Below the pieces are notes generated by a model, which saw only the letters and a list, made by a program, of their open reading frames with translations, was not told the origin of the DNA and did not search any database. From Ignavibacteria bacterium (lineage in GTDB: Bacteria; Bacteroidota; Ignavibacteria; Kapaibacteriales; UBA4661), in assembly GCA_013298775.1 (NCBI GenBank), contig JAAFIV010000019.1, positions 25,290-89,289 on the forward strand: a stretch of 64,000 bases of DNA, given 5' to 3'. Numbering within the stretch: the first letter of the stretch is position 1; each line of letters starts with the position of its first letter. Made by a program: the position numbers and the translations under genes. Positions 1 to 64,000 of the stretch are shown here, in pieces.

Positions 1-1230
1 CAAGTTACCGTTACGACCGTTTACGCCGCCGCTATTGGAAATAAGAACATCGCGGTAAGAGCGCAAGTAGTTGAAACGAACAGAAAGTTTTTGAGATTCA
101 TCAAGGTTAACATCGAAACGAGCGGTTGCTTTTGCAGAGAATGTTTCCAAGTTGTAGCCTTGCCAAACGCCCGGGTCGTATTTGAGAGAATCAATCAAAA
201 ATTGTTTCAAACGTGTAAGCGAGTCCGAAAGTGCAGTTCCAGCACGAACAACGTTTACACCTGCATCGGAAGTGCTTGTTGACGCACGATTCAACGTCCC
301 TGGGTCAGTACGTTGCTCAATTTCACCATTGACGAAGAAGAATACCTTATCTTCAACAATCGGACCGCCCAAGCGGAAACCATATTGGTTCACGTTAAAT
401 GTTGTGCCAGGAGCCAATACTTTAATGCGAGTGCCTTCGCTTGTCGTCAAAGAATCTGCCAAAAATGCTTGGCTACGAAGGTTATAGAACGCTGAAGCCC
501 GCCATTGGTTATCACCTTTACGTGTAACAGCGTTCACGCCTGCACCAACGAAACCGCCTTGACGCACATCAAAGGGAGCAAGATTTATTTGCAATTCCTC
601 AATAGCATCTAACGAAATTGGGCTGGCGTTTGCCTGACCGCCTGGAAGCGATGCAAGACCGAAACTGTTATTGTAGATGGAACCGTCCACCGTAAAGTTG
701 ATAAAACGCGCGTCTTGACCAGCAAACGACAAACCGTTTGCTTGCGGTGTCAAGCGTGTAAAATCTTGCACGCTACGATTCAATGTTGGAAGTGTTTGAA
801 TAACTTCTTTATTGACGTTCGTTGCAGCACCAACGCGCTCACTGGACATTACGGCACCTTTTTTCGAGGTTACGGTAATTTCTGACAGCCTTACTTCACC
901 TTCTTCGAGCGTTACATTTTGAATGAATGTTTCGCCCAATTTAAGGTAAATATCCGCGTATTTTGCTGCTTTCATACCGACTGCCGATACCTGCACGGTG
1001 TACGGACCGCCTGTACGCAAGCCTGGAGCGGTATAGCGTCCCGTTGACCCTGCAATCGCTCCGTATTTGGTGCCAGAAGGCTCATGCGTGATAGCGACGC
1101 GTGCGCCTGTTAGCGGCTTACCGCCCTTATCTGTAACAACACCCGACATAGCACCAGTTGTTACGCCTTGTGCGAAGGCAAACGCAGGAACTAAAACGAG
1201 TAGAAGAGAAAGAAGTACACTTCTTTTCAT
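1..1230 (-). CDS. TonB-dependent receptor, Oar-like, with N-terminal carboxypeptidase-regulatory-like domain (3' end runs off window)
   Basis: Manual translation from ATG 1230: MKRSVLLSLLLVLVPAFAFAQGVTTGAMSGVVTDKGG...LPTLNRSVQDFTRLTPQ...PISLDAIEELQINLAPFDVRQGGFVGAGVNAVTRKG; signal peptide; AGGAGA RBS upstream. Confidence 0.9.
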   Translation of the reverse strand, partial: MKRSVLLSLLLVLVPAFAFAQGVTTGAMSGVVTDKGGKPLTGARVAITHEPSGTKYGAIAGSTGRYTAPGLRTGGPYTVQVSAVGMKAAKYADIYLKLGETFIQNVTLEEGEVRLSEITVTSKKGAVMSSERVGAATNVNKEVIQTLPTLNRSVQDFTRLTPQANGLSFAGQDARFINFTVDGSIYNNSFGLASLPGGQANASPISLDAIEELQINLAPFDVRQGGFVGAGVNAVTRKGDNQWRASAFYNLRSQAFLADSLTTSEGTRIKVLAPGTTFNVNQYGFRLGGPIVEDKVFFFVNGEIEQRTDPGTLNRASTSTSDAGVNVVRAGTALSDSLTRLKQFLIDSLKYDPGVWQGYNLETFSAKATARFDVNLDESQKLSVRFNYLRSYRDVLISNSGGVNGRNGNL

Positions 1231-1487
1231 ACAATCTCCTAGAAAATTTGAATGTGGAACAATGCTTATCAAAAACATTTCATCTTTCCGACAAGCATAA
1301 CCGATTTACTTGCCGCAAAAATACGACTTTAGCTCTTTTCTCCATGCGTAAAAGTTTGAATGTTAATAAATTGTAAAACGTATCGTGCCGCTTTTGCGTA
1401 TTTTCGCTGAATTACAGATGAATTACAACCGTATTGGCTCTTGTACATTACAACTTAACCGCGATTTTCTACTTATTTTTTGCCACC

Positions 1488-2735
1488 ATGCACGTTCCCC
1501 TTCTCGACCTCAAAGCACAATATCAAGCTCTCAAACCAGACCTCGACGCGGCAATGATTCGCGTGGCGGAATCGCAAGTGTGCGTTTTGGGCGCGGAAGT
1601 GGAGCAGTTGGAGCGGACAATGGCGGAATACTGCGGAACACGCTTCGCGCTTGGCGTTTCGAGCGGGACGGACGCGCTCCTCATGGCTCTCATGGCACTC
1701 GGCATCGGCGCGGGCGATGAAGTGATTGTTCCGACGTTTTCCTTTTTTGCCACCGCAGGCGTGGTCATGCGGCTTGGAGCAACGCCCGTCTTTGTGGATT
1801 CCGAAGCGCGTGGTTTGAATCTCGACCCCGCACGGCTGGAAGAGCGCATCACACCTTGCACGAGGGCAATTATCCCTGTTCATCTTTTTGGGCAATGTGC
1901 CGCAATGCAAGCAATTATGAGCATTGCAGCAAAATACAACATTCCCGTCATTGAAGATGCCGCACAAGCGATTGGTGCAGAATATAACGATGGTCAAAAA
2001 GCAGGTGCAATGGGGCTAATGGGCTGTTTTTCGTTTTATCCAACCAAAAATCTCGGTGCATTCGGCGATGCTGGCTTGATAACGACCAATGATGAAGAAC
2101 TCTCTATAAGGCTCAAACAAATGCGCAATCACGGCATGGAGCCTCGCTATTACCATAAATTTGTCGGCGGGAATTTCCGCATGGACGCGCTGCAAGCAGC
2201 AGTGCTGAATGTGAAGTTTGCGCACTTGGAAGCCTGGCACGAAGCGCGGCGCAGGAACGCGGCGGTGTACAATCGTTTGATTGTGCAGCACGGTTTGGCG
2301 GAAGAATCGCCCAAACACGAGCCGTGTAGCGGTTCACAACACGGATTTCCGCGTAACGGATTTCCGCATTGCCCGAATTGTGCAAGTTCATCACTCAATG
2401 CCTTCAACGAAGCAAATACGCTGCTTTTACCAGAAATGCTTGGGGCGAAATCAGGCGTGAAAAATCATCATATTTTCCACCAATATACGCTCCGCACGCC
2501 TCACCGGGACAAGCTCCGTGCGTATTTGGCAGAACACGGCATTGGCGCGGAAATCTATTACCCCGTGCCATTACACAGGCAGGAATGTTTTGCGCATCTT
2601 ACAAGCAATGACGCGGAGTTTCGGGTGGCAAATTGCGCCGCCGCGCACGTTCTCTCGCTGCCGATTTATCCCGAGCTTCAGGAAGCGCAATTACACTACG
2701 TTGTGGAGCGGATTGCGGCATTTTATCAGAAGTAA
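1488..2735 (+). CDS. DegT/DnrJ/EryC1/StrS PLP-dependent sugar aminotransferase
   Basis: MHVPLLDLKAQY start, GVSSGTDAL, IEDAAQAIGA, SFYPTKNLGAFGDAG (PLP Lys), IYYPVPLH. Confidence 0.93.
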   Translation: MHVPLLDLKAQYQALKPDLDAAMIRVAESQVCVLGAEVEQLERTMAEYCGTRFALGVSSGTDALLMALMALGIGAGDEVIVPTFSFFATAGVVMRLGATPVFVDSEARGLNLDPARLEERITPCTRAIIPVHLFGQCAAMQAIMSIAAKYNIPVIEDAAQAIGAEYNDGQKAGAMGLMGCFSFYPTKNLGAFGDAGLITTNDEELSIRLKQMRNHGMEPRYYHKFVGGNFRMDALQAAVLNVKFAHLEAWHEARRRNAAVYNRLIVQHGLAEESPKHEPCSGSQHGFPRNGFPHCPNCASSSLNAFNEANTLLLPEMLGAKSGVKNHHIFHQYTLRTPHRDKLRAYLAEHGIGAEIYYPVPLHRQECFAHLTSNDAEFRVANCAAAHVLSLPIYPELQEAQLHYVVERIAAFYQK

Positions 2736-2809
2736 CACGAGTTGCGTATTGTTGCATATTTCAGTCTTCAGATTTCATCCTTTTCTTCACCTTCATTTTT
2801 CCAAGCATT

Positions 2810-3574
2810 ATGAATCGCTTCACGAACAAAACCATCTTCCTTACGGGCGGCGCGACGGGTATCGGACGTGCAACGGCACTTGCTTTTGCCAGCGAAGGCG
2901 CGTCATTGGCTATTTGCGACGTTGCCGAAACGGAAACACAAGAGACCGTGCAGCTTTGCAAAAATGCAGGTGCGAACGCTCTCTTTATCAAAACCGATGT
3001 AGCTTCCGCAGACCAGATACAGAGCGCGGTGCAGCGTACAATACAGGAATTTGGCGGTTTGGATGTTGGTGTAAACAACGCAGGAATTGAGGGAACACGC
3101 GACAAAGGCACACACGAATACGACGAAACGATATTCCGCCGCGTGATTGATGTAAACTTAACAGGAGTATTTTTGTGCATGAAAGCGCAGCTACAAGCCA
3201 TGTTGGCAGCACAAAAGCCTGGCGCGATTGTGAATACGTCGTCCATTCTCGGACACTTCGGAATGCCTGGACACGCAGCGTACATTGCCGCAAAGCATGG
3301 CGTGATGGGCTTGACGCGTGCCGCCGCACTAGAGTACGCTCGCTATGGAGTCCGCATCAATGCTGTGTGTCCGGGTTGGATTGAAACGCCAATGACCATT
3401 GCGCACAACGAAAAAGACCAGCAACTGATGGATAAACTTGTGAAGACAGTTCCCATGCGGCGTAGAGGCACACCAGAGGAAATTGCTCAAACAATTCTCT
3501 TCCTCGCCTCCGACCACGCCAGCTACATCACAGGACAAGGTTATCTCGCTGACGGCGGCTTGGCGGCAATGTAA
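2810..3574 (+). CDS. SDR family oxidoreductase
   Basis: TGGATGIG, NNAG, YIAAK catalytic motif, RINAVCPG. Confidence 0.92.
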   Translation: MNRFTNKTIFLTGGATGIGRATALAFASEGASLAICDVAETETQETVQLCKNAGANALFIKTDVASADQIQSAVQRTIQEFGGLDVGVNNAGIEGTRDKGTHEYDETIFRRVIDVNLTGVFLCMKAQLQAMLAAQKPGAIVNTSSILGHFGMPGHAAYIAAKHGVMGLTRAAALEYARYGVRINAVCPGWIETPMTIAHNEKDQQLMDKLVKTVPMRRRGTPEEIAQTILFLASDHASYITGQGYLADGGLAAM

Positions 3575-3590
3575 TTTTCTCACCGTTTCA

Positions 3591-3719
3591 TCTTCTCGTC
3601 GGGCGGCCGAGGAATGCAAGCACAGTAGCCGTCCGGCGGGTGCTTCAACCACACGGCTCTTCACCACACTCGCCGGACGGCGAAGAAGCCGCCTGACGAG
3701 ATAGTATCTCACCTGTCAC
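3591..3719. repeat. Family C palindromic element, degenerate copy (left terminal repeat lost)
   Basis: tcgtcgggcggc...gtagccgtccggcggg / ctcgccggacgg...gccgcctgacgagatagt core shared with 4727-4868; right end atctcacctgtcac matches the family TIR at 11/14. Confidence 0.75.
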
Positions 3720-3727
3720 TAATAGTA

Positions 3728-4525
3728 TTATCTGGGTTTGGAGATAATCGAAAAATCTTCATCGTGATAGACACGGGCAACACTTGGCGTGGTATCGCGT
3801 TGCAAAGCGGCTTCTACGTCGCGCCCAAAGCCAAGCGAAGCAAGATACAGCGCGTGTGGCGTGGTGCGAAGCGCGTCGTGCAAAGCGGCTTCGTCCGAAA
3901 GCGAAGCGTAGGTCTTGAAGGCAGTGAAGGAATATTCATCGGGCTGCAAGGCAGGTTCTTCGGCGAGAAGCGCGTCAATAAATGCCCCAGCGCACAGCGT
4001 ATCTTCTTCCGACGGTGCGCCTTCTGTTCCCGCACAAACAAGGCGAATTGAGCTAATGCGGGTGGTGTGAAGTTTTGGCGTGTGAAGATAGTGTAACAAA
4101 TACTCTATATTCGCGCGAAGATTGGTAAACCCAACAGCAAGCTGCAATGCCGCATGGCGTGTGCGTTCCAGAGCCTGTGTGCCGTTGGTGGTGGTCATTA
4201 CCAGTGTTTTGTGCTGCACAGCAGACGCGGTGTATTCAAGCGGCGAATTTCCTAGGTCGAAGCCCGTAGGCTTGATGCCATGCCGCTCGCCGCAGAGCAA
4301 CACATACCGCGCTTCTTCGGGCGAAATGCTGGCGCGAAGCTGCGTCGCAAGTTCCTGTGCGGCTTCCAGCTCGGCAACAGGAATGATGCGCCGTGCGCCA
4401 TTGTGCAAGGCAGTCGAAATGCTGGTTGTTGCGCGAAGCACGTCAATCACAATAGCGATGCTATGTCGCAAAGCGTGGTCGTTACGGGCTTCTTGGGCGG
4501 TTCGGACTGTTTCAATCGTGAGCAT
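3728..4525 (-). CDS. comB: 2-phosphosulfolactate phosphatase family protein (ComB-like)
   Basis: IVIDVLRATTSI, LCGERHG, FDLGNSP, MTTTNGT, EEDTLCAG. Confidence 0.88.
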   Translation of the reverse strand: MLTIETVRTAQEARNDHALRHSIAIVIDVLRATTSISTALHNGARRIIPVAELEAAQELATQLRASISPEEARYVLLCGERHGIKPTGFDLGNSPLEYTASAVQHKTLVMTTTNGTQALERTRHAALQLAVGFTNLRANIEYLLHYLHTPKLHTTRISSIRLVCAGTEGAPSEEDTLCAGAFIDALLAEEPALQPDEYSFTAFKTYASLSDEAALHDALRTTPHALYLASLGFGRDVEAALQRDTTPSVARVYHDEDFSIISKPR

Positions 4526-4726
4526 AATTGCAAAGAAATTTGAGAGAAGTGCATGTCCGCAAAATAGCATATTTGCTGGATTGTGCAGATATTTTCTTGT
4601 GATAATTTCCTGTATATGCTTTTGTAGAAAGCTCTCAGGAAGCCTTGAAAAACCTTATGTGGAAAGGAAAAATTGTGCTAGTTTCGTAAGACAAAGAGCG
4701 TCATTGCTTCTTTCTAAAAAATCTCA

Positions 4727-4868
4727 GTAACTGGTCAGGTCTTCCCGTCGGGCGGCTGTTATCACAAGCACAGTAGCCGTCCGGCGGGTTTACACGGAAC
4801 ACTGTGCCGAAGAAGAACCCGCCGGACGGTCAAGAAACCGCCCGACGAGATAGTACCTGACCAGTTAC
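4727..4868. mobile_element. 142-bp MITE, family C, IS66-like ends
   Basis: Perfect 14-bp TIR GTAACTGGTCAGGT / ACCTGACCAGTTAC; perfect 8-bp flanking direct repeat AAATCTCA at 4719-4726 and 4869-4876. Confidence 0.88.
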
Positions 4869-4899
4869 AAATCTCATTTGATGAAAAAGGAAACTTGAT

Positions 4900-6261
4900 T
4901 TGCACGACATACAAAATATCCCGAAAGAACGCGCCATTGCTGTTGGCGTGGGTAATCGCACCTACACACGCGAGGAATCGCTGGAGCATTTGGACGAACT
5001 GACGTTTTTGGCGGAAACGGCTGGTGCCGATGTCATTACGAAAATCTATCAAGACCGCGACCGTCCTGATGGCGCGACGGCTGTGGGAAAGGGAAAACTA
5101 GAAGAAATCAGACAGCTTGTCGAAGATGACGATATTGTGTTGGTGATTTTCGACGACGAGCTGACACCCGCACAAATGCGTAATCTTGAGCGCGAACTCA
5201 ACGTAAAAGTGATGGACAGAACAGGCTTGATTTTGGATATTTTCGCCTCACGCGCTCGCACCTACGAATCGAAATTGCAAGTGGAACTCGCCCAGCTTCA
5301 ATACTTGCTTCCGCGCCTCACACGGCTCTGGACGCACCTTTCTAAGCAGTTTGGCGGGATTGGCTCGAAAGGTCCGGGAGAATCGCAAATCGAAACCGAC
5401 CGCCGTCTTGTGCGCGACCGTATTGCGTTTTTGAAAGACAAACTCGCCACCGTTGCTACGCAAAAATTTGAACAGCGTAAGGGACGAGATTCTATGCAGC
5501 GTTTCGCGCTTGTTGGCTATACAAACGCGGGAAAATCTACCTTGATGAATGTGCTTTCCAATGCGAGCGTTTTGGCAGAAGATAAACTTTTTGCCACGCT
5601 CGACACGACTGTTCGCACGATTGAACTTGTGAGCGACGACCGCGCAACACAGCGCAGTGTCTTGCTTTCCGACACAGTTGGGTTTATTCGCAAACTCCCG
5701 ACGCAGCTTGTTGCTTCCTTTCGTTCGACGCTTTCGGAGACCGTTGAGGCGGATATTCTTTTGCACGTTGTGGATATTGCGCATCCGCAGTTCCGCGACC
5801 AAATCCGTGCTGTGCAGGAAACACTCGTGGCGATTGGCGCAGATTCTAAGCCAATGCTGATGGTATTCAACAAAATTGATGCCGCCAATGATTTAGACCT
5901 CGTTCATGCTGCCACGTCAGATTACACGCCGAGTATAGCCATTTCTGCCGAGCGCGGAATAAACATTGCTAATTTGCGGGAAACGATGCTGAATATGGAC
6001 GACACACAGCATGAAACCGTACATTTGCTTCTGCCATACAGCGCGATGAACACCGTCGCGCACTTGTACCGCATCGGCACGATTTTAAGCCGCACCGACG
6101 GCGATGACGGTGTGGAAATTACGGTGCGCTTGGAAATCTCGGAAGCCGCAAAGATGCAGGAATGGAGCGTTCAAAAGGCAAAACTTCCGAAGAAAACGAC
6201 GAAGGGAATTCCCAAGAAAACGCGTTCTACTGCTGCTAGTAGTCCAGTAAATGAGTTTTGA
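4900..6261 (+). CDS. hflX: GTPase HflX
   Basis: GYTNAGKST, DKLFATLDTT, DTVGFIRKLP, NKID, GPGESQIETDRR. Confidence 0.96.
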   Translation: MHDIQNIPKERAIAVGVGNRTYTREESLEHLDELTFLAETAGADVITKIYQDRDRPDGATAVGKGKLEEIRQLVEDDDIVLVIFDDELTPAQMRNLERELNVKVMDRTGLILDIFASRARTYESKLQVELAQLQYLLPRLTRLWTHLSKQFGGIGSKGPGESQIETDRRLVRDRIAFLKDKLATVATQKFEQRKGRDSMQRFALVGYTNAGKSTLMNVLSNASVLAEDKLFATLDTTVRTIELVSDDRATQRSVLLSDTVGFIRKLPTQLVASFRSTLSETVEADILLHVVDIAHPQFRDQIRAVQETLVAIGADSKPMLMVFNKIDAANDLDLVHAATSDYTPSIAISAERGINIANLRETMLNMDDTQHETVHLLLPYSAMNTVAHLYRIGTILSRTDGDDGVEITVRLEISEAAKMQEWSVQKAKLPKKTTKGIPKKTRSTAASSPVNEF

Positions 6262-6403
6262 CGTATTGCCTTTTGACAAGTTTGATAGGACGATTTGAAG
6301 CACTCTGCAGCCTGAGTTTGTCGGAGGCTTCACTGTCAGAATGAACGCAATAATGTAGTAGTCCCAGCATAGCTTACAATCTACATTCTCACTGCCCTTC
6401 TTG

Positions 6404-6473
6404 CTCAATGATGATTACTCAATGATGATTACTCAATGACGATTACTCAATGATGATTACTCAATAATAATTG
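6404..6473. repeat. 14-bp tandem repeat (CTCAATGATGATTA) x5
   Basis: Units at 6404, 6418, 6432, 6446 (near-identical) and 6460 (degenerate). Confidence 0.92.
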
Positions 6474-6524
6474 CCCGATGATGCTCAGAGTTTTGCTCTT
6501 TGCCGCATCGGGCATTTTTTTTTT
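6472..6524 (+). terminator. Rho-independent terminator
   Basis: TGCCCGATG/CATCGGGCA stem followed by T10. Confidence 0.8.
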
Positions 6525-6833
6525 CGATGGAATGTTCGTCAGCGACCAAGAATTCACAAAAACTAAACATTTTACCCTAAATATTCAAAACTGGCACATT
6601 GTTTGATTAACAAAAAGAGTGTGCATAACTTCTTCCATGCTATGAGTTTTTCTTCTCGCGTGAATGGACGTTGCGTTGTGCCTCGACGACCGAAACAATG
6701 CATCGAAACAATGTACAATAGAACTTGCATTTTTCGCGCTGAATCTCTATCTTCCATAGCTTTTGTCGTAACCGATGTCGTAACCGATAAAACTATACCA
6801 ACAACCTCGCTCGTCTATTTTCGGGAGAACAAT

Positions 6834-7091
6834 ATGGCTTTCAAAAATTCCAATGTGAATACAAAACTCAACTTTCTCATTGATGAAAGTGCAAGTTTTA
6901 TACGCCGTTATATGGAGGAATTACAAGGACATAAGGTGCGTCAAGCCTCGCTCGAGCAGCTTGCTAAGGGCGCAGACGGATTTGCCACGCCCGGCGAAGT
7001 GTATCGCCCTTTTTCTAAGTTTTCTCCCGTCGAACCGATTGCCAAAGCCGGCGGACACTCTTCTGAACTTCTCATTAAGGGACGACAATGA
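6834..7091 (+). CDS. Putative antitoxin (85 aa) of PIN pair
   Basis: GGGAGA RBS before ATG 6834; ATGA overlap with the PIN gene; C-terminal SSELLIKGR resembles VapB-type tails. Confidence 0.6.
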   Translation: MAFKNSNVNTKLNFLIDESASFIRRYMEELQGHKVRQASLEQLAKGADGFATPGEVYRPFSKFSPVEPIAKAGGHSSELLIKGRQ

Positions 7092-7540
7092 CACTGTATT
7101 ATCTTGACTCTTCTGCATGGCTTCAATACTACGTCCGCGAACAAGGGTCGGACAAGGTTGCTGCCTTGTTTCAGCCGTCGGTCGCGCTTGCTTGCTCGTC
7201 GTTTGGATTTGTTGAAGTGGTCGTTACTCTTAGCCGTTTAGCGCATTCGGGAGCAATTTCCCATGAAGATCTACTTCATAAAATTCACGACCTCGAAAAC
7301 GACTGGACGCAATTTCTCCAAGTTTCTGCTTCTGCTGCCGTTATCAAGCACGCCGAGCAGTCTGCGCTAAAGTATAATCTCTCGCCCGAACGCGCCTTAC
7401 ACATCGCATCATTGCTTGCGGTGCAGGAACGTACTGGCACCAGCGACAATACCGTGACGCTTGTTTCAACCGATACAGAATTGCTTGCAACTGCGCAAAA
7501 GTACGGCATTCCGGGCATGAATCCTTCCGAAGCCTCGTAA
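7088..7540 (+). CDS. PIN-domain (VapC-like) protein
   Basis: YYLDSSAW..YVREQGS, FVEV, ALHIAS, VSTDTELLATAQKYG. Confidence 0.85.
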   Translation: MTLYYLDSSAWLQYYVREQGSDKVAALFQPSVALACSSFGFVEVVVTLSRLAHSGAISHEDLLHKIHDLENDWTQFLQVSASAAVIKHAEQSALKYNLSPERALHIASLLAVQERTGTSDNTVTLVSTDTELLATAQKYGIPGMNPSEAS

Positions 7541-7580
7541 ATACGGTCCTAAACACGGTCGTAAATACGGTCGTAAATTA
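7535..7580. repeat. 12-bp tandem repeat (TCGTAAATACGG) x~4
   Basis: Units at 7535, 7547, 7559 and partial 7571, overlapping the PIN stop codon. Confidence 0.8.
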
Positions 7581-7670
7581 TAGTTGGAAATGCCGTAAAT
7601 ACATTGCAAGTCGTATCAATAAATAGCAACAATTGTCCCAATTCTTCTCAAGCTCATTCACACATGTATT

Positions 7671-8645
7671 TTGCCCAACGCTCCTCACGATAATCGTTCT
7701 GCTTCTTCGCCGCTTTCCCAGCATTCACGCGCTTTGGTGCTGCTTGCTCTTACGGCGGTACTCTGGAGTTCGGGTGGCTTTCTGATAAAACTTATTTCGT
7801 GGAATGCCTTCTGTATTGCTGGAATGCGCGGTGCCATTGCTGCCGCATGTATCGGGCTTCTAATGCGCAAGCATCTTGTTTTTAACCCTGTTCGCCTCTC
7901 CTTCTACGAACGCTGCGCTGCACTTGTTTATACCTCTACTGTAACACTTTTTGTCTCGGCAACAAAGCTCACAACCGCCGCCAATGCTATTTTGCTGCAA
8001 TATACCGCCCCTGTGTATGTTGCCATTTTTGGTGCATGGTTTTTGAGTGAACGCACCGATAAACGCGACTGGATAACGCTTGCCGTCGTCGTTTTAGGCA
8101 TGGTACTATTTTTCGTGGAGGGATTGTCGGCAGATAATATGCTGGGAAATTGCTTTGCTCTTTTGAGTGGATGTAGCTTTGCGTGGCTAACGCTTTTTAT
8201 GCGCAAAGAGGCGCAGATACGCCGTGCAAGGGAAATTGCGGAGAATACCGACTCAGTTCATTCCTCCAATTCCGGCGTGAATGCTGTGTTTTGGGGTAAT
8301 ATCCTAACAGCAAGTATTGGTGCGCCTTTCGTGGTGCAATCTTTTCTGAGCGGCACGGCTCCTGTCTCTGGCGATGCGGCGTGGCAAAGCTGGCTTGGAT
8401 TGGTGCTTTTGGGCGTATTTCAACTTGGTATTTCCTACATTCTGTACGCTCGTGCATTGCCGCACGTGAGCGCACTTGAAGCAATTCTCATTCCCGTTAT
8501 TGAACCGCTCCTGAATCCTGTGTGGGTTGCGCTCGCGACAGGCGAAAAACCGAGCTTTTATGCGGCATTGGGCGGAATTGTTGTTGTTACTGCTATTACT
8601 GTGCGGAGCTTGTCGAGCCTTCGCGCATCCCGCTCCAATCCTTGA
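7671..8645 (+). CDS. EamA/DMT family transporter
   Basis: About 10 hydrophobic segments; TTAANAILLQYTAPVYV, IEPLLNPVWVAL..GEKP. Confidence 0.88.
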   Translation: MPNAPHDNRSASSPLSQHSRALVLLALTAVLWSSGGFLIKLISWNAFCIAGMRGAIAAACIGLLMRKHLVFNPVRLSFYERCAALVYTSTVTLFVSATKLTTAANAILLQYTAPVYVAIFGAWFLSERTDKRDWITLAVVVLGMVLFFVEGLSADNMLGNCFALLSGCSFAWLTLFMRKEAQIRRAREIAENTDSVHSSNSGVNAVFWGNILTASIGAPFVVQSFLSGTAPVSGDAAWQSWLGLVLLGVFQLGISYILYARALPHVSALEAILIPVIEPLLNPVWVALATGEKPSFYAALGGIVVVTAITVRSLSSLRASRSNP

Positions 8646-8744
8646 TTTGGCAAAATACGTTTTAAAGTGTATTTTTGCAGTGCTTGAATTCAAGATGTTC
8701 TGTCGCCGCATTCCTTCTCATCTTTTCCCCTCTCGTATCGCCCC

Positions 8745-9872
8745 TTGCACCGCGTTAATTCGCCCTTCTTTTCTGAACTGTTTGTCTTTTGTATGATTTT
8801 GTCCGTTGAAAAAACAACGCTGGTGCGCGTATTGGTGCGCTCTATGAACTTTTTTGTCGAATTTTCATTTTGCGCCTTCACTTGCGTAATGATGCTTGTT
8901 TTCGCTCATATTACCAAAGCTCAAGCGCAAAGCCCCACGCCAAGCGCAATAGCAACCAACGCAATAGCGACCAGCACAACAGCGACCAGTACCATAAAAT
9001 CCGCCCTTCTCAAGCAACTCCAGCGCGGTGACACCGAGTACAGGGTGCGCCTCACTAGTGGCGATATACTTTCTGGCAAAGTGCTAGAGGTTTTAGAGCA
9101 ATCGGCGGGTACGTCCATATCAGCATCCATGCCAGAAGAAGGCATTGTTTTAGAAACCTCGCTGGGAAAATTGACTATTTTTTTGAGCGAGATTAGCGAG
9201 ATTATTCCGCGCCGCTCTGCGTATCGGCACAATCACCGTGCGTACATCATGCCGACCGCCGAACCTATTGGGAATAATCACTTTATTGGCTTGTGGGAAT
9301 TGATATTTGCCTATGCGGGAGCAGGAATCGGCGATGTGGTTTCTCTCACGGGCGGTCGCACGCTGGTTCCGTTCTTGTCCGGCGACGAACAAGCGACGCT
9401 GGTAAATGTAAAAATCACTCCGTATGTCTTCGAGCTTGATGAGAGCGGGAACCGCTTATTTACTTGTGTTGGCGGCAATTTTGCGCTCGCAAATACGGCG
9501 AATCAGTTTTGGCACGCGTACGTAGGAGCAACCTTCAAAGGTGCGCGGTCGAGCATTACGGGACACGTTTTTTACAAGGTCAATGAACCCAGTACGTACA
9601 GAATTCGTGCAGGGAATTTCTTAGATTTTACTGCTCGCTACCCCGCATCAACACTGGGCATTGGTGCTGCTCTGGACACGCGCATCGGCGACCGCCACGA
9701 CATGCACTTTATCGGCGAACTCTGGAATGCAAACGTGCTGCAACCCAGCGCAACTGCTATTCTTCTCGGTCTCCGCCTCAGTAATACTGCCGTTTCTATG
9801 GATGCGGGGCTTGCTATTTTCACCCAACCGTTTGTTTTTCCTTTTGTCAGTTTTGCGTGGACACCGTTTTGA
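8745..9872 (+). CDS. Hypothetical secreted or outer-membrane protein (true start probably further downstream)
   Basis: Long ORF; AQAQ signal cleavage-like site, Thr/Ser linker, beta-rich C-terminus ending in F. Confidence 0.65.
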   Translation: MHRVNSPFFSELFVFCMILSVEKTTLVRVLVRSMNFFVEFSFCAFTCVMMLVFAHITKAQAQSPTPSAIATNAIATSTTATSTIKSALLKQLQRGDTEYRVRLTSGDILSGKVLEVLEQSAGTSISASMPEEGIVLETSLGKLTIFLSEISEIIPRRSAYRHNHRAYIMPTAEPIGNNHFIGLWELIFAYAGAGIGDVVSLTGGRTLVPFLSGDEQATLVNVKITPYVFELDESGNRLFTCVGGNFALANTANQFWHAYVGATFKGARSSITGHVFYKVNEPSTYRIRAGNFLDFTARYPASTLGIGAALDTRIGDRHDMHFIGELWNANVLQPSATAILLGLRLSNTAVSMDAGLAIFTQPFVFPFVSFAWTPF

Positions 9873-10002
9873 AATTGCGAATGTGAATGAGAATCTCACT
9901 TCACGCATACCACCGCGTTGTCCTCACCCCTCGCTGTGCGAGACCCTCTCCCAAAGGGCGAGGGTTCATAGAAACTAGCTCTAAAGCCCTCTCCTTCTAG
10001 GA

Positions 10003-10222
10003 GCTAATAAGGGTAAGCATTCCAGAAGGCACATAAAAACTGATGTTCTGTGTGAGGGTCTGACTTCTTCGTCAGGCTCTCACTTTCTTCACGAAGGAAG
10101 TGAGAGCCTCAATAAGAATTGAGACCCTCACGCCCGGTGTAAAATCTTAGTCTTGTATTTTCGATGTATTTTCATAAACACGAGATTTTATTAGGCTTAC
10201 AATAACACCTACCCTTGTCAGC
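10003..10222. mobile_element. 220-bp MITE-like insertion with IS1595-like ends, carrying a family B doublet
   Basis: Imperfect TIR GCTAATAAGGGTAAG / CCTACCCTTGTCAGC; imperfect flanking duplication CTTCTAGGA / CCTCTGGGA (7/9). Confidence 0.6.
10052..10131. repeat. Family B REP-like doublet (B1)
   Basis: GTGAGGGTCTGAC-ttcttc-GTCAGGCTCTCAC plus inverted GTGAGAGCCTCAA-taagaa-TTGAGACCCTCAC. Confidence 0.88.
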
Positions 10223-10282
10223 CCTCTGGGAGAGGGCTGGGTGAGGGTGGTGTACATAAGGTGAATTACAACATAAACAATC

Positions 10283-11095
10283 TTACTTCGCTGCTGTTTT
10301 TACCAACGCCGCGCTACCACCATTCACTCGCAAAGGACCAACCTCAACACCTGTTCCTTGCTCGTTTTGTGCCATTTGTCCCTCGTGGGCGATACGCTCA
10401 ATAATAAAATTCTGACGCGTAATTGTATTCTGCACTTTCACCGTGCGCTCTGCGCCGTACACCACATACTCTGCGGCATTGCTGCCTGTTTTCTCGATAA
10501 ATGCTGATTCCAACGAGACTTTCAGTGTGTAAGCGGAATTATACCGTAAGTGGTCGAAAGCGTAGTAACCACGCGCATCCGTTGTGGTAACGATGCCATT
10601 GCCCAAGCTCACCCGCACGTTTGCTGCACCAACATTGCGATTGTCAGCAAAGGCGACACGCCCGCAAACGACGTATTCACCGCGCTCCACGCTGATTATT
10701 GGCAAATGGACATCGTGTCCGCGCAGCATAATTGTTTGTGTGGAAATGAGGTCGTTACTGCCTTCGGCAAGAATTTGCACGGTGTATTTTCCATTCATCA
10801 CGTTGGTAATATTGAAAAATCCTTTGCTATCGAGTTTTACGCTCAAATCCATTTCCGCAATACGCACCACAACGCCCGTCATTGCTTCGTTCTCCGTGCC
10901 TGCTGCTATCACTCGACCAATAATATTATTTCCCATTACGACTGGAAAAACAGGACGCTGCTGCGCATGAGTGGGCGTGGTAAAAAAATGAATACTTGTC
11001 CAAACAAAAGCAATGGTGCGAAGTATCGCCCACGCCATTTTTGCAGCATGGAAAATGTTGTTATTTGAGCGGCGAGAGTTTGTGAGCGTTGTCAT
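10283..11095 (-). CDS. Secreted protein with two carboxypeptidase-regulatory-like (Ig-like) domains
   Basis: Signal peptide ending THA-Q; IIGRVIAA...KGFFNITNV..GKYTV; VCGRVAF...TTTDARGYYAF. Confidence 0.75.
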   Translation of the reverse strand: MTTLTNSRRSNNNIFHAAKMAWAILRTIAFVWTSIHFFTTPTHAQQRPVFPVVMGNNIIGRVIAAGTENEAMTGVVVRIAEMDLSVKLDSKGFFNITNVMNGKYTVQILAEGSNDLISTQTIMLRGHDVHLPIISVERGEYVVCGRVAFADNRNVGAANVRVSLGNGIVTTTDARGYYAFDHLRYNSAYTLKVSLESAFIEKTGSNAAEYVVYGAERTVKVQNTITRQNFIIERIAHEGQMAQNEQGTGVEVGPLRVNGGSAALVKTAAK

Positions 11096-11441
11096 GGCGG
11101 CATCTCCGAAAAAAACTGTGTAAAAAGAAGTTGAATGCGAATCGTGTGAAGAATACCTGCGTTGTTTAGGCGTTGAATGCTATTGCTTGAGTATTCTTGG
11201 TACAAAAATGCAGGAAATGGCGTGAAGAAACATCTGCCCAATGGTCAGGACTTTCTCTACCAAAACGTCATACAGGAATTGGTGTGCGGATGATATACGC
11301 GGATTGCGTAGGAAGGATGAATTGTAAAAAAATCTCTTGGATGCAAGCGGTGTTTGCGTGTAACTTACAGAGATTTTCTGTCAGGTTTTTCCGTACTTTT
11401 TGGCTTGATTTCTCTTTGTAAACGAAACATTTTCCTCAGTA

Positions 11442-11517
11442 GTGACACAGACATTCTTGTCTGTGAGCGTAGGCGTGGGACTCAGGACAGAAACACAGAC
11501 AAGAATATCTGTGCCAC
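11442..11517. repeat. Family A REP doublet (A1)
   Basis: GTGACACAGACATTCTTGTCTGTG, 28-bp spacer, then CACAGACAAGAATATCTGTGCCAC. Confidence 0.9.
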
Positions 11518-11617
11518 TAAATCCTGATTCTACCTGCTTCTCAGATGTTTTGTTCTGTGCAAAACGCATTTCCTTTATCGTTCAATTCCTTCATCTCCCC
11601 TTTACCTTTTTTATCGC

Positions 11618-14041
11618 ATGCGCAACTTTTTACTGCTTCTCGTCGCACTGTTTTTGTGCATTCTTCCTGATAGCTCATTTGCTCAAAACCGCTCCAATAC
11701 TCGCTTCGATGATGAGCATTTCCTGAAAGCACGTATCTATTTTCAAGAACATTTCGACCTCGAAGCTGCCGAAGAATGCGGCGTAGAAGTGGAGCATAGT
11801 GTGATAAAAGGTAAACTCTATGTGGAAGGTGTTATTAGCCGAACAACGCTCCAGACCTTGCGTTCAAGGAATGTGCGTGTACAGGTGCTTGTGGAAGATG
11901 CCGCAAAAGAAGCGGAAGACCGCGCTGCACGCTACTTTCAGCGCACAAGCAAAGGAACCGCTCAAGATGCCAACAACAACACCCCGCGTAATTTCAAACT
12001 CGGCAGCATGGCAGGCTTTTTTCGATTGACCGAAATTTATGGAGAATTTGCGAAGATGCGCGAAATGTTTCCCCGCTTTGTCAGCGCACCAGAAGCAATT
12101 GGAACATCGGTGGAAGGCTCACCAATTCAGGCGTATAGGATTTGCTCGGCAGAGGCAGTAAACGAGAAAAAACCTGAAATTCTCTACACCTCGCTTCACC
12201 ATGCGCGGGAGCCAGGTGGCGCGGCATCGCTTATTTACTACGCATGGTGGCTGTTGGAGCAAGCGGCAGATGGCAATGTGGAAGCGCAATATTTGCTGAA
12301 TAATCGGCAGCTCTACATTGTTCCAGTCGTAAATCCCGATGGATATTCGTGGAATCAAAGCACGAATCCCAATGGTGGCGGGATGTGGCGCAAAAATCGT
12401 CGGATGAATCAAGATGGTTCGTATGGCGTGGATTTGAACCGTAATTACGGCACAAGCACCTTCTGGAACGCACCAAATAATGGTTCTTCCACAAATCCGC
12501 GCAGCGATACCTATCGCGGGACTGAACCGTTCTCCGAGCCAGAAACACAGGCGTTGCGCGACTTCTGCGAGCGTCGGGCATTCCGCACCGCGATTAACTT
12601 TCACACCTTTAGCAATTTGCTCATTTACCCGTACTCCTACATTGACCGCGAAACCCCTGATTCTACCTACTTTCGCGCCCTCACGGCTGAAATCACCAAA
12701 GACAATTTATACTCCGCCGGACGCGACCTGCAAACCGTCGGCTACGCCGTGCGCGGTGGCTCGGATGATTGGATGTATGCGGGTTTGAGCGGTGGTCGAA
12801 AAATTATGTCCTACACTCCAGAAGTTGGCACGCCTGACGACGGTTTCTGGCCCTCGCCAGACCGCATTATTCCTCAATGTGCTGAGAATCTTTCCACCAA
12901 TCGCTTGACAGCCTGGAGTGCGGCGGTGAATCTGCGTCCCGTTCAGAGCTATGTTCGCGAGAACCCGCAATCAGGTTTGGCGCGGCTTGTAGTGGAGGTT
13001 CAGAATATCGGCATTCAAGATGCACAGGAAACCTCAAGTCTCTCGGCGCGAGCATTGGTGCGAGGTGTGAGCTTTATCCGCTCTGAGCGAAGCATTCGTG
13101 CGCTGCGCTCGACGGAGCTTGTGCGCGAGGTGTTTGAGATGGCGTTCGATTCTACCATCAAAAACGGCACAATTATTCCTACGGAAATTATCATTACGCA
13201 AGAGCGAACACCGCGCCGCGACACGGTTTTGGTGCAAGTGCGCGAAGCAGAGCGAGTGAATCTTTTTAGCGAAACAAAGGACACGGACAAGTGGCAATTA
13301 GGACGCTGGGCAGCCGTAACCGACGCACTCACAGGCTCGCCAGCACTGACCGACAGTCCGCAAGGTTTTTATCGTTCAAACGACAATAATTTTGTGCAGC
13401 TTTCACGTCGGGTCAGTTTGGCGGGCTTGCGTGCGGCGACGTTGGAATATCAAACGCGCTGGTCGGTGGAATCTAACGGTGACCTAGCAGTGGTGCAGGT
13501 TTCCGACGATAATGGCATCTCGTGGCGATACGTGCGCACATCGCTCATGAAGCCGGGCGTGTCTGTGCCAGGCGTGGGCGAGCAAGGTTTTGGGTACGAT
13601 GGCAACTTCCCGCAATGGATTCGCCAAGAATACCCACTTGATGCGTGGTTGGGACGCGATGTGCTGATTCGCTTTGGTATTATTTCCGATAACGCTGCGG
13701 TGTTCGATGGCATGTACGTCCGCGATGTGGCTCTGCGTCTGTATCGGGATTCGCTGTCGTCGCGTGGCGCGAGCAATACGCTTCAAGCACCGCGCCTTGC
13801 TCCAAACACGATTGAGCTGGGAAATGAAATTCGCATAGACCTACCGCTCATGAGCGTGGACACGCCTGTTGATGTGCGCCTTGTGAATACAATTGGTCAG
13901 CAGGTGATTCTCCTGACGGGCATCAACGCGGCGAATGACGGGACAATTTTCCTACCAACAAGCACACTTTCACGAGGCATGTACATCGCTGAAATTCGCA
14001 TGGGAGCAAGTCTGACGAGAGAAAGAGTGTTGCTAAAATGA
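11618..14041 (+). CDS. Secreted M14 zinc carboxypeptidase (carboxypeptidase T-like) with C-terminal beta domains and T9SS-type sorting domain
   Basis: HARE, NPDGY, WRKNR, GVDLNRNY, PFSEPET, NFHT, YTPEVG; C-terminal APN...VNTIGQQV...LSRGMYIAEI. Confidence 0.9.
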   Translation: MRNFLLLLVALFLCILPDSSFAQNRSNTRFDDEHFLKARIYFQEHFDLEAAEECGVEVEHSVIKGKLYVEGVISRTTLQTLRSRNVRVQVLVEDAAKEAEDRAARYFQRTSKGTAQDANNNTPRNFKLGSMAGFFRLTEIYGEFAKMREMFPRFVSAPEAIGTSVEGSPIQAYRICSAEAVNEKKPEILYTSLHHAREPGGAASLIYYAWWLLEQAADGNVEAQYLLNNRQLYIVPVVNPDGYSWNQSTNPNGGGMWRKNRRMNQDGSYGVDLNRNYGTSTFWNAPNNGSSTNPRSDTYRGTEPFSEPETQALRDFCERRAFRTAINFHTFSNLLIYPYSYIDRETPDSTYFRALTAEITKDNLYSAGRDLQTVGYAVRGGSDDWMYAGLSGGRKIMSYTPEVGTPDDGFWPSPDRIIPQCAENLSTNRLTAWSAAVNLRPVQSYVRENPQSGLARLVVEVQNIGIQDAQETSSLSARALVRGVSFIRSERSIRALRSTELVREVFEMAFDSTIKNGTIIPTEIIITQERTPRRDTVLVQVREAERVNLFSETKDTDKWQLGRWAAVTDALTGSPALTDSPQGFYRSNDNNFVQLSRRVSLAGLRAATLEYQTRWSVESNGDLAVVQVSDDNGISWRYVRTSLMKPGVSVPGVGEQGFGYDGNFPQWIRQEYPLDAWLGRDVLIRFGIISDNAAVFDGMYVRDVALRLYRDSLSSRGASNTLQAPRLAPNTIELGNEIRIDLPLMSVDTPVDVRLVNTIGQQVILLTGINAANDGTIFLPTSTLSRGMYIAEIRMGASLTRERVLLK

Positions 14042-14067
14042 CGCAGCACGTCTATTCAAGCACAATT

Positions 14068-14212
14068 GTAACTGGTCAGGTCTTCTGTCGGGCGGCTGAG
14101 GAGTGCTTGAACGCTGCCCATCCGGCGGGTAGGTCGCTTGCACAGCACTCGCCGGACGGGCTACTGCGCTTGTAATAACAGCCGCCCGACGAGATAGTAT
14201 CTGACCGGTTAC
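14068..14212. mobile_element. 145-bp MITE, family C, IS66-like ends
   Basis: TIR GTAACTGGTCAGGT / ATCTGACCGGTTAC; perfect 8-bp flanking direct repeat GCACAATT at 14060-14067 and 14213-14220. Confidence 0.88.
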
Positions 14213-14249
14213 GCACAATTATCCTTGAATTCACGACTACCAAATTTCT

Positions 14250-15239
14250 ATGAATCTTCACCTTGAGCGATTTCCAAATGCGCAGATGAACAATGCCGAA
14301 TGGGACGATTTTGTGCGCTCTTCAGCCAATGGCACAATTTTTCATTTGCGGAAATTTCTGGCGTATCATCCCGAGGGACGCTTCACTGACCATTCGCTGT
14401 TGTTTACGCGCAAGGGCAAGGTGCAAGCAATCATGCCATCGGTGGAATGGCTCATAGATAAAGAAAAAACCTTATTTTCGCATCGGGGCGCGTCGTTTGG
14501 CGGCTTGGTGTATGAAGAATGCAGTATTCAAGACGCAATTGACTGGGTGCAAGCCTTGAAGCACTATGCGCGGCAGCAGAATTTTCGCCGTATCATGCTC
14601 ACGCTCCCACCGCAGCAATACAACCGCACTGCCAGCAATTACCTTGAGTTCGCGCTCGTGCAAGCAGGTTTTCGGTATCAAAAGCGAGAATTGACCGCTA
14701 TTGTACAGCTTCCAATGAAAATAAATACGACCGAAGAGCAAGCAGATATTTTTCAACTCTTCAAGCCCGAAGCCCGCACTGCTACACGCAAAGCTCGGAA
14801 AATGGGTGTGGAAATTCGCGCTTCGCAGGATTTCGCAGCGTACTACGAGATTTTATCGCATAACTTGATGATGCGCCACAATGCCACGCCAACACACACG
14901 TTGCAGGAATTGGAATACCTCGCCGCCGCATTTCCCAATAACATCACGCTCCACGCTGCATACCTTGAAGGGCGCATGATTGCTGGCGTTGTGAACTTTG
15001 TGGCAAATCCGCGCACGGTGATTGCGTTTTACATCAGCGACAACAAGGAATTCCAAGAAGTTCGCGCTCTCAATTTGCTGTTCTACGAGATTTTTGCTCA
15101 GTATGCGCAGCAAGGAATTACATGGTACGATTTCGGCACCTTCACGCTCAACATGGAGCCAAATCTGGGCTTGGGGCGTTTTAAGGAATCTTTCGGGGCG
15201 CATGGCGTGTTCCGCGATACGTTGGAGATATTATTGTAA
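14250..15239 (+). CDS. GNAT/FemAB-like acetyltransferase family protein
   Basis: WDDFVRSSANGTIFHLRKFLAYH, SHRGASFGG, YDFGT, GLGRFKESFGA. Confidence 0.8.
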   Translation: MNLHLERFPNAQMNNAEWDDFVRSSANGTIFHLRKFLAYHPEGRFTDHSLLFTRKGKVQAIMPSVEWLIDKEKTLFSHRGASFGGLVYEECSIQDAIDWVQALKHYARQQNFRRIMLTLPPQQYNRTASNYLEFALVQAGFRYQKRELTAIVQLPMKINTTEEQADIFQLFKPEARTATRKARKMGVEIRASQDFAAYYEILSHNLMMRHNATPTHTLQELEYLAAAFPNNITLHAAYLEGRMIAGVVNFVANPRTVIAFYISDNKEFQEVRALNLLFYEIFAQYAQQGITWYDFGTFTLNMEPNLGLGRFKESFGAHGVFRDTLEILL

Positions 15240-15245
15240 CATTCT

Positions 15246-16124
15246 ATGAAGCACGCATCACATCACGCTTCTGCCACCGAAACAAAACGCCTCGCGCTCC
15301 TCATTGAGTACGACGGTACGCGCTATGCGGGTTGGCAGAGGCAACCGCAGATTGCTAGTATTCAAGGCATTTTGGAAGATGTTTGTCAAGCAACATTTTG
15401 GGAAGAAAGTGAAGGAATCGCTACGCCAACATTTGTCATAAATGGCTCAGGGCGCACCGATGCTGGTGTTCACGGGCGTGGGCAAGTTGCGCACGTGGAT
15501 ATTCCCATAGAAAATCGTATTGCGGAGGAGAAAATTGCGCGGGCATTGAATGCGCGTTTACCAATGGATATTCGCATTCGCGCAGCAAAAATTGTGGATG
15601 TTGGCGTAAATACAAGAGAACGCTTCCACGCCAGATTTGGTGCGCGTCGCAGGGAATATCGCTACAATCTTTTGGAAGACTATACAGTCTTTCGCACACG
15701 CTATGCATGGCACGTGCGACAATCCTTGCAAACCGCATTGTTACAAGAGACTGCGAATATTTTTTGTGGCAAACACAATTTTACGAGCTTTTCCAAACAT
15801 AATCCTGCGACCGAAAATTACGTTTGCACGGTGCTAGAAAGCGCGTGGAACGAGGTAGAACCAGGCGCGTGGCAATACACGATTGTCGCCGACCGCTTTG
15901 TGTATGGCATGGTGCGGTGTATCGTAGGAGCAAGTATTGATGCGGCTTTGGGAAAACGGAGCATTGAAGAGCTTCGCACGGCACTTGCGGCGGAAAACCG
16001 TGAGTTGTCAAGTCCGCTCGCGCCGCCAGAGGGACTTATTCTCTGGAGTGTGCGCTATGAAGAAGGGCGCGACCCGTTTGCGGAATTGTATGAGAATGAA
16101 GTACCAATGCGGGTTTTAGGGTGA
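15246..16124 (+). CDS. truA: tRNA pseudouridine(38-40) synthase TruA
   Basis: IEYDGTRYAGWQRQ, GRTDAGVH, FHARF, FVYGMVR, APPEGL. Confidence 0.95.
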   Translation: MKHASHHASATETKRLALLIEYDGTRYAGWQRQPQIASIQGILEDVCQATFWEESEGIATPTFVINGSGRTDAGVHGRGQVAHVDIPIENRIAEEKIARALNARLPMDIRIRAAKIVDVGVNTRERFHARFGARRREYRYNLLEDYTVFRTRYAWHVRQSLQTALLQETANIFCGKHNFTSFSKHNPATENYVCTVLESAWNEVEPGAWQYTIVADRFVYGMVRCIVGASIDAALGKRSIEELRTALAAENRELSSPLAPPEGLILWSVRYEEGRDPFAELYENEVPMRVLG

Positions 16125-16136
16125 AGACTTTGTAGC

Positions 16137-16180
16137 AACCCGCCGGACAGCGACAAAGCCGCTTGGGCGGGACAATGCCT
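16137..16180. repeat. Fragment of family C right arm
   Basis: aacccgccggacagcgacaaagccgc resembles 4816-4841. Confidence 0.45.
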
Positions 16181-16205
16181 GTATCATCCCTCAAAATCAA
16201 GATTC

Positions 16206-16276
16206 CCCAATAATGCCAGTAATCGCAGTAATGCCAGTAATCCCAGTAATCTCACAACATCCCAGTAATCCCAGTG
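16206..16276. repeat. 9-bp tandem repeat (CCCAGTAAT consensus) x~7
   Basis: cccaataat gccagtaat cgcagtaat gccagtaat cccagtaat ... cccagtaat cccagtg. Confidence 0.85.
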
Positions 16277-17005
16277 CGCTTTCCCGATTTTTCCAACATC
16301 AAACAAACACTTCTTTCCATTGCCGAAATTCTGCTGGCAATGAGCGGCGTGGTAGTACGGCGTATGACCCTTCTACGGGGCGCATCGTTGCTGGTTTCAG
16401 TGGGATTGTATCTGTGGTGTTTGCAGCATAATAGCTTCACGCTTGCGGTATGGTATTTTGCCATTGCGACGGTCTTTCACTACATCGTTCTTTTTGGAAT
16501 GTTTGCCGAAACGTCGTTCTCGCAGCCTTGGTCAAAGGGTTTGATTGCTCGCTTTGGCGAGGAGCGCGGCTTTCGCATTGCTGAGGCGTGGATGACACTG
16601 GTGTTTTTTCACAATGGCGCAAGTACGAGCCTGATGGTGAGCGCGAGTGCGGCACAGGGACTGGATTTTCTGCCCGCATGGGCGTGTAGCCTTGTTGGAA
16701 TCGGGCTTTCGTGTGTGGGCTTGCCGGTAAAAATTTGGGCAACAATGATTGTCGGCATTGACACGTACTATTACCGCGACCTGTTTTTGCGCCGTCCCTT
16801 GGGGGAATTTCAAGCGCGTGGTCCGTATAAAATTTTTGCCAATCCGATGTACGGCATTGGGCATCTGCACGGTTATGGCACGGCTCTTGTTGCGGCTTCC
16901 TTGCCCGCGCTCGTGATTGTGGCAATCAATCAAGCCTGTGTGTGGCTATTTTACGTGACGGTCGAGCGTCCGCACGTGCGCAAGATATTTGCGGAAACAA
17001 CATAA
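16274..17005 (+). CDS. Membrane protein, PEMT/ICMT-like methyltransferase family
   Basis: Multiple TM segments; YYYRDLF, RGPYKIFANPMY, VERPHVRKIF. Confidence 0.75.
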   Translation: MRFPDFSNIKQTLLSIAEILLAMSGVVVRRMTLLRGASLLVSVGLYLWCLQHNSFTLAVWYFAIATVFHYIVLFGMFAETSFSQPWSKGLIARFGEERGFRIAEAWMTLVFFHNGASTSLMVSASAAQGLDFLPAWACSLVGIGLSCVGLPVKIWATMIVGIDTYYYRDLFLRRPLGEFQARGPYKIFANPMYGIGHLHGYGTALVAASLPALVIVAINQACVWLFYVTVERPHVRKIFAETT

Positions 17006-17119
17006 ACGCCGCATTTTCAAGAGCTTCAAAGAAAAGCCTTTGACCGATTGGGAAAACGTTTGTAGATTACGATGCTATTAGTATTCTCGTATTCCCATAG
17101 CTCATATCTCCAGCATATT

Positions 17120-17614
17120 ATGGCATATACCTTTCCCATAGAGCTTTACACGGATATAGAAAATTCCGTTGGCAAAGAAGTGGCGCGTTCTGTGGCTATT
17201 TCGGTGGAACGGATTGCATCAGAATTGCAACAACAAGCGGATATTCTCAGCATCCAGAAAAAAGCTGAAATACGTGAAGAATTGCGCACGGAATTAGCTT
17301 CTAAAGCTGATATCGCCTTGCTGAAAGCAGAGATGAATACTCTTCGTGCAGAAACCAAAGCAGATATAGCGGCTTTACGTACAGAACTTAAAACAGAAAT
17401 AAGCGAATTACGTGCAGAAACAAGGGCGGAAGCGGCTTCAATTCGTGGCGATATGCGCGCCCTTGAACAAAAACTGCTCGGCGAAATCAAAGCATCTGAA
17501 GCGCGGCTCGACCGCAAATTTAGTATTCTGATGGTAATTATGATTGTGTCGGTATATTTAACCAATCAAAGCACTATTTCTTTTGTTTTGCGTGTGTTTG
17601 GCATTTTGAAATAG
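17120..17614 (+). CDS. Coiled-coil protein with C-terminal TM (DUF1640/CCDC90-like)
   Basis: ELASKADIALLKAE...TKADIAALRTELKTEISELRAE repeats followed by a hydrophobic C-terminal helix. Confidence 0.7.
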   Translation: MAYTFPIELYTDIENSVGKEVARSVAISVERIASELQQQADILSIQKKAEIREELRTELASKADIALLKAEMNTLRAETKADIAALRTELKTEISELRAETRAEAASIRGDMRALEQKLLGEIKASEARLDRKFSILMVIMIVSVYLTNQSTISFVLRVFGILK

Positions 17615-17691
17615 ATTGAAATAGAAACGGGCGGTGCATCTTCACGCATCCCCAAACCCTACAAATCGCATAAAACCTTGTTTTATAGAGT

Positions 17692-20382
17692 ATGACCAAA
17701 AATCTTGTTATTGTAGAATCTCCCGCAAAAGCGAAAACGATTGAAAAATTTCTTGGTAAAGATTTCACCGTAAAATCGTGCTTCGGGCATATCCGCGACC
17801 TTGCCAAAGGCGACGATGCGATTGATGTTGCCAACGGTTTTATTCCAAAATATGAGGTTTCACCCGACAAGCGTGATGTGGTGCGAGATTTGAGCCGCCT
17901 CGCCTCCGAAGCAGAAACCGTCTGGCTCGCGTCGGACGAAGACCGCGAGGGAGAAGCTATTTCGTGGCATTTGTTCGAGGCGTTGAAATTGAAACACGCG
18001 ACAACAAAACGAATTGTGTTTCATGAAATCACCAAACCTGCCATTTTACACGCTGTTGAACATCCACGCGCCATTGACTACGACCTCGTAAACGCCCAGC
18101 AAGCACGTCGCTTGCTCGACCGCTTGGTAGGGTTTGAATTATCGCCTGTTTTGTGGCGCAAGGTGCGTCCTTCCTTGTCGGCAGGGCGTGTACAGTCGGT
18201 GGCGGTGCGCCTGATTGTTGAGCGCGAGCGCGATATTCAAGGATTTCAATCCACCTCGCAATACCGCGTGAATGCTGAGTTTCTGACCTCTGGTGGCGGA
18301 CGCTCCTTCAAAGCAGAATTACCGAAAAAATTCGACACCGCAGAAGAAGCGGAAAAATTCTTGAATGCGTGTAAAGGTGCGGCATTCAGCGTGAAAAACT
18401 TGGAAACCAAGCCCGCGAAAAAATCTCCCGCAGCACCCTTCACCACTTCTACTTTGCAGCAGGAAGCAAGCCGCAAACTCGGTTTTTCGATTTCACAAAC
18501 CATGCTGCACGCCCAGCGTTTGTACGAAGCGGGGCATATTACCTACATGAGAACGGATTCGGTGAATCTCTCCGAGCTGGCTCTGGATGCGGCTGAAGAG
18601 GCAATTACCAATTCCTTCGGCAAGCAATATTCACATCGCCAAAAGTATTTTACGAAAAATGATTCCGCGCAAGAAGCGCACGAAGCAATTCGCCCCACCG
18701 ACTTCACACGCCGCACCGTTCCGCCCTCTGGCGACGTTGATGGGCAAGCATTGCGATTGTATGAGCTTATTTGGAAACGTGGCGTTGCTTCGCAAATGGC
18801 GGATGCGCAAATTGAGCGCACAATAGCAACCATCGGCATTTCAACCGTTCCCGAAACGCTGACCGCAACGGGCGAGATTATCAAATTCGACGGCTTTTTG
18901 AAGCTCTATTTGGAATCCACCGACGACGAAAACGATGAAGATAACGACAGCATTTTGCCGCCCATGAAGCAAGGCGAATCGCTGGAACTCCGCACCATGA
19001 CTGCCACGCAGCGTTACGCGAAACCCGCACCGCGCTATACCGAAGCAAGTTTGGTGAAAAAGCTCGAAGAACTCGGCATTGGTCGCCCTTCCACCTACGC
19101 GCCGACGATTTCTACGGTTCAAAAGCGCGGCTACGTCGTGAAAGAAGAGCGTGAAGCGAAGCAGCGTCCGGTGAATATTTTGACCTTGAAAGATAATATT
19201 GTTTCCAAACGCACCGAGCAGGAAAATTACGGCGCAGAAAAAAACAAACTCTTCCCCAGCGACGTAGGGATGCTGGTTACAGACTTTTTGGTGAAGCATT
19301 TCGACCAGATTATGGACTATAATTTCACCGCGACGGTGGAAAAAGAGTTCGACGAAATTGCGCAAGGCAAGAAAGTTTGGAACAAGATGTTGGAAAATTT
19401 TTATATTCCGTTTCATCAACTTGTTGAGCAAACCACCGAAAATGCTGAACGCCAGCGCGGGGAGCGGCTTTTGGGACAAGAACCCGAATCGGGTAGAAAC
19501 GTGTATGCGCGTTTGGCGCGGTACGGACCAGTGGTGCAAATCGGCGACCAAGACGACGAAGATAAGAAATACGCGAATCTCCGTCAGGGGCAATCGCTGG
19601 AAACCATCACGCTGGAAGAGGGATTGCGCCTTTTCACTGAGCGAACCGACCGCCTACTTGGCAAAGACCCCGCAAGTGGCAAAAACGTGTACGTCCGCAT
19701 GGCGCGGTACGGTCCGGTGGCGCAAATTGGCGAGCCAGACGACGAAGAGAAAAAATATGCAAGTCTGCGTCCGGGACAATCTCTCGCGGGAATCACGCTG
19801 GATGAAGCAATGACGCTCTTCCGCTTGCCGCGTGTGGCGGGCGAGTTCGAGAGCAAGCCGATGAAAGTCGCGCTGGGACGCTTCGGACCGTACATTTTGC
19901 ACGACGACAATTTTTATTCGCTCACCAAACAAGACGACCCGTACACGGTTTCCGCCGACCGCGCTGTGGAAATCATTCTGGCGAAGCGTCAGCTTGACAG
20001 CGACAAGCTCATCAAGGAGTTTTCGCTCGAAACAGGCTCAGTGCTAAAGCTCCTCAAAGACCGATGGGGACACGTTTTGGTACTGGGCAAACAAAAAGCT
20101 AAATTGCCCAAAGGCACCGCCGCAGAAGAACTAACGTTGGAAGAATGTATGGCACTTGCGGGCGATAAAATTGACTTTACAAGCGACGGCAAGCCAAAAG
20201 CGAAGAAATCTGCAAAAGCCGCATCATCAGGCAAGTCTTCGACAACGAAAACAAAAACTTCAACAGCAAAGGCTTCAACCGCGAAGGCAGCAACGGCAAA
20301 AAAGACAGGGACGAAAAAAGAAACTTCGGCAAAAGCAAAAGCCCCGAAAGCAAGTAATGGCGAGGCTTCTAAGAAAAAGTAG
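17692..20382 (+). CDS. topA: DNA topoisomerase I
   Basis: LVIVESPAKAKTI, DEDREGEAI, SAGRVQS, ITYMRTDS (catalytic Tyr), AQEAHEAIRPT, GIGRPSTYA. Confidence 0.98.
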   Translation: MTKNLVIVESPAKAKTIEKFLGKDFTVKSCFGHIRDLAKGDDAIDVANGFIPKYEVSPDKRDVVRDLSRLASEAETVWLASDEDREGEAISWHLFEALKLKHATTKRIVFHEITKPAILHAVEHPRAIDYDLVNAQQARRLLDRLVGFELSPVLWRKVRPSLSAGRVQSVAVRLIVERERDIQGFQSTSQYRVNAEFLTSGGGRSFKAELPKKFDTAEEAEKFLNACKGAAFSVKNLETKPAKKSPAAPFTTSTLQQEASRKLGFSISQTMLHAQRLYEAGHITYMRTDSVNLSELALDAAEEAITNSFGKQYSHRQKYFTKNDSAQEAHEAIRPTDFTRRTVPPSGDVDGQALRLYELIWKRGVASQMADAQIERTIATIGISTVPETLTATGEIIKFDGFLKLYLESTDDENDEDNDSILPPMKQGESLELRTMTATQRYAKPAPRYTEASLVKKLEELGIGRPSTYAPTISTVQKRGYVVKEEREAKQRPVNILTLKDNIVSKRTEQENYGAEKNKLFPSDVGMLVTDFLVKHFDQIMDYNFTATVEKEFDEIAQGKKVWNKMLENFYIPFHQLVEQTTENAERQRGERLLGQEPESGRNVYARLARYGPVVQIGDQDDEDKKYANLRQGQSLETITLEEGLRLFTERTDRLLGKDPASGKNVYVRMARYGPVAQIGEPDDEEKKYASLRPGQSLAGITLDEAMTLFRLPRVAGEFESKPMKVALGRFGPYILHDDNFYSLTKQDDPYTVSADRAVEIILAKRQLDSDKLIKEFSLETGSVLKLLKDRWGHVLVLGKQKAKLPKGTAAEELTLEECMALAGDKIDFTSDGKPKAKKSAKAASSGKSSTTKTKTSTAKASTAKAATAKKTGTKKETSAKAKAPKASNGEASKKK

Positions 20383-20398
20383 AAACTATCATAACTGA

Positions 20399-20487
20399 GC
20401 GAGGGTCTCACTTCCTAGTGAGGCTCTCGCTTCTGTACAAAGTGAGAGCCTCACTGACGGCTTTGCGTCAGGAAGTGAGACCCTCAC
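20399..20487. repeat. Family B REP-like doublet (B2)
   Basis: GCGAGGGTCTCAC-ttccta-GTGAGGCTCTCGC ... GTGAGAGCCTCAC...GTGAGACCCTCAC. Confidence 0.88.
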
Positions 20488-20529
20488 GGTAATCACGATA
20501 AATGGTTCATTATCTGCACAATAAACGCC

Positions 20530-21669
20530 ATGAGAAAAATTCTCGTTATTGACGATACCGATTTTATCCGCGAGGACATTGCCACGACGCTTCAGTTCGA
20601 GGGCTTTGAGACTATTACCGCCGAAGACGGTTTGGCGGGCGTAGAAATGGCTCGCAACGAGCGTCCAGACCTCATTCTCTGCGACGTTTCGATGCCGCGT
20701 CTGGACGGTTTTGGTGCATTGGAACAGATTCGCAAAATTGATGAAATTGCTTCTATTCCCTTTATTTTCCTGACCGCCAAAGCAGAAAAAGCGGATATGC
20801 GGCGCGGTATGGAGCTTGGCGCGAGCGACTACCTCACCAAGCCCTTCACGACCGATGAGCTTATCGAAGCCGTGAATGCGCAGTTCCGCAAGCTGGATAA
20901 ATTGCAAGTGATGATTGCCGATAAGGTTGATAATGTGGTTAAGAAAATCGGTGCAAACATTGGTTTCGCGCTGCCGCACGAGTTCCGTACACCGCTTGTG
21001 GGCATTATTGGCGGGACGGATATGATTGACATGGTGGCTGGCGATGTGCGCGGCGGCAAGCCTGTGGATGCGGCGGAATTGGAAAGTATTGCGCGGGATA
21101 TTCGCACCTCGACCGAGCGTTTGCGCCATTTGACCGAGAATTTTATTGCCTACACTCAGCTTCAAAACCTCTCCTTCGATAAAGAAGCCGTGCGTATGAT
21201 ACGCGAACAACGCACCGAAGGCGGCATTTTGGGTATGATTGAAGATATTTTCCACCTGCAAAGCTCCGACGCAGGACGCTTGGGCGATGTCAGCCTTTCG
21301 GTGGAAGATTCAGAAATTGCGATGGCGGGACAGGATATTTACAAAATCATTCAAGAAGTTGCCAGCAATGCGCTGAAATTCTCTAAACCCGGCACCACGA
21401 TTACCGTTCAAGGCAAGCCGCAAGGAAAATTTTTCACGTTTACCGTGATTGATAAAGGCTGTGGTATCAAGCCCGATGATATTCCCAATTTGGGTTCGCC
21501 CTTTGCGCAATTCGACCGCATGGACAATGAGCAACAAGGCGCGGGACTTGGACTAGCAATCGTGAAAAAACTCTTGGAATTGTATCAAGGCGTATTCAAC
21601 GTGCAAAGCGTGATTAACCAAGAAACGACGATTACGATTCAAGTGCCAGTCGCGCCAGAGATGGTGTAA
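20530..21669 (+). CDS. Response regulator receiver / histidine kinase hybrid
   Basis: ILVIDD, DLILCDVSMP, LTKPF; LPHEFRTPL H-box; NALKFS, DKGCGI, GAGLGLAI. Confidence 0.92.
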   Translation: MRKILVIDDTDFIREDIATTLQFEGFETITAEDGLAGVEMARNERPDLILCDVSMPRLDGFGALEQIRKIDEIASIPFIFLTAKAEKADMRRGMELGASDYLTKPFTTDELIEAVNAQFRKLDKLQVMIADKVDNVVKKIGANIGFALPHEFRTPLVGIIGGTDMIDMVAGDVRGGKPVDAAELESIARDIRTSTERLRHLTENFIAYTQLQNLSFDKEAVRMIREQRTEGGILGMIEDIFHLQSSDAGRLGDVSLSVEDSEIAMAGQDIYKIIQEVASNALKFSKPGTTITVQGKPQGKFFTFTVIDKGCGIKPDDIPNLGSPFAQFDRMDNEQQGAGLGLAIVKKLLELYQGVFNVQSVINQETTITIQVPVAPEMV

Positions 21670-21689
21670 ATACTCGCATAGAGGAGTTT

Positions 21690-21887
21690 ATGATGCTACC
21701 GACACAAACACCCGCCACCGCTCAAGAAATTGAGGATTTTTTCAATGTTCCGCAGCATGGACGAGCAATACCGCTCACCAAAGAGCAGGAAGAATATTAT
21801 TTGCGAACGCCTGAATCCGAGCGTGATAGAGCTTTTCAGCATATTTTAGAAGAACAGCGTAATGAGCAACACCGCAATAATCTCTGA
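21690..21887 (+). CDS. Small hypothetical protein (65 aa)
   Basis: GAGGAG RBS; overlaps the next ORF. Confidence 0.6.
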   Translation: MMLPTQTPATAQEIEDFFNVPQHGRAIPLTKEQEEYYLRTPESERDRAFQHILEEQRNEQHRNNL

Positions 21888-22158
21888 AATATATCGGATG
21901 TATAATTCGTTTGCCAAGCGGAATATCATTGTCGTTATTCAGGAAGGCGCGATGCGGCAGTTGGTACAGCTTTATGATGCGGGATACAGTTTTGTTGCTT
22001 CGATTGTTATTGGCGCATTTGTAAAAGTGCAGAGTGACAAAGGAGTAACGACAACAACATCTGTATCTGCGCGGCTTTCAGGCATGGAAACTCATTTTAC
22101 CGTGCTGTGCAAATTGGAAAATAATCTCTTTACCATACAAAGTATTTCTCAAGAATAG
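21862..22158 (+). CDS. Small hypothetical protein (98 aa)
   Basis: Overlaps the upstream ORF by 26 bp; alpha/beta pattern. Confidence 0.6.
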   Translation: MSNTAIISEIYRMYNSFAKRNIIVVIQEGAMRQLVQLYDAGYSFVASIVIGAFVKVQSDKGVTTTTSVSARLSGMETHFTVLCKLENNLFTIQSISQE

Positions 22159-22186
22159 TCTCTTATGTACGGCAGAATCTCAATAT

Positions 22187-22216
22187 CTATGTTCTCAAAA
22201 ATTCAACGTATTCATT
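22187..22216 (+). repeat. Exact 30-bp duplicate of the murC 5' end (22771-22800)
   Basis: CTATGTTCTCAAAAATTCAACGTATTCATT at both sites. Confidence 0.95.
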
Positions 22217-22250
22217 AGAGATGCCGTAGATACTCATTGTAGGTGTTATC

Positions 22251-22523
22251 ATGGAACAGCCACAGTTGCCGCAATCTTCTTCTATTGAAATTGTTTTTGA
22301 AACTCAAAAGTAGCAACTTGCCTTAGAGAAAGAGCGGCAGTCAGCGCGATTAGAAACTATTCGCAGCGCAGCAAGTTTAGGAACAGCCTTTGTATTTTCA
22401 GCCACCGCGCTCTATGGTGTTTTTACTGCAAGCATAGATACTACCGTCGTTTGCGCATTGATTGGTGCAGCCACAACGCTCTTGACAGGACTTACCTCTC
22501 CCAAAACGAAAAAAGACGCATAA
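22251..22523 (+). pseudogene. 90-codon membrane-protein ORF with in-frame TAG at 22311-22313
   Basis: MEQPQLPQSSSIEIVFETQK*QLALEKERQSARLETIRSAASLGTAFVFSATALYGVFTASIDTTVVCALIGAATTLLTGLTSPKTKKDA; AGGTG RBS; ends 1 nt before the next ATG. Confidence 0.6.
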
Positions 22524-22524
22524 A

Positions 22525-22710
22525 ATGAATAACTCCCTCAAACATCCTACTGATGCCGTAAAGGTGGCGTTAATCCTTGCTGGAGCGGCGATTGTTATTG
22601 CGGTGTTGTTTATCATGCACTCAAGCGGTGTGTTGGTCAAAGGCGGCTGGGTTTTCCTTCTTTTTGGTGGTTTAATTGCCTACAACTTCTGGCGGCGTTT
22701 GCGTGATTGA
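22525..22710 (+). CDS. Small two-TM membrane protein (61 aa)
   Basis: Two hydrophobic helices and a basic C-terminus WRRLRD. Confidence 0.6.
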   Translation: MNNSLKHPTDAVKVALILAGAAIVIAVLFIMHSSGVLVKGGWVFLLFGGLIAYNFWRRLRD

Positions 22711-22772
22711 CTGCCCTACCACATTCAGACTATACACAAGCACAACTTTGTAACGACACTTACGTTTTCACT

Positions 22773-24143
22773 ATGTTCTCAAAAATTCAACGTATTCATT
22801 TCGTAGGAATTGGCGGTATCGGCATGAGCGGTATCGCCGAAATTTTATTAGACCAGGGCTTTCGCGTAAGCGGCTCGGATTTGCAACGCTCCGACGTTAC
22901 CAATCATTTGGAAAAACTCGGCGCGACGATATTTGAAGGGCATAGCGCGGCGAATATCGAAGGCGCGGAAGCAGTGGTGTATTCGAGCGCGGTTAAAATC
23001 GCGGAGAATCCAGAAACGGCGGAAGCTCTGCGGCGTAAAATCCCCGTGATTCGCCGTGCGGAAATGCTTGCCGAAGTGACGCGCCTGAAATACTGCGTTG
23101 CCATCGCTGGAACGCACGGTAAAACCACCACAACCTCGATGTGCGGCTTGATGCTGATGAAAGGTGGCATTGACCCAACCGTGATTGTTGGCGGCAAACT
23201 GAGCGGCTTAGGAGGCACAAATGCTCGCTTAGGGCGCGGTGAATGGACGGTTGTGGAGGCAGACGAATACGACCGCTCCTTTTTGCAGCTTTTACCCACG
23301 ATTGCGCTCATTACCAACGTCGAGGCGGAGCATTTGGATATTTACGCCGACTTCGACGACATCAAGCGTACCTTCGCACAATTTGCCAACAAAACGCCCT
23401 TCTACGGGCTTGTCGTGGTGTGTTTGGATAATGCTGGCGCGATGGAAGTGCTGCCAAACATCAACAAAAACGTCCGTACCTACGGGCTTTCGCCGCAGTG
23501 TAATGTTCGCGCTGTGGATATTGTCCACAACGAGCGTGTTTCCGAGTTTTCCTTGCTGTACAACGGCGAAAATTTGGGGAGAATTGCATTGCACATTCCA
23601 GGCTTGCACAACGTCCGCAACGCGCTTGGCGCAATCACGGTCGCGCTGGAATTGGGTGTAAGCGTGGAGGATATTCGCTCGGCGTTGGATGGGTTTTCGG
23701 GCGTGTATCGCCGCTTTGAGATTAAGGGCGAGAAGCAAGGAATTATGCTGATTGACGACTACGCGCACCATCCGTCCGAAGTGTCTGCCACGCTGCAAGC
23801 TGCTCGCAATGGCTGGAAGCGTCGTGTTATCTGCGTATTCCAACCCCACACCTACACGCGCACCCGCGATTTCTGCACCGATTTCGGTAAATCCTTCACC
23901 GATGCCGACCATCTCATTATTACCGATGTCTATCCTGCCCGCGAAGTGCCTATTGACGGGATTTCTGGGCAAATCATTGCCGATGCGGCAGCGAAGTTTG
24001 GACACCGCAACGTGCAGTACGTTCCCGACAAAAAGGATATTCCAAACCTCTTAAAATCTATGACCAAAGAAGGCGACATCGTGATGACGCTGGGTGCAGG
24101 CGATATTTGGAAATTTGGGAATGAATTTTTGCAGAGTTTGTAG
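22773..24143 (+). CDS. murC: UDP-N-acetylmuramate--L-alanine ligase
   Basis: IHFVGIGGIGMSGIA, AGTHGKTTTT, EADEYDRSF, DDYAHHP, FQPH. Confidence 0.97.
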   Translation: MFSKIQRIHFVGIGGIGMSGIAEILLDQGFRVSGSDLQRSDVTNHLEKLGATIFEGHSAANIEGAEAVVYSSAVKIAENPETAEALRRKIPVIRRAEMLAEVTRLKYCVAIAGTHGKTTTTSMCGLMLMKGGIDPTVIVGGKLSGLGGTNARLGRGEWTVVEADEYDRSFLQLLPTIALITNVEAEHLDIYADFDDIKRTFAQFANKTPFYGLVVVCLDNAGAMEVLPNINKNVRTYGLSPQCNVRAVDIVHNERVSEFSLLYNGENLGRIALHIPGLHNVRNALGAITVALELGVSVEDIRSALDGFSGVYRRFEIKGEKQGIMLIDDYAHHPSEVSATLQAARNGWKRRVICVFQPHTYTRTRDFCTDFGKSFTDADHLIITDVYPAREVPIDGISGQIIADAAAKFGHRNVQYVPDKKDIPNLLKSMTKEGDIVMTLGAGDIWKFGNEFLQSL

Positions 24144-24201
24144 CAAATATTCTGCTCATTGCTGCATTCTATGTGTTCTAAATCTTAAATTATGAGGTTT
24201 T

Positions 24202-24768
24202 ATGCGCTTTTTGAAGTATTATCTCGTTATCTCTGTGTGTGGTCTATTCTTTAGCAAACAGCAAGTATTGACCGCACAGCAAGCATCTACGCCGCAAGCA
24301 GCATCTTCATCCACAACATCAATTCCGCGCTACACAGCACGTGAGGGAAATAGTTCGCAGCAATCAAAATCTCTAGCTGTAAAATCAGTAGTAGTGCGGG
24401 GTATAGACGTTGTACCGTACATTGTGGCAAGCGAAGATTCCTTACAAAGCTATATTCAAGATAATGCGATTTCCGTTTGGGTAAATGTACCGTCATTGCA
24501 GCGCAGCGGAGATACGCTCACAGCAGTTGTGAAGCGGGTTTTGCGGTATGATATTACACACCGTTTGAATAAAGATTTGGTGAATGTTGATGTGATGAAA
24601 TTCAATACACGCAATGACACCTTTGCTCGCGTTGCCTCGCTCGACGCTGGTACGAACACACTTACACCGAATACCAAAGCAGAATGGGAAAAAACCTCGC
24701 TCGACGTAGATGTGCTGGCGTTGTACCACTATGTGGGCTATTTGTATGAAAAATATGGGAAGAAATAG
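24202..24768 (+). CDS. Hypothetical secreted protein
   Basis: 188-aa ORF with N-terminal signal-like segment and Ser/Gln linker. Confidence 0.65.
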   Translation: MRFLKYYLVISVCGLFFSKQQVLTAQQASTPQAASSSTTSIPRYTAREGNSSQQSKSLAVKSVVVRGIDVVPYIVASEDSLQSYIQDNAISVWVNVPSLQRSGDTLTAVVKRVLRYDITHRLNKDLVNVDVMKFNTRNDTFARVASLDAGTNTLTPNTKAEWEKTSLDVDVLALYHYVGYLYEKYGKK

Positions 24769-24808
24769 GCTTCTTCTCTTCTCGTCAGCCAACAAAGATA
24801 TTGCCATA

Positions 24809-24884
24809 GTGGCACAGACATTCTTGTCTGTGTTTTCCGCCTGAATCCCGCGCCAATACTCACAGACAAGAATGTCTGTGCCAC
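24809..24884. repeat. Family A REP doublet (A2)
   Basis: Perfect 24-bp inverted REP units with 28-bp spacer. Confidence 0.92.
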
Positions 24885-24922
24885 TATTAAAGATTGAAAA
24901 CAATTCATTTGAATAGTATTGA

Positions 24923-27634
24923 TTACCCCTTTTCCACCTGCGCCTTTAGCTCTGCAAGCAGCGTCAATGCTTGCATGGGCGTAAGTGCATTTACATCTAT
25001 AATGCGAATTTTTTCTCGAATTTTATCATCCCGAATTTCAAACAAGGAAAATTGTGGCTCTGCATGGTCATTGGTCATGGGTGCATTGGTTAATTGGTCA
25101 TTCGTCATGGGTATATTGATGTGCTTTTTGTCGCCTGACCAATGACTAATATCCAATGGCGAATGACCTTCTTCCCCTCGCTCCAATGCTTGCATGATGA
25201 CCTTTGCCCGCTCCGTAATTTCCTTCGGCAAGCCCGCCATTTCTGCCACGTGAATACCAAACGAGTGGTCGGCGGTGCCAGACATAATACGCCGTGTAAA
25301 AACAATCTTCCCGCTCAATTCTTGTACGTCCGCCTTGTAATTACGCGCTCTCTGGAGGCGTTCCACAATTGAGGTCATTTCGTGATAATGCGTCGCAAAG
25401 AGCGTCTTTGCTTGCGTGTGGTCGTGCAGATGCTCCGCAATCGCCCACGCAATAGAAATGCCGTCAAACGTCGCTGTGCCGCGCCCTACCTCGTCGAGCA
25501 GAATCAAACTCCGCTTCGTTGCATTATTCACAATGCTTGCCGCTTCTTGCATTTCCACTAGAAACGTACTCTCGCCCGCCACGATGTTGTCCTGCGCACC
25601 AACGCGGGTGAAAATTCTATCCACAAGTCCGATGATTGCTTGCTCGGCTGGCACAAATGCGCCAATGTGCGCCAGAAGGGTAATCAAGCCAATTTGCCGC
25701 AAATAGCTGGATTTACCAGACATATTCGGTCCCGTGAGGATGTGTAATTGCTCGGAATCAGTATTCATGCGAGTTGTATTCGGCACATATTTTTCGCCAA
25801 TCGCCAGAAGCCGCTCCACAACTGGGTGCCGACCGTTTACGATATGCAGTTCTTCAGTTTCTGTGAGCGTGGGGCAGGTGTAATCATATTCGCGGGCAGT
25901 TTGGGCGAAGGACTGGACGCAATCCAGCATGGCAACAAGCGCGGCGTTGTGTTGCGCATCTTCGGCGGCTTCGGCAATTTTCCCACGAAGTTCTGCAAAT
26001 AAGCTCCGTTCAAGGTCGCCGAGTTTTTCCTCTGCATTCAAGATTTTCGCTTCCATTTCCTTCAGTTCGGGCGTGGTGAAGCGTTCGCCATTGGTGAGTG
26101 TTTGCTTGCGTTGATAGCTGTCAGGAGCCTTGTTTTTATGCGTGTTGGAGAGTTCGATGTAATAGCCGAAAACGTTGTTAAATCCCACCTTCAAGGATGG
26201 AATTCCTGTTGCTTGACGCTCGCGCTCTTGGTATTCGGCAATCCAGTTTTTGCCAGAATACATTGCGTTCAGCACGTCATCTAGTTCCGCCGAATAGCCC
26301 TCGCGGAACACGCCGCCGCCGCCCACGTTTGCAGGTGGCTCGCTCGTAAGGGCGCGGTCAATGAGTTCGACAATGTTTCGTACATCCCGCATGGATGCTT
26401 GCACATTGGCAAGTGTATCTGAGGAAGAATTTTTCTGAATATCCTGCAAAAGCTCATGGATTCTAGGTAAGCGAGCAAAGGTGGACTTCAGCGCGGTCAA
26501 GTCGCGTGGATTGGCGCGTCCTGTGGAAATTTTCGACATCAGGCGTTCAATATCGCCCATTTGTCCAAGTTCTGTCCTCAGTGCCGCACGAATACTATCG
26601 TTCTGAAAAAATGCCTGCACTGCGCTTTGGCGTTGCTGAATTGGCTTCAAGCGACTAAGCGGACGGGTAATCCATTTCTTGAAGAGCCTCGCTCCCATCG
26701 GCGTTTCGGTCTTGTCCAAAATGCTGATAAGTGTACCTTCGCGCGAAGCATCATGCATGGAAAAAGTGATTTCGAGGTTGCGTTTGGTCGCAAAATCCAA
26801 CGTCATATATTCGCTGGGATTGAACGCAGAAATTTTGCGCAAGTGCGGCAGCTGCCCTTTTTGCGCCTCACCAACGTAATGCAACGCCGCACCAGCAGCA
26901 GCCACACCCGCCGTCATTTCCTCAATCCCAAAGCCTTTCAAATTCTGCGTTTTGAAGTGCCGAAGCAAAGTTTCGCGCCCAAACTGCTCGGAAAAAATCC
27001 AATCTTCCATACGCGTCAGCGTTGGCGTGTTGTTTGGCGGAAAGACTTTGCGAATATGCGCCGTTGCCTCTTCGGTGTGCGCTTTGGAAACAAGTATTTC
27101 TGCGGGTTGTAGCGTTTCTAATACATCACCAAGCTGTTCTTCAAACACTTCGGTCGTGAAAAACTCACCTGTGGAAATGTCCACACAGCTTATACCCAGC
27201 ATCGTTACTGGCTTGCCGCCCTGTTTTTGTTGTAAAAAGGCAAGTGCAGCGAGGTAGTTGTTTTTCTTTGTATCAAGCAGTTTTTCATTGAACGCCACGC
27301 CTGGCGTAACGACTTCCACCACATCGCGGCGCACGATTCCGCGCGCTTGCTTGGGGTCTTCGAGCTGCTCACACACCGCCACGCGATAGCCCGCCCGCAC
27401 AAGTTTCGGCAAATAATTATCCAACTGATGATGCGGAAAACCTGCAAGCGGAGTTTCGTCCGCGCCGCCATTGTTGCGCTTGGTGAGCGTAATACCGCAC
27501 ACTTTCGCGGTTAGAACGGCATCGTCCTCGAAGGTTTCAAAAAAATCGCCCAAACGAAAAAGCAAAACGGTATCGGGATAGCGTTTTTTTATTTGCGAAT
27601 ATTGCCGCATGAGCGGTGTCTGCTTGTCTGCCAT
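24923..27634 (-). CDS. mutS: DNA mismatch repair protein MutS
   Basis: TPLMRQY, FRLGDFFETF, TGPNMSGKS, GESTFLVEM, LDEVGRGT, FATHYHE, C-terminal QFSLF. Confidence 0.98.
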   Translation of the reverse strand: MADKQTPLMRQYSQIKKRYPDTVLLFRLGDFFETFEDDAVLTAKVCGITLTKRNNGGADETPLAGFPHHQLDNYLPKLVRAGYRVAVCEQLEDPKQARGIVRRDVVEVVTPGVAFNEKLLDTKKNNYLAALAFLQQKQGGKPVTMLGISCVDISTGEFFTTEVFEEQLGDVLETLQPAEILVSKAHTEEATAHIRKVFPPNNTPTLTRMEDWIFSEQFGRETLLRHFKTQNLKGFGIEEMTAGVAAAGAALHYVGEAQKGQLPHLRKISAFNPSEYMTLDFATKRNLEITFSMHDASREGTLISILDKTETPMGARLFKKWITRPLSRLKPIQQRQSAVQAFFQNDSIRAALRTELGQMGDIERLMSKISTGRANPRDLTALKSTFARLPRIHELLQDIQKNSSSDTLANVQASMRDVRNIVELIDRALTSEPPANVGGGGVFREGYSAELDDVLNAMYSGKNWIAEYQERERQATGIPSLKVGFNNVFGYYIELSNTHKNKAPDSYQRKQTLTNGERFTTPELKEMEAKILNAEEKLGDLERSLFAELRGKIAEAAEDAQHNAALVAMLDCVQSFAQTAREYDYTCPTLTETEELHIVNGRHPVVERLLAIGEKYVPNTTRMNTDSEQLHILTGPNMSGKSSYLRQIGLITLLAHIGAFVPAEQAIIGLVDRIFTRVGAQDNIVAGESTFLVEMQEAASIVNNATKRSLILLDEVGRGTATFDGISIAWAIAEHLHDHTQAKTLFATHYHEMTSIVERLQRARNYKADVQELSGKIVFTRRIMSGTADHSFGIHVAEMAGLPKEITERAKVIMQALERGEEGHSPLDISHWSGDKKHINIPMTNDQLTNAPMTNDHAEPQFSLFEIRDDKIREKIRIIDVNALTPMQALTLLAELKAQVEKG
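25065..25168. repeat. Inverted arrays of 7-bp repeats (GTCATTG / CAATGAC) in frame inside mutS
   Basis: tggtcattggtcatggg...ggtcattcgtcatggg versus tgaccaatgactaat...gaatgacc. Confidence 0.8.
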
Positions 27635-27680
27635 GAGATTTGATTGCTTTTCAATGTTAGTTATTCGGCAATTGGAATTG

Positions 27681-28241
27681 TTATGATTCCAGCATTTTCC
27701 ACGCCCGCACCGCTTCAAAAAGCGCAATACCGCCCGCCACACCAACATTCAGCGAGTGCTTTACGCCATACATGGGAATATCCACCGCGCCAGAGCAAAG
27801 TTCCAAAACATCATCATCCACGCCCGTAATTTCATTGCCCAATACCAAACAAAGCGGGTAATCTTTACGCTTCAAGGAATACACCGAGCGGCTTTCCGTC
27901 GTCATTTCCAGTGCCATCACGTTCAAGCCTTCGGCGCGGAGGCGAGGAATGAGGAGCTTTGCATCGGGGCTATATTCCCAAGGAACCGTATCAACTGCTC
28001 CCAAAGCCGTTTTTTCAATTTCCTTACGCGGCGGGTACGGCGTATAGCCGCACAAATACAGCTTTGTGATGAATCCTGCATCGCCCGTGCGAAAGAGCGA
28101 ACCGACATTGTACAAACTCCGAATGTTATACAACAAAAGCGAGACGGGATGCCGCGTTTCGGCGTGAATGCCTTCCAGCGAGCGGCGTTGCTGAAGAAGT
28201 TCGTCGTGGCGGAGTTTGCGGTGATTTTGTGGTAAGGACAT
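27681..28241 (-). CDS. TrmH/SpoU family RNA methyltransferase
   Basis: NIRSLYNVGSLFRT, LVLGNEITGV, IPMYGVKHSLNV. Confidence 0.92.
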   Translation of the reverse strand: MSLPQNHRKLRHDELLQQRRSLEGIHAETRHPVSLLLYNIRSLYNVGSLFRTGDAGFITKLYLCGYTPYPPRKEIEKTALGAVDTVPWEYSPDAKLLIPRLRAEGLNVMALEMTTESRSVYSLKRKDYPLCLVLGNEITGVDDDVLELCSGAVDIPMYGVKHSLNVGVAGGIALFEAVRAWKMLES

Positions 28242-28309
28242 AACGGCGGGAGCAAAATCAAAGGAGGGAGAATTTCACAGAAGCGAGCAAATACGCGCTT
28301 TTTAGAGAT

Positions 28310-28951
28310 TTATTTTTTCGATACCGATTTCCCTAAGCGCAAGAGCTTAGAACTGAAGCGGAGTTTAGAAAAGGGAATTTCTTCGGCGTTATATTCAAAG
28401 CGGACTTTGGCACTTTCTACATAAAAATTTATCAAACCGCCTTTATCAAGAAAAGCATCGTCGCGCCCAATCGTGAGAATAGGTTTGTTGCGGGTTTTGG
28501 CAAGCAATTGTGTTGTACGAATTGTTTCGCCTGGTGCAATGAACACTGCATTGCAACGGAGCGCGTCGTCCACACTTGCCAAGCGGCGTAATTCCACATT
28601 CCTACCTTCGCCGAGCTGCTTCTGACGCACGGTTTCTTGCAAATAATTTTCCACGCGCGTTGTTCCCAAAACACCAATAACAAAGGTTTCTTGCGGGTTT
28701 GCGGGCGTGGGAAACTCAATAAATTGTAAAAATTGCCAAATGTATAAGGCTTGCAGCTTTTCTTCTTCGGCAGTGATTTGCTGTGTTTCCGACGATGGTT
28801 TTGTGCCTCCCGCCGTCGGCTTCAATGCCGCATATATACTGCTCTGCATGAATATAGCAAATGCAAAAAACACCACCACCACACCACACAACGCCGCTTT
28901 TATGCGGGCTGTGGGCGATATTACGGGGAGATATTTTGCTGCTGTTTTCAC
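28310..28951 (-). CDS. YfiR (DUF4154) family periplasmic protein
   Basis: EEKLQALYIWQFLQFIEFP, CNAVFI, PILTIG, GGLINF, LRFSSKLLRL. Confidence 0.82.
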   Translation of the reverse strand: MKTAAKYLPVISPTARIKAALCGVVVVFFAFAIFMQSSIYAALKPTAGGTKPSSETQQITAEEEKLQALYIWQFLQFIEFPTPANPQETFVIGVLGTTRVENYLQETVRQKQLGEGRNVELRRLASVDDALRCNAVFIAPGETIRTTQLLAKTRNKPILTIGRDDAFLDKGGLINFYVESAKVRFEYNAEEIPFSKLRFSSKLLRLGKSVSKK

Positions 28952-31900
28952 GCTTTGCTTTTCGTTATCTTTTCTTTTGTTGGCTTTGCTTTTGCTTTTG
29001 CAGTTTTTTTCTTCGGACTTGCCGTTTTTGATTCGCTTTCAGCATTTTCAGCATCAATCGCTGTTCCATTTTTTTTCGCTGAAGCCGTTTTCGCTGATTT
29101 TTCCGATGAAGATTTCGTTACATCCCGCGAAACCGCCGTCGTTACGCCATTTGCACGTAAGCGAGCATCCCGCTCAAACTCTTCGGTGAGATACTTCCCC
29201 GTGTACGATTCTGGGACAGCCGCAACTGTTTCTGGCGTACCTTCAGCAATGATGCGTCCGCCCAGCTTTCCGCCCTGCGGACCAACATCCACCACCCAAT
29301 CGGCAGTTTTTATCACATCCAAGTTGTGTTCAATTACCACAACCGTATTTTTCTTTTCGACCAATTTATGCAACAATTCCATCAAAATCCGCACATCCTC
29401 GAAATGCAAGCCCGTTGTGGGTTCGTCCAAGATGTAGAGCGTCTTTCCGGTGCTGACGCGGGCGAGTTCGGTTGCCAATTTCACGCGCTGCGCCTCGCCG
29501 CCAGAGAGCGTCGTAGCGGACTGTCCCAATGTGATGTAGCCGAGACCGACTTCGTTTAATGTTTCAATTTTACGGTAAATTTTTGGAATATCCTTGAAGA
29601 AAGAAACCGCTTCTTCCACCGTCATTGCCAGCACGTCGGCGATAGATTTTCCCTTGTATTTCACCTGCAAGGTCTCGGCGTTATAGCGTTTTCCGTTGCA
29701 CACATCGCAGGGAACATAGACATCGGGCAAAAAATTCATTTCAATTTTCTTCATACCATCGCCCTCACACGCATCGCAGCGACCGCCACCCTTGCCGCCT
29801 TCGACATTAAAAGAAAAACGTCCGGGCTTGTAGCCACGAATGTTCGATTCGGGCAACTGCGCAAAAAGGTCGCGCACGAGCGTAAACAAACCCGTGTACG
29901 TGGCAGCATTGGAGCGGGGTGTACGCCCAATCGGTGATTGGTCAATATCAATCACTTTATCAATATGCTCCAAACCCGTGATAGAATCGTACTCCAACGG
30001 CACAATCACGGTTTCGGTGAAATGACGCGCTAAAATGGGAAACAGCGTATCATAGACAAGCGTTGATTTCCCGCTTCCGCTCATGCCCGTAATGCACGTA
30101 AAGGTTTCAAGCGGGATGCGGAGTGCGACGTTTTGTAAATTATTTCCCTTCGCGCCTTCTAGCACGATTTCCTTGCCGCTCCCAGCGCGGCGTTCTTCGG
30201 GCGTTGCGTAGGGAATAATTTGCCGTCCCGCGAGATAATCCGCCGTTGTCGAGCCTTCGAGTTTCGTGAGTTCGTCGGGTGTTCCAGCAAACATCATTTC
30301 GCCGCCGTGAACGCCAGCGCGAGGTCCGAGGTCAATCACGTAGTCTGCTTCTTCAATCATTTCGCGGTCATGCTCGACCACAATCACCGTGTTTCCTAAG
30401 TCGCGGAGCTTTTTCAGCGAGCCAATCAATTTACGATTATCGTGCTGATGCAGACCAATACTGGGTTCGTCCAACACGTACATCACGCCCGTCAGCTGCG
30501 AGCCAATCTGCGACGCAAGACGAATACGTTGCCCCTCGCCGCCAGAAAGTGTGCGGGCTGCACGGGAAATGGTCAGATATTGCAACCCAACTTCTTCCAA
30601 AAACGACAAACGCGAGGTAATTTCTTTCAAAATAAGTCGCGCAATGACTTCCTCGCGTTCCGAGAGCGTCAGTGCTGAAAAGTGCGCCCAGGCTTCGCTC
30701 ACGGACATCTTGCTAATATCGGTAACCGTCATTCCGCCCACGCGCACGTTCAGGCTTTCTGCCTTCAACCGCCCGCCACTACACGTCGGACACGGTACGG
30801 ACGACATATATTGCTCGATGTTGCCACGAATCGCGCTCGAATTGGTCTTGTCGTATTGGTCTTTCAAAAAGGCGAGAATGCCGTCGAAGCGTTGTTTGTA
30901 GGTGCTTGTGCGCCCGTTGGAGAACGTATGCTTTATCGAAAAAATTTCCTTGCCCGCGCCGTTGAGCAAAATATTCCACTCGTCTTCGGTGAGCTTAGAA
31001 ACGGGCTTGGTGGTTTTGATATTGAAATGTTTTGCCACTTCCTCCACTTGCCGCCAAAGCCACGTATCGCGCTTCTTTCCGAGCGGCGCAATACCACCTT
31101 CGTCCATCGAAAGGTGTTTTTCAGGGCTAAAAAGCGCGGTGTTGAAATCTCGAATTTCACCCAATCCCTCGCACGACGGACACGCACCAAAGGGCGAATT
31201 AAACGAAAACGCATTTGGCGCAAGCGGCTCGTAGGAACGCTGGCACATGGGGCAAGCGTTGGCTTGGCTGAAAAACATCTCTTTGCGCTCTGGCAGCCCA
31301 ATCACGCCCGTTTTGCCGCCTTCTTCCTTTGCTTGCTCCTCCACAAGTACCGTCATTACGCCTTCGCCCATTTTCATGGCGAGTGTGGAAGAATCCCGCA
31401 AACGCTGTTCCTGTGTGGGGTCTGGAGCGAGACGGTCTATCACAACTTCAATCGTGTGAATTTGATAGCGCGAAAGCTGCATTCCGTCAGTGATTTCTTG
31501 CAAACGCCCATCCACGCGAACCCGCGTGTAGCCTTGCCGGCGGAGCTGCTCAAACTGCTCGCGGTAATGCCCTTTGCGCCCGCGCACAATCGGCGCGAGA
31601 ATGTACAATTTTGCACCCGCGCCGAGCGCGAGAATGCTGGCAATAATTTGGTCGAAACTCTGCTTTTTTACAGGAATATCGGGATGCTCCACGCAATGCT
31701 GCACGCCAATTTTCGAGTACAGAAGCCGGATATAATCATACACTTCCGTCACCGTGCCGACGGTCGAGCGCGGATTCGAGCCGACCGTTTTTTGTTCAAT
31801 CGAAATCGCGGGCGACAAGCCTTCAATGGATTCTACATCGGGCTTTTCCATTGCGCCCAAAAACTGCCGTGCGTAGGGCGAAAGCGATTCCACGTAGCGG

Positions 31901-32112
31901 CGTTGCCCTTCGGCGTAGATGGTATCGAAAGCGAGCGAAGATTTCCCCGAACCCGACAAACCCGTCATCACGACAAGCTGTTCGCGGGGAATATCCACCG
32001 AAACATTTTTCAAATTATGCTCTTTCGCGCCGCGCACAATGACGTGCGTGTATTCGCCAAATTCGTTCAATCCGTCGTGGTTGCTGGTGTTATGCTGAGA
32101 TTCTGTTGTCAT
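28948..32112 (-). CDS. uvrA: Excinuclease ABC subunit A
   Basis: [36 protein letters not shown], two LSGGE signatures, Zn-finger CxxC pairs. Confidence 0.98.
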
Positions 32113-32164
32113 GGTGTGGAACGTGGTGGAGAGGAGAGAGTTGCGAAATGAATTGCGGCTCTCA

Positions 32165-32304
32165 GTACACGACAAAATTCTTTCAATAGTGGCACAGACA
32201 TTCCTGTCTGTGAGTGTTAGTGCGAGGTTCAGGGGGCAACACAGACAAGAAGTCTCAAGCCACTGAAGCTGATTTATCTGTTGTTCAGAAATTTTGCTAT
32301 GTAC
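32165..32304. mobile_element. 140-bp element: family A REP doublet (32189-32263) inside an outer inverted repeat
   Basis: Outer GTACACGACAAAATT / AATTTTGCTATGTAC. Confidence 0.75.
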
Positions 32305-32493
32305 GAAGATGACGGATAATGGGAACAAACCTCGCACATTTGCGTAAATGCTCAAGGTATCGTATTTTAAATGCTGACAAATCCTCGTAATATACGCGGA
32401 TAACGAAGATTACACAAAAAAATCTCTCCATTTTCGCTCTTCCCGTTTTACGCTTTCATAAAGCGTAGAACGGGTTTCACGGTAAAAAATCAT

Positions 32494-33246
32494 ATGCGCC
32501 AATTCTTCGCCTCCTTCTGGTTCAAGCTCACAGGAAAATATCCTGCAAGCAGCATGAAATCTAGTCTTCCCGAACAATCGCCCAAAAGCCGCTCTGGAAG
32601 CGGCAGCGCAGGGTTGCATCGTGGCGGAAAACTTGGAGGAATTGAACTTCGTAGCTTGGGAATTGACACAAAAATCAGCGACCTCGACGAGCGCGAACTG
32701 CACCCACACGCATTCCAAGCACGCCCAAAAAGCACCGACGACGACGAACCAAAACACCCGCTTAACCGCAAAGATGCTGACGTTATCGCCAATAAAAACA
32801 CTGACGACATTGATAAACTCGTTGATGACACGCTCGAACACTCCCGTTTTTATGACGACGATGACGATACGAATAGCTCAAAAGGCTCACCACAGCTTAC
32901 GTACAGCCCTGTGCCAGAAATTACGGTTGGTTCAATTTTGCTCTGGGGCTTGATTAAAACTGCCGTTCTTGTCGCGCTAACGTGGTTCGTGGTGGAACGG
33001 TATCGCTTGTATGAGTATTGGTATGCGGGCTTAGGCGTGTTCTGGCTTTTGGTGGCATATCCCGCGTATTTGCAGTACCAACGCTTCAAGGCGCAAACCG
33101 AACATTTAGAGAAAAATTCACTCTGTGCCACCTGCCGCTACTTCGATGCAACAGGACATTTTTGCCGCATCATGGATGAACACGTAAGCGAAAGCTATAT
33201 CCCGTGCGAAGGCTTGCGCTGGGAAGGGAAAGCAGACTCTCCGTGA
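32494..33246 (+). CDS. Hypothetical membrane protein with acidic N-region, two TMs and C-terminal Cys cluster
   Basis: CATCRYF...FC...IPCEG after two hydrophobic helices. Confidence 0.7.
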   Translation: MRQFFASFWFKLTGKYPASSMKSSLPEQSPKSRSGSGSAGLHRGGKLGGIELRSLGIDTKISDLDERELHPHAFQARPKSTDDDEPKHPLNRKDADVIANKNTDDIDKLVDDTLEHSRFYDDDDDTNSSKGSPQLTYSPVPEITVGSILLWGLIKTAVLVALTWFVVERYRLYEYWYAGLGVFWLLVAYPAYLQYQRFKAQTEHLEKNSLCATCRYFDATGHFCRIMDEHVSESYIPCEGLRWEGKADSP

Positions 33247-33255
33247 GGGTCTTTC

Positions 33256-33364
33256 GTGAGGGTCTCGCTTCTTGGGCGAGGCTCTCACTTTCATGCACTG
33301 TACTCCAGAAGCCGCTTCCACTCTCGCTCAACGTGAGACCCTCGCCAAGAAGCGAGGGACTCAC
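33256..33364. repeat. Family B REP-like doublet (B3)
   Basis: GTGAGGGTCTCGC-ttcttgg-GCGAGGCTCTCAC ... GTGAGACCCTCGC-caagaa-GCGAGGGACTCAC. Confidence 0.85.
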
Positions 33365-33412
33365 ACAAAGCAATAGAGCCATTCCGTCCCACCACACAAG
33401 GAAATATGCCCT

Positions 33413-34660
33413 TTGTCAGCCTTAGAACCCTCCATTTCACCCGCTCCGCCTGAACCTACCTCCGCGCCGCGCCAACCCGTGCTTTGGCGGCAAAACATGA
33501 ACGTGTTGTGGATTGCATCGTTTATTGCAATGATTGGCATGAATGCCTGTTTGCCATTCTTACCGCTCTACGTGCGGGCGTTGGGCGTTACGGACTTCGC
33601 CGAGGCGCAACGCTGGACGGGTTTGGTGTATGCTGGCGCGTTTATGCTGTCTATTTTTACCGTGCCGATTTGGGGCGCACTCGGCGACAAATACGGCAAA
33701 AAGCTGATGATTGTTCGCGCAATTTTCGGTCTCACGCTCGCCATGTTTCTCATGGGATTTGCGCAAAACGTCTGGCAGCTTTTTTTCTTACGCATCTTTC
33801 AAGGTGGCGTAAGCGGCTTCATTGCTTCGTCGCTGTCGCTGGTCAGTTCCACAACGCCAAAGCACAAACGCGGCTATGCGATGAATCTTATGCAAACCTC
33901 CATTTCCGCCGGAACGGTCATCGGACCGCTTATTGGCGGGGTTTTAACGGATATGTTTGGTGTGCGAAGTTTGTTTTATGTAGTGTCGAGTTTGTGTTTT
34001 GTGAGCGGCATCGTGGTTGTGCTGTACGTGCGCGAACACCGCACCGAACTTGACGCGCAGCAGGAAACGCCCAGTGTGATTGACAATCTCCGCTTTGCTT
34101 GGAACACACCACTCATGCGCTTGGTGCTAGTAGCGATTGTGCTAGTACAAGCAGGAATCAACTTCACCCCCTCCATTATGGCGTATTTCCTTGAAATAAA
34201 GGGTGCGCCGCCGCGAATGCTGGCAACAATTACAGGCGCAGTTGTGGGCATTGTTGGTGTGCTGACGGTACTCTTTGCGCCACGTTGGGGCAGACTGAGC
34301 GACAAACACGGCTTCGCGTGGACGCTCTTCCGAATGCTCCCTTGGATGGGCTTGTTTACCATACTACAAGGCTTCATCCCGCACTACGAGTGGATTTTCC
34401 CCTTGCGCATTGCCATTGGCGTGTGTAGCGGTGCGCTTATCCCGACGCTGTTCACGGCTCTCAGCAAAAATGCGCCACAAGAGCGCAATGGCGGCATGAT
34501 TGGGCTTGCTTCCAGCGCAACACTTGTTGGTGGCTTGGTCGCGCCGATTTTATGCGGTGTTGTGGCTTCCAGCGTTGGAATGACATGGTGTTTTGTGCTG
34601 TCGGGTGTGCTGTTTTGGGGCGTGTTTGGGCTGTTATGGCAATCAGCAAAAAAGAAGTAA
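33413..34660 (+). CDS. MFS transporter (DHA1/MdtG-like)
   Basis: WGALGDKYGKKLMIVR, WGRLSDKHG, about 12 TMs. Confidence 0.9.
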   Translation: MSALEPSISPAPPEPTSAPRQPVLWRQNMNVLWIASFIAMIGMNACLPFLPLYVRALGVTDFAEAQRWTGLVYAGAFMLSIFTVPIWGALGDKYGKKLMIVRAIFGLTLAMFLMGFAQNVWQLFFLRIFQGGVSGFIASSLSLVSSTTPKHKRGYAMNLMQTSISAGTVIGPLIGGVLTDMFGVRSLFYVVSSLCFVSGIVVVLYVREHRTELDAQQETPSVIDNLRFAWNTPLMRLVLVAIVLVQAGINFTPSIMAYFLEIKGAPPRMLATITGAVVGIVGVLTVLFAPRWGRLSDKHGFAWTLFRMLPWMGLFTILQGFIPHYEWIFPLRIAIGVCSGALIPTLFTALSKNAPQERNGGMIGLASSATLVGGLVAPILCGVVASSVGMTWCFVLSGVLFWGVFGLLWQSAKKK

Positions 34661-34702
34661 TTACCATAAAAACCTTTACAAGGCTTATGGAATTAGGCTT
34701 CG

Positions 34703-34778
34703 GTGGCACAGACATTCCTGTCTGTGTTTGTCGCTTGAAACTCGCGCCAACACTCACAGACAAGAATGTCTGTGCCAC
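34703..34778. repeat. Family A REP doublet (A4)
   Basis: 24-28-24 architecture; degenerate outer IR ending ttttttgcatggtac. Confidence 0.9.
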
Positions 34779-34840
34779 TACTGAAGATTTTTTTGCATGG
34801 TACTGAAAAAAATACTTAAAAACTTCACCTTTCCTTTCTC

Positions 34841-36868
34841 ATGTTCGCAAAAATCCTCGAAATGCTTCTCACCCGTCCCGCAAGCAATGATGCGCCTGCT
34901 GGACGAGCAAATACCTACCGCGAACGCTTTGTTGCGCTGAGAAATTTACCAAAATTTTTCGCCCTCATCTGGCGCGTCAGCCCAGCAATGATGCTCTCTA
35001 CGATGCTCTTGCGCCTTCTGCGTGCTGCCGTGCCAACGTCCATGCTCTTTGTGGGGAAATTGATTGTGGATGAAATTGTGCGCCTTGTGCAGATACAATT
35101 CATTCAAAGCCAAGCATCAGCAACGACGGGCGTTCTCGGCAATGCACCTTTGCCACTCGAACAGCTTTGGGCGAGCGCAGAAATGCAGCATTTGTGGTTG
35201 CTCGTTGGTGCAGAATTTGCTCTGGCAATCGCCTCCGACCTTCTGAACCGCACCATTGCGTTCTTGGACAGTATGCTGGGCGATAAATTCACCAATGAAT
35301 CTTCCGTCATGCTCATGCGCCACGCAGCCACGCTGGATTTGGAGATGTTCGAGGATTCCACGTTTTACGACAAACTGGAAAAAGCACGTCGGCAGACCAC
35401 GTCGCGGATTTCGCTCATGACGCAATCGCTCGCACAGGTGCAGGATGCAGTATCTATGCTGGTTTTGGCGATAAGTCTGGTGGTGTTTTCTCCTTGGCTC
35501 ATTTTGCTGCTTTTCCTCACCGTCATTCCCGCTTTTATGAGCGAAACCCGCTTCAACCAGCGCAGTTACTCGCTTATGAACGCATGGACACCAAAACGCC
35601 GCGAATTGGATTACCTCCGCTATATCGGTGCGAGCGACGAGACGGCAAAAGAAGTAAAAATCTTCGGACTGGCGGATTATCTCGCTTCGCGCTACAAAGA
35701 GCTTGCTGACAGCTATTATGCAGAAAATCGCTTGCTTGCGGCTGGACGCGCCTTCTGGGGCGGTGTGCTGGCTATTTTGGGAACGGCGGGATACTACGGC
35801 GCGTACACATTCATTATCGTCCAGACAGTGCGCGGACAGCTTTCGCTGGGCGATATGACCTTCCTTGCTGGCTCGTTTCGGAGCTTGCGCGGCACGTTGG
35901 AGGGGGTATTGGGGCGGTTTGCGAGCATTGCCGAAGGAGCGATGTATTTGCAAGATTTATTTGACTTTTTTAAGCTCCAACCCCGCATCACGGCTCAGGT
36001 TGCGGGCAATTTAAGCACGCCTCACGCTTCGACGACAGATTCTCTACAAAGCGCACAAAATCTTGCTTCTAGCACTATTGCACCGAATAGCACCGTCCTT
36101 GCGCCGCGCCCTTTGCGTGAAGGTTTTATTTTTGAAAATGTTGGATTTAAGTACATCAATTCAGAACGTTGGGCATTGCGCAATGTTTCGTTTCATCTGA
36201 AAGCGGGAGAAAAGCTGGCATTGGTGGGCGAAAACGGCGCAGGAAAAACAACCTTAGTAAAGCTGCTTGCGCGATTGTACGACCCCAGCGAAGGGCGTAT
36301 TCTCTTGGACGGACGAGATTTGCGCGAGTACGACGTGGAGAGTTTGCGTTCAGGAATTGGAGTAATTTTCCAAGATTTTATCCGCTATCAAATGCAAGCT
36401 GCGCTCAATATCACGGTTGGACGGATTGAGGAGCGCGATAATCAAGCACGCATTGACCATGCAGCCGCACAAAGCCTTGCGGATTCTGTCATCAAGCGAC
36501 TTCCCGAAGGGTATCAGCAAATGGTTGGGCGATATTTCCAAAAAGGCGTGGATTTGTCGGGCGGCGAATGGCAAAAACTTGGGCTGGCACGAGCATATAT
36601 GCGAGATGCAGAGGTATTGATATTGGACGAACCCACAGCCGCACTCGACGCGCGGGCTGAACACGAGGTCTTTCAACGCTTCGCCGAACTCACGCAGGGA
36701 AAGACGGCAGTGCTTATTTCGCATCGTTTTTCAACCGTGCGTATGGCAGATAGAATCTTGGTTCTGGAAGGCGGAACCCCGCTTGAAATCGGCTCGCACG
36801 AGGAATTGCTTGCTCAAGGCGGACGCTACGCCGAGCTGTTTCGTTTGCAGCAGCAGGGCTATATGTGA
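34841..36868 (+). CDS. ABC transporter, fused permease/ATP-binding
   Basis: GENGAGKT, LSGGEWQK, ILDEPTAALD, ISHRFSTVR; N-terminal TMs. Confidence 0.93.
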   Translation: MFAKILEMLLTRPASNDAPAGRANTYRERFVALRNLPKFFALIWRVSPAMMLSTMLLRLLRAAVPTSMLFVGKLIVDEIVRLVQIQFIQSQASATTGVLGNAPLPLEQLWASAEMQHLWLLVGAEFALAIASDLLNRTIAFLDSMLGDKFTNESSVMLMRHAATLDLEMFEDSTFYDKLEKARRQTTSRISLMTQSLAQVQDAVSMLVLAISLVVFSPWLILLLFLTVIPAFMSETRFNQRSYSLMNAWTPKRRELDYLRYIGASDETAKEVKIFGLADYLASRYKELADSYYAENRLLAAGRAFWGGVLAILGTAGYYGAYTFIIVQTVRGQLSLGDMTFLAGSFRSLRGTLEGVLGRFASIAEGAMYLQDLFDFFKLQPRITAQVAGNLSTPHASTTDSLQSAQNLASSTIAPNSTVLAPRPLREGFIFENVGFKYINSERWALRNVSFHLKAGEKLALVGENGAGKTTLVKLLARLYDPSEGRILLDGRDLREYDVESLRSGIGVIFQDFIRYQMQAALNITVGRIEERDNQARIDHAAAQSLADSVIKRLPEGYQQMVGRYFQKGVDLSGGEWQKLGLARAYMRDAEVLILDEPTAALDARAEHEVFQRFAELTQGKTAVLISHRFSTVRMADRILVLEGGTPLEIGSHEELLAQGGRYAELFRLQQQGYM

Positions 36869-36885
36869 GCAACTGTGGTAGCTAC

Positions 36886-36974
36886 GTGAGGCTCTCAATT
36901 CTTATTGAGGGTCTCACTTCATGCTCATATCACACTACCAAAGTGAGACCCTGACGAAGAAGTCAGAGCCTCAC
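36886..36974. repeat. Family B REP-like doublet (B4), reverse orientation of B1
   Basis: GTGAGGCTCTCAA-ttctta-TTGAGGGTCTCAC ... GTGAGACCCTGAC-gaagaa-GTCAGAGCCTCAC. Confidence 0.9.
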
Positions 36975-36995
36975 ACAGAACGTAAAATCTTGTTT

Positions 36996-37925
36996 CTATT
37001 TCGTCGCAAAAATTTCCGCCAGCATACACCGCGCAGAGCCACCACCAAAGCGTTCGATAACATCAAGGTCGGTGTGGAGAATGGTGGAATCGTGCTGCAA
37101 GGCGGCGATTTGCTCTGGAAGCAAGGCGTTGTGCGCCCGCGAGGACATGACCCAAAAACGTTGCCCGTCGTCATTGCGCAGTTGGAGCATATTTCCCGCA
37201 AATTCATCCATTTGCGCTTCACTCATTTCGATAACAACTTTTTGACGTGCTTTCAGCGCATCCAGCACCATTGCTCGCTCGGCGGGATTGCGAATCACTT
37301 CTGCGCACACCACCGATGTCTGCTCGCCAACCGCCATCATCACGTTGGTATGATAAATTTGCCCACCGCCTGTGCGAAGCGACGAAAACTCTATCGGAAT
37401 AAAGTTCATCACCTCGCAAAACCGCTTCAATGCTTTGCTGTGCATCCGCGTTGAGCGATTTGCATACGCAATCTGATTTGCTCTATCCAGCACAAGACTT
37501 CCTGTTCCTTCCAAGAATATCTCCTCTGCCTCAAAGCCGCTTAAATCCTCGCGTTTCCACTGACCGCCAGCGCGTTGCACAGCCGTAATCACGTCTTCAC
37601 GGCGTTCCAAGCGGCGATTCGCTGGCTCCATCGGGTACAGCACCACGCGCCCGTCGGCATGAGTAGAAATCCAGTTGTTTGGGAAAATAGAATCTGGCGT
37701 GTGCGGACTCGGCGTGTCCTCAATTTCCACAACGCGAAGATTGTGCGAGCGCAAAAGTGCGGTAAAGTCCGCAAATTCTTTCGCTGCCCGTGCCGCAATA
37801 TCCTCACGCTCGGCAAGCGACAATGCGCCATCGGACTGCATAAACGAATTTGTTTCTGCCGCATCGGGATTAAATCCGAACTTGTACGGCTGAATCATCA
37901 GAACGGTGTTTGTAAGCTGGGACAT
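36996..37925 (-). CDS. Amidinotransferase family protein (CtlX-like)
   Basis: TPDSIFPNNW, FLEGTGSLVLDR, IYHTNVMM, GGGSARCM. Confidence 0.88.
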   Translation of the reverse strand: MSQLTNTVLMIQPYKFGFNPDAAETNSFMQSDGALSLAEREDIAARAAKEFADFTALLRSHNLRVVEIEDTPSPHTPDSIFPNNWISTHADGRVVLYPMEPANRRLERREDVITAVQRAGGQWKREDLSGFEAEEIFLEGTGSLVLDRANQIAYANRSTRMHSKALKRFCEVMNFIPIEFSSLRTGGGQIYHTNVMMAVGEQTSVVCAEVIRNPAERAMVLDALKARQKVVIEMSEAQMDEFAGNMLQLRNDDGQRFWVMSSRAHNALLPEQIAALQHDSTILHTDLDVIERFGGGSARCMLAEIFATK

Positions 37926-37994
37926 AAAAAGGCAAAAGGATAGGGGCAAAAGAATAAAAGTAAAAAGAGCAACAAGCCGCATGGGAACTGGCTT

Positions 37995-39137
37995 TTATTC
38001 TGCTGCGGTTACATCAGTGCTGGCAAGCGGAATACGCACAATAAACGTCGTGCCTTTGCCAAGCACGCTGCGCACCGAAATTTCTGCTTTAATGTCTTCG
38101 ACGAGTTTTTTGACAATCGACAAACCCAGACCAATCGTGTGTTCGCCGCCAGTGGGCTGTGCGCTGAGGCGAGCAAACTTGCGAAACATTTTCTTTTGGT
38201 CGTCATCGGAAATGCCCGGACCAGCGTCTTCCACTTCCAAGCGCACGGCATCAGTTTCCGTCAGAAGGCGCACCGTTACTGACTTATTGAAGGGTGAGTA
38301 TTTGACAGCATTGGAAATGAGATTATCCAAAATCTGCACAATCGCTACTTCATCCGCTAAGACAAGCGGCAATGCGGGGTCGTGGGTGTAATGCAGCGTG
38401 ATTTTCTTTTTCGCCGCACGTGCGTCGTAGTCGCGGACAATATGCTCTACGATATGCTCTATCTCAATCGGGTTCAATTCTGTGCGCAAATGCCCTTGCT
38501 CAATCGCGTTCACGTCCAGCAAATTGCTCACAAGTTCCATCATGCCAGCAACGGTGTGGGCAATGTCGGCAGAGGCTTCTTTGATGAGGTCTGGCGTGAA
38601 AGAATCTGCCTTATAGGACATCTTTTCGGCAATAAACTGAATTTTAGAAAGCGGGTTGCGAAGGTCGTGCGCGGCAATGCCCAAAAACTCATCTTTTTCT
38701 TTGTTCAAATCCGCCAAACGCTTGTTCTGGCGAACGACAGAAAGGTGCGTCCGAACTCGCGCTAAAAGCTCTTGCGAAATAAACGGCTTGGTGATATAAT
38801 CCACCGCACCAAGCTCGAAACCCCGCACAATATCTTCGGTTTCGGTGCGAGCGGTAAGAAAAATCACAGGTACATCGCGTGTGGCGGCTTGCAATTTCAA
38901 GCGGCGACACACCTCGAAGCCGTCCATATCGGGCATTTGAATATCCAACAAAATGATGTCGGGTGCTTGCTCGGCAATAGCATCCAACGCGCCCTGACCG
39001 CTTGAGGCAACGCTTACGCCAAAGCCGTTTTCGCTCAAAATGCTGCCCAGCACTTGCAAATTGCGGGCAATATCATCCACAATGAGGATGAGTGCTTCAT
39101 CGGCAGCATGAGAATCGAGAGGTGTTTCAAGGTGCAT
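37995..39137 (-). CDS. Receiver / histidine kinase hybrid
   Basis: ILIVDD, LLDIQMP, AHDLRNPL, NAVKYS, DAGPGI, GLGLSIV. Confidence 0.92.
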   Translation of the reverse strand: MHLETPLDSHAADEALILIVDDIARNLQVLGSILSENGFGVSVASSGQGALDAIAEQAPDIILLDIQMPDMDGFEVCRRLKLQAATRDVPVIFLTARTETEDIVRGFELGAVDYITKPFISQELLARVRTHLSVVRQNKRLADLNKEKDEFLGIAAHDLRNPLSKIQFIAEKMSYKADSFTPDLIKEASADIAHTVAGMMELVSNLLDVNAIEQGHLRTELNPIEIEHIVEHIVRDYDARAAKKKITLHYTHDPALPLVLADEVAIVQILDNLISNAVKYSPFNKSVTVRLLTETDAVRLEVEDAGPGISDDDQKKMFRKFARLSAQPTGGEHTIGLGLSIVKKLVEDIKAEISVRSVLGKGTTFIVRIPLASTDVTAAE

Positions 39138-39224
39138 AAGTAGTGTGTTTACACGGTTTGCAAGCGAGTGAAAGGATTAAGATAATCTCGAAAAGGCGTA
39201 AGATTAAGGCTCAAAAGTTAAGTA

Positions 39225-39300
39225 GTGGCACAGACATTCTTGTCTGTGAGTGTTATCGCGGGTTTCAAGCGACGAACACAGACAAGAATGTCCGTGCCAC
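39225..39300. repeat. Family A REP doublet (A5)
   Basis: 24-28-24 architecture. Confidence 0.92.
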
Positions 39301-39335
39301 TATTGGCTTTGTTCACTTGATTTTTTACCATTCCA

Positions 39336-41030
39336 CTAATACTTCAACAAGGTAACATCGCGCTCAATCAAGAACGCAAGCGGCTCTTGGAAGTCGTAAT
39401 CGCTAAAGGCTTTTGCTTTGTCGAGATTTGCACGAGATTTCTCGCGTTGTCCCTGCACGTTGTAAATTTCCGAAATGCGGAAATAGCTCCATGGCATGAA
39501 CCACCGCTCTTTTTCGGGTTGCAATTCCACTGCTTTCAGGTAATACGCGATTGCCTCTGGATAGCGTTGCTGCCCGCGCATTGCCTCGCCCATATTGAAG
39601 CAGGCTTCGGCGCGAATTTCCTTCGACAAGCTACCATTATCCACAATAGGCTTCAAGAACGGCTCAACCTCTGTAAAGCGCAGCGATTCTGCACAATTCA
39701 CGCCTTTGATAAGCTGAATCATTGTGGCATCAAGCGGCGTTTTCAAACATTCTTTTGCTTTGCGAATGGCGTATTTGTCCTCTGGTTCAAAGGGCGCAAC
39801 TTCAATACATTTTTGGTAGCCTTTGATAGCATTGGCACGGTCTCCACCCATTTCGTACATGAGAGCCAAGCGATAGAATGCGATACCGCGAAACGACCGC
39901 TCGAAGCGGGCTTTGAAGTAGCGTTGCAGACAAACTTTGCCTTTGTCAAAATCGTTCAAGCGGAAATATGCTTCGCCCATGCGGTAGTTTGCCAGCGTCG
40001 TGAAGGTCTTGAAATTGGTATCGGCAAGCTGCACCACTTTTTTGTAAAAATCATTGGCGAAGGTCATTTTTTTCAAGAACGTTTCTACGTTGCCGAGCGT
40101 GTACAGCACTGGGATATTATTCGGATATTTCTGCAATAAATCTTGCAAATATTTGTAGCCTTTGCCGTAATCTTTGTTGAAATATACTTCAATAAATGCA
40201 AGGAAAATCTTCGCATCGCTGCGGGAGAACAAGGATTTATCGGCAGCCAAATTCACTTCGCGCAAGCCACTTTCGCGGTCGCCTTTTAAGCCAGCAAAAT
40301 TCGCGGCAAACTTCACCGTGCTTGGCATGACGGCAATGCCGAAGTGGAACACGCCCATACCCAAGTATGCGTCGTATTGCTGCGGGTCGCGTTTCAATGC
40401 TTCGTTGAGGTAATTGTAGCACGAACGCCCGTCCAGCGTAGCTTTCACGAGATTTTCCGCACGGAAATTGGCAACAGCGCGGAAACCGTAAATCGCGCCA
40501 AGAATTGTGCGAGATTTATTATTGTTCGGATTTGCTTTCACCGCCTCATCCGCCACAGAAATGGCTTTATCACACGCCGCGATGAATTTTTTGTAATCTG
40601 GCTCACTGTAATCGAACAAATATCGCCACAGGAAAATTTGCGAGCGAAAGAAGTAACCAACAGGGTCGGCGGGATATTTTTGGATAATTTCATCGTAAAT
40701 CACCATTGCTTGGTCGTAGCGCATCGAATAAAATGCGTCAATCCCAGCAATGACGCGCTCTTTCACGTATGGGTCGTAGTCATCGGCGAGTGCCGCGCCG
40801 ACGAGCATTGGTGGTGCGTTGCGGTCGTCTGCACCGTATTCACCCAATACATTGAGGTAATTCAATGATGGGTAGTAATGTACTGGCGGGTGCGCCGCAG
40901 ACAGCGGTTGCGAAAAAGAAAGGCTCAATATCAACAGAGCAAATCCAACACAAACAAGCGCGTGAAACGGCGTTGTAGCGCGGCTTACCCGCGAGCGACT
41001 CATTCGCAAAAAATTCGTCATCGAAAGCAT
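39336..41030 (-). CDS. Secreted tetratricopeptide-repeat protein
   Basis: Signal-like segment and many TPR-like helices (YDAYLGMG, ANYRMGEAYFRL, ACFNMGEA). Confidence 0.82.
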   Translation of the reverse strand: MLSMTNFLRMSRSRVSRATTPFHALVCVGFALLILSLSFSQPLSAAHPPVHYYPSLNYLNVLGEYGADDRNAPPMLVGAALADDYDPYVKERVIAGIDAFYSMRYDQAMVIYDEIIQKYPADPVGYFFRSQIFLWRYLFDYSEPDYKKFIAACDKAISVADEAVKANPNNNKSRTILGAIYGFRAVANFRAENLVKATLDGRSCYNYLNEALKRDPQQYDAYLGMGVFHFGIAVMPSTVKFAANFAGLKGDRESGLREVNLAADKSLFSRSDAKIFLAFIEVYFNKDYGKGYKYLQDLLQKYPNNIPVLYTLGNVETFLKKMTFANDFYKKVVQLADTNFKTFTTLANYRMGEAYFRLNDFDKGKVCLQRYFKARFERSFRGIAFYRLALMYEMGGDRANAIKGYQKCIEVAPFEPEDKYAIRKAKECLKTPLDATMIQLIKGVNCAESLRFTEVEPFLKPIVDNGSLSKEIRAEACFNMGEAMRGQQRYPEAIAYYLKAVELQPEKERWFMPWSYFRISEIYNVQGQREKSRANLDKAKAFSDYDFQEPLAFLIERDVTLLKY

Positions 41031-41214
41031 GAAAAAGATGAAAAGTGAGTGTGATTATGTATCTCGTTCTTGGTCTGATGGTACACAAACGAAAAAGGTT
41101 TATGTACCATACATGAGATGTGATGCGGCATGAAGGATATTTGCACAAAACATGTAAAGATAAATAATTTACATTTTTTTTATGAGCTAACCGAAGAATT
41201 TTCAACTGCTCTGC

Positions 41215-41247
41215 TCATTTCAGAATCATTTCAGAATCATTTCAGAA
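41215..41247. repeat. 11-bp tandem repeat (TCATTTCAGAA) x3
   Basis: Three perfect units in the divergent intergenic region. Confidence 0.9.
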
Positions 41248-41352
41248 TGTGCTTAGGGAGCTTGTGGTATAGAACGCTGGAAAAATACTTGCAGGAGACG
41301 GAACGGGTGGCGTAAATTCGCGCAGATAATTTTTTCTTCTTTTCCAATCTTC

Positions 41353-43854
41353 ATGCGCCCTCCCAACCTATTTTCGCGCCTCTTTTTACGCATTTCTTCA
41401 CGCCTTGCCGCCGCCTCTTTCGCTGTGCGGCTTTTAGGGTATGCGCTGCTCCTTGCCGCATCATTCCTTGTATTGCTGGGTGTGCTGTCGCTTATGTTTC
41501 CGCTTCGCGTGGATGTTCCATTTTCGAGCGTGATTCTCGCCCGCGACGGAAGCGTGGTGCAAGCCTTCTTAGCAAAAGACGACAAATGGCGCATGAAAAC
41601 TGAGCTTGTAGAGATTTCCCCCACCTTGCGCCGCGCCATTATTGCCAAAGAAGACCGCTTTTTTTACTGGCATTTTGGCGTAAATCCTGTGGCAATTGTA
41701 CGAGCATTGGCGAATAATTTGCTGAGGCAAAAAACCACGTCGGGCGCATCAACACTCACGATGCAGGTTGCGCGGATGCTGGAGAATCAGCACACAGGAA
41801 AAAACCGCGAGCGCACACTGTGGAACAAATGCGTTGAGCTTTTTCGCGCCTTTCAACTCGAAGGCGCGTACTCGAAAGATGAAATTTTGCAATGGTATTT
41901 GAATCTCGCGCCCTACGGCGGAAATATCGAAGGCGTGAAAGCCGCTTCACTGCTGTACTTTGGAACATTGCCTGAAAAACTGAGCCTTGCCGAAGCCACC
42001 ACGCTTGCTATCATTCCCAATCGCCCAACCTCGCTGAAATTGGACGAAGCAAACGCAGCAATGGTGCGCCAAGAGCGCGACAAATGGCTTACTCGCTTTG
42101 GTGCAATGCAGGAATTTCCGACAGAAACATTGCAGGACGCGCTCCGTGAGCCAGTGCAACTTCGTAGGCAAGAAATTCCCAATCTCGCGCCGCACTTTGG
42201 AAGCCGCATGAAATCTGCCTTTGCGGACGCGCCCATTCTTCGCACGACGCTGGACGTGCGCAAGCAACAAAGCGTTCAGACGATTGCGGGCAATGTTGTG
42301 CGCCGCTTGCAGTTGTACGGCATCAATAACGCTGCGGTGCTGGTGGTGAATAATCGGACGCGCGAAGTGGAAGCGTATTTGGGTTCGCCAAATTTTGCGG
42401 ACAAAACGAATGCTGGCGAAGTAGATGGTGTGCGGGCTGTGCGCTCTCCCGGAAGTGCTTTGAAGCCGCTTGTGTACGGGCTTGCGATGGACAAAGGTTT
42501 GATTACGCCGTCCACCATTTTGACCGACGTTCCCTCCAATTTCGACGGCTACGCGCCAGAGAATTTCGACCGCCAATATCGTGGATTTATCTCCGCCGAG
42601 CGAGCCTTAATCAACTCTCTGAACATTCCTGCAGTGAAACTTTTGCGCGGCGTGGGCGTGGCGACCTTCACCGAAGCAATGCAGAAAGCGGGCTTTGAAC
42701 AAGTCCGCAAAGACGCACGAAAGCTGGGGTTGTCGTCGGTGCTGGGTGGCTGCGGTGTGCGCTTGGAGGAAATGGCGGGTTTGTATGCCGCTTTTGCAAA
42801 TGAAGGCACGTGGAAGCCTCTTCAGTTCTTGCGTCCAGAGCCTTCTGCTGAAGTGAGTCCAAATATTTTTGAGCAAATCTGGCAACGCACAAGCGCGTTT
42901 TTTCGGAAGGTTTTTTCATTGCCAATGAATAACGAACAATCCCCACAAACCCAGATTTTATCACGCTCGGCAACCTTTATGCTCGGTGAAATTCTTACCC
43001 AACTCACGCGCCCCGATGTGCCGCATAAATTCAGCAACACGCAGCGTTTACCCAAAATTGCCTGGAAAACAGGCACATCCTACGGGCGGCGCGATGCGTG
43101 GAGCATTGGCTACAACAAGCGTTTCACGGTAGCGGTGTGGGTGGGGAATTTTTCAGGCGTGGGTGTGCCTGAGCTGGTTGGCGCGGACGTGGCTACGCCG
43201 CTTCTGTTCGATATTTTCAATGCGATTGACTACAATTCCCCCAACGATTGGTTTCAAACGCCGCCAGAGCTAGATTTTCGCTTAGTCTGCTCGGAAAGCG
43301 GCTTCATTCCGCAGGATTTTTGCAAGAATCAAATTTCGGAATACTACATCCCGCGTATTTCCTCGAACCAGAAATGCCAACACGCCAAAGAAGTATTTGT
43401 TTCTGCCGATGAGCGCGTTTCCTACTGCACCGAATGTTTGCCGCAAACGGGCTACAAAACGAAACTCTATCCAAATTTGCCGCCAGAAATACTGAGCCTG
43501 TATGCCGCGCAGAATCAAGTATTTGAGCGCATTCCAGAGCATAATCCCAAATGTTCGCGGGCGTTTCAAGGCACTGCACCCGTGATTACGTCGCTTGCGG
43601 ACGGCAAAGAATATATTTGCGATAAACCTACGGCAACTTCCACCAACACCAGCAATGAAGCGGGTTTAATGCTCACCTGCTCGGTTGCAAATGATGTTCG
43701 CACGGTCTATTGGTTTGTGAATGATAAATTTTATCGCACCACAACACCGCATGAACGCTTGTTTTTCATGCCAGAGCGCGGTGCGAATAAAATCTCGTGT
43801 AGCGACGACAAAGGGCGAAATACGAATATTTGGATTCAGGTGCAGTGGCAGTGA
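41353..43854 (+). CDS. pbpC: Penicillin-binding protein 1C
   Basis: EDRFF, SGASTLTMQVAR, RSPGSALKP, SLNIPAV, KTGTSYGRRDAW, C-terminal BiPBP_C-like domain. Confidence 0.93.
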   Translation: MRPPNLFSRLFLRISSRLAAASFAVRLLGYALLLAASFLVLLGVLSLMFPLRVDVPFSSVILARDGSVVQAFLAKDDKWRMKTELVEISPTLRRAIIAKEDRFFYWHFGVNPVAIVRALANNLLRQKTTSGASTLTMQVARMLENQHTGKNRERTLWNKCVELFRAFQLEGAYSKDEILQWYLNLAPYGGNIEGVKAASLLYFGTLPEKLSLAEATTLAIIPNRPTSLKLDEANAAMVRQERDKWLTRFGAMQEFPTETLQDALREPVQLRRQEIPNLAPHFGSRMKSAFADAPILRTTLDVRKQQSVQTIAGNVVRRLQLYGINNAAVLVVNNRTREVEAYLGSPNFADKTNAGEVDGVRAVRSPGSALKPLVYGLAMDKGLITPSTILTDVPSNFDGYAPENFDRQYRGFISAERALINSLNIPAVKLLRGVGVATFTEAMQKAGFEQVRKDARKLGLSSVLGGCGVRLEEMAGLYAAFANEGTWKPLQFLRPEPSAEVSPNIFEQIWQRTSAFFRKVFSLPMNNEQSPQTQILSRSATFMLGEILTQLTRPDVPHKFSNTQRLPKIAWKTGTSYGRRDAWSIGYNKRFTVAVWVGNFSGVGVPELVGADVATPLLFDIFNAIDYNSPNDWFQTPPELDFRLVCSESGFIPQDFCKNQISEYYIPRISSNQKCQHAKEVFVSADERVSYCTECLPQTGYKTKLYPNLPPEILSLYAAQNQVFERIPEHNPKCSRAFQGTAPVITSLADGKEYICDKPTATSTNTSNEAGLMLTCSVANDVRTVYWFVNDKFYRTTTPHERLFFMPERGANKISCSDDKGRNTNIWIQVQWQ

Positions 43855-43892
43855 AAGAACAAATTAGCAGTCCTGCCTGACCATACCATTCC

Positions 43893-44303
43893 CTACTTTT
43901 TCGCCGCATCTGCAAATGCCTGATTGGGATTGCTTACGAATAAGAATGGTCGTTCCAGCACGAGAATAATGGTCATAATAATTGCTGCCATACCAGGACC
44001 CATCAAAGTTCCTAGAAAAGCATCTCCAGCGGTAGCGTGTGAGCCAATTGCGCCGTGCATAAGGAAAATAATTCCCACTGCCGCATAGGGTCGGTATTGT
44101 TTGAAGAGTAAGCCTATCCCGCCAAGTAAATCAAGAGACCCAATGATAAATGTCCATGTATGGTCGTAGTGTAAACGTCCCATTGATTTGATAAACATAT
44201 CAATTCCGACAAACGGTCCGATGGTTTTGAGAACACCAATTGCGGTAAATTGAAGTGCGCCAAGCCCAATCAAGACATAGAGGGCTATTTTTTTTGCGTT
44301 CAT
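43893..44303 (-). CDS. DoxX family membrane protein
   Basis: Four TMs; IGSLDLLGGIGLL, GAIGSH. Confidence 0.8.
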   Translation of the reverse strand: MNAKKIALYVLIGLGALQFTAIGVLKTIGPFVGIDMFIKSMGRLHYDHTWTFIIGSLDLLGGIGLLFKQYRPYAAVGIIFLMHGAIGSHATAGDAFLGTLMGPGMAAIIMTIILVLERPFLFVSNPNQAFADAAKK

Positions 44304-44340
44304 TGCGGTAAAGTTTTTATGAAAAAATAAGAATGTGTTG

Positions 44341-44393
44341 CAAATGTAGAGCCATTACTCTACTTTTGCAAGTAGTACGTTAAAACTGTACTA
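44341..44393. promoter_or_regulatory. Divergent promoter region with two TAnnTTTG motifs and candidate operator TAGTAC-N9-GTACTA
   Basis: TACATTTG on minus at 44341-44348, TACTTTTG on plus at 44361-44368, inverted repeat 44373-44393. Confidence 0.5.
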
Positions 44394-44434
44394 ATACTGT
44401 AAACCATAGCAACATTGAAAATACAGGTGTTACC

Positions 44435-44773
44435 ATGAAAAATAAATCCAAAGAAATCTGTCCCGTGCGGCATTCTTTAGATATTTTAGGCGGGAAATGG
44501 AAGCTACCCATTCTGTACGCATTGCGCAAAGGCACGCCCAAGCGTTTTAAGGAATTAGAGCGCGAAATAGAAGGAATTACCCCAACAATGCTTACAACGC
44601 AGCTACGGGACTTGGAAAAGCAAAACATTATCAAACGCGAGGCGTTCGCAACAATACCGCCGACGGTTGAATACACACTGACGGAACAAGGAAAAACCAT
44701 ACAGCCCTTGATTTACGAAATAAAAAAGTGGGGACTGTATCATTTACGCGAAATACAAAAAAGCTCCGTGTAA
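44435..44773 (+). CDS. HxlR-family winged-helix transcriptional regulator
   Basis: CPVRHSLDILGGKWK, RFKEL, TMLTTQLRDLE, PPTVEYTLT. Confidence 0.93.
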   Translation: MKNKSKEICPVRHSLDILGGKWKLPILYALRKGTPKRFKELEREIEGITPTMLTTQLRDLEKQNIIKREAFATIPPTVEYTLTEQGKTIQPLIYEIKKWGLYHLREIQKSSV

Positions 44774-44800
44774 AAAAGGAGTGCGTTGGCAAATGTACAA

Positions 44801-44856
44801 AAAAATGGAGACTACCTTCCAAAGCGCATCCACGCTAGAAAGTAGTCTCCATTTTT
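44801..44856. terminator. Bidirectional terminator-like hairpin, family E copy 1
   Basis: AAAAATGGAGACTAC / GTAGTCTCCATTTTT between convergent hxlR-like gene and gyrA. Confidence 0.78.
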
Positions 44857-44892
44857 AGTTTTTATTGCTTTGTATCGCGTTCAGAACAGTGA

Positions 44893-47466
44893 TTATTCCT
44901 CGTCTGCCGCTCTCTCACTATGCCCGTTGGTAGTGTGTCCGTCGAGGCTGGTGATTTCTGCATCCAAAGCCGCATCAATGCTTGCTCCGTCGCCACCTTC
45001 CACAACGCCCTCTGCGCCGCCTTCCGCTCCTTCGATTTCATCTTCTTCGTGCGTAACAATTGCCACATCAGCGATGGTGTCTTCGTCGTCGAGCTTGATA
45101 AGGCGCACACCTTGTGTGTTTCTGCCAATCACGCGAATATCCTTTGCTGATTGGCGAATAACCACGCCTTGGCTCGTCATTACCACCACGTCGTGCGTGT
45201 CGTTTACTTCCAAGATTGCCGCTACGTCGCCGGTTTTATCGGTCAAGTTCATCGAAATAACGCCCTTCGCGCCACGACTGGTGCGGCGGAAATCCTCGAA
45301 GCGGCTGCGCTTGCCGTAGCCTTTTGTGCCAACAATAATCACGCTTGTATCGGAGTGGCGAATTGCTTCCATCGAAACAACCTCATCGCCTGCGTTCAGG
45401 TTGATGCCGCGAACGCCCGTAGCGGCGCGTCCCATCGGGCGAACATCGCTTTCAATAAAGCGACACGCCATCCCTTTGCGCGTTGCGATGATAATTTCGC
45501 AGTTACCGTCGGTGAGGCGCGTGGAAACAAGGCGGTCGTCGTCGTTCAAACCAAGAGCAATGATGCCGTTTGTGCGGACATTTTCAAATTCATCCAACGG
45601 CGTTTTTTTACACGTGCCATGTTTCGTGGTCATCATAATAAACTGCTTGTCGTTGAATTCGCGCACGGGCAGGTAACTCGTTACGTTTTCGTCGGGTTGC
45701 ATTTCAATCACATTCGCAATCGAACGCCCGCGCGATGAGCGACTGCCTTCGGGCAAATCGTACACCTTCACGCGGTAGCACCGCCCTTTGTCGGTGAACA
45801 TCATCAAGTAATGGTGCGTTGCGGCTTGGAAGACGGTTTCCACGAAATCGTCTTCGCGTGTGTTCGAGCCGCTTGAGCCGCGTCCGCCGCGTCCTTGACG
45901 GCGATAACCCGCGACGGCGGTACGCTTGATGTAGCCTTGATGTGTGATAGTTACAATCACTTCTTCGTTGGCAATCATGTCTTCAATCGTGAATTCACGC
46001 GCATCGTGGACGATTTCCGTGCGACGAGCATCACCGTATTTGTCGCGGAGTGCCTTCAGTTCTTTGGAAATCTCCTGCATCTGAAGCTGTTTGCTATCCA
46101 AGATATTTTTGAGGCGTTCAATCGTCTGAATGACTTCGCGGTATTCATCTTCGATTTTCTGCCGTTCCAAGCCCGTCAAGCGTTGCAGACGCATATCCAA
46201 AATTGCTTTTGCTTGCAATTCCGACAGCTTGAACTTGGCTTGCAGTGAGGCGTTTGCCGTTGCAGCATCTCGTTCACCACGAATGGTTTTGATAATTTCT
46301 TCAATGTTGTCAAGCGCGATGCGGAAGCCTTCCAAGATGTGCGCCCGCTTCTCTGCTGCGTCCAAGTCGAATTGCGTACGGCGCACAATGATTTCATTGC
46401 GGAACTCCAAGAAATATTCCAGCATTTCTTTCAAGTTCAAGATGCGCGGACGACCCTTCACGAGCGAGAGCATAATCACGCCGAAGGTAGATTGCATCTG
46501 GGTTTGCTTGAAGAGATTATTCAGTACCACCGAAGAATTTGCATCGCGCTTGAGGTCAATCACCACGCGCACACCATCGCGGTCGGATTCATCGCGCACA
46601 TCGGCAATATCTTCGAGCTTTTTCTCGCGCACGAGTTCGGCAATTTTTTCAATCAAACTTGCTTTGTTCAACTGATACGGAAGTTCCGTAACGACAATAC
46701 TTTCACGCCCATTTTTCTGCTTTTCAAAGAATGCTTTTGAGCGAATAATCACGCGCCCGCGCCCCGTCATGTACGCATCGTGAACGCCCTGATAGCCATA
46801 AATGATGCCGCCTGTGGGGAAATCTGGCGCGGTGATGTGCTGCATGAGTTCTGGCACGGTCATATCTGGCTTTTTGATAAGCGCAAGCAAGCCGTTGGTG
46901 ATTTCGGTCAAATTATGCGGCGGAATATTCGTCGCCATACCAACTGCGATACCGCCTGCACCGTTCACAAGCAAGAGCGGAACACCAGTCGGCATAACGC
47001 TTGGTTCTTGCAAGGAGTCGTCGAAATTGGAGCGGAAATCAACGGTATTTTTGTCCAAATCGCGCAACACTTCGCCCGAAATACTTGCCAAACGCGCTTC
47101 GGTGTAACGCATCGCGGCGGGCGCGTCGCCGTCCATTGAGCCGAAGTTACCTTGTCCGTCCACGAGCGGATAGCGCATAGACCAGCCTTGTGCAAGGCGC
47201 ACCATTGCGTCATAGACCGATGAGTCGCCGTGTGGGTGGTATTTACCAAGCACCTCGCCGACGATACGCGCAGACTTTTTGTACGGGCGATTGGATGCCA
47301 AGCCTAAATCCGTCATACCATACAAAATGCGCCGATGCACAGGTTTTAAGCCGTCGCGCACATCTGGCAAGGCACGCGCAACGATAACCGACATGGAATA
47401 ATCAAGGTACGAATTGCGCATTTCGTCTTCCATCGTAACCGGAAGAATGCGTTCAGTTGTTGCCAT
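44893..47466 (-). CDS. gyrA: DNA gyrase subunit A
   Basis: [40 protein letters not shown], GyrA-box QGRGGRG, acidic tail. Confidence 0.98.
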
Positions 47467-47744
47467 AATCACACGCTGTTGATTGAGAGGGGGAAGAATG
47501 TTAATTCAAGGTTTTACGCCGTTTGTTCACAATTTTTGCATCATTTTGAACACGACAAAAGAATGAACAATATACGGAATTTCTGTGATATTTTCTAGGA
47601 TATTGCACTAGGATTTCTCGGAGAATTGCCTCTCTAACGTTGGACAAAAACAAATGGTAAAAGTCAGGTTCGTACCGTTGCTGGACATCGCTGAAGAGGA
47701 TGCTGAAAAGATGCTGAAGAGATTTTGTTGTGTTCTATACCTCT

Positions 47745-47901
47745 GTACACAACAAAACTTTTTTCATAGTGGCGTGAGACTTCTTGTCTGTGAGTGTTGG
47801 TGAGGGGTTCAAGCAACGAACACAGATAAGCTGAGGGAATCCCTCAGGTTTGTGCCACTGAAGCCTGATTTAATGAGCTTTTCAGAGGTTTTGTCGTGTA
47901 C
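47745..47901. mobile_element. 157-bp element: family A doublet (47769-47858) inside an outer inverted repeat
   Basis: Outer GTACACAACAAAAC / GTTTTGTCGTGTAC; extra hairpin CTGAGGGAATCCCTCAG in the right REP loop. Confidence 0.78.
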
Positions 47902-47923
47902 AAAGGTGTATGGGTTCAAGGGA

Positions 47924-48286
47924 TTATCCCCACACCGCCGCGATGACCGCTTCTAACGAAACAGCCTTGACGTGGGTTTGGGCTATTATCTGTTCCAGAG
48001 CCTTGATGCGGTCGGCTTCGTGAGGCATTTCTATCCGTACAACAGTGGCGAAAAGACTATGTTTTCTCATCTTCTTGAGCCATTTATCAATAGTCATGGA
48101 GCCGCAAAGTATTGTACCGTTTCCGGGCTTCTGCAACACTTATTTCGCCATGCTCTATTTCCGAAACGACGCGCTGCTTGAATGCCGCGCTATAGCGTTT
48201 GACTATCCGTCGTTCTTTCGCTGTCATATCACTTCCCCCTGAGTAAAGTTAAATAGGTTTTTGTCAACTTTTTTCAGGATGAGACA
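47924..48286 (-). mobile_element. IS3-family remnant: left end plus frameshifted, truncated orfA
   Basis: End TGTCTCATCCTGAAAAAAGTTGACA; ATG 48227 gives MTAKERRIVKRYSAAFKQRVVSEIEHGEISVAEARKRY, then a frameshift into GSMTIDKWLKK...EADRIKALEQ; no orfB. Confidence 0.8.
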
Positions 48287-48308
48287 GAAATAACGCGATA
48301 CAAACAAT

Positions 48309-48364
48309 AATGGAGACTACTTTCCAGCGCAGGTGCGCTTTTGAAGGTAGTCTCCATTTTTTTT
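48309..48364. terminator. Terminator-like hairpin, family E copy 2 (inverted relative to copy 1)
   Basis: AATGGAGACTAC / GTAGTCTCCATT plus T-run, downstream of the acyl-CoA dehydrogenase. Confidence 0.72.
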
Positions 48365-48445
48365 CTAGTAATACAATCGAATAATACAACTTAAATTCAA
48401 GCAATCAAAAAAGGCTGACAAACGTAAAGCCAGATTCTATTGCAA

Positions 48446-50227
48446 TTACATCGTCACTGGATAGCCCGTTGCTTCCAAAACGCTTTGTGCAATAGAGCGG
48501 CGCAAGCCAATCGTATTCACGGTTGCGTGGCGGGTGAAGCGTTTGAGTGCGCCCATATAGACCGCAATTTCTTGCTCGTCTTCGGTCAGGCGGCACACCG
48601 CTTGGCGACCTGCAACAGCAGCTTCTTCTACGGCATTGTGCGTGTAGAGTTTGGTCATTTGCTCCATAATTGCGGTATCTACGCCGCGCTCTTTGAGTTT
48701 GCGAACACGCAAAATCGCTGATTCCGACGCATACAAACCAATGATAATATCAGCGATACGTGCCATTGTTTCTTGCTCTGTATCCACTTTTGCACCAAAT
48801 TTCATTGCTGCCGTGCCAGCAAGCATGAGAACAAGGTTTTTGAGGTTTTTCACTGCGCGAAGCTCTTCGCCAAGCAAACCGCCGTCGTTCTGCTCTTCGA
48901 GGCTTGGGTCCATCACTTTTTTCTGAACGCCTTGCGCTGCTTGCATAAGCGGCAATTCACCTTTCATTGCGCGTTTCAAGAGCATTCCTGGAATGAGCAT
49001 ACGATTGATTTCGTTTGTACCTTCGTAGAGGCGCATAATGCGGGCATCGCGGTAGGCGCGTTCAATTGCGTATTCTGCCGAGAAACCGTAGCCGCCGTGA
49101 ATCTGCACGCCTTCGTCCACAACATAGCTCAAAACCTCGCTACCCAAAACTTTGATAATTGAGCATTCAACCGCATATTCTTCGATACATTTCAGTTTGA
49201 ATGCGCCGTCTTTGCTATCGCTGATAGCTTCGTCAATCAAGCCAGCCGTGCGGTAAATCACCGATTCGCACGCGAAAATACGAGCAGCCATTTCACCCAA
49301 TTTTTCCTGCATCATGCCGAAATTGGAAATCGCCTGACCGAATTGCTTGCGTTCTTGCGAATATTTTGTGGCAATCGCGAGCGCATTTTTCGCACCACCC
49401 AAGCCGCCCGCACCAAGTTTGAAGCGACCTGTGTTCAAGATATTGAACGCAATTTTTGCACCCTGACCAACGTCGCCCAAAAGGTTTTCTGCGGGAACTT
49501 TTACTTTATCCAAAATGAGCATCCGTGTTGAGGAGGATTTAATACCCATTTTCTTTTCTTCTGCGCCCGTCGAAACGCCAGCCATGCCGCGCTCTACAAG
49601 GAATGCAGAGAATTTTTCTTTTTGACCATCTACGCGAGCGAACACGGTGAAAAGGTCAGCAAATCCAGCATTGGTAATCCACATTTTTGTTCCGTCGAGC
49701 GTATAGTACGTGCCGTCGTCGGAGAGAACTGCTTTGCACTGACCGCCGAGCGCGTCCGAACCTGCATTCGGCTCTGTGAGCGCGTATGCAGCGATAATTT
49801 CTGCGGTGTTCAGTTTCGGCAAGTATTTTTCTTTTTGTGCTGCATTGCCAAAATACACGGTCGGAAGCGAGCCGATGCTTTGGTGTGCGCCGTAGGTGGT
49901 GCTGAAACCGCCCAGCACTGCCATTCCTTCAGCCACAAGCATTGCTGCGGTTTTTGGAAGGTCGGTGCCGCCGTATTCTTCGGGGATTTCAATACCCAAA
50001 AGCCCGATGTCGCCGAGCTTGCGCAGCAAATCTTCGTTCAGCGTACCTTCTAATTTTTCTAACTTTTCGATATTCGGCACGATTTCATTTTCGCAAAAAT
50101 CTTTCGTGGTTTGGGCAATCATCTTCAGCTCATCGCTGAAGTCTTCGGGCGAGAAAATGGTGTCTGGTGCAACGTCTTCCATGAGAAACGCGCCACCTTT
50201 TTGCAATTTTGCTGCGGTTGCTGTCAT
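48446..50227 (-). CDS. Acyl-CoA dehydrogenase (long, FadE/VLCAD-like)
   Basis: YALTEPNAGSDA, GTKMWITNA, EEKKMGIKSSST, QIHGGYGF, RLYEGTNEI. Confidence 0.94.
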   Translation of the reverse strand: MTATAAKLQKGGAFLMEDVAPDTIFSPEDFSDELKMIAQTTKDFCENEIVPNIEKLEKLEGTLNEDLLRKLGDIGLLGIEIPEEYGGTDLPKTAAMLVAEGMAVLGGFSTTYGAHQSIGSLPTVYFGNAAQKEKYLPKLNTAEIIAAYALTEPNAGSDALGGQCKAVLSDDGTYYTLDGTKMWITNAGFADLFTVFARVDGQKEKFSAFLVERGMAGVSTGAEEKKMGIKSSSTRMLILDKVKVPAENLLGDVGQGAKIAFNILNTGRFKLGAGGLGGAKNALAIATKYSQERKQFGQAISNFGMMQEKLGEMAARIFACESVIYRTAGLIDEAISDSKDGAFKLKCIEEYAVECSIIKVLGSEVLSYVVDEGVQIHGGYGFSAEYAIERAYRDARIMRLYEGTNEINRMLIPGMLLKRAMKGELPLMQAAQGVQKKVMDPSLEEQNDGGLLGEELRAVKNLKNLVLMLAGTAAMKFGAKVDTEQETMARIADIIIGLYASESAILRVRKLKERGVDTAIMEQMTKLYTHNAVEEAAVAGRQAVCRLTEDEQEIAVYMGALKRFTRHATVNTIGLRRSIAQSVLEATGYPVTM

Positions 50228-50362
50228 AACAGGCTTCCTAAAAAATTGGGTATAACAAAATAAGGGTTAAATATCGTTCACTATCAAGGAATGAAAACAC
50301 GCCGTAAAGAGTTGTTCGGTAGAGAGATACAGAGGTGGTGAACTTCTGAACACGGTCGAATG

Positions 50363-50394
50363 CAAAACTACAAAAAAAAGTTGATGTATCAACT
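50363..50394 (-). promoter_or_regulatory. Candidate promoter -7 box and palindromic operator AGTTGAT-GT-ATCAACT
   Basis: TAGTTTTG on minus at 50363-50370; perfect 7-bp-arm palindrome at 50379-50394. Confidence 0.45.
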
Positions 50395-50471
50395 ACATTT
50401 GTAAAAAAAATGAAAAAAAGTAGAACTTCCGCAAAACAACAGTTTTGAAGAGCAGACAAGAGTGTTTGCTC

Positions 50472-50616
50472 CAATGTCATCAATGTAAGCCCTCACCCCG
50501 CTCTGCGAGCGACCCTCTCCCAAAGGTAGAGGGTTTAGAGATGGCTCTATGTCTTGCCCTTCTCCTCCTGGGAGAAGGGTTGGGATGAGGGAAAAATCCT
50601 TACGTTGATGACATTG
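50472..50616. mobile_element. 145-bp MITE with IS4-like ends carrying a family D palindrome, inserted in a GTAG REP
   Basis: TIR CAATGTCATCAATGTAAG / CTTACGTTGATGACATTG (17/18); flanking GTGTTTGCTC / GTTTCTGCTC (8/10). Confidence 0.85.
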
Positions 50617-50718
50617 GTTTCTGCTCTACTAAAGCCCCATGAAGACTGGGTCTTATGGTAACGCAGAGACTCTTGTCTGCGCCACGTGAGAAAATCTCTT
50701 CAGATTTCATCCTTCTTT

Positions 50719-51342
50719 TCACGGTTTCCATGCCAAAAAATTCTCCAGCACACGCAAGCCATAATCTTGGCTCTTTTCAGGATGAAACTGCGTGGCAACG
50801 ATATTTCCTTTGCGCACGGACGACGTAACCTTGATGCTGTATTCGCAATACGCCGCAATGTCGTCCGCGTTGTCGCAGTGCAGATAGTAGGAATGAACGT
50901 AGTAAAAATCAGGGTTGGCGGGCAGCCCAGAGGCAAGCGGCTCTCCAGCGCGGAAGTGCGTACTGTTCCAGCCAATTTGCGGCACACGAATACGCGGGTC
51001 GTCGGGCTGAATGCGTACCACATCTGCCTCGAACCAGCCTAAACCCTCGTATTCACCGCCCTCGAAGCTGCGCCGCGCCATCATCTGCATTCCAACGCAA
51101 ATGCCCATTGTTGGTCTGCGCTCTTCAAGGGTTAATTTGTTCAACATTGGGATAAAACCTTGATTCTTCAAACCATTGATGCAGTCCCGATACGCACCCA
51201 CGCCCGGAAGCACGATGCGCTCTGCGTCCGCAAGTTCTTCGGGATTGCGGCAAATGTGCAGGTCTGCACCCGCCATTTCAAGCGCGTTGCAAATAGAAAG
51301 AAGATTGTTTACGCCAGTATCGACAAGATGAACGGTAGTCAT
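50719..51342 (-). CDS. hisH: Imidazole glycerol phosphate synthase glutaminase subunit HisH (or HisH-like paralog)
   Basis: LPGVGAY, GICVGMQ, VPQIGWN, YYVHSY, TQFHPEKS. Confidence 0.88.
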   Translation of the reverse strand: MTTVHLVDTGVNNLLSICNALEMAGADLHICRNPEELADAERIVLPGVGAYRDCINGLKNQGFIPMLNKLTLEERRPTMGICVGMQMMARRSFEGGEYEGLGWFEADVVRIQPDDPRIRVPQIGWNSTHFRAGEPLASGLPANPDFYYVHSYYLHCDNADDIAAYCEYSIKVTSSVRKGNIVATQFHPEKSQDYGLRVLENFLAWKP

Positions 51343-51380
51343 TTATGAAAGGATGAAGGTGGAAATGAAGGTTTGCAGAA

Positions 51381-51467
51381 TGGCACAGACAAGAGTGTCT
51401 GTGCTACCGAAGCCAGTATCTATCAGTAGCGCAGACACTCTTGTCTGCGCATAAATGTCTGTGCCAC
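51381..51467. repeat. Family A variant (GTAG REP units, outward-facing, nested)
   Basis: CACAGACAAGAGTGTCTGTGCTAC ... GTAGCGCAGACACTCTTGTCTGCG ... TGTCTGTGCCAC. Confidence 0.8.
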
Positions 51468-51483
51468 AAGACGCAAAGCAACA

Positions 51484-54400
51484 TTACGAAACATCCGAAA
51501 GTTGCTGTGCAATATCCGCAAATTTATCCAAATGCGCGGGGATTTTTTCCATATCAAAGCTCTGCACATAGCGTTCTAACGCGCTTCCATACTCGCTCAG
51601 AAGCCCAATGCCGTATTCCGTGCCAAGCTGCTGCACCCGTGCGGCGAACTGTTTTGCTTGCTTATTGTTGAAGGTGCGACGCAGTGTTGATGCTTGTTCC
51701 ACGCATTCCTGGCGCACAATTTTGATAAGCTCTGGCAACCGCGCTTTTTCTGCTGCGCCGAGATTTTCAAGCGAAAGCGTTGGCGATGCGAGTGCGCCAG
51801 AAGCAGCGTCATTGCTTGCATCTGAGCTTTTTTCGACCGTGTGCGGGAGAAATTTCATTAGTTCGCTGACGAGTTCTTGCTTGGTGATGGGCTTGCGCAA
51901 ATAGCCATCGCAGAGCATTTCAATTGTTGGTAAATCTTCTTTCATTGCCGAAGCAGTGAGCGCGAGCGTAGGAATGGCGCGGGTTCGGTCGTTGCTTTTG
52001 AGGAGGCGCGTGGCTTCGTAGCCGTCCATTTCGGGCATGAGCAAATCCATCAAAATCAGGTTTGGTGCGTGTTCCAGCGCAGCTTCGACTGCTACTTTCC
52101 CGTTCACCGCTTCCACGATGTTCACATTCGCATTCGCCAGCAAACCCGCAACAAGCTCGCGGTTCAACTGCACATCGTCCACAACAAGGATAGTTGGGTT
52201 GTGGAAGCGCACGTCGGCGGCATTGTCGGTTTCTGGGGCATGGTACAATTTTCCAAGCTCAATCGTTTCGACCGAATCAAAGCTCACCGTGAAGCGCGAA
52301 CCGCGTCCTTGCTCGCTTGTGAGGCTGATGCGCCCTTGCATCATTTCCACCAAACGTTTTGTAATCGTCAGTCCCAAGCCTGTACCGCCGTATTTACGCG
52401 CACTCTGACCCTCTTGCTGGCGGAATGCTTCAAAGACGATTTGCTGCTGCACATCAGGAATGCCGATGCCAGAATCTTCCACTTCAAGCTGGAGCTTGAT
52501 GCGATTCGGCTCAATGCCTCGTTCTGTCCGCATTCGGAGCGTAACTGCGCCTTTGTCGGTAAATTTTACGGCATTGCCAACAAGATTAAACAAAATTTGG
52601 CGCAAACGAATTTCATCCAGCATCATGCCAATCGGCGCGGAGACATCAGATTCTATGCGGAGTTGCAAGCCTTTTTCCTGCACTTTCGCGCTAAACATCG
52701 CGCCCACTTCGCGGACAACCTGCGCTACGTCAATCGGCTCGTAAGTAATATCCATGCGCCCTGCTTCGATTTTCGATAAGTCCAGAATGTCGTTGATAAG
52801 CCGCATGAGCGTCTTTCCGCTTGAGGAAACGGCGTGGAGGTAACTCTTCTGGCGGTCGCCTTGCACCTGCTCTTGCAGAAGTTCGGTAAAGCCCAAAATG
52901 GAGTTCATCGGGGTACGAATTTCATGCGACATATTGGCAAGAAACTCAGATTTTGCGCGGTTTGCAGTGTCGGCGGTTTCTTTCGCGCTGCGCAGCGATT
53001 CATTCACCGATTCCAGTTCTTCGGTGCGCTCGGCGACTTTTGCTTCCAGCGTTTCATTGAGATTTTGCAAGGTTTCTTCGGCAAGTTTTCGTGCGCTGCT
53101 GTCGGCGAAGGTCACAACGCAGCCATCCTGAAACCGCGCTACTTTGCGGCTCATCCAGAAGTTCATGCCGTCGCCGTCGTAGTAAATTTCGGCTTCTTCG
53201 GGTCTGCCACTTTCGCTCACGCGCACGTAGCTGTGGAACAAGCCATTGTGCTTGTGCGCGGGGAATTCGCGCAGCAAAGATTTTTGTGCAAGCTCGTCGG
53301 CTGGACGGCGCATCATTGCTGCTCCTGCGGGATTCACGAAGAGAATTTCAAAGTCCGAAATCACGCCGTAGCGGTCGCGGATAGCTTTTACGAGCATCAC
53401 GCCATCCAGCGAATTGTCCATCACACCGCGTACTAGCTCGTCTGCCTCACGCTGTTTGCGCTCTGCCTGTTTGCGCTCGCCGATGTCCAAAATTAAACCA
53501 TTGAAAATAATTGTGCCTTTGGAAGGCTCTTGTTTACTGGTGTTTGGGGTAATTGCAGTTGCGCTTTTTGAGCCAAGTGATTTCGCAATCGTCGGTTTTG
53601 CGACACCTTCCCACCAGCGCGTTTCGCCGCTCGGCAAAATGTAGCGACCCTCGAAATGAAGCGGCTTGAGCGTCCGTTTTGCCTCGTCAATGCTTTGCGC
53701 CCAGCGCGTTTCGTCGTCGGGGTGAATCCGCAACAGTTGTGGATTGCTTTGCCACTCTTCGGCAGAAACGCCGAAAATATCCCGCACGCGGGGGCTGATG
53801 TACTGGAATTGCTGCGTTCCGTCGGCTTGTACGGCGAGTTGGTAAATCACGCCCGGCACGTTATCTGCCATGTCGCGGAAGCGGCGGTCTGCCTCGCGTT
53901 CACGCTCTTCGGCTTTTTTGCGCTCGGTGATGTTTTGCGTGAGAAGAAGTCCTGCGAAAATATTGCCGGCTGCATTCCGCACTGGTGCTGCTGTTGCAAT
54001 AAATTCACTGCCCGCTTGCTGAATTTCCGCGCTTGCTGCCTTGCCCAAAAGTGCAGTGCGGAAGAGCGTTTCGTACTCGGCGGCGACATCTTGCGGAAAT
54101 GCGTCGTACAAGGTCAGATTTTTCACGTCCTCACGCTGCAAACCCATGGCGGCAAGCCCTTGTCCGCCCGCAATGAGAAATTCAAAATCTTCATTGAAAA
54201 GGAACACCGCGCCTTGCGGATAATTGGAAATGATGGTGCGGTAGAGTTCTTCGTTACGCTGGGTTTCGGCTTCCGCTTTTTTGCGGCGCGTGATATTTTG
54301 CGACATCATAATGAGCCGAGTAACTGCGCCGTTTTCATCGGATATTGGCACAAGATACACCTCGTACATTTGCCCGCGAAAATCGAGTTCTGCCGTAACG

Positions 54401-55503
54401 TTGCTGCCCGCAAACGCCTTGTCAATATGCGGCTTCAAGGCTTGTTCAAATTCTGCATTGTAAATTTCCGCCATACCGCGCAAAAGAATGTTCTCCGTGT
54501 CCACGCCTCGCGCCCGCATTTCCGCGCCATCCAGCACCAAAAAGCGTACTTGGCGATTCAAAATGCCTACGTCGCCATTGGGGAAATTTTGCGCCAGTGT
54601 GCGGTAGAGAGCCTCGCTTTCGCGCAGGGCAGAGTTCGCATCTTCCAGCATTGCAGTCCGCTCGCCGACGCGAAATTCCAACGTTTTATTCAGCAGTTGC
54701 GTACTTTCCATTGAATGCCGAATGTTCTCAACCATAGTATTGAAGCTGCTTCCAAGCGAACCTACTTCGTCTTTGCTCGTGATATTCACGCTTTGGCTCA
54801 CGTCGCCCTCCGCCACTTTGAGAGCAGCCGCTTCCAAGGTGCGAATGGGGCGGCTCACGCGGCGGGCAATCACGATTGCAATGAGTACAACCAGCACCGT
54901 TGCTACGCCGAGCGCAATAGCAATCAACTCAACGGCGGATTCGTAAATAAGGTCGCTCTCGCGGCTCGCTCGCGCACTACCGCGTGTGTTGTAGGTGGCG
55001 AGGTCTTGCAAACGCTCGTCGAGCTTGGTGTAGAGCAAGCGCGATTCGCCTTGCAGCACCACATTTGCTTCTTCTTTGCGGTTCTCGCGCGAGAGTGCGG
55101 TGAGGCGCGTGGTGGCTTCCAAGTACATTCGGAAAAATTTCATAATCTCCTCGAAGCGAGCAATTTCAAGGCTTTCAGGCTTGATGTATTTGCGGTACGC
55201 TTCGGCTTCTTTCTCAAAGTTTTGCGCATCCTCGGCAAGAAGGCGGTCTATTTCGTCGTACTTGGTGGAATCTTGCGTGATGAGGTGCCTGTTTACGCGG
55301 TATCGGTGGTTCGAGAGCGCGGTGGTCATATTGGCGGTGCGCGTGATGCTGGGCAGCCATTTTTCCTTGATGTCGGACGATTTTTTATTCACCTCCGCCA
55401 TGTTGTACAAGCCAAAGATATTGGTTGCCACAAGCGCGAGCAGCATAATTCCAAAGCCGATGAGGAGCTTTGTAGTAATACGGACGTTATCGAACCATTT
55501 CAT
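51484..55503 (-). CDS. Multi-sensor hybrid histidine kinase (4HB_MCP-like sensor, HAMP, about 4 PAS, HisKA, HATPase, receiver)
   Basis: Two TMs, SKDEVGSL..SFNTM, SEFLANMSHEIRTPMN, NLVGNAVKFT, GGTGLGL, LILMDLLMP. Confidence 0.93.
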   Translation of the reverse strand: MKWFDNVRITTKLLIGFGIMLLALVATNIFGLYNMAEVNKKSSDIKEKWLPSITRTANMTTALSNHRYRVNRHLITQDSTKYDEIDRLLAEDAQNFEKEAEAYRKYIKPESLEIARFEEIMKFFRMYLEATTRLTALSRENRKEEANVVLQGESRLLYTKLDERLQDLATYNTRGSARASRESDLIYESAVELIAIALGVATVLVVLIAIVIARRVSRPIRTLEAAALKVAEGDVSQSVNITSKDEVGSLGSSFNTMVENIRHSMESTQLLNKTLEFRVGERTAMLEDANSALRESEALYRTLAQNFPNGDVGILNRQVRFLVLDGAEMRARGVDTENILLRGMAEIYNAEFEQALKPHIDKAFAGSNVTAELDFRGQMYEVYLVPISDENGAVTRLIMMSQNITRRKKAEAETQRNEELYRTIISNYPQGAVFLFNEDFEFLIAGGQGLAAMGLQREDVKNLTLYDAFPQDVAAEYETLFRTALLGKAASAEIQQAGSEFIATAAPVRNAAGNIFAGLLLTQNITERKKAEEREREADRRFRDMADNVPGVIYQLAVQADGTQQFQYISPRVRDIFGVSAEEWQSNPQLLRIHPDDETRWAQSIDEAKRTLKPLHFEGRYILPSGETRWWEGVAKPTIAKSLGSKSATAITPNTSKQEPSKGTIIFNGLILDIGERKQAERKQREADELVRGVMDNSLDGVMLVKAIRDRYGVISDFEILFVNPAGAAMMRRPADELAQKSLLREFPAHKHNGLFHSYVRVSESGRPEEAEIYYDGDGMNFWMSRKVARFQDGCVVTFADSSARKLAEETLQNLNETLEAKVAERTEELESVNESLRSAKETADTANRAKSEFLANMSHEIRTPMNSILGFTELLQEQVQGDRQKSYLHAVSSSGKTLMRLINDILDLSKIEAGRMDITYEPIDVAQVVREVGAMFSAKVQEKGLQLRIESDVSAPIGMMLDEIRLRQILFNLVGNAVKFTDKGAVTLRMRTERGIEPNRIKLQLEVEDSGIGIPDVQQQIVFEAFRQQEGQSARKYGGTGLGLTITKRLVEMMQGRISLTSEQGRGSRFTVSFDSVETIELGKLYHAPETDNAADVRFHNPTILVVDDVQLNRELVAGLLANANVNIVEAVNGKVAVEAALEHAPNLILMDLLMPEMDGYEATRLLKSNDRTRAIPTLALTASAMKEDLPTIEMLCDGYLRKPITKQELVSELMKFLPHTVEKSSDASNDAASGALASPTLSLENLGAAEKARLPELIKIVRQECVEQASTLRRTFNNKQAKQFAARVQQLGTEYGIGLLSEYGSALERYVQSFDMEKIPAHLDKFADIAQQLSDVS

Positions 55504-55528
55504 AGCGGAGGGGAGTTTGTTGGCTGTT

Positions 55529-55622
55529 GTGAGGGTTCACTATGTGAGTGTGAGGGTTCACTATGTGAGAGGCTGGCTTTTTAACAGGGAGTGAGAGCCT
55601 CACTGGGGAGTGAGACCCTCAC
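55529..55622. repeat. Family B element (B5), left unit degenerated into a 21-bp tandem duplication
   Basis: GTGAGGGTTCACTATGTGAG x2, then GTGAGAGCCTCAC-tgggga-GTGAGACCCTCAC. Confidence 0.78.
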
Positions 55623-55636
55623 AGAGCTTCAATCAA

Positions 55637-57892
55637 CTACAAATTTTTCTTCCAAAAATCAAGCATCAGATTATACAAGTGAATACGCGCTGGAGCGTCG
55701 GAAATACCGTGCTTGCGCATGGGGTACATCATCAAATCGAACTGCTTATTTGCTTTCACAAGCTCGTTAATAAACATCCAGACGTTTTGCGGATGGACGT
55801 TGTCATCGTAGGTGCCGTGAACAAGCAGCAATCGCCCTGAGAGGTCTTTTGCGCGGACGTTGGCGTTGGTTTTATCGTAGCCAGCGATGTTTTCTTGCGG
55901 CGTTTTCATGAAGGATTCGGTGTACTTCGTGTCGTAGTACCGCCAGTCGGAGGGCGCGGCGACTGCTATTCCCGCCTTAAATTCCTTCGAGCGCGTCATT
56001 CCTTGCAAGGTGAATGCCCCGCCGAACGACCAGCCCCACATCCCAACACGGCTTGAATCCACATACGATTGCCCTTTCAGCCAACGCACTCCTGCGAGCA
56101 AATCATTTACTTCGCTGTCGCCCGCGAGGTCTTTCACGCAGGTATTTTCGTAGGTTTTGGAAATGCCTGCACACGAGCGGTTATCGAGCTTCACGATGAT
56201 ATACCCTTCGTCGGAAAGCATTTGATAAAAGTATTTATCGCGGTCTTGCTGCCAGGCGTTTTGCACAACGGGCGCAGACGGACCTCCATAAACGTAGATG
56301 ATAACGGGATAGCGTTTTGTGGAATCAAAATTGCGCGGCGTGAGAATCTGCGCGGGCATAGCAAATCCGCCGCTTACCGGAATGGTGAAAATACGTGGCG
56401 TTTGCAGAGGAAGTTTCGCGCTGAGGTCAGAGCGGCTGGCAGCCAGCACTGCTACTTGCTTGCCGTCGTTTTTGTGCAAACGCAGCGTGGGCGGTGTGGT
56501 CAATGTTGAAAAATTATCGGTGTAGAATGCGCCGTCATTGCTCATGCTAACAGTATGCGTGCCACTTTCCTCGCTTAAACGCTGCATTTTCGAGCCATCC
56601 AACTGAATTTTGTACAAATGGCGTTCTACCGAAGACTTCTCCAGAGCGCGGAAATACAGCGTTCCACGCTTTTCGTCCACCGCAGCAATGACGCTGGCGC
56701 GTGCGCCACCTGCTGCCCAATCGCCCTTTGTTACTTGGTTTGCGAGCTTTCCATCCAGCGTATAGCGATAGATGTGGTTGTAGCCCGTGCGCTCGGAAGC
56801 CCAGAGAAAATGCTTATTGTCGGCGAGGAAGTGCAAATCATCATGCACATTTACCCAGCCGTCGTTGGTTTCTTTCAGGATTTGCGTGGTTTTTCCTGTC
56901 GCAGCATCGGCGAAATGTAGCGTGAGTTCTGTTTGTGCGCGGTTCATTGTTTGTACAGATAAACGCTTGTTGTCGGGCAGCCATTTTAAGCGCACGATAT
57001 ATTCTAGTTTCGGCTCAACACCAGCATATCCGCCACTTGTGGGGAAATCTACCCAGCGCACCGCACTTGGATTCTCCACATTCAACACGCCCACGCGCAC
57101 TTTCGGATTTGCCGTTCCCGCTTTTGGGTAGCGTTGTTCAATATTTTCTGGTACAACGGGCTTAAAATCAGGGAAAATCACCGTACTGACGGGTGACTCA
57201 TCGCTTTGAAAAAAGGCAATCATTTTGGAATCTTCCGACCACGTATAGCCTTCATCGGCGCGGTCATAGACTTCTTCCCAATACACCCACGAATGCGTAC
57301 CGTTGTAAAATAATTTGCTGCCGTCGGTGGTGAGGCGTGTTTCCTTGCTGCTTGCGAGGTCGTACACGTACAGGTCGTTTGCGCGTACAAAGGCGATTTT
57401 TTTGCCGTCGGGCGAGAAGCGCGTACAATCTTCTTTTGTACCGCGAATCGAACGCCATTCGTTTGTTGCAATGGTCAAAATATGCACATCTTCACCCCAT
57501 TGCACAAAGCCCGCACTACCACTAGCGTTAAAGCTCGGAAATGGCACAACTTCTGTACCAACGAGCGTTTTCCAGTTTGCTTTTATTTTCGCCATATCGC
57601 CATGCTGCGTGCGCTTGCTGCTTGCGGGGTCGAGCTTCTCAAAAGCACGTGATGATGCGGGCTGGCGGGAATCCAGCATAACAGCAGAGCCATCCGAACA
57701 CCATTGCAGGGCGGGAAGAACACTTATATCACGAAACTGTCCGCGATATATGCCCTCTATCGTGATTTTATCCGATGAAATCTGGGTTTGAGCATTACTT
57801 TCTACCGAACTTTGCACCGAAAAAAGTACGGACGAACTAAGAAACACACACACAGCGCAAACGCGCAACATCAGCAATGAAGAACGATTCAT
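55637..57892 (-). CDS. S9B dipeptidyl peptidase IV family protein
   Basis: GWSFGG nucleophile, HGTYDDNVH, RKHGI; DPPIV_N motifs WVYWEE and YPKAG. Confidence 0.93.
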   Translation of the reverse strand: MNRSSLLMLRVCAVCVFLSSSVLFSVQSSVESNAQTQISSDKITIEGIYRGQFRDISVLPALQWCSDGSAVMLDSRQPASSRAFEKLDPASSKRTQHGDMAKIKANWKTLVGTEVVPFPSFNASGSAGFVQWGEDVHILTIATNEWRSIRGTKEDCTRFSPDGKKIAFVRANDLYVYDLASSKETRLTTDGSKLFYNGTHSWVYWEEVYDRADEGYTWSEDSKMIAFFQSDESPVSTVIFPDFKPVVPENIEQRYPKAGTANPKVRVGVLNVENPSAVRWVDFPTSGGYAGVEPKLEYIVRLKWLPDNKRLSVQTMNRAQTELTLHFADAATGKTTQILKETNDGWVNVHDDLHFLADNKHFLWASERTGYNHIYRYTLDGKLANQVTKGDWAAGGARASVIAAVDEKRGTLYFRALEKSSVERHLYKIQLDGSKMQRLSEESGTHTVSMSNDGAFYTDNFSTLTTPPTLRLHKNDGKQVAVLAASRSDLSAKLPLQTPRIFTIPVSGGFAMPAQILTPRNFDSTKRYPVIIYVYGGPSAPVVQNAWQQDRDKYFYQMLSDEGYIIVKLDNRSCAGISKTYENTCVKDLAGDSEVNDLLAGVRWLKGQSYVDSSRVGMWGWSFGGAFTLQGMTRSKEFKAGIAVAAPSDWRYYDTKYTESFMKTPQENIAGYDKTNANVRAKDLSGRLLLVHGTYDDNVHPQNVWMFINELVKANKQFDLMMYPMRKHGISDAPARIHLYNLMLDFWKKNL

Positions 57893-58228
57893 AGCAATTG
57901 AGAAAATAAATGAAATGGAAGGTTGAATTCAAGTGAGGTGAATTGACGCAGCGTTTAATTTACCGTTTTTTTTCACAAGCGCATAGGTCTAGTTATGAAA
58001 AAATGCGTGAACAGCTCATTCAGGCGTACTGTATCTACATTGCGCATATCTTGAGGAAACGTATTGTTGCCCTTGGGTACCGTTGGAGCTGGTTGCATGC
58101 GCCTTGCCGTCCAATCGCGAAAATTGTTGCGTGTATTCAATCCGCTTCCAGATTTCTTGCGTATTATCACGCAGAACCACGGTCATTCATGTATCGTTAT
58201 TCATTTACTCACTTTTACTTTTGGTATT

Positions 58229-59017
58229 ATGATGTCGCATTCTTTTTCTTGTGTTTGTGCAATCGCGCTGCTTTCGGTAGCGAGCGTACTCGCACGACCA
58301 CTCGCAAGCATAGACAACACGGGCTATTCAGCCCTTTTGAACGAACACGTCAAGGACGGACGGGTCAATTACAAAGCCATCAAGCAAGATAAACGCCTCA
58401 CGGATTATCTTGAGCAACTCAGCAAAACCGACCCCAAAACGCTCTCTGGCAAGGAAGAGCTTGCCTTTTGGCTGAATGTCTATAATGCCTTCACGCTGAA
58501 AGTCATGTGCGACCATTATCCGCTCAAGAGCATCACGGACTTGAACTCACCAGGCGGCGCGGGAGGTTTGATTTTTGCCACAATTGCAAAAAGTACAATT
58601 TGGGATAAACAGCTTGTGGAAATTAACGGCAAAAAATATTCGCTCAATGGCGTTGAAAATGACATCATTCGTCCCAAAGGCGACCCGCGTGTGCATTTTG
58701 CGATGGTCTGTGCGGCGAAAAGCTGTCCACCGCTTCGTAACGAAGCCTTTCAAGCGGATAAATTGAACGAACAGCTCGAAGACCAAGGGCGTGATTTCAT
58801 TGCGCAAAGCAAGAAAAATAACTTTGATTTCAATAAGAAATCCTGTAATATCTCAAACATCTTCAATTGGTTCAAAGGCGATTTTGAAAAAACAGGCAAA
58901 ACACCCTTGCAGTATATCGCCCGCTTTTTGCCCAAAGAGCAAGGAGATATGCTGCTTGCAAATGCCAACAGCTTTTCGGTAAACTACACCGAATACGATT
59001 GGAGCATCAACGAATAG
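58229..59017 (+). CDS. DUF547 domain secreted protein
   Basis: LAFWLNVYNAFT, SLNGVEN, DPRVHFAMVCAAKSCPPL, IFNWFKGDF, YDWSINE. Confidence 0.9.
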   Translation: MMSHSFSCVCAIALLSVASVLARPLASIDNTGYSALLNEHVKDGRVNYKAIKQDKRLTDYLEQLSKTDPKTLSGKEELAFWLNVYNAFTLKVMCDHYPLKSITDLNSPGGAGGLIFATIAKSTIWDKQLVEINGKKYSLNGVENDIIRPKGDPRVHFAMVCAAKSCPPLRNEAFQADKLNEQLEDQGRDFIAQSKKNNFDFNKKSCNISNIFNWFKGDFEKTGKTPLQYIARFLPKEQGDMLLANANSFSVNYTEYDWSINE

Positions 59018-59027
59018 AACAACTTTG

Positions 59028-59170
59028 GTGCAGGATAAAATCTCTGAATGATAGGTAGAATCAGGCTTCAGTGGCACGGACATTCTTGTCTGTGTTTCTT
59101 GACTGAACCCTGCGTCAAACCTCACAGACAAGAATGTCTGTGCCACTATGGAAAGAATTTTGTCGTGTAC
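59028..59170. mobile_element. 143-bp element: family A doublet (59071-59146) inside an outer inverted repeat
   Basis: Outer GTGCAGGATAAAAT / ATTTTGTCGTGTAC; reverse orientation relative to 32165-32304. Confidence 0.75.
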
Positions 59171-59210
59171 TTCAAGTAGAATAAGTAGAATGACTTTCAG
59201 GGAATTTTTT

Positions 59211-59945
59211 ATGGCGACAGAAATTATTGTTTCGATTATTATTCCAACCTTGAACGAAGCCGCACGCGTCCAGACGCTTGCGGCTTCGCTGTCTTTGCTC
59301 CCACACGCAGAATGTATTTTCGTTGATGGCGGCAGCACCGATGGCACGCAAGCCGCTCTGCAAGACACTTCCAAGCATTTTTCCAACTGCCGATGGCTAC
59401 AATCCGAGCGTGGGCGTGGTAAGCAAATGAACGCCGGAGCCGCATCCGCACAAGGTTCGTGGCTACTTTTTCTCCATGCCGATACAGATGTACCACGAGC
59501 ATCCTACGAAACCTTCCTGCGTGAGGCTCTCATCATCCCATCATCCCACGAAGCGCGTACCAAGATTCATCTGACCTCTGGCGCATTCACCTTTCGCATA
59601 GCGCATGAACGCTCGCGGTATCGGTACTTGGAGTGGTATGTGCAGCAACGATGCCGCTTTCTGAAGCTCCCATTTGGCGACCAAGCAATTTTTGTCCGCA
59701 CAGAACTCTTCCAGCAACACGGCGGCTTCCGCGAAGATTTTCCACTCATGGAAGATATGGAATTTATTCAGCGAGTGAATAGCGATGCGGGTTTCAGGGT
59801 GATTGACGCGCCAGTCTTCACCTCAGCGCGACGCTACGAGCAGGAAGGCTACTGGAAACGCGCAACGGGCAACATTGTACTGCAACTCTTGTACCGCGCA
59901 GGAGTCCATCCGAAGCGGCTTGCAGCGTGGTATTACAAAAATTGA
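59211..59945 (+). CDS. GT2 glycosyltransferase, TIGR04283-like
   Basis: SIIIPTLNEA, VDGGSTD, RGRGKQMNAGA, FLHADT, PFGDQAIF, PLMEDMEF, TSARRY. Confidence 0.88.
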   Translation: MATEIIVSIIIPTLNEAARVQTLAASLSLLPHAECIFVDGGSTDGTQAALQDTSKHFSNCRWLQSERGRGKQMNAGAASAQGSWLLFLHADTDVPRASYETFLREALIIPSSHEARTKIHLTSGAFTFRIAHERSRYRYLEWYVQQRCRFLKLPFGDQAIFVRTELFQQHGGFREDFPLMEDMEFIQRVNSDAGFRVIDAPVFTSARRYEQEGYWKRATGNIVLQLLYRAGVHPKRLAAWYYKN

Positions 59946-60129
59946 AACTGATGAGAAACGAATCCTCGTGCTAAAAACACAGAATTTCTGCCACCCAAGA
60001 TTGCATACTGCCAAGATTCTGTGTAAATTTAAGGGTGCTGTTTCCGAAGCAAATTTTCGGTATCACGCGCATTGATGCGGCATGTCACTCCGCATTGTTC
60101 CTTCTACACATCTCGACTTTGAGAATATT

Positions 60130-61416
60130 ATGCTTGATGTTTGTATTATTGGTGCTGGTTTAGCGGGTTTGGCGTGTGCTTCCGAGCTTGCACAGCGCGG
60201 GATTGAGTACGTCGTGCTGGAAAGTTCAGGGCGCGTCGGCGGACGCGTTGCCACCGACCATTTGGACGGGTTTTTGCTTGATAGAGGCTTTCAAATTCTT
60301 CTTTCCGAATACCCAGAAGCCAAGCGGGTTCTGGACTATGGAGCATTAAACCTTCGCCCCTTCGATGCGGGTGCAAACATTTGGCTTGGCGACCGCTTCA
60401 CAACGATTGCTAATCCCCTCAAGCATCCTCAACACGCGCTTCAAACCTTATTTTCACCGATTGGCTCTGTTGCCGATAAATTTCGCATTCTTACCTTGCA
60501 GCAAAGATTGACGAACATGAGCTTTGATGCGGCATTGCAAGGACGCGAGCGCACAACAGCAGAATACTTGCGCGAGTATGGCTTTAGTGAACGCATGATA
60601 GAACGCTTCTTCCAGCCTTTTTTCGGTGGTGTTTTTTTTGATGCAAAACTGCACACCTCCAGCCGAATGTTTGAATTTCTCTTCCGAATGTTCGCGCTTG
60701 GTTCTGCCACACTTCCAGCAGCAGGAATGGAGCAGATTCCTCTACAAATGGCTTCCAAACTGGATTCCGCAAAGATTCGCCTCAATTCTCCTGTGAATTA
60801 TTTGGAAGAATCAAGTAATGATGCGGCGAATGGAATGAACAAAGGAATGAACAAAGGAATGAACGTCGTTTTGAATTCTGGCGAAATCGTACAAGCCCGC
60901 CACGTGGTGATTGCGAGCGATTGGAATACAGCCGCAAAACTCAGTAAAAATGAGGTCTCCGTGCCAAAGAGCTGTGGCACAACGAATGTCTATTTTGCGG
61001 CAAAAGAACCGCCGGTGCAATCTCGCATGTTGGTTCTGAATGGCACAGGGCGCGGCTTGGTGAACAACATGTGCGTCCCGAACTTGGTCGCGCCATTGTA
61101 CGCGCCAGAGGGCGAGTTTCTGATTTCCACAAGTATTATTGGCATTCCCAAGACCGATGATGAAACATTGCTTCATGCCGTGCGTCAAGAATGCCAGAAT
61201 GTTTTTGGGAAACAGGTGCAGGACTGGCGGCATTTACGCACCTACCGCCTCGAACACGCGCTACCAAGCCAAGAATCACCCGCACTCACGCCCACAGAGC
61301 GTCCCGTGCAGCTCTCTCCGCGTCTTTTTGTTGTTGGAGACCACCGCGATACGGCTTCTATTCAGGGTGCAATGGTCTCTGGTAAGCGAGCAGCAGAGCA
61401 GATTGCAGCGTTGTAG
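60130..61416 (+). CDS. FAD-dependent oxidoreductase (amine oxidase/protoporphyrinogen oxidase-like)
   Basis: IIGAGLAGL, GGRVATD..DGFLLDRGFQ, VGDHRDTASIQGAMVSG. Confidence 0.88.
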   Translation: MLDVCIIGAGLAGLACASELAQRGIEYVVLESSGRVGGRVATDHLDGFLLDRGFQILLSEYPEAKRVLDYGALNLRPFDAGANIWLGDRFTTIANPLKHPQHALQTLFSPIGSVADKFRILTLQQRLTNMSFDAALQGRERTTAEYLREYGFSERMIERFFQPFFGGVFFDAKLHTSSRMFEFLFRMFALGSATLPAAGMEQIPLQMASKLDSAKIRLNSPVNYLEESSNDAANGMNKGMNKGMNVVLNSGEIVQARHVVIASDWNTAAKLSKNEVSVPKSCGTTNVYFAAKEPPVQSRMLVLNGTGRGLVNNMCVPNLVAPLYAPEGEFLISTSIIGIPKTDDETLLHAVRQECQNVFGKQVQDWRHLRTYRLEHALPSQESPALTPTERPVQLSPRLFVVGDHRDTASIQGAMVSGKRAAEQIAAL

Positions 61417-61457
61417 TATGCTTCGCTACTGACCAAATTCAGTACACCAAACCCAAA

Positions 61458-61533
61458 GTGGCACAGACATTCTTGTCTGTGAGTATTGGTGCTCGTTCTA
61501 GGCGACAAACACAGACTGGAATGTCTGTGCCAC
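61458..61533. repeat. Family A REP doublet (A8)
   Basis: 24-28-24 architecture. Confidence 0.9.
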
Positions 61534-61589
61534 TATATGCTTATTCGTATATTTTTCAAGCACTCTATAAAATTCAACAAAGGGAAAGT

Positions 61590-62504
61590 ATGAAATTACC
61601 CGAAAGCGGACTTATTTGGATGAACGGCGAGTACGTTCAGTGGAAAGATGCCACCGTCCACGTTTTAGCGCACGTGATTCACTACGGCACAAGTTGGTTC
61701 GAGGGCATTCGCTCCTACGAAACTAAGCGTGGTGCGGCAATATTCCGTCTGCGCGACCATATCAAGCGTTTGGAGCGTTCTTTGCGCATTTACCATACCG
61801 AAATGCCGTATAGCATTGAAGAGCTGGAAGCGGCATGCGTCGGCGTGTTGAAGAAAAACAATCTTTTAGCGGCGTATTTGCGTCCAATTATTTTTCGCGG
61901 CTATGGTGAAATGGGTATTTCGCCGATAAACTGTCCCACCGAATGCGCGATTGCCGCATGGGAACTCGGCGCGTACTTGGGCGCAGCAGCCGAGCGCGGC
62001 GCGAATATGTGCATTTCTACGTGGAATCGTTTGCCGCCAAACACTATGCCCGCACTCGCTAAAGCTGGCGGCAACTACATGAATGCCCAGCTTATGAAAA
62101 TGGAAGCAATCCGCAACGGCTACGATGAAGCATTGACGCTGGATATAGACGGAAACGTCTCGGAAGCAAGCGGCGCGAATGTGTTCATGGTACAAGACGG
62201 TATCCTGTACACGCCGCCAATAAACGACTCCCTTTTGATGGGAATCACACGCGACACGGTGCTTGCATTGGCGAAAGACGCAGGAATTCCCGTAAAAGAA
62301 ACGTTGCTCCCACGCGGCATGGTCTATACTGCCGATGAAATCTTCCTTGCTGGCACGGCAGTAGAAATCAACTGGGTACGCTCGGTGGATAAATTGGAGG
62401 TTGGTAAAGGGAAAATTGGCGAAATGACCAAAATGCTCAAAGACCGCATGGATGCAGTCGTGAAAGATGGTACTGATACGCACGATTGGTTGCATTTTTT
62501 CTAA
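61590..62504 (+). CDS. ilvE: Branched-chain amino acid aminotransferase
   Basis: HYGTSWFEGIR, AKAGGNY (PLP Lys), EASGANVF, LMGITR, ADEIFLAGTA. Confidence 0.95.
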   Translation: MKLPESGLIWMNGEYVQWKDATVHVLAHVIHYGTSWFEGIRSYETKRGAAIFRLRDHIKRLERSLRIYHTEMPYSIEELEAACVGVLKKNNLLAAYLRPIIFRGYGEMGISPINCPTECAIAAWELGAYLGAAAERGANMCISTWNRLPPNTMPALAKAGGNYMNAQLMKMEAIRNGYDEALTLDIDGNVSEASGANVFMVQDGILYTPPINDSLLMGITRDTVLALAKDAGIPVKETLLPRGMVYTADEIFLAGTAVEINWVRSVDKLEVGKGKIGEMTKMLKDRMDAVVKDGTDTHDWLHFF

Positions 62505-62519
62505 ATATTTTGTCTTTCC

Positions 62520-62609
62520 GTGAGGGTCTCACTTCCGAGTGAGGCTCTCACTTTCATACGAAACTACCACACGACAAGCGAGACCCTCACGAGGAAGTGA
62601 GAGCCTCGC
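62520..62609. repeat. Family B REP-like doublet (B6)
   Basis: GTGAGGGTCTCAC-ttccga-GTGAGGCTCTCAC ... GCGAGACCCTCAC-gaggaa-GTGAGAGCCTCGC. Confidence 0.9.
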
Positions 62610-62654
62610 ACATAGCATCAATCCTTCTCCCCTCACACACTCTCTGCTTCCACC

Positions 62655-63395
62655 ATGCTCGGTATTCCTTGCTTTCTCGGTATTGTTCTCCTTTCCTATT
62701 GCACTGTTTTCCCTCAAGTCCGCATCATCGGCGGTCAGGGCGGAAATGTGCAGATTACAGGCGCACCACGTATTGCCAGCGAGCCAGTAAGTACGCGCCT
62801 TACAAGCGCACTCAAGCTCCCGCGTGTGAAGTACGGCGGCGGCGATTGGTACAATGATGCTTCTGCCGAAGTAAATGTGCTGCGCTTTTTTCAAGAGCAG
62901 ACGGGAATCGAGACTGCGCCTGTCTTCGAGGCAGTGGATTTATCCTCCGATAACGTTTTTCTCTACCCTGTTCTGTTTCTCACCGGACACGGCACCGTGA
63001 ATTTCTCCGACCGCGAAGTGCGCAATCTCCGTGCGTACTTGGAAAATGGCGGTTTTCTGTACATTGACGATGATTACGGCATGAATGCGTCCATTCGCAA
63101 GGAAATGCAAAAGATTTTCCCCGAACAAAAATTTGCCGAACTGCCTTTCTCGCACGGCTTATATTCGAGCTTTTTCAAATTCCAAAACGGTGTTCCGAAA
63201 ACCCATGAACACGATAACAAGCCGCCACAAGGCTTTGGACTGTTCCACAAAGGGCGACTCTGCGTCTATTACACCTACGAAAGCAATCCCAGCGACGGCT
63301 GGGCAGATAAAGATGTCCACAACGACCCGCCTGAAAAACGCTTGGAAGCATTGAAGTTTGGCGTAAATATCCTTGTTTGGGCTTTGACGCATTGA
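62655..63395 (+). CDS. DUF4159 domain protein
   Basis: KYGGGDWY, YPVLFLTGHG, YLENGGFLYIDDDYG, PKTHEHD, DGWAD. Confidence 0.88.
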   Translation: MLGIPCFLGIVLLSYCTVFPQVRIIGGQGGNVQITGAPRIASEPVSTRLTSALKLPRVKYGGGDWYNDASAEVNVLRFFQEQTGIETAPVFEAVDLSSDNVFLYPVLFLTGHGTVNFSDREVRNLRAYLENGGFLYIDDDYGMNASIRKEMQKIFPEQKFAELPFSHGLYSSFFKFQNGVPKTHEHDNKPPQGFGLFHKGRLCVYYTYESNPSDGWADKDVHNDPPEKRLEALKFGVNILVWALTH

Positions 63396-63486
63396 GAGCA
63401 GAACGATGTACTTTGCTTTGCCTCGTCTTTATTCTCATGTCTCTTCCCCTTTTGCATACCATTTGCTCACCGTTTGATATTGCACC

Positions 63487-64000
63487 ATGACTGCACTTTC
63501 TTTTCTTGATTTTCTCCGCACGCGCCTTTTGAAGCCGCTTCCAGGCTACGAAGGACAACGCCTTATGGCTCCCTTCGCAAAAACAATTTATGAATTGCCA
63601 ACCGATATTGACACCTACAAACAAAGTGCGGTGCTGGCATTGCTTGTAGAGAAACATCAAAATGTCTCAAAAGCCGCATCAGAGCTTGAGTTGGTCTTTA
63701 CCGTGCGGAGTAGCGAGTTGCGCAATCATAGCGGGCAAATTAGTTTTCCAGGCGGACGCAGCGAAGAAGGCGAAACTGTCCGCGAAACGGCTCTACGCGA
63801 GACCTGCGAGGAAATCTCGGTTTCCAAAACACAGATAGAAATTTTAGGCGAATTGAGTTCGCTCTACGTTCCCGTCTCGAAAAGCATGATTTATCCTGTG
63901 TTGGGCTATTTCACATCCGCAGAATTTTCGCCGCGCCCGAATGCGTCCGAAGTAGAGGAAATCTTCACCGTGCCGCTCCACGCCTTGCTCGACCCGAACA
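63487..64000 (+). CDS. Nudix CoA pyrophosphatase (truncated at window end)
   Basis: Manual translation: SAVLALL, TVRSSELRNHSGQISFPGGRSEEGETVRETALRETCEEI, PNASEVEEIFTVPL. Confidence 0.9.
   Translation, partial: MTALSFLDFLRTRLLKPLPGYEGQRLMAPFAKTIYELPTDIDTYKQSAVLALLVEKHQNVSKAASELELVFTVRSSELRNHSGQISFPGGRSEEGETVRETALRETCEEISVSKTQIEILGELSSLYVPVSKSMIYPVLGYFTSAEFSPRPNASEVEEIFTVPLHALLDPN

Follow-up and report, generated by a model that had tools for sequence, protein, structure and literature searches.

We analysed a window of 64,000 nucleotides from the genome of an Ignavibacteria bacterium and tallied its palindromic repeats, A to D, across the whole assembly. The same two hairpin modules, A and D, form the interior of at least 10 distinct MITE families. 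We put at roughly 65% the probability that these composites are MITEs moved by DDE transposases, in which REP doublets and MITEs have merged, the cores presumably having been captured. The assembly is a draft of 5.19 Mb in 95 contigs that is 99.2% complete by marker genes; its repeats, multi-copy ISs included, are under-assembled, which counts against the main explanation. Across these contigs, core loci numbered 352 for A, 157 for B, 221 for D and 171 for C.

Shell ends were located with an 18-nt end seed, and twelve end types yielded pairs spaced by at most 600 bp. The shells so defined are non-coding, measure 142-247 bp and occur in 3 to 88 paired copies per family; inverted terminal arms were also detected by repeat finding in the window. 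A and D each lie within at least five shells of differing terminal inverted repeats, with one cargo per shell. Each of these shells has a narrow length and its own TSD size of 9, 8, 7, 3 or about 11 bp. TSDs were found beyond chance: the 9-bp TSD of the main A shell was perfect in 22 of 48 pairs and within one mismatch in 35, the 7-bp TSD of the main D shell in 16 and 19 of 31, and the 8-bp TSD of the C shell in 50 and 69 of 88. The four palindromic families that an earlier note had reported in the window are present where it placed them. Its impression that shells converge on 140-145 bp did not survive, as modal lengths run from 142 to 183 bp across shells and the B shell measures 206-247 bp.

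The main A shell, ending in CTYTGTACACGACAAAA, contained the core in all 48 pairs and has a modal length of 151 bp, which the 18-nt seed measures as 153 bp (38 of the 48). The remaining A shells were equally constant in content: the GGTACTAAATGATTT type had the core in 15/15 pairs (modal 183 bp; 8-bp TSD perfect in 7 and within one mismatch in 11), the TAGACATTATA type in 12/12 (171 bp; 3-bp TSD perfect in 10), the GGAAGGCTCAAAAAT type in 5/5 (152 bp; 3-bp TSD perfect in 4, and in 9/9 by eye) and the TAGACTTTATCTACG type in 3/3 (164 bp; 3-bp TSD perfect in 2). For D, the core was present in 31/31 pairs of the main shell, CTCACCTTACGCA (modal 142 bp), in 20/24 of the CAGGGCTGTTAAGTTCT shell (145 or 155 bp; 11-bp TSD perfect in 9 and within one mismatch in 12), in 34/34 of the TTGAAGTTTAGATAAAAT shell (170 or 182 bp; TSD unclear), and in 5/5 and 6/6 of two CAATGTCAT shell types (147 bp; TSD about 10 bp). 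The TTGAAGTTTAG type had no clear TSD length.

No empty A shell was found among the genome-wide end pairs, and no empty D shell except for 4 of the 24 CAGGGCTG-end pairs, which had no core match of at least half length. Junctions and lengths are constant within each composite family. These observations speak against a view in which REPINs moved by a RAYT repeatedly hit the centres of pre-existing empty MITEs and the composite itself is immobile, as do whole composites with their own TSDs that are missing at orthologous sites in congeners, and the failure to find an A-type RAYT in this genome, which nevertheless has the most composites. Such landings would suit HUH enzymes, which act on single-stranded DNA of the kind that a MITE hairpin loop offers, and elements here do favour hairpin targets. 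Moreover, the relevant passage of PMC3733652 notes, for three other species, REP dimers that lie in longer palindromes; in at least one of these species, unlinked targets were not found. As the source of copy number, repeated landing is already contradicted, and we regard it as very unlikely overall. The lack of an empty shell as a direct witness of capture by a pre-existing MITE also counts against our main explanation.

Comparison with congeners revealed that A composites insert as whole units. The IS4-type A composite at about 59023-59176 (- strand; core 59070-59148; TSD TAGAAYAA), identified by core match and congener comparison, is absent in G006, G008, G002 and G004, in the last by match coordinates only. 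Similarly, the one at about 32161-32308 (+; core 32187-32264), identified in the same way, is absent in G006. Empty sites had been proposed as a test in the earlier note, as had a tabulation of shell against cargo; the latter gave composites in many copies. Together with the copies that carry their own TSDs and the constant junctions, the empty sites bear out its idea that shell plus cargo is the moving unit.

Other A elements in the window are in various states of preservation. A decayed IS4-type composite lies at 11415-11564 (+; core match 11440-11518), with ends CTTTGTAAACGAAACA and TTTTGTTCTGTGCAAAA assigned by eye, and a 167-bp composite of the same type, defined by end pair and core match, lies at 47740-47906 (+) with a small extra palindrome within its core. 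At 39204-39334 (+), an A core (39223-39302) sits in a shortened, GGAAGGCTC-ended (IS5-like) shell; one end matched at 39204-39221, and the right flank is by eye the family's right arm. Core matches also located doublets with no recognisable shell at 24807-24886 (-), where about 125 nt are absent in congener G006, and at 34703-34780 (-), and a doublet with a remnant of an IS4-type left end at 61441-61535 (+). The A cores had been assigned to GTACACGACAAAA shells, correctly except that the ends named were 4 bp short on each side: the true terminal repeat is CTYTGTACACGACAAAA, with a 9-bp TSD and a usual length of 151 bp.

A parent was found for the main A shell, as the earlier note had hoped of a search for IS4 elements. 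An IS4-family element of 1179 bp (G000:C14:80600-81780) has the same ends, CTATGTACACGACAAAA and TTTTGTCGTGTACAAAG, and is flanked on both sides by the 9-bp TSD GGTACAGAC. Its transposase of 351 aa scored 203.2 bits against NF033591 (IS4 family; cut-off 152) and 52.4 bits against PF01609. Terminal repeats together with a 9-bp TSD are typical of the IS10 and IS50 groups of the IS4 family. A second copy of the element is present in congener G004. In congener G006, an IS5-family element has ends like those of one minor A shell; it scored 62.9 bits, under the cut-off of 140. With five TSD size classes, these two elements uphold the proposal that several transposase types are at work. No parent IS was found in this draft genome, with its poorly assembled multi-copy ISs, for the remaining shells, and TSD size is what points to the transposases of shells other than the main A type. 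The assembly of this genome thus far yields a single parent IS, which counts against the main explanation. The guess that the GTAAC ends belong to IS66 was not borne out, as PF03050 had no matches in the genome (99.2% complete, draft assembly).

Fixed TSDs are characteristic of the staggered cuts made by DDE enzymes, and are not produced by HUH enzymes. The TSDs of 9, 8, 7, 3 and 11 bp thereby contradict a view of the shells as long terminal repeats served by tyrosine transposases (TIRYT type) instead of DDE enzymes. The ends of the main A shell are moreover those of an IS4-family DDE element, and the only two Y1 genes in the genome are both flanked by B-type REPs. Although the relevant part of PMC3733652 does describe tyrosine transposase genes between long inverted repeats that are not related to REPs, we consider the TIRYT view hardly credible here.

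The cargo itself was examined for REP features. The A doublet consists of two inverted 25-nt arms and a 28-nt spacer, each arm being GTGG followed by the hairpin CACAGACA-TTCT-TGTCTGTG; the tag is 94-98% conserved and is without a clear counterpart in B and D. A GT[AG]G-type tag at the hairpin base is the REP rule given in the part of PMC3733652 that concerns REP structure. In G005, G006, G007 and G008, inverted A REPs about 490-515 bp apart bracket a Y1_Tnp domain. Judged by its sequence, A is thus a true REP family, although the search of this 95-contig draft found no A-type RAYT. B, with arms of about 32 nt, is a conventional REPIN family that has a RAYT of its own and is mostly naked: an intact 192-aa gene at G000:C8 has B doublets on both sides (PF01797, 24.8 bits; NF047646, 66 bits, under the cut-off of 80), naked copies make up 78 of the 86 B doublets, and shell pairs number only 7. 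B is the only family with a RAYT in this genome and yet is rare in shells, which counts against the main explanation: frequent RAYT-driven insertion into MITEs should have made shell-borne B common. D is a double-hairpin module that resembles REP doublets and has no known enzyme; no D RAYT was found in any genome searched, which counts against the main explanation, and none for C at the loci examined. Thus, the earlier view of the cargo as REP/RAYT-type holds for A and B. It fails for C, which is not a REPIN in a shell: at least four interiors recur in a single MITE family, and C is the most frequent of them.

Across the genus, A REPs and IS4-type ends are separable. G008 has 235 A REPs and 6 IS4-type ends, as compared with 559 and 133 in G000, the genome under study; G002 has 1 A REP and 9 ends, and G004 has none and 9. 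These counts bear on a further alternative, in which there was no capture: A and D would be long-standing interiors of one or two ancient MITE lineages, the ends of which would later have been swapped by recombination between MITE families, and naked copies would be decayed MITEs. About 30 nt beyond the 80-bp core are common to three A shells, which points to exchange between MITE families and not to independent captures. Around a third of the naked A copies retain short remnants of shell interior, so some of these are decayed MITEs and not RAYT products. Both observations count against the main explanation. The lack of a RAYT for D in any genome searched and the at least four interiors of the C-type ends also sit well with swapped ends. 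Nonetheless, a lineage of MITE interiors does not fit the RAYT-like gene bracketed by A REPs in four congeners, the many A REPs with almost no IS4-type ends in G008, or the naked A copies themselves: most of the 60 listed, of 87, end sharply at TAGTGGCAC..GTGCCACTA beside unrelated sequence. No TSD was seen at naked copies when looked for by eye. We therefore judge an origin by end-swapping unlikely, if a more serious contender than repeated landing.

The diversity of the cores is consistent with old doublet populations and younger composite bursts. Mean pairwise identity was lowest among naked cores (0.816 for A and 0.766 for D, the most diverse sets) and reached 0.96 in shell-borne sets. The main A composite, at 0.829, shows a diversity close to that of the naked A cores, so for A the pattern rests on the smaller shells.

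All seven B-shell pairs genome-wide contain a B core. The one in the window, a 220-bp MITE at 10003-10222 (-) with ends GCTAAYAAGGGTA and its B doublet at 10054-10131 (end pair and core match), was correctly described and splits a D core: the left part of the latter lies at 9922-10002 (+; model positions 2-86), its second hairpin loop cut by the MITE. In five of five other copies, the intact D core was likewise rebuilt as the target. Naked B doublets were identified by core match at 20401-20487 (-) and, with an inverted repeat, at 33256-33361 (+; long spacer), 36886-36972 (+) and 62520-62607 (+); a partial one at 55550-55622 (-) matched model positions 1-70 of 87. Shell-less copies of A, B and D and the nesting of elements had both been noted correctly.

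C was rightly placed in GTAAC-ended shells with perfect 8-bp TSDs, at 4727-4868 (+; 142 bp; ends GTAACTGGTCAGGT; TSD AAATCTCA; single-hairpin fold, z -11.0) and, by core match, at 14068-14212 (-; 145 bp; TSD GCACAATT). A third C-type interior, at 3597-3701 (+; nhmmer match to model positions 1-106), has degenerate ends and no intact GTAAC repeat pair. C-type ends carry at least four repeated interiors, C being the commonest, which indicates that ends and interiors re-assort. An unassembled IS occurs at one fixed point of C elements.

The D composite in the window (50471-50617, +; 147 bp; ends CCAATGTCATCAAYGTAAG; D core match 50490-50590) folds as a single hairpin (z -9.3). Its shell had been recognised and runs from CCAATG to CATTGG; the 10-bp TSD claimed for it agrees at only 8 of 10 positions here, and a perfect one is found in another copy of its family. 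The composite splits an A-like variant doublet (GCAGACAAGAGTGTYTGC; 50452-50680, +), found as an inverted repeat and compared with an intact copy at 51383-51450 (+), itself an inverted repeat. In folding, a whole composite was able to form one long hairpin.

The genome holds about a dozen MITE families of differing ends. In each, the palindromic module is constant: five families contain A, five D and one B, with one further end set carrying C or others. On the main explanation, a DDE transposase acting in trans would move the whole composite, by cut-and-paste or by copying, which would account for the TSD length peculiar to each family. The origin of a composite was probably a rare event, perhaps one per family, in which a doublet became enclosed by two IS ends. 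Most likely, a REPIN inserted into an IS or into a small hairpin derived from one, in the latter case into its single-stranded loop, and a burst of the composite may have followed. How and in which direction capture took place, and whether the hairpin benefits transposition at all, are matters of supposition. As the A-specific RAYT is lost or unassembled here, carriage on MITEs is the sole means of multiplication that we can see for A. We can imagine, though we lean against it, that REP doublets escape their RAYT via the ends of active DDE ISs, possibly as a general route of MITE birth. The central hairpin might then be selected because it brings the two short ends close to each other, so that minimal ends around a REPIN transpose better than ends alone, and a RAYT-less lineage might keep expanding its REPINs, here A.

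The composites resemble IS-derived bacterial MITEs such as Nezha, Chunjie, RUP and Correia/NEMIS in their terminal inverted repeats, family-specific TSDs, length of 140-250 bp, non-coding content and many copies; here too, a parent IS shares the ends, and relatives have empty sites. They differ in that the interior does not derive from the parent IS but is a REP doublet that is also free in the genome, and that the same doublet lies within five MITE families of differing ends. As in the REPIN-RAYT systems described in the pertinent part of Bertels and Rainey 2011 (PMC3116915), the A and B families comprise hundreds of inverted REP doublets, each about 80-90 bp long, and REPs of the family bracket a RAYT, which for B is in this genome and for A in congeners. 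Unlike in those systems as described there, DDE-type MITEs with TSDs enclose over half of the A doublets; for shell-borne copies, the inserting unit has a TSD, contrary to the criterion that REPINs lack one. REP dimers regularly centred in a longer palindrome appear in Di Nocera et al. 2013 (PMC3733652), with no free target palindrome found in at least one species. The passage concerned mentions a single outer palindrome for each species, and only briefly, with no TSDs, IS link or evidence of movement, whereas we found about ten outer types, TSDs, a parent IS and empty sites.

REPINs and MITEs are handled as separate classes in the literature, according to the portion of bioRxiv 10.1101/2021.07.10.451892 that bears on this. 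The two are presumed to have distinct enzymes, rates and fates. Here, a genome and its genus have one REP doublet fixed in several MITE families. This provides a testable case for the origin of MITE interiors unrelated to the parent IS, for the persistence and multiplication of hairpin repeats that have no transposase of their own, and for whether a central palindrome aids DDE transposition. Repeat finders that recognise REPs only or MITEs only will misclassify these composites.

IS1397 is an IS that targets REP sequences. ISs of this kind are attributed to Tobes and Pareja 2006 where that work is cited in PMC3184786. ISs and MITEs here likewise land in REP-type hairpins, as with an IS4 copy in an A REP and the B shell in a D loop. 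In the REP-targeting ISs, the IS lies inside the REP; in the composites, the nesting is reversed, with the REP inside the IS ends.

The composites, in which a palindromic core is enclosed by the outer terminal inverted repeats of a shell, belong to MITE families whose members insert as whole units through DDE-type transposition. We infer that their cores are REP doublets, each family tracing back to roughly one capture between IS ends. The study genome, G000, is a 5.19-Mb draft of 95 contigs with a marker-gene completeness of 99.2%; the window spans positions 25290-89289 of its contig C11. In that window, repeat scans combined with site reading located the four core families where the earlier note had put them, and 19 core matches and six intact shell pairs were counted. 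A whole-genome profile search returned 352 loci for family A (294 full-length), 157 for B (86 full-length), 221 for D (186 full-length) and 171 for C (64 full-length). Several details were revised. Specifically, the true ends of the A shells lie 4 bp farther outward on each side than first described, the 10-bp target-site duplication (TSD) of the window's D composite agrees at only 8 of 10 positions, and the suggested convergence of shells on 140-145 bp gave way to modal lengths of 142 to 183 bp, with the B shell at 206-247 bp.

The pairing of cargo and shell was evaluated from both sides. For the cargo side, the 45-nt flanks of full-length cores were clustered (A, n = 294; D, n = 183; B, n = 86). 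Among the A cores, 75 were bounded on both sides by CTYTGTACACGACAAAA ends and a further 48 on one side only; GGTACTAAATGATTT ends flanked 24, TAGACATTATA and GGAAGGCTCAAAAAT ends nine each, and a fifth end type five, while 87 had unique flanks on both sides. The D cores were found within CTCACCTTACGCA ends (46 of 183), CAGGGCTGTTAAGTTCT ends (16), two subtypes of TTGAAGTTTAGATAAAAT ends (17) and two CAATGTCAT types (6 and 4), and 57 were naked, that is, lacked a shell. Of the B doublets, 78 of 86 were naked. For the shell side, all end pairs up to 600 bp apart were tallied genome-wide. An A core was present in every A-type pair (48/48, 15/15, 12/12, 5/5 and 3/3). Similarly, a D core was present in every D-type pair (31/31, 34/34, 5/5 and 6/6), the exception being the CAGGGCTG type. 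No empty shells were seen among these pairs in G000, the CAGGGCTG type containing the core in 20 of 24. The 88 pairs of C ends, GTAACTGGTCAGGT, enclosed the C interior in 62 cases, a second interior in 19, a third in three, a fourth in two and singletons in two, one of which was a B-like doublet. Thus, one cargo occurs in several shells, as for A and D, and one shell holds several cargos, as for the C ends.

The length of the TSD was specific to the family. In A shells it was 9 bp (main shell), 8 bp (a second shell) or 3 bp (three others); in D shells it was 7 bp (main shell) or about 11 bp (one other). The C ends had 8 bp and the B shell about 11 bp. Reading by eye also showed the 3-bp duplication in 9 of 9 copies of the GGAAGGCTC-type A shell. 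The terminal 17-18 nt of the main A shell are common to a 1179-bp element on contig C14 of G000, which has a 9-bp TSD, encodes an IS4-family transposase and is inserted within another composite, in its A core. The congener G004, a genome with no A REPs, carries a second copy of this element. The congener G006 contains an IS5-family element of approximately 985 bp whose ends resemble a minor A shell. No IS66 transposase was matched in the G000 draft assembly. For the remaining shells, G000 yielded few unpaired, core-less ends, none leading to a transposase. Two further candidate parents were rejected: a 1031-bp end pair on contig C7 reflected chance matching of 3-mismatch seeds, and at locus L086 the transposase match falls outside the end pair.

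Empty sites were found in relatives. The composite at approximately 59023-59176 is missing in G006, G008 and G002, as shown by alignment of their short orthologous intergenic spacers, and match coordinates alone place G004 in the same group; the composite at 32161-32308 is missing in G006. The exact empty site of the naked A copy at 24807 was sought in G006, where the intergenic DNA is too diverged to define boundaries. For the copy at 39223, the spacer in G006 could not be aligned and has no visible A core, and for that at 34703 the G006 contigs break at the corresponding site. The B-shell MITE, present at 10003-10222 and in six other copies in the genome, has an 11-bp duplication. Within G000, subtracting the element and one TSD copy gave back an intact D core each time (5 of 5), which identifies the loop of the D hairpin, CCCTCTGGGAG, as the target of this element. 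The main A composite likewise has several TSDs that are pieces of REP hairpins, so the elements nest. A further hairpin family, CCCCCTTTATCAAGGGGG (C6:75755-75865, C36:24873-25045 and others genome-wide), is a target of the CAGGGCTG-ended D composite and was also found within one C-ended shell. A family A variant at 50452-50680 and 51383-51450, with GCGCAGAC arms in place of GGCACAGAC, is poorly detected by the A-core profile and often serves as a target for the IS4-type composite, with TSDs such as TCTGCGC.

Consensus cores from the different shell classes were almost identical over 80 nt. Diversity was highest in naked cores, whose mean pairwise identity was 0.816 (A) and 0.766 (D). Sets carried in shells reached 0.91-0.96, and the main A composite was also diverse, at 0.829. 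Among the 60 of 87 naked A copies listed, most end sharply at TAGTGGCAC..GTGCCACTA and roughly one-third retain short pieces of shell interior. Each composite is predicted to form one long hairpin, with a stem made by pairing of the ends and prolonged by the core. Fold z-scores were -11.0 and -6.1 for two C copies, -9.3 for a D composite and -2.9 for the single A composite that was modelled.

Family B is a standard REPIN family: on contig C8, B doublets lie on both flanks of an intact REP-associated tyrosine transposase (RAYT) of 192 aa, an arrangement repeated in G004. A second RAYT, on contig C1, is interrupted by a stop codon and has a B-like variant at its flanks. Among named relatives, the one nearest to the G000 RAYT is in an Ignavibacteria-labelled genome (61% identity), and the next are in Balneolaceae and Bacteroidota. 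In family A, a hairpin comes after a GTGG tag, and inverted A REPs bracket a Y1_Tnp domain in G005, G006, G007 and G008. No such A-bracketed gene was detected in the G000 draft assembly, and no RAYT for D or C in any locus examined. The cores could have been captured when a REPIN inserted into the loop of a hairpin or through exchange between MITE families, the latter suggested by the sequence that three A shells share beyond the core. Frequent RAYT-driven capture is counted against by family B, the only RAYT-bearing family in G000, which is rarely found in a shell. A REPs and IS4-type ends also exist without each other, based on their respective counts in nine genomes: 559 arms and 133 ends in G000, 564 and 62 in G006, 235 and 6 in G008, 179 and 14 in G001, 81 and 8 in G007, 20 and 18 in G005, 1 and 9 in G002, 0 and 9 in G004, and 0 and 3 in G003. 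The greatest expansion of composites is in G000, the genome without an A RAYT.

Di Nocera et al. (PMC3733652) describe REP dimers within longer palindromes in three species, leaving the matter there, and REPs within repair genes. REPINs are handled as distinct from MITEs in a further study (bioRxiv 10.1101/2021.07.10.451892). Our full-text literature search, with subscription journals and supplementary files outside its scope, found no published case of a single REP doublet shared by several MITE families with TSDs, no paper on REPINs inside MITE shells and none on a RAYT inside recG.

The last of these arrangements occurs in G005 (L054:397-3081), where recG holds a RAYT-like Y1_Tnp domain in frame between DEAD and Helicase_C, bracketed by inverted A REPs. 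The 894-aa open frame has Pfam matches to RecG wedge, DEAD, Y1_Tnp, Helicase_C and RecG_dom3_C. The A-REP-bracketed Y1 domains of G006 (L057), G007 (L052) and G008 (L051) also lie in long, stop-free open frames of 518-1060 aa, the recG assignment covering G005. The recG of G000 (C78:61396-63660) contains an in-frame D core at the spot of the Y1_Tnp domain of G005.

Many C ends run off contig ends; these were considered as a parent IS of the C shell and rejected, as they belong to a different, unassembled IS inserted within C elements. In G000, this IS is represented by ends that run off contigs, 13 identical ones on the left and about 13 on the right (outside the window, for example, C1:265266-265378, C12:239747-239872 and C4:1-189). 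It is always inserted directly after ...CCGCCCGA, one fixed point in C-type elements. Its body is in no G000 contig. The IS looks like a recent site-specific invader, as a search of the eight congeners found it in none of them.

Two minor repeats were also observed in the window. A small palindrome, AAAAATGGAGACTAC..GTAGTCTCCATTTTT, occurs in two copies (44801-44856 and 48303-48364), possibly as terminators or another repeat family. At 6387-6481, a 14-nt unit, TTACTCAATGATGA, forms a tandem array of about six to seven copies.
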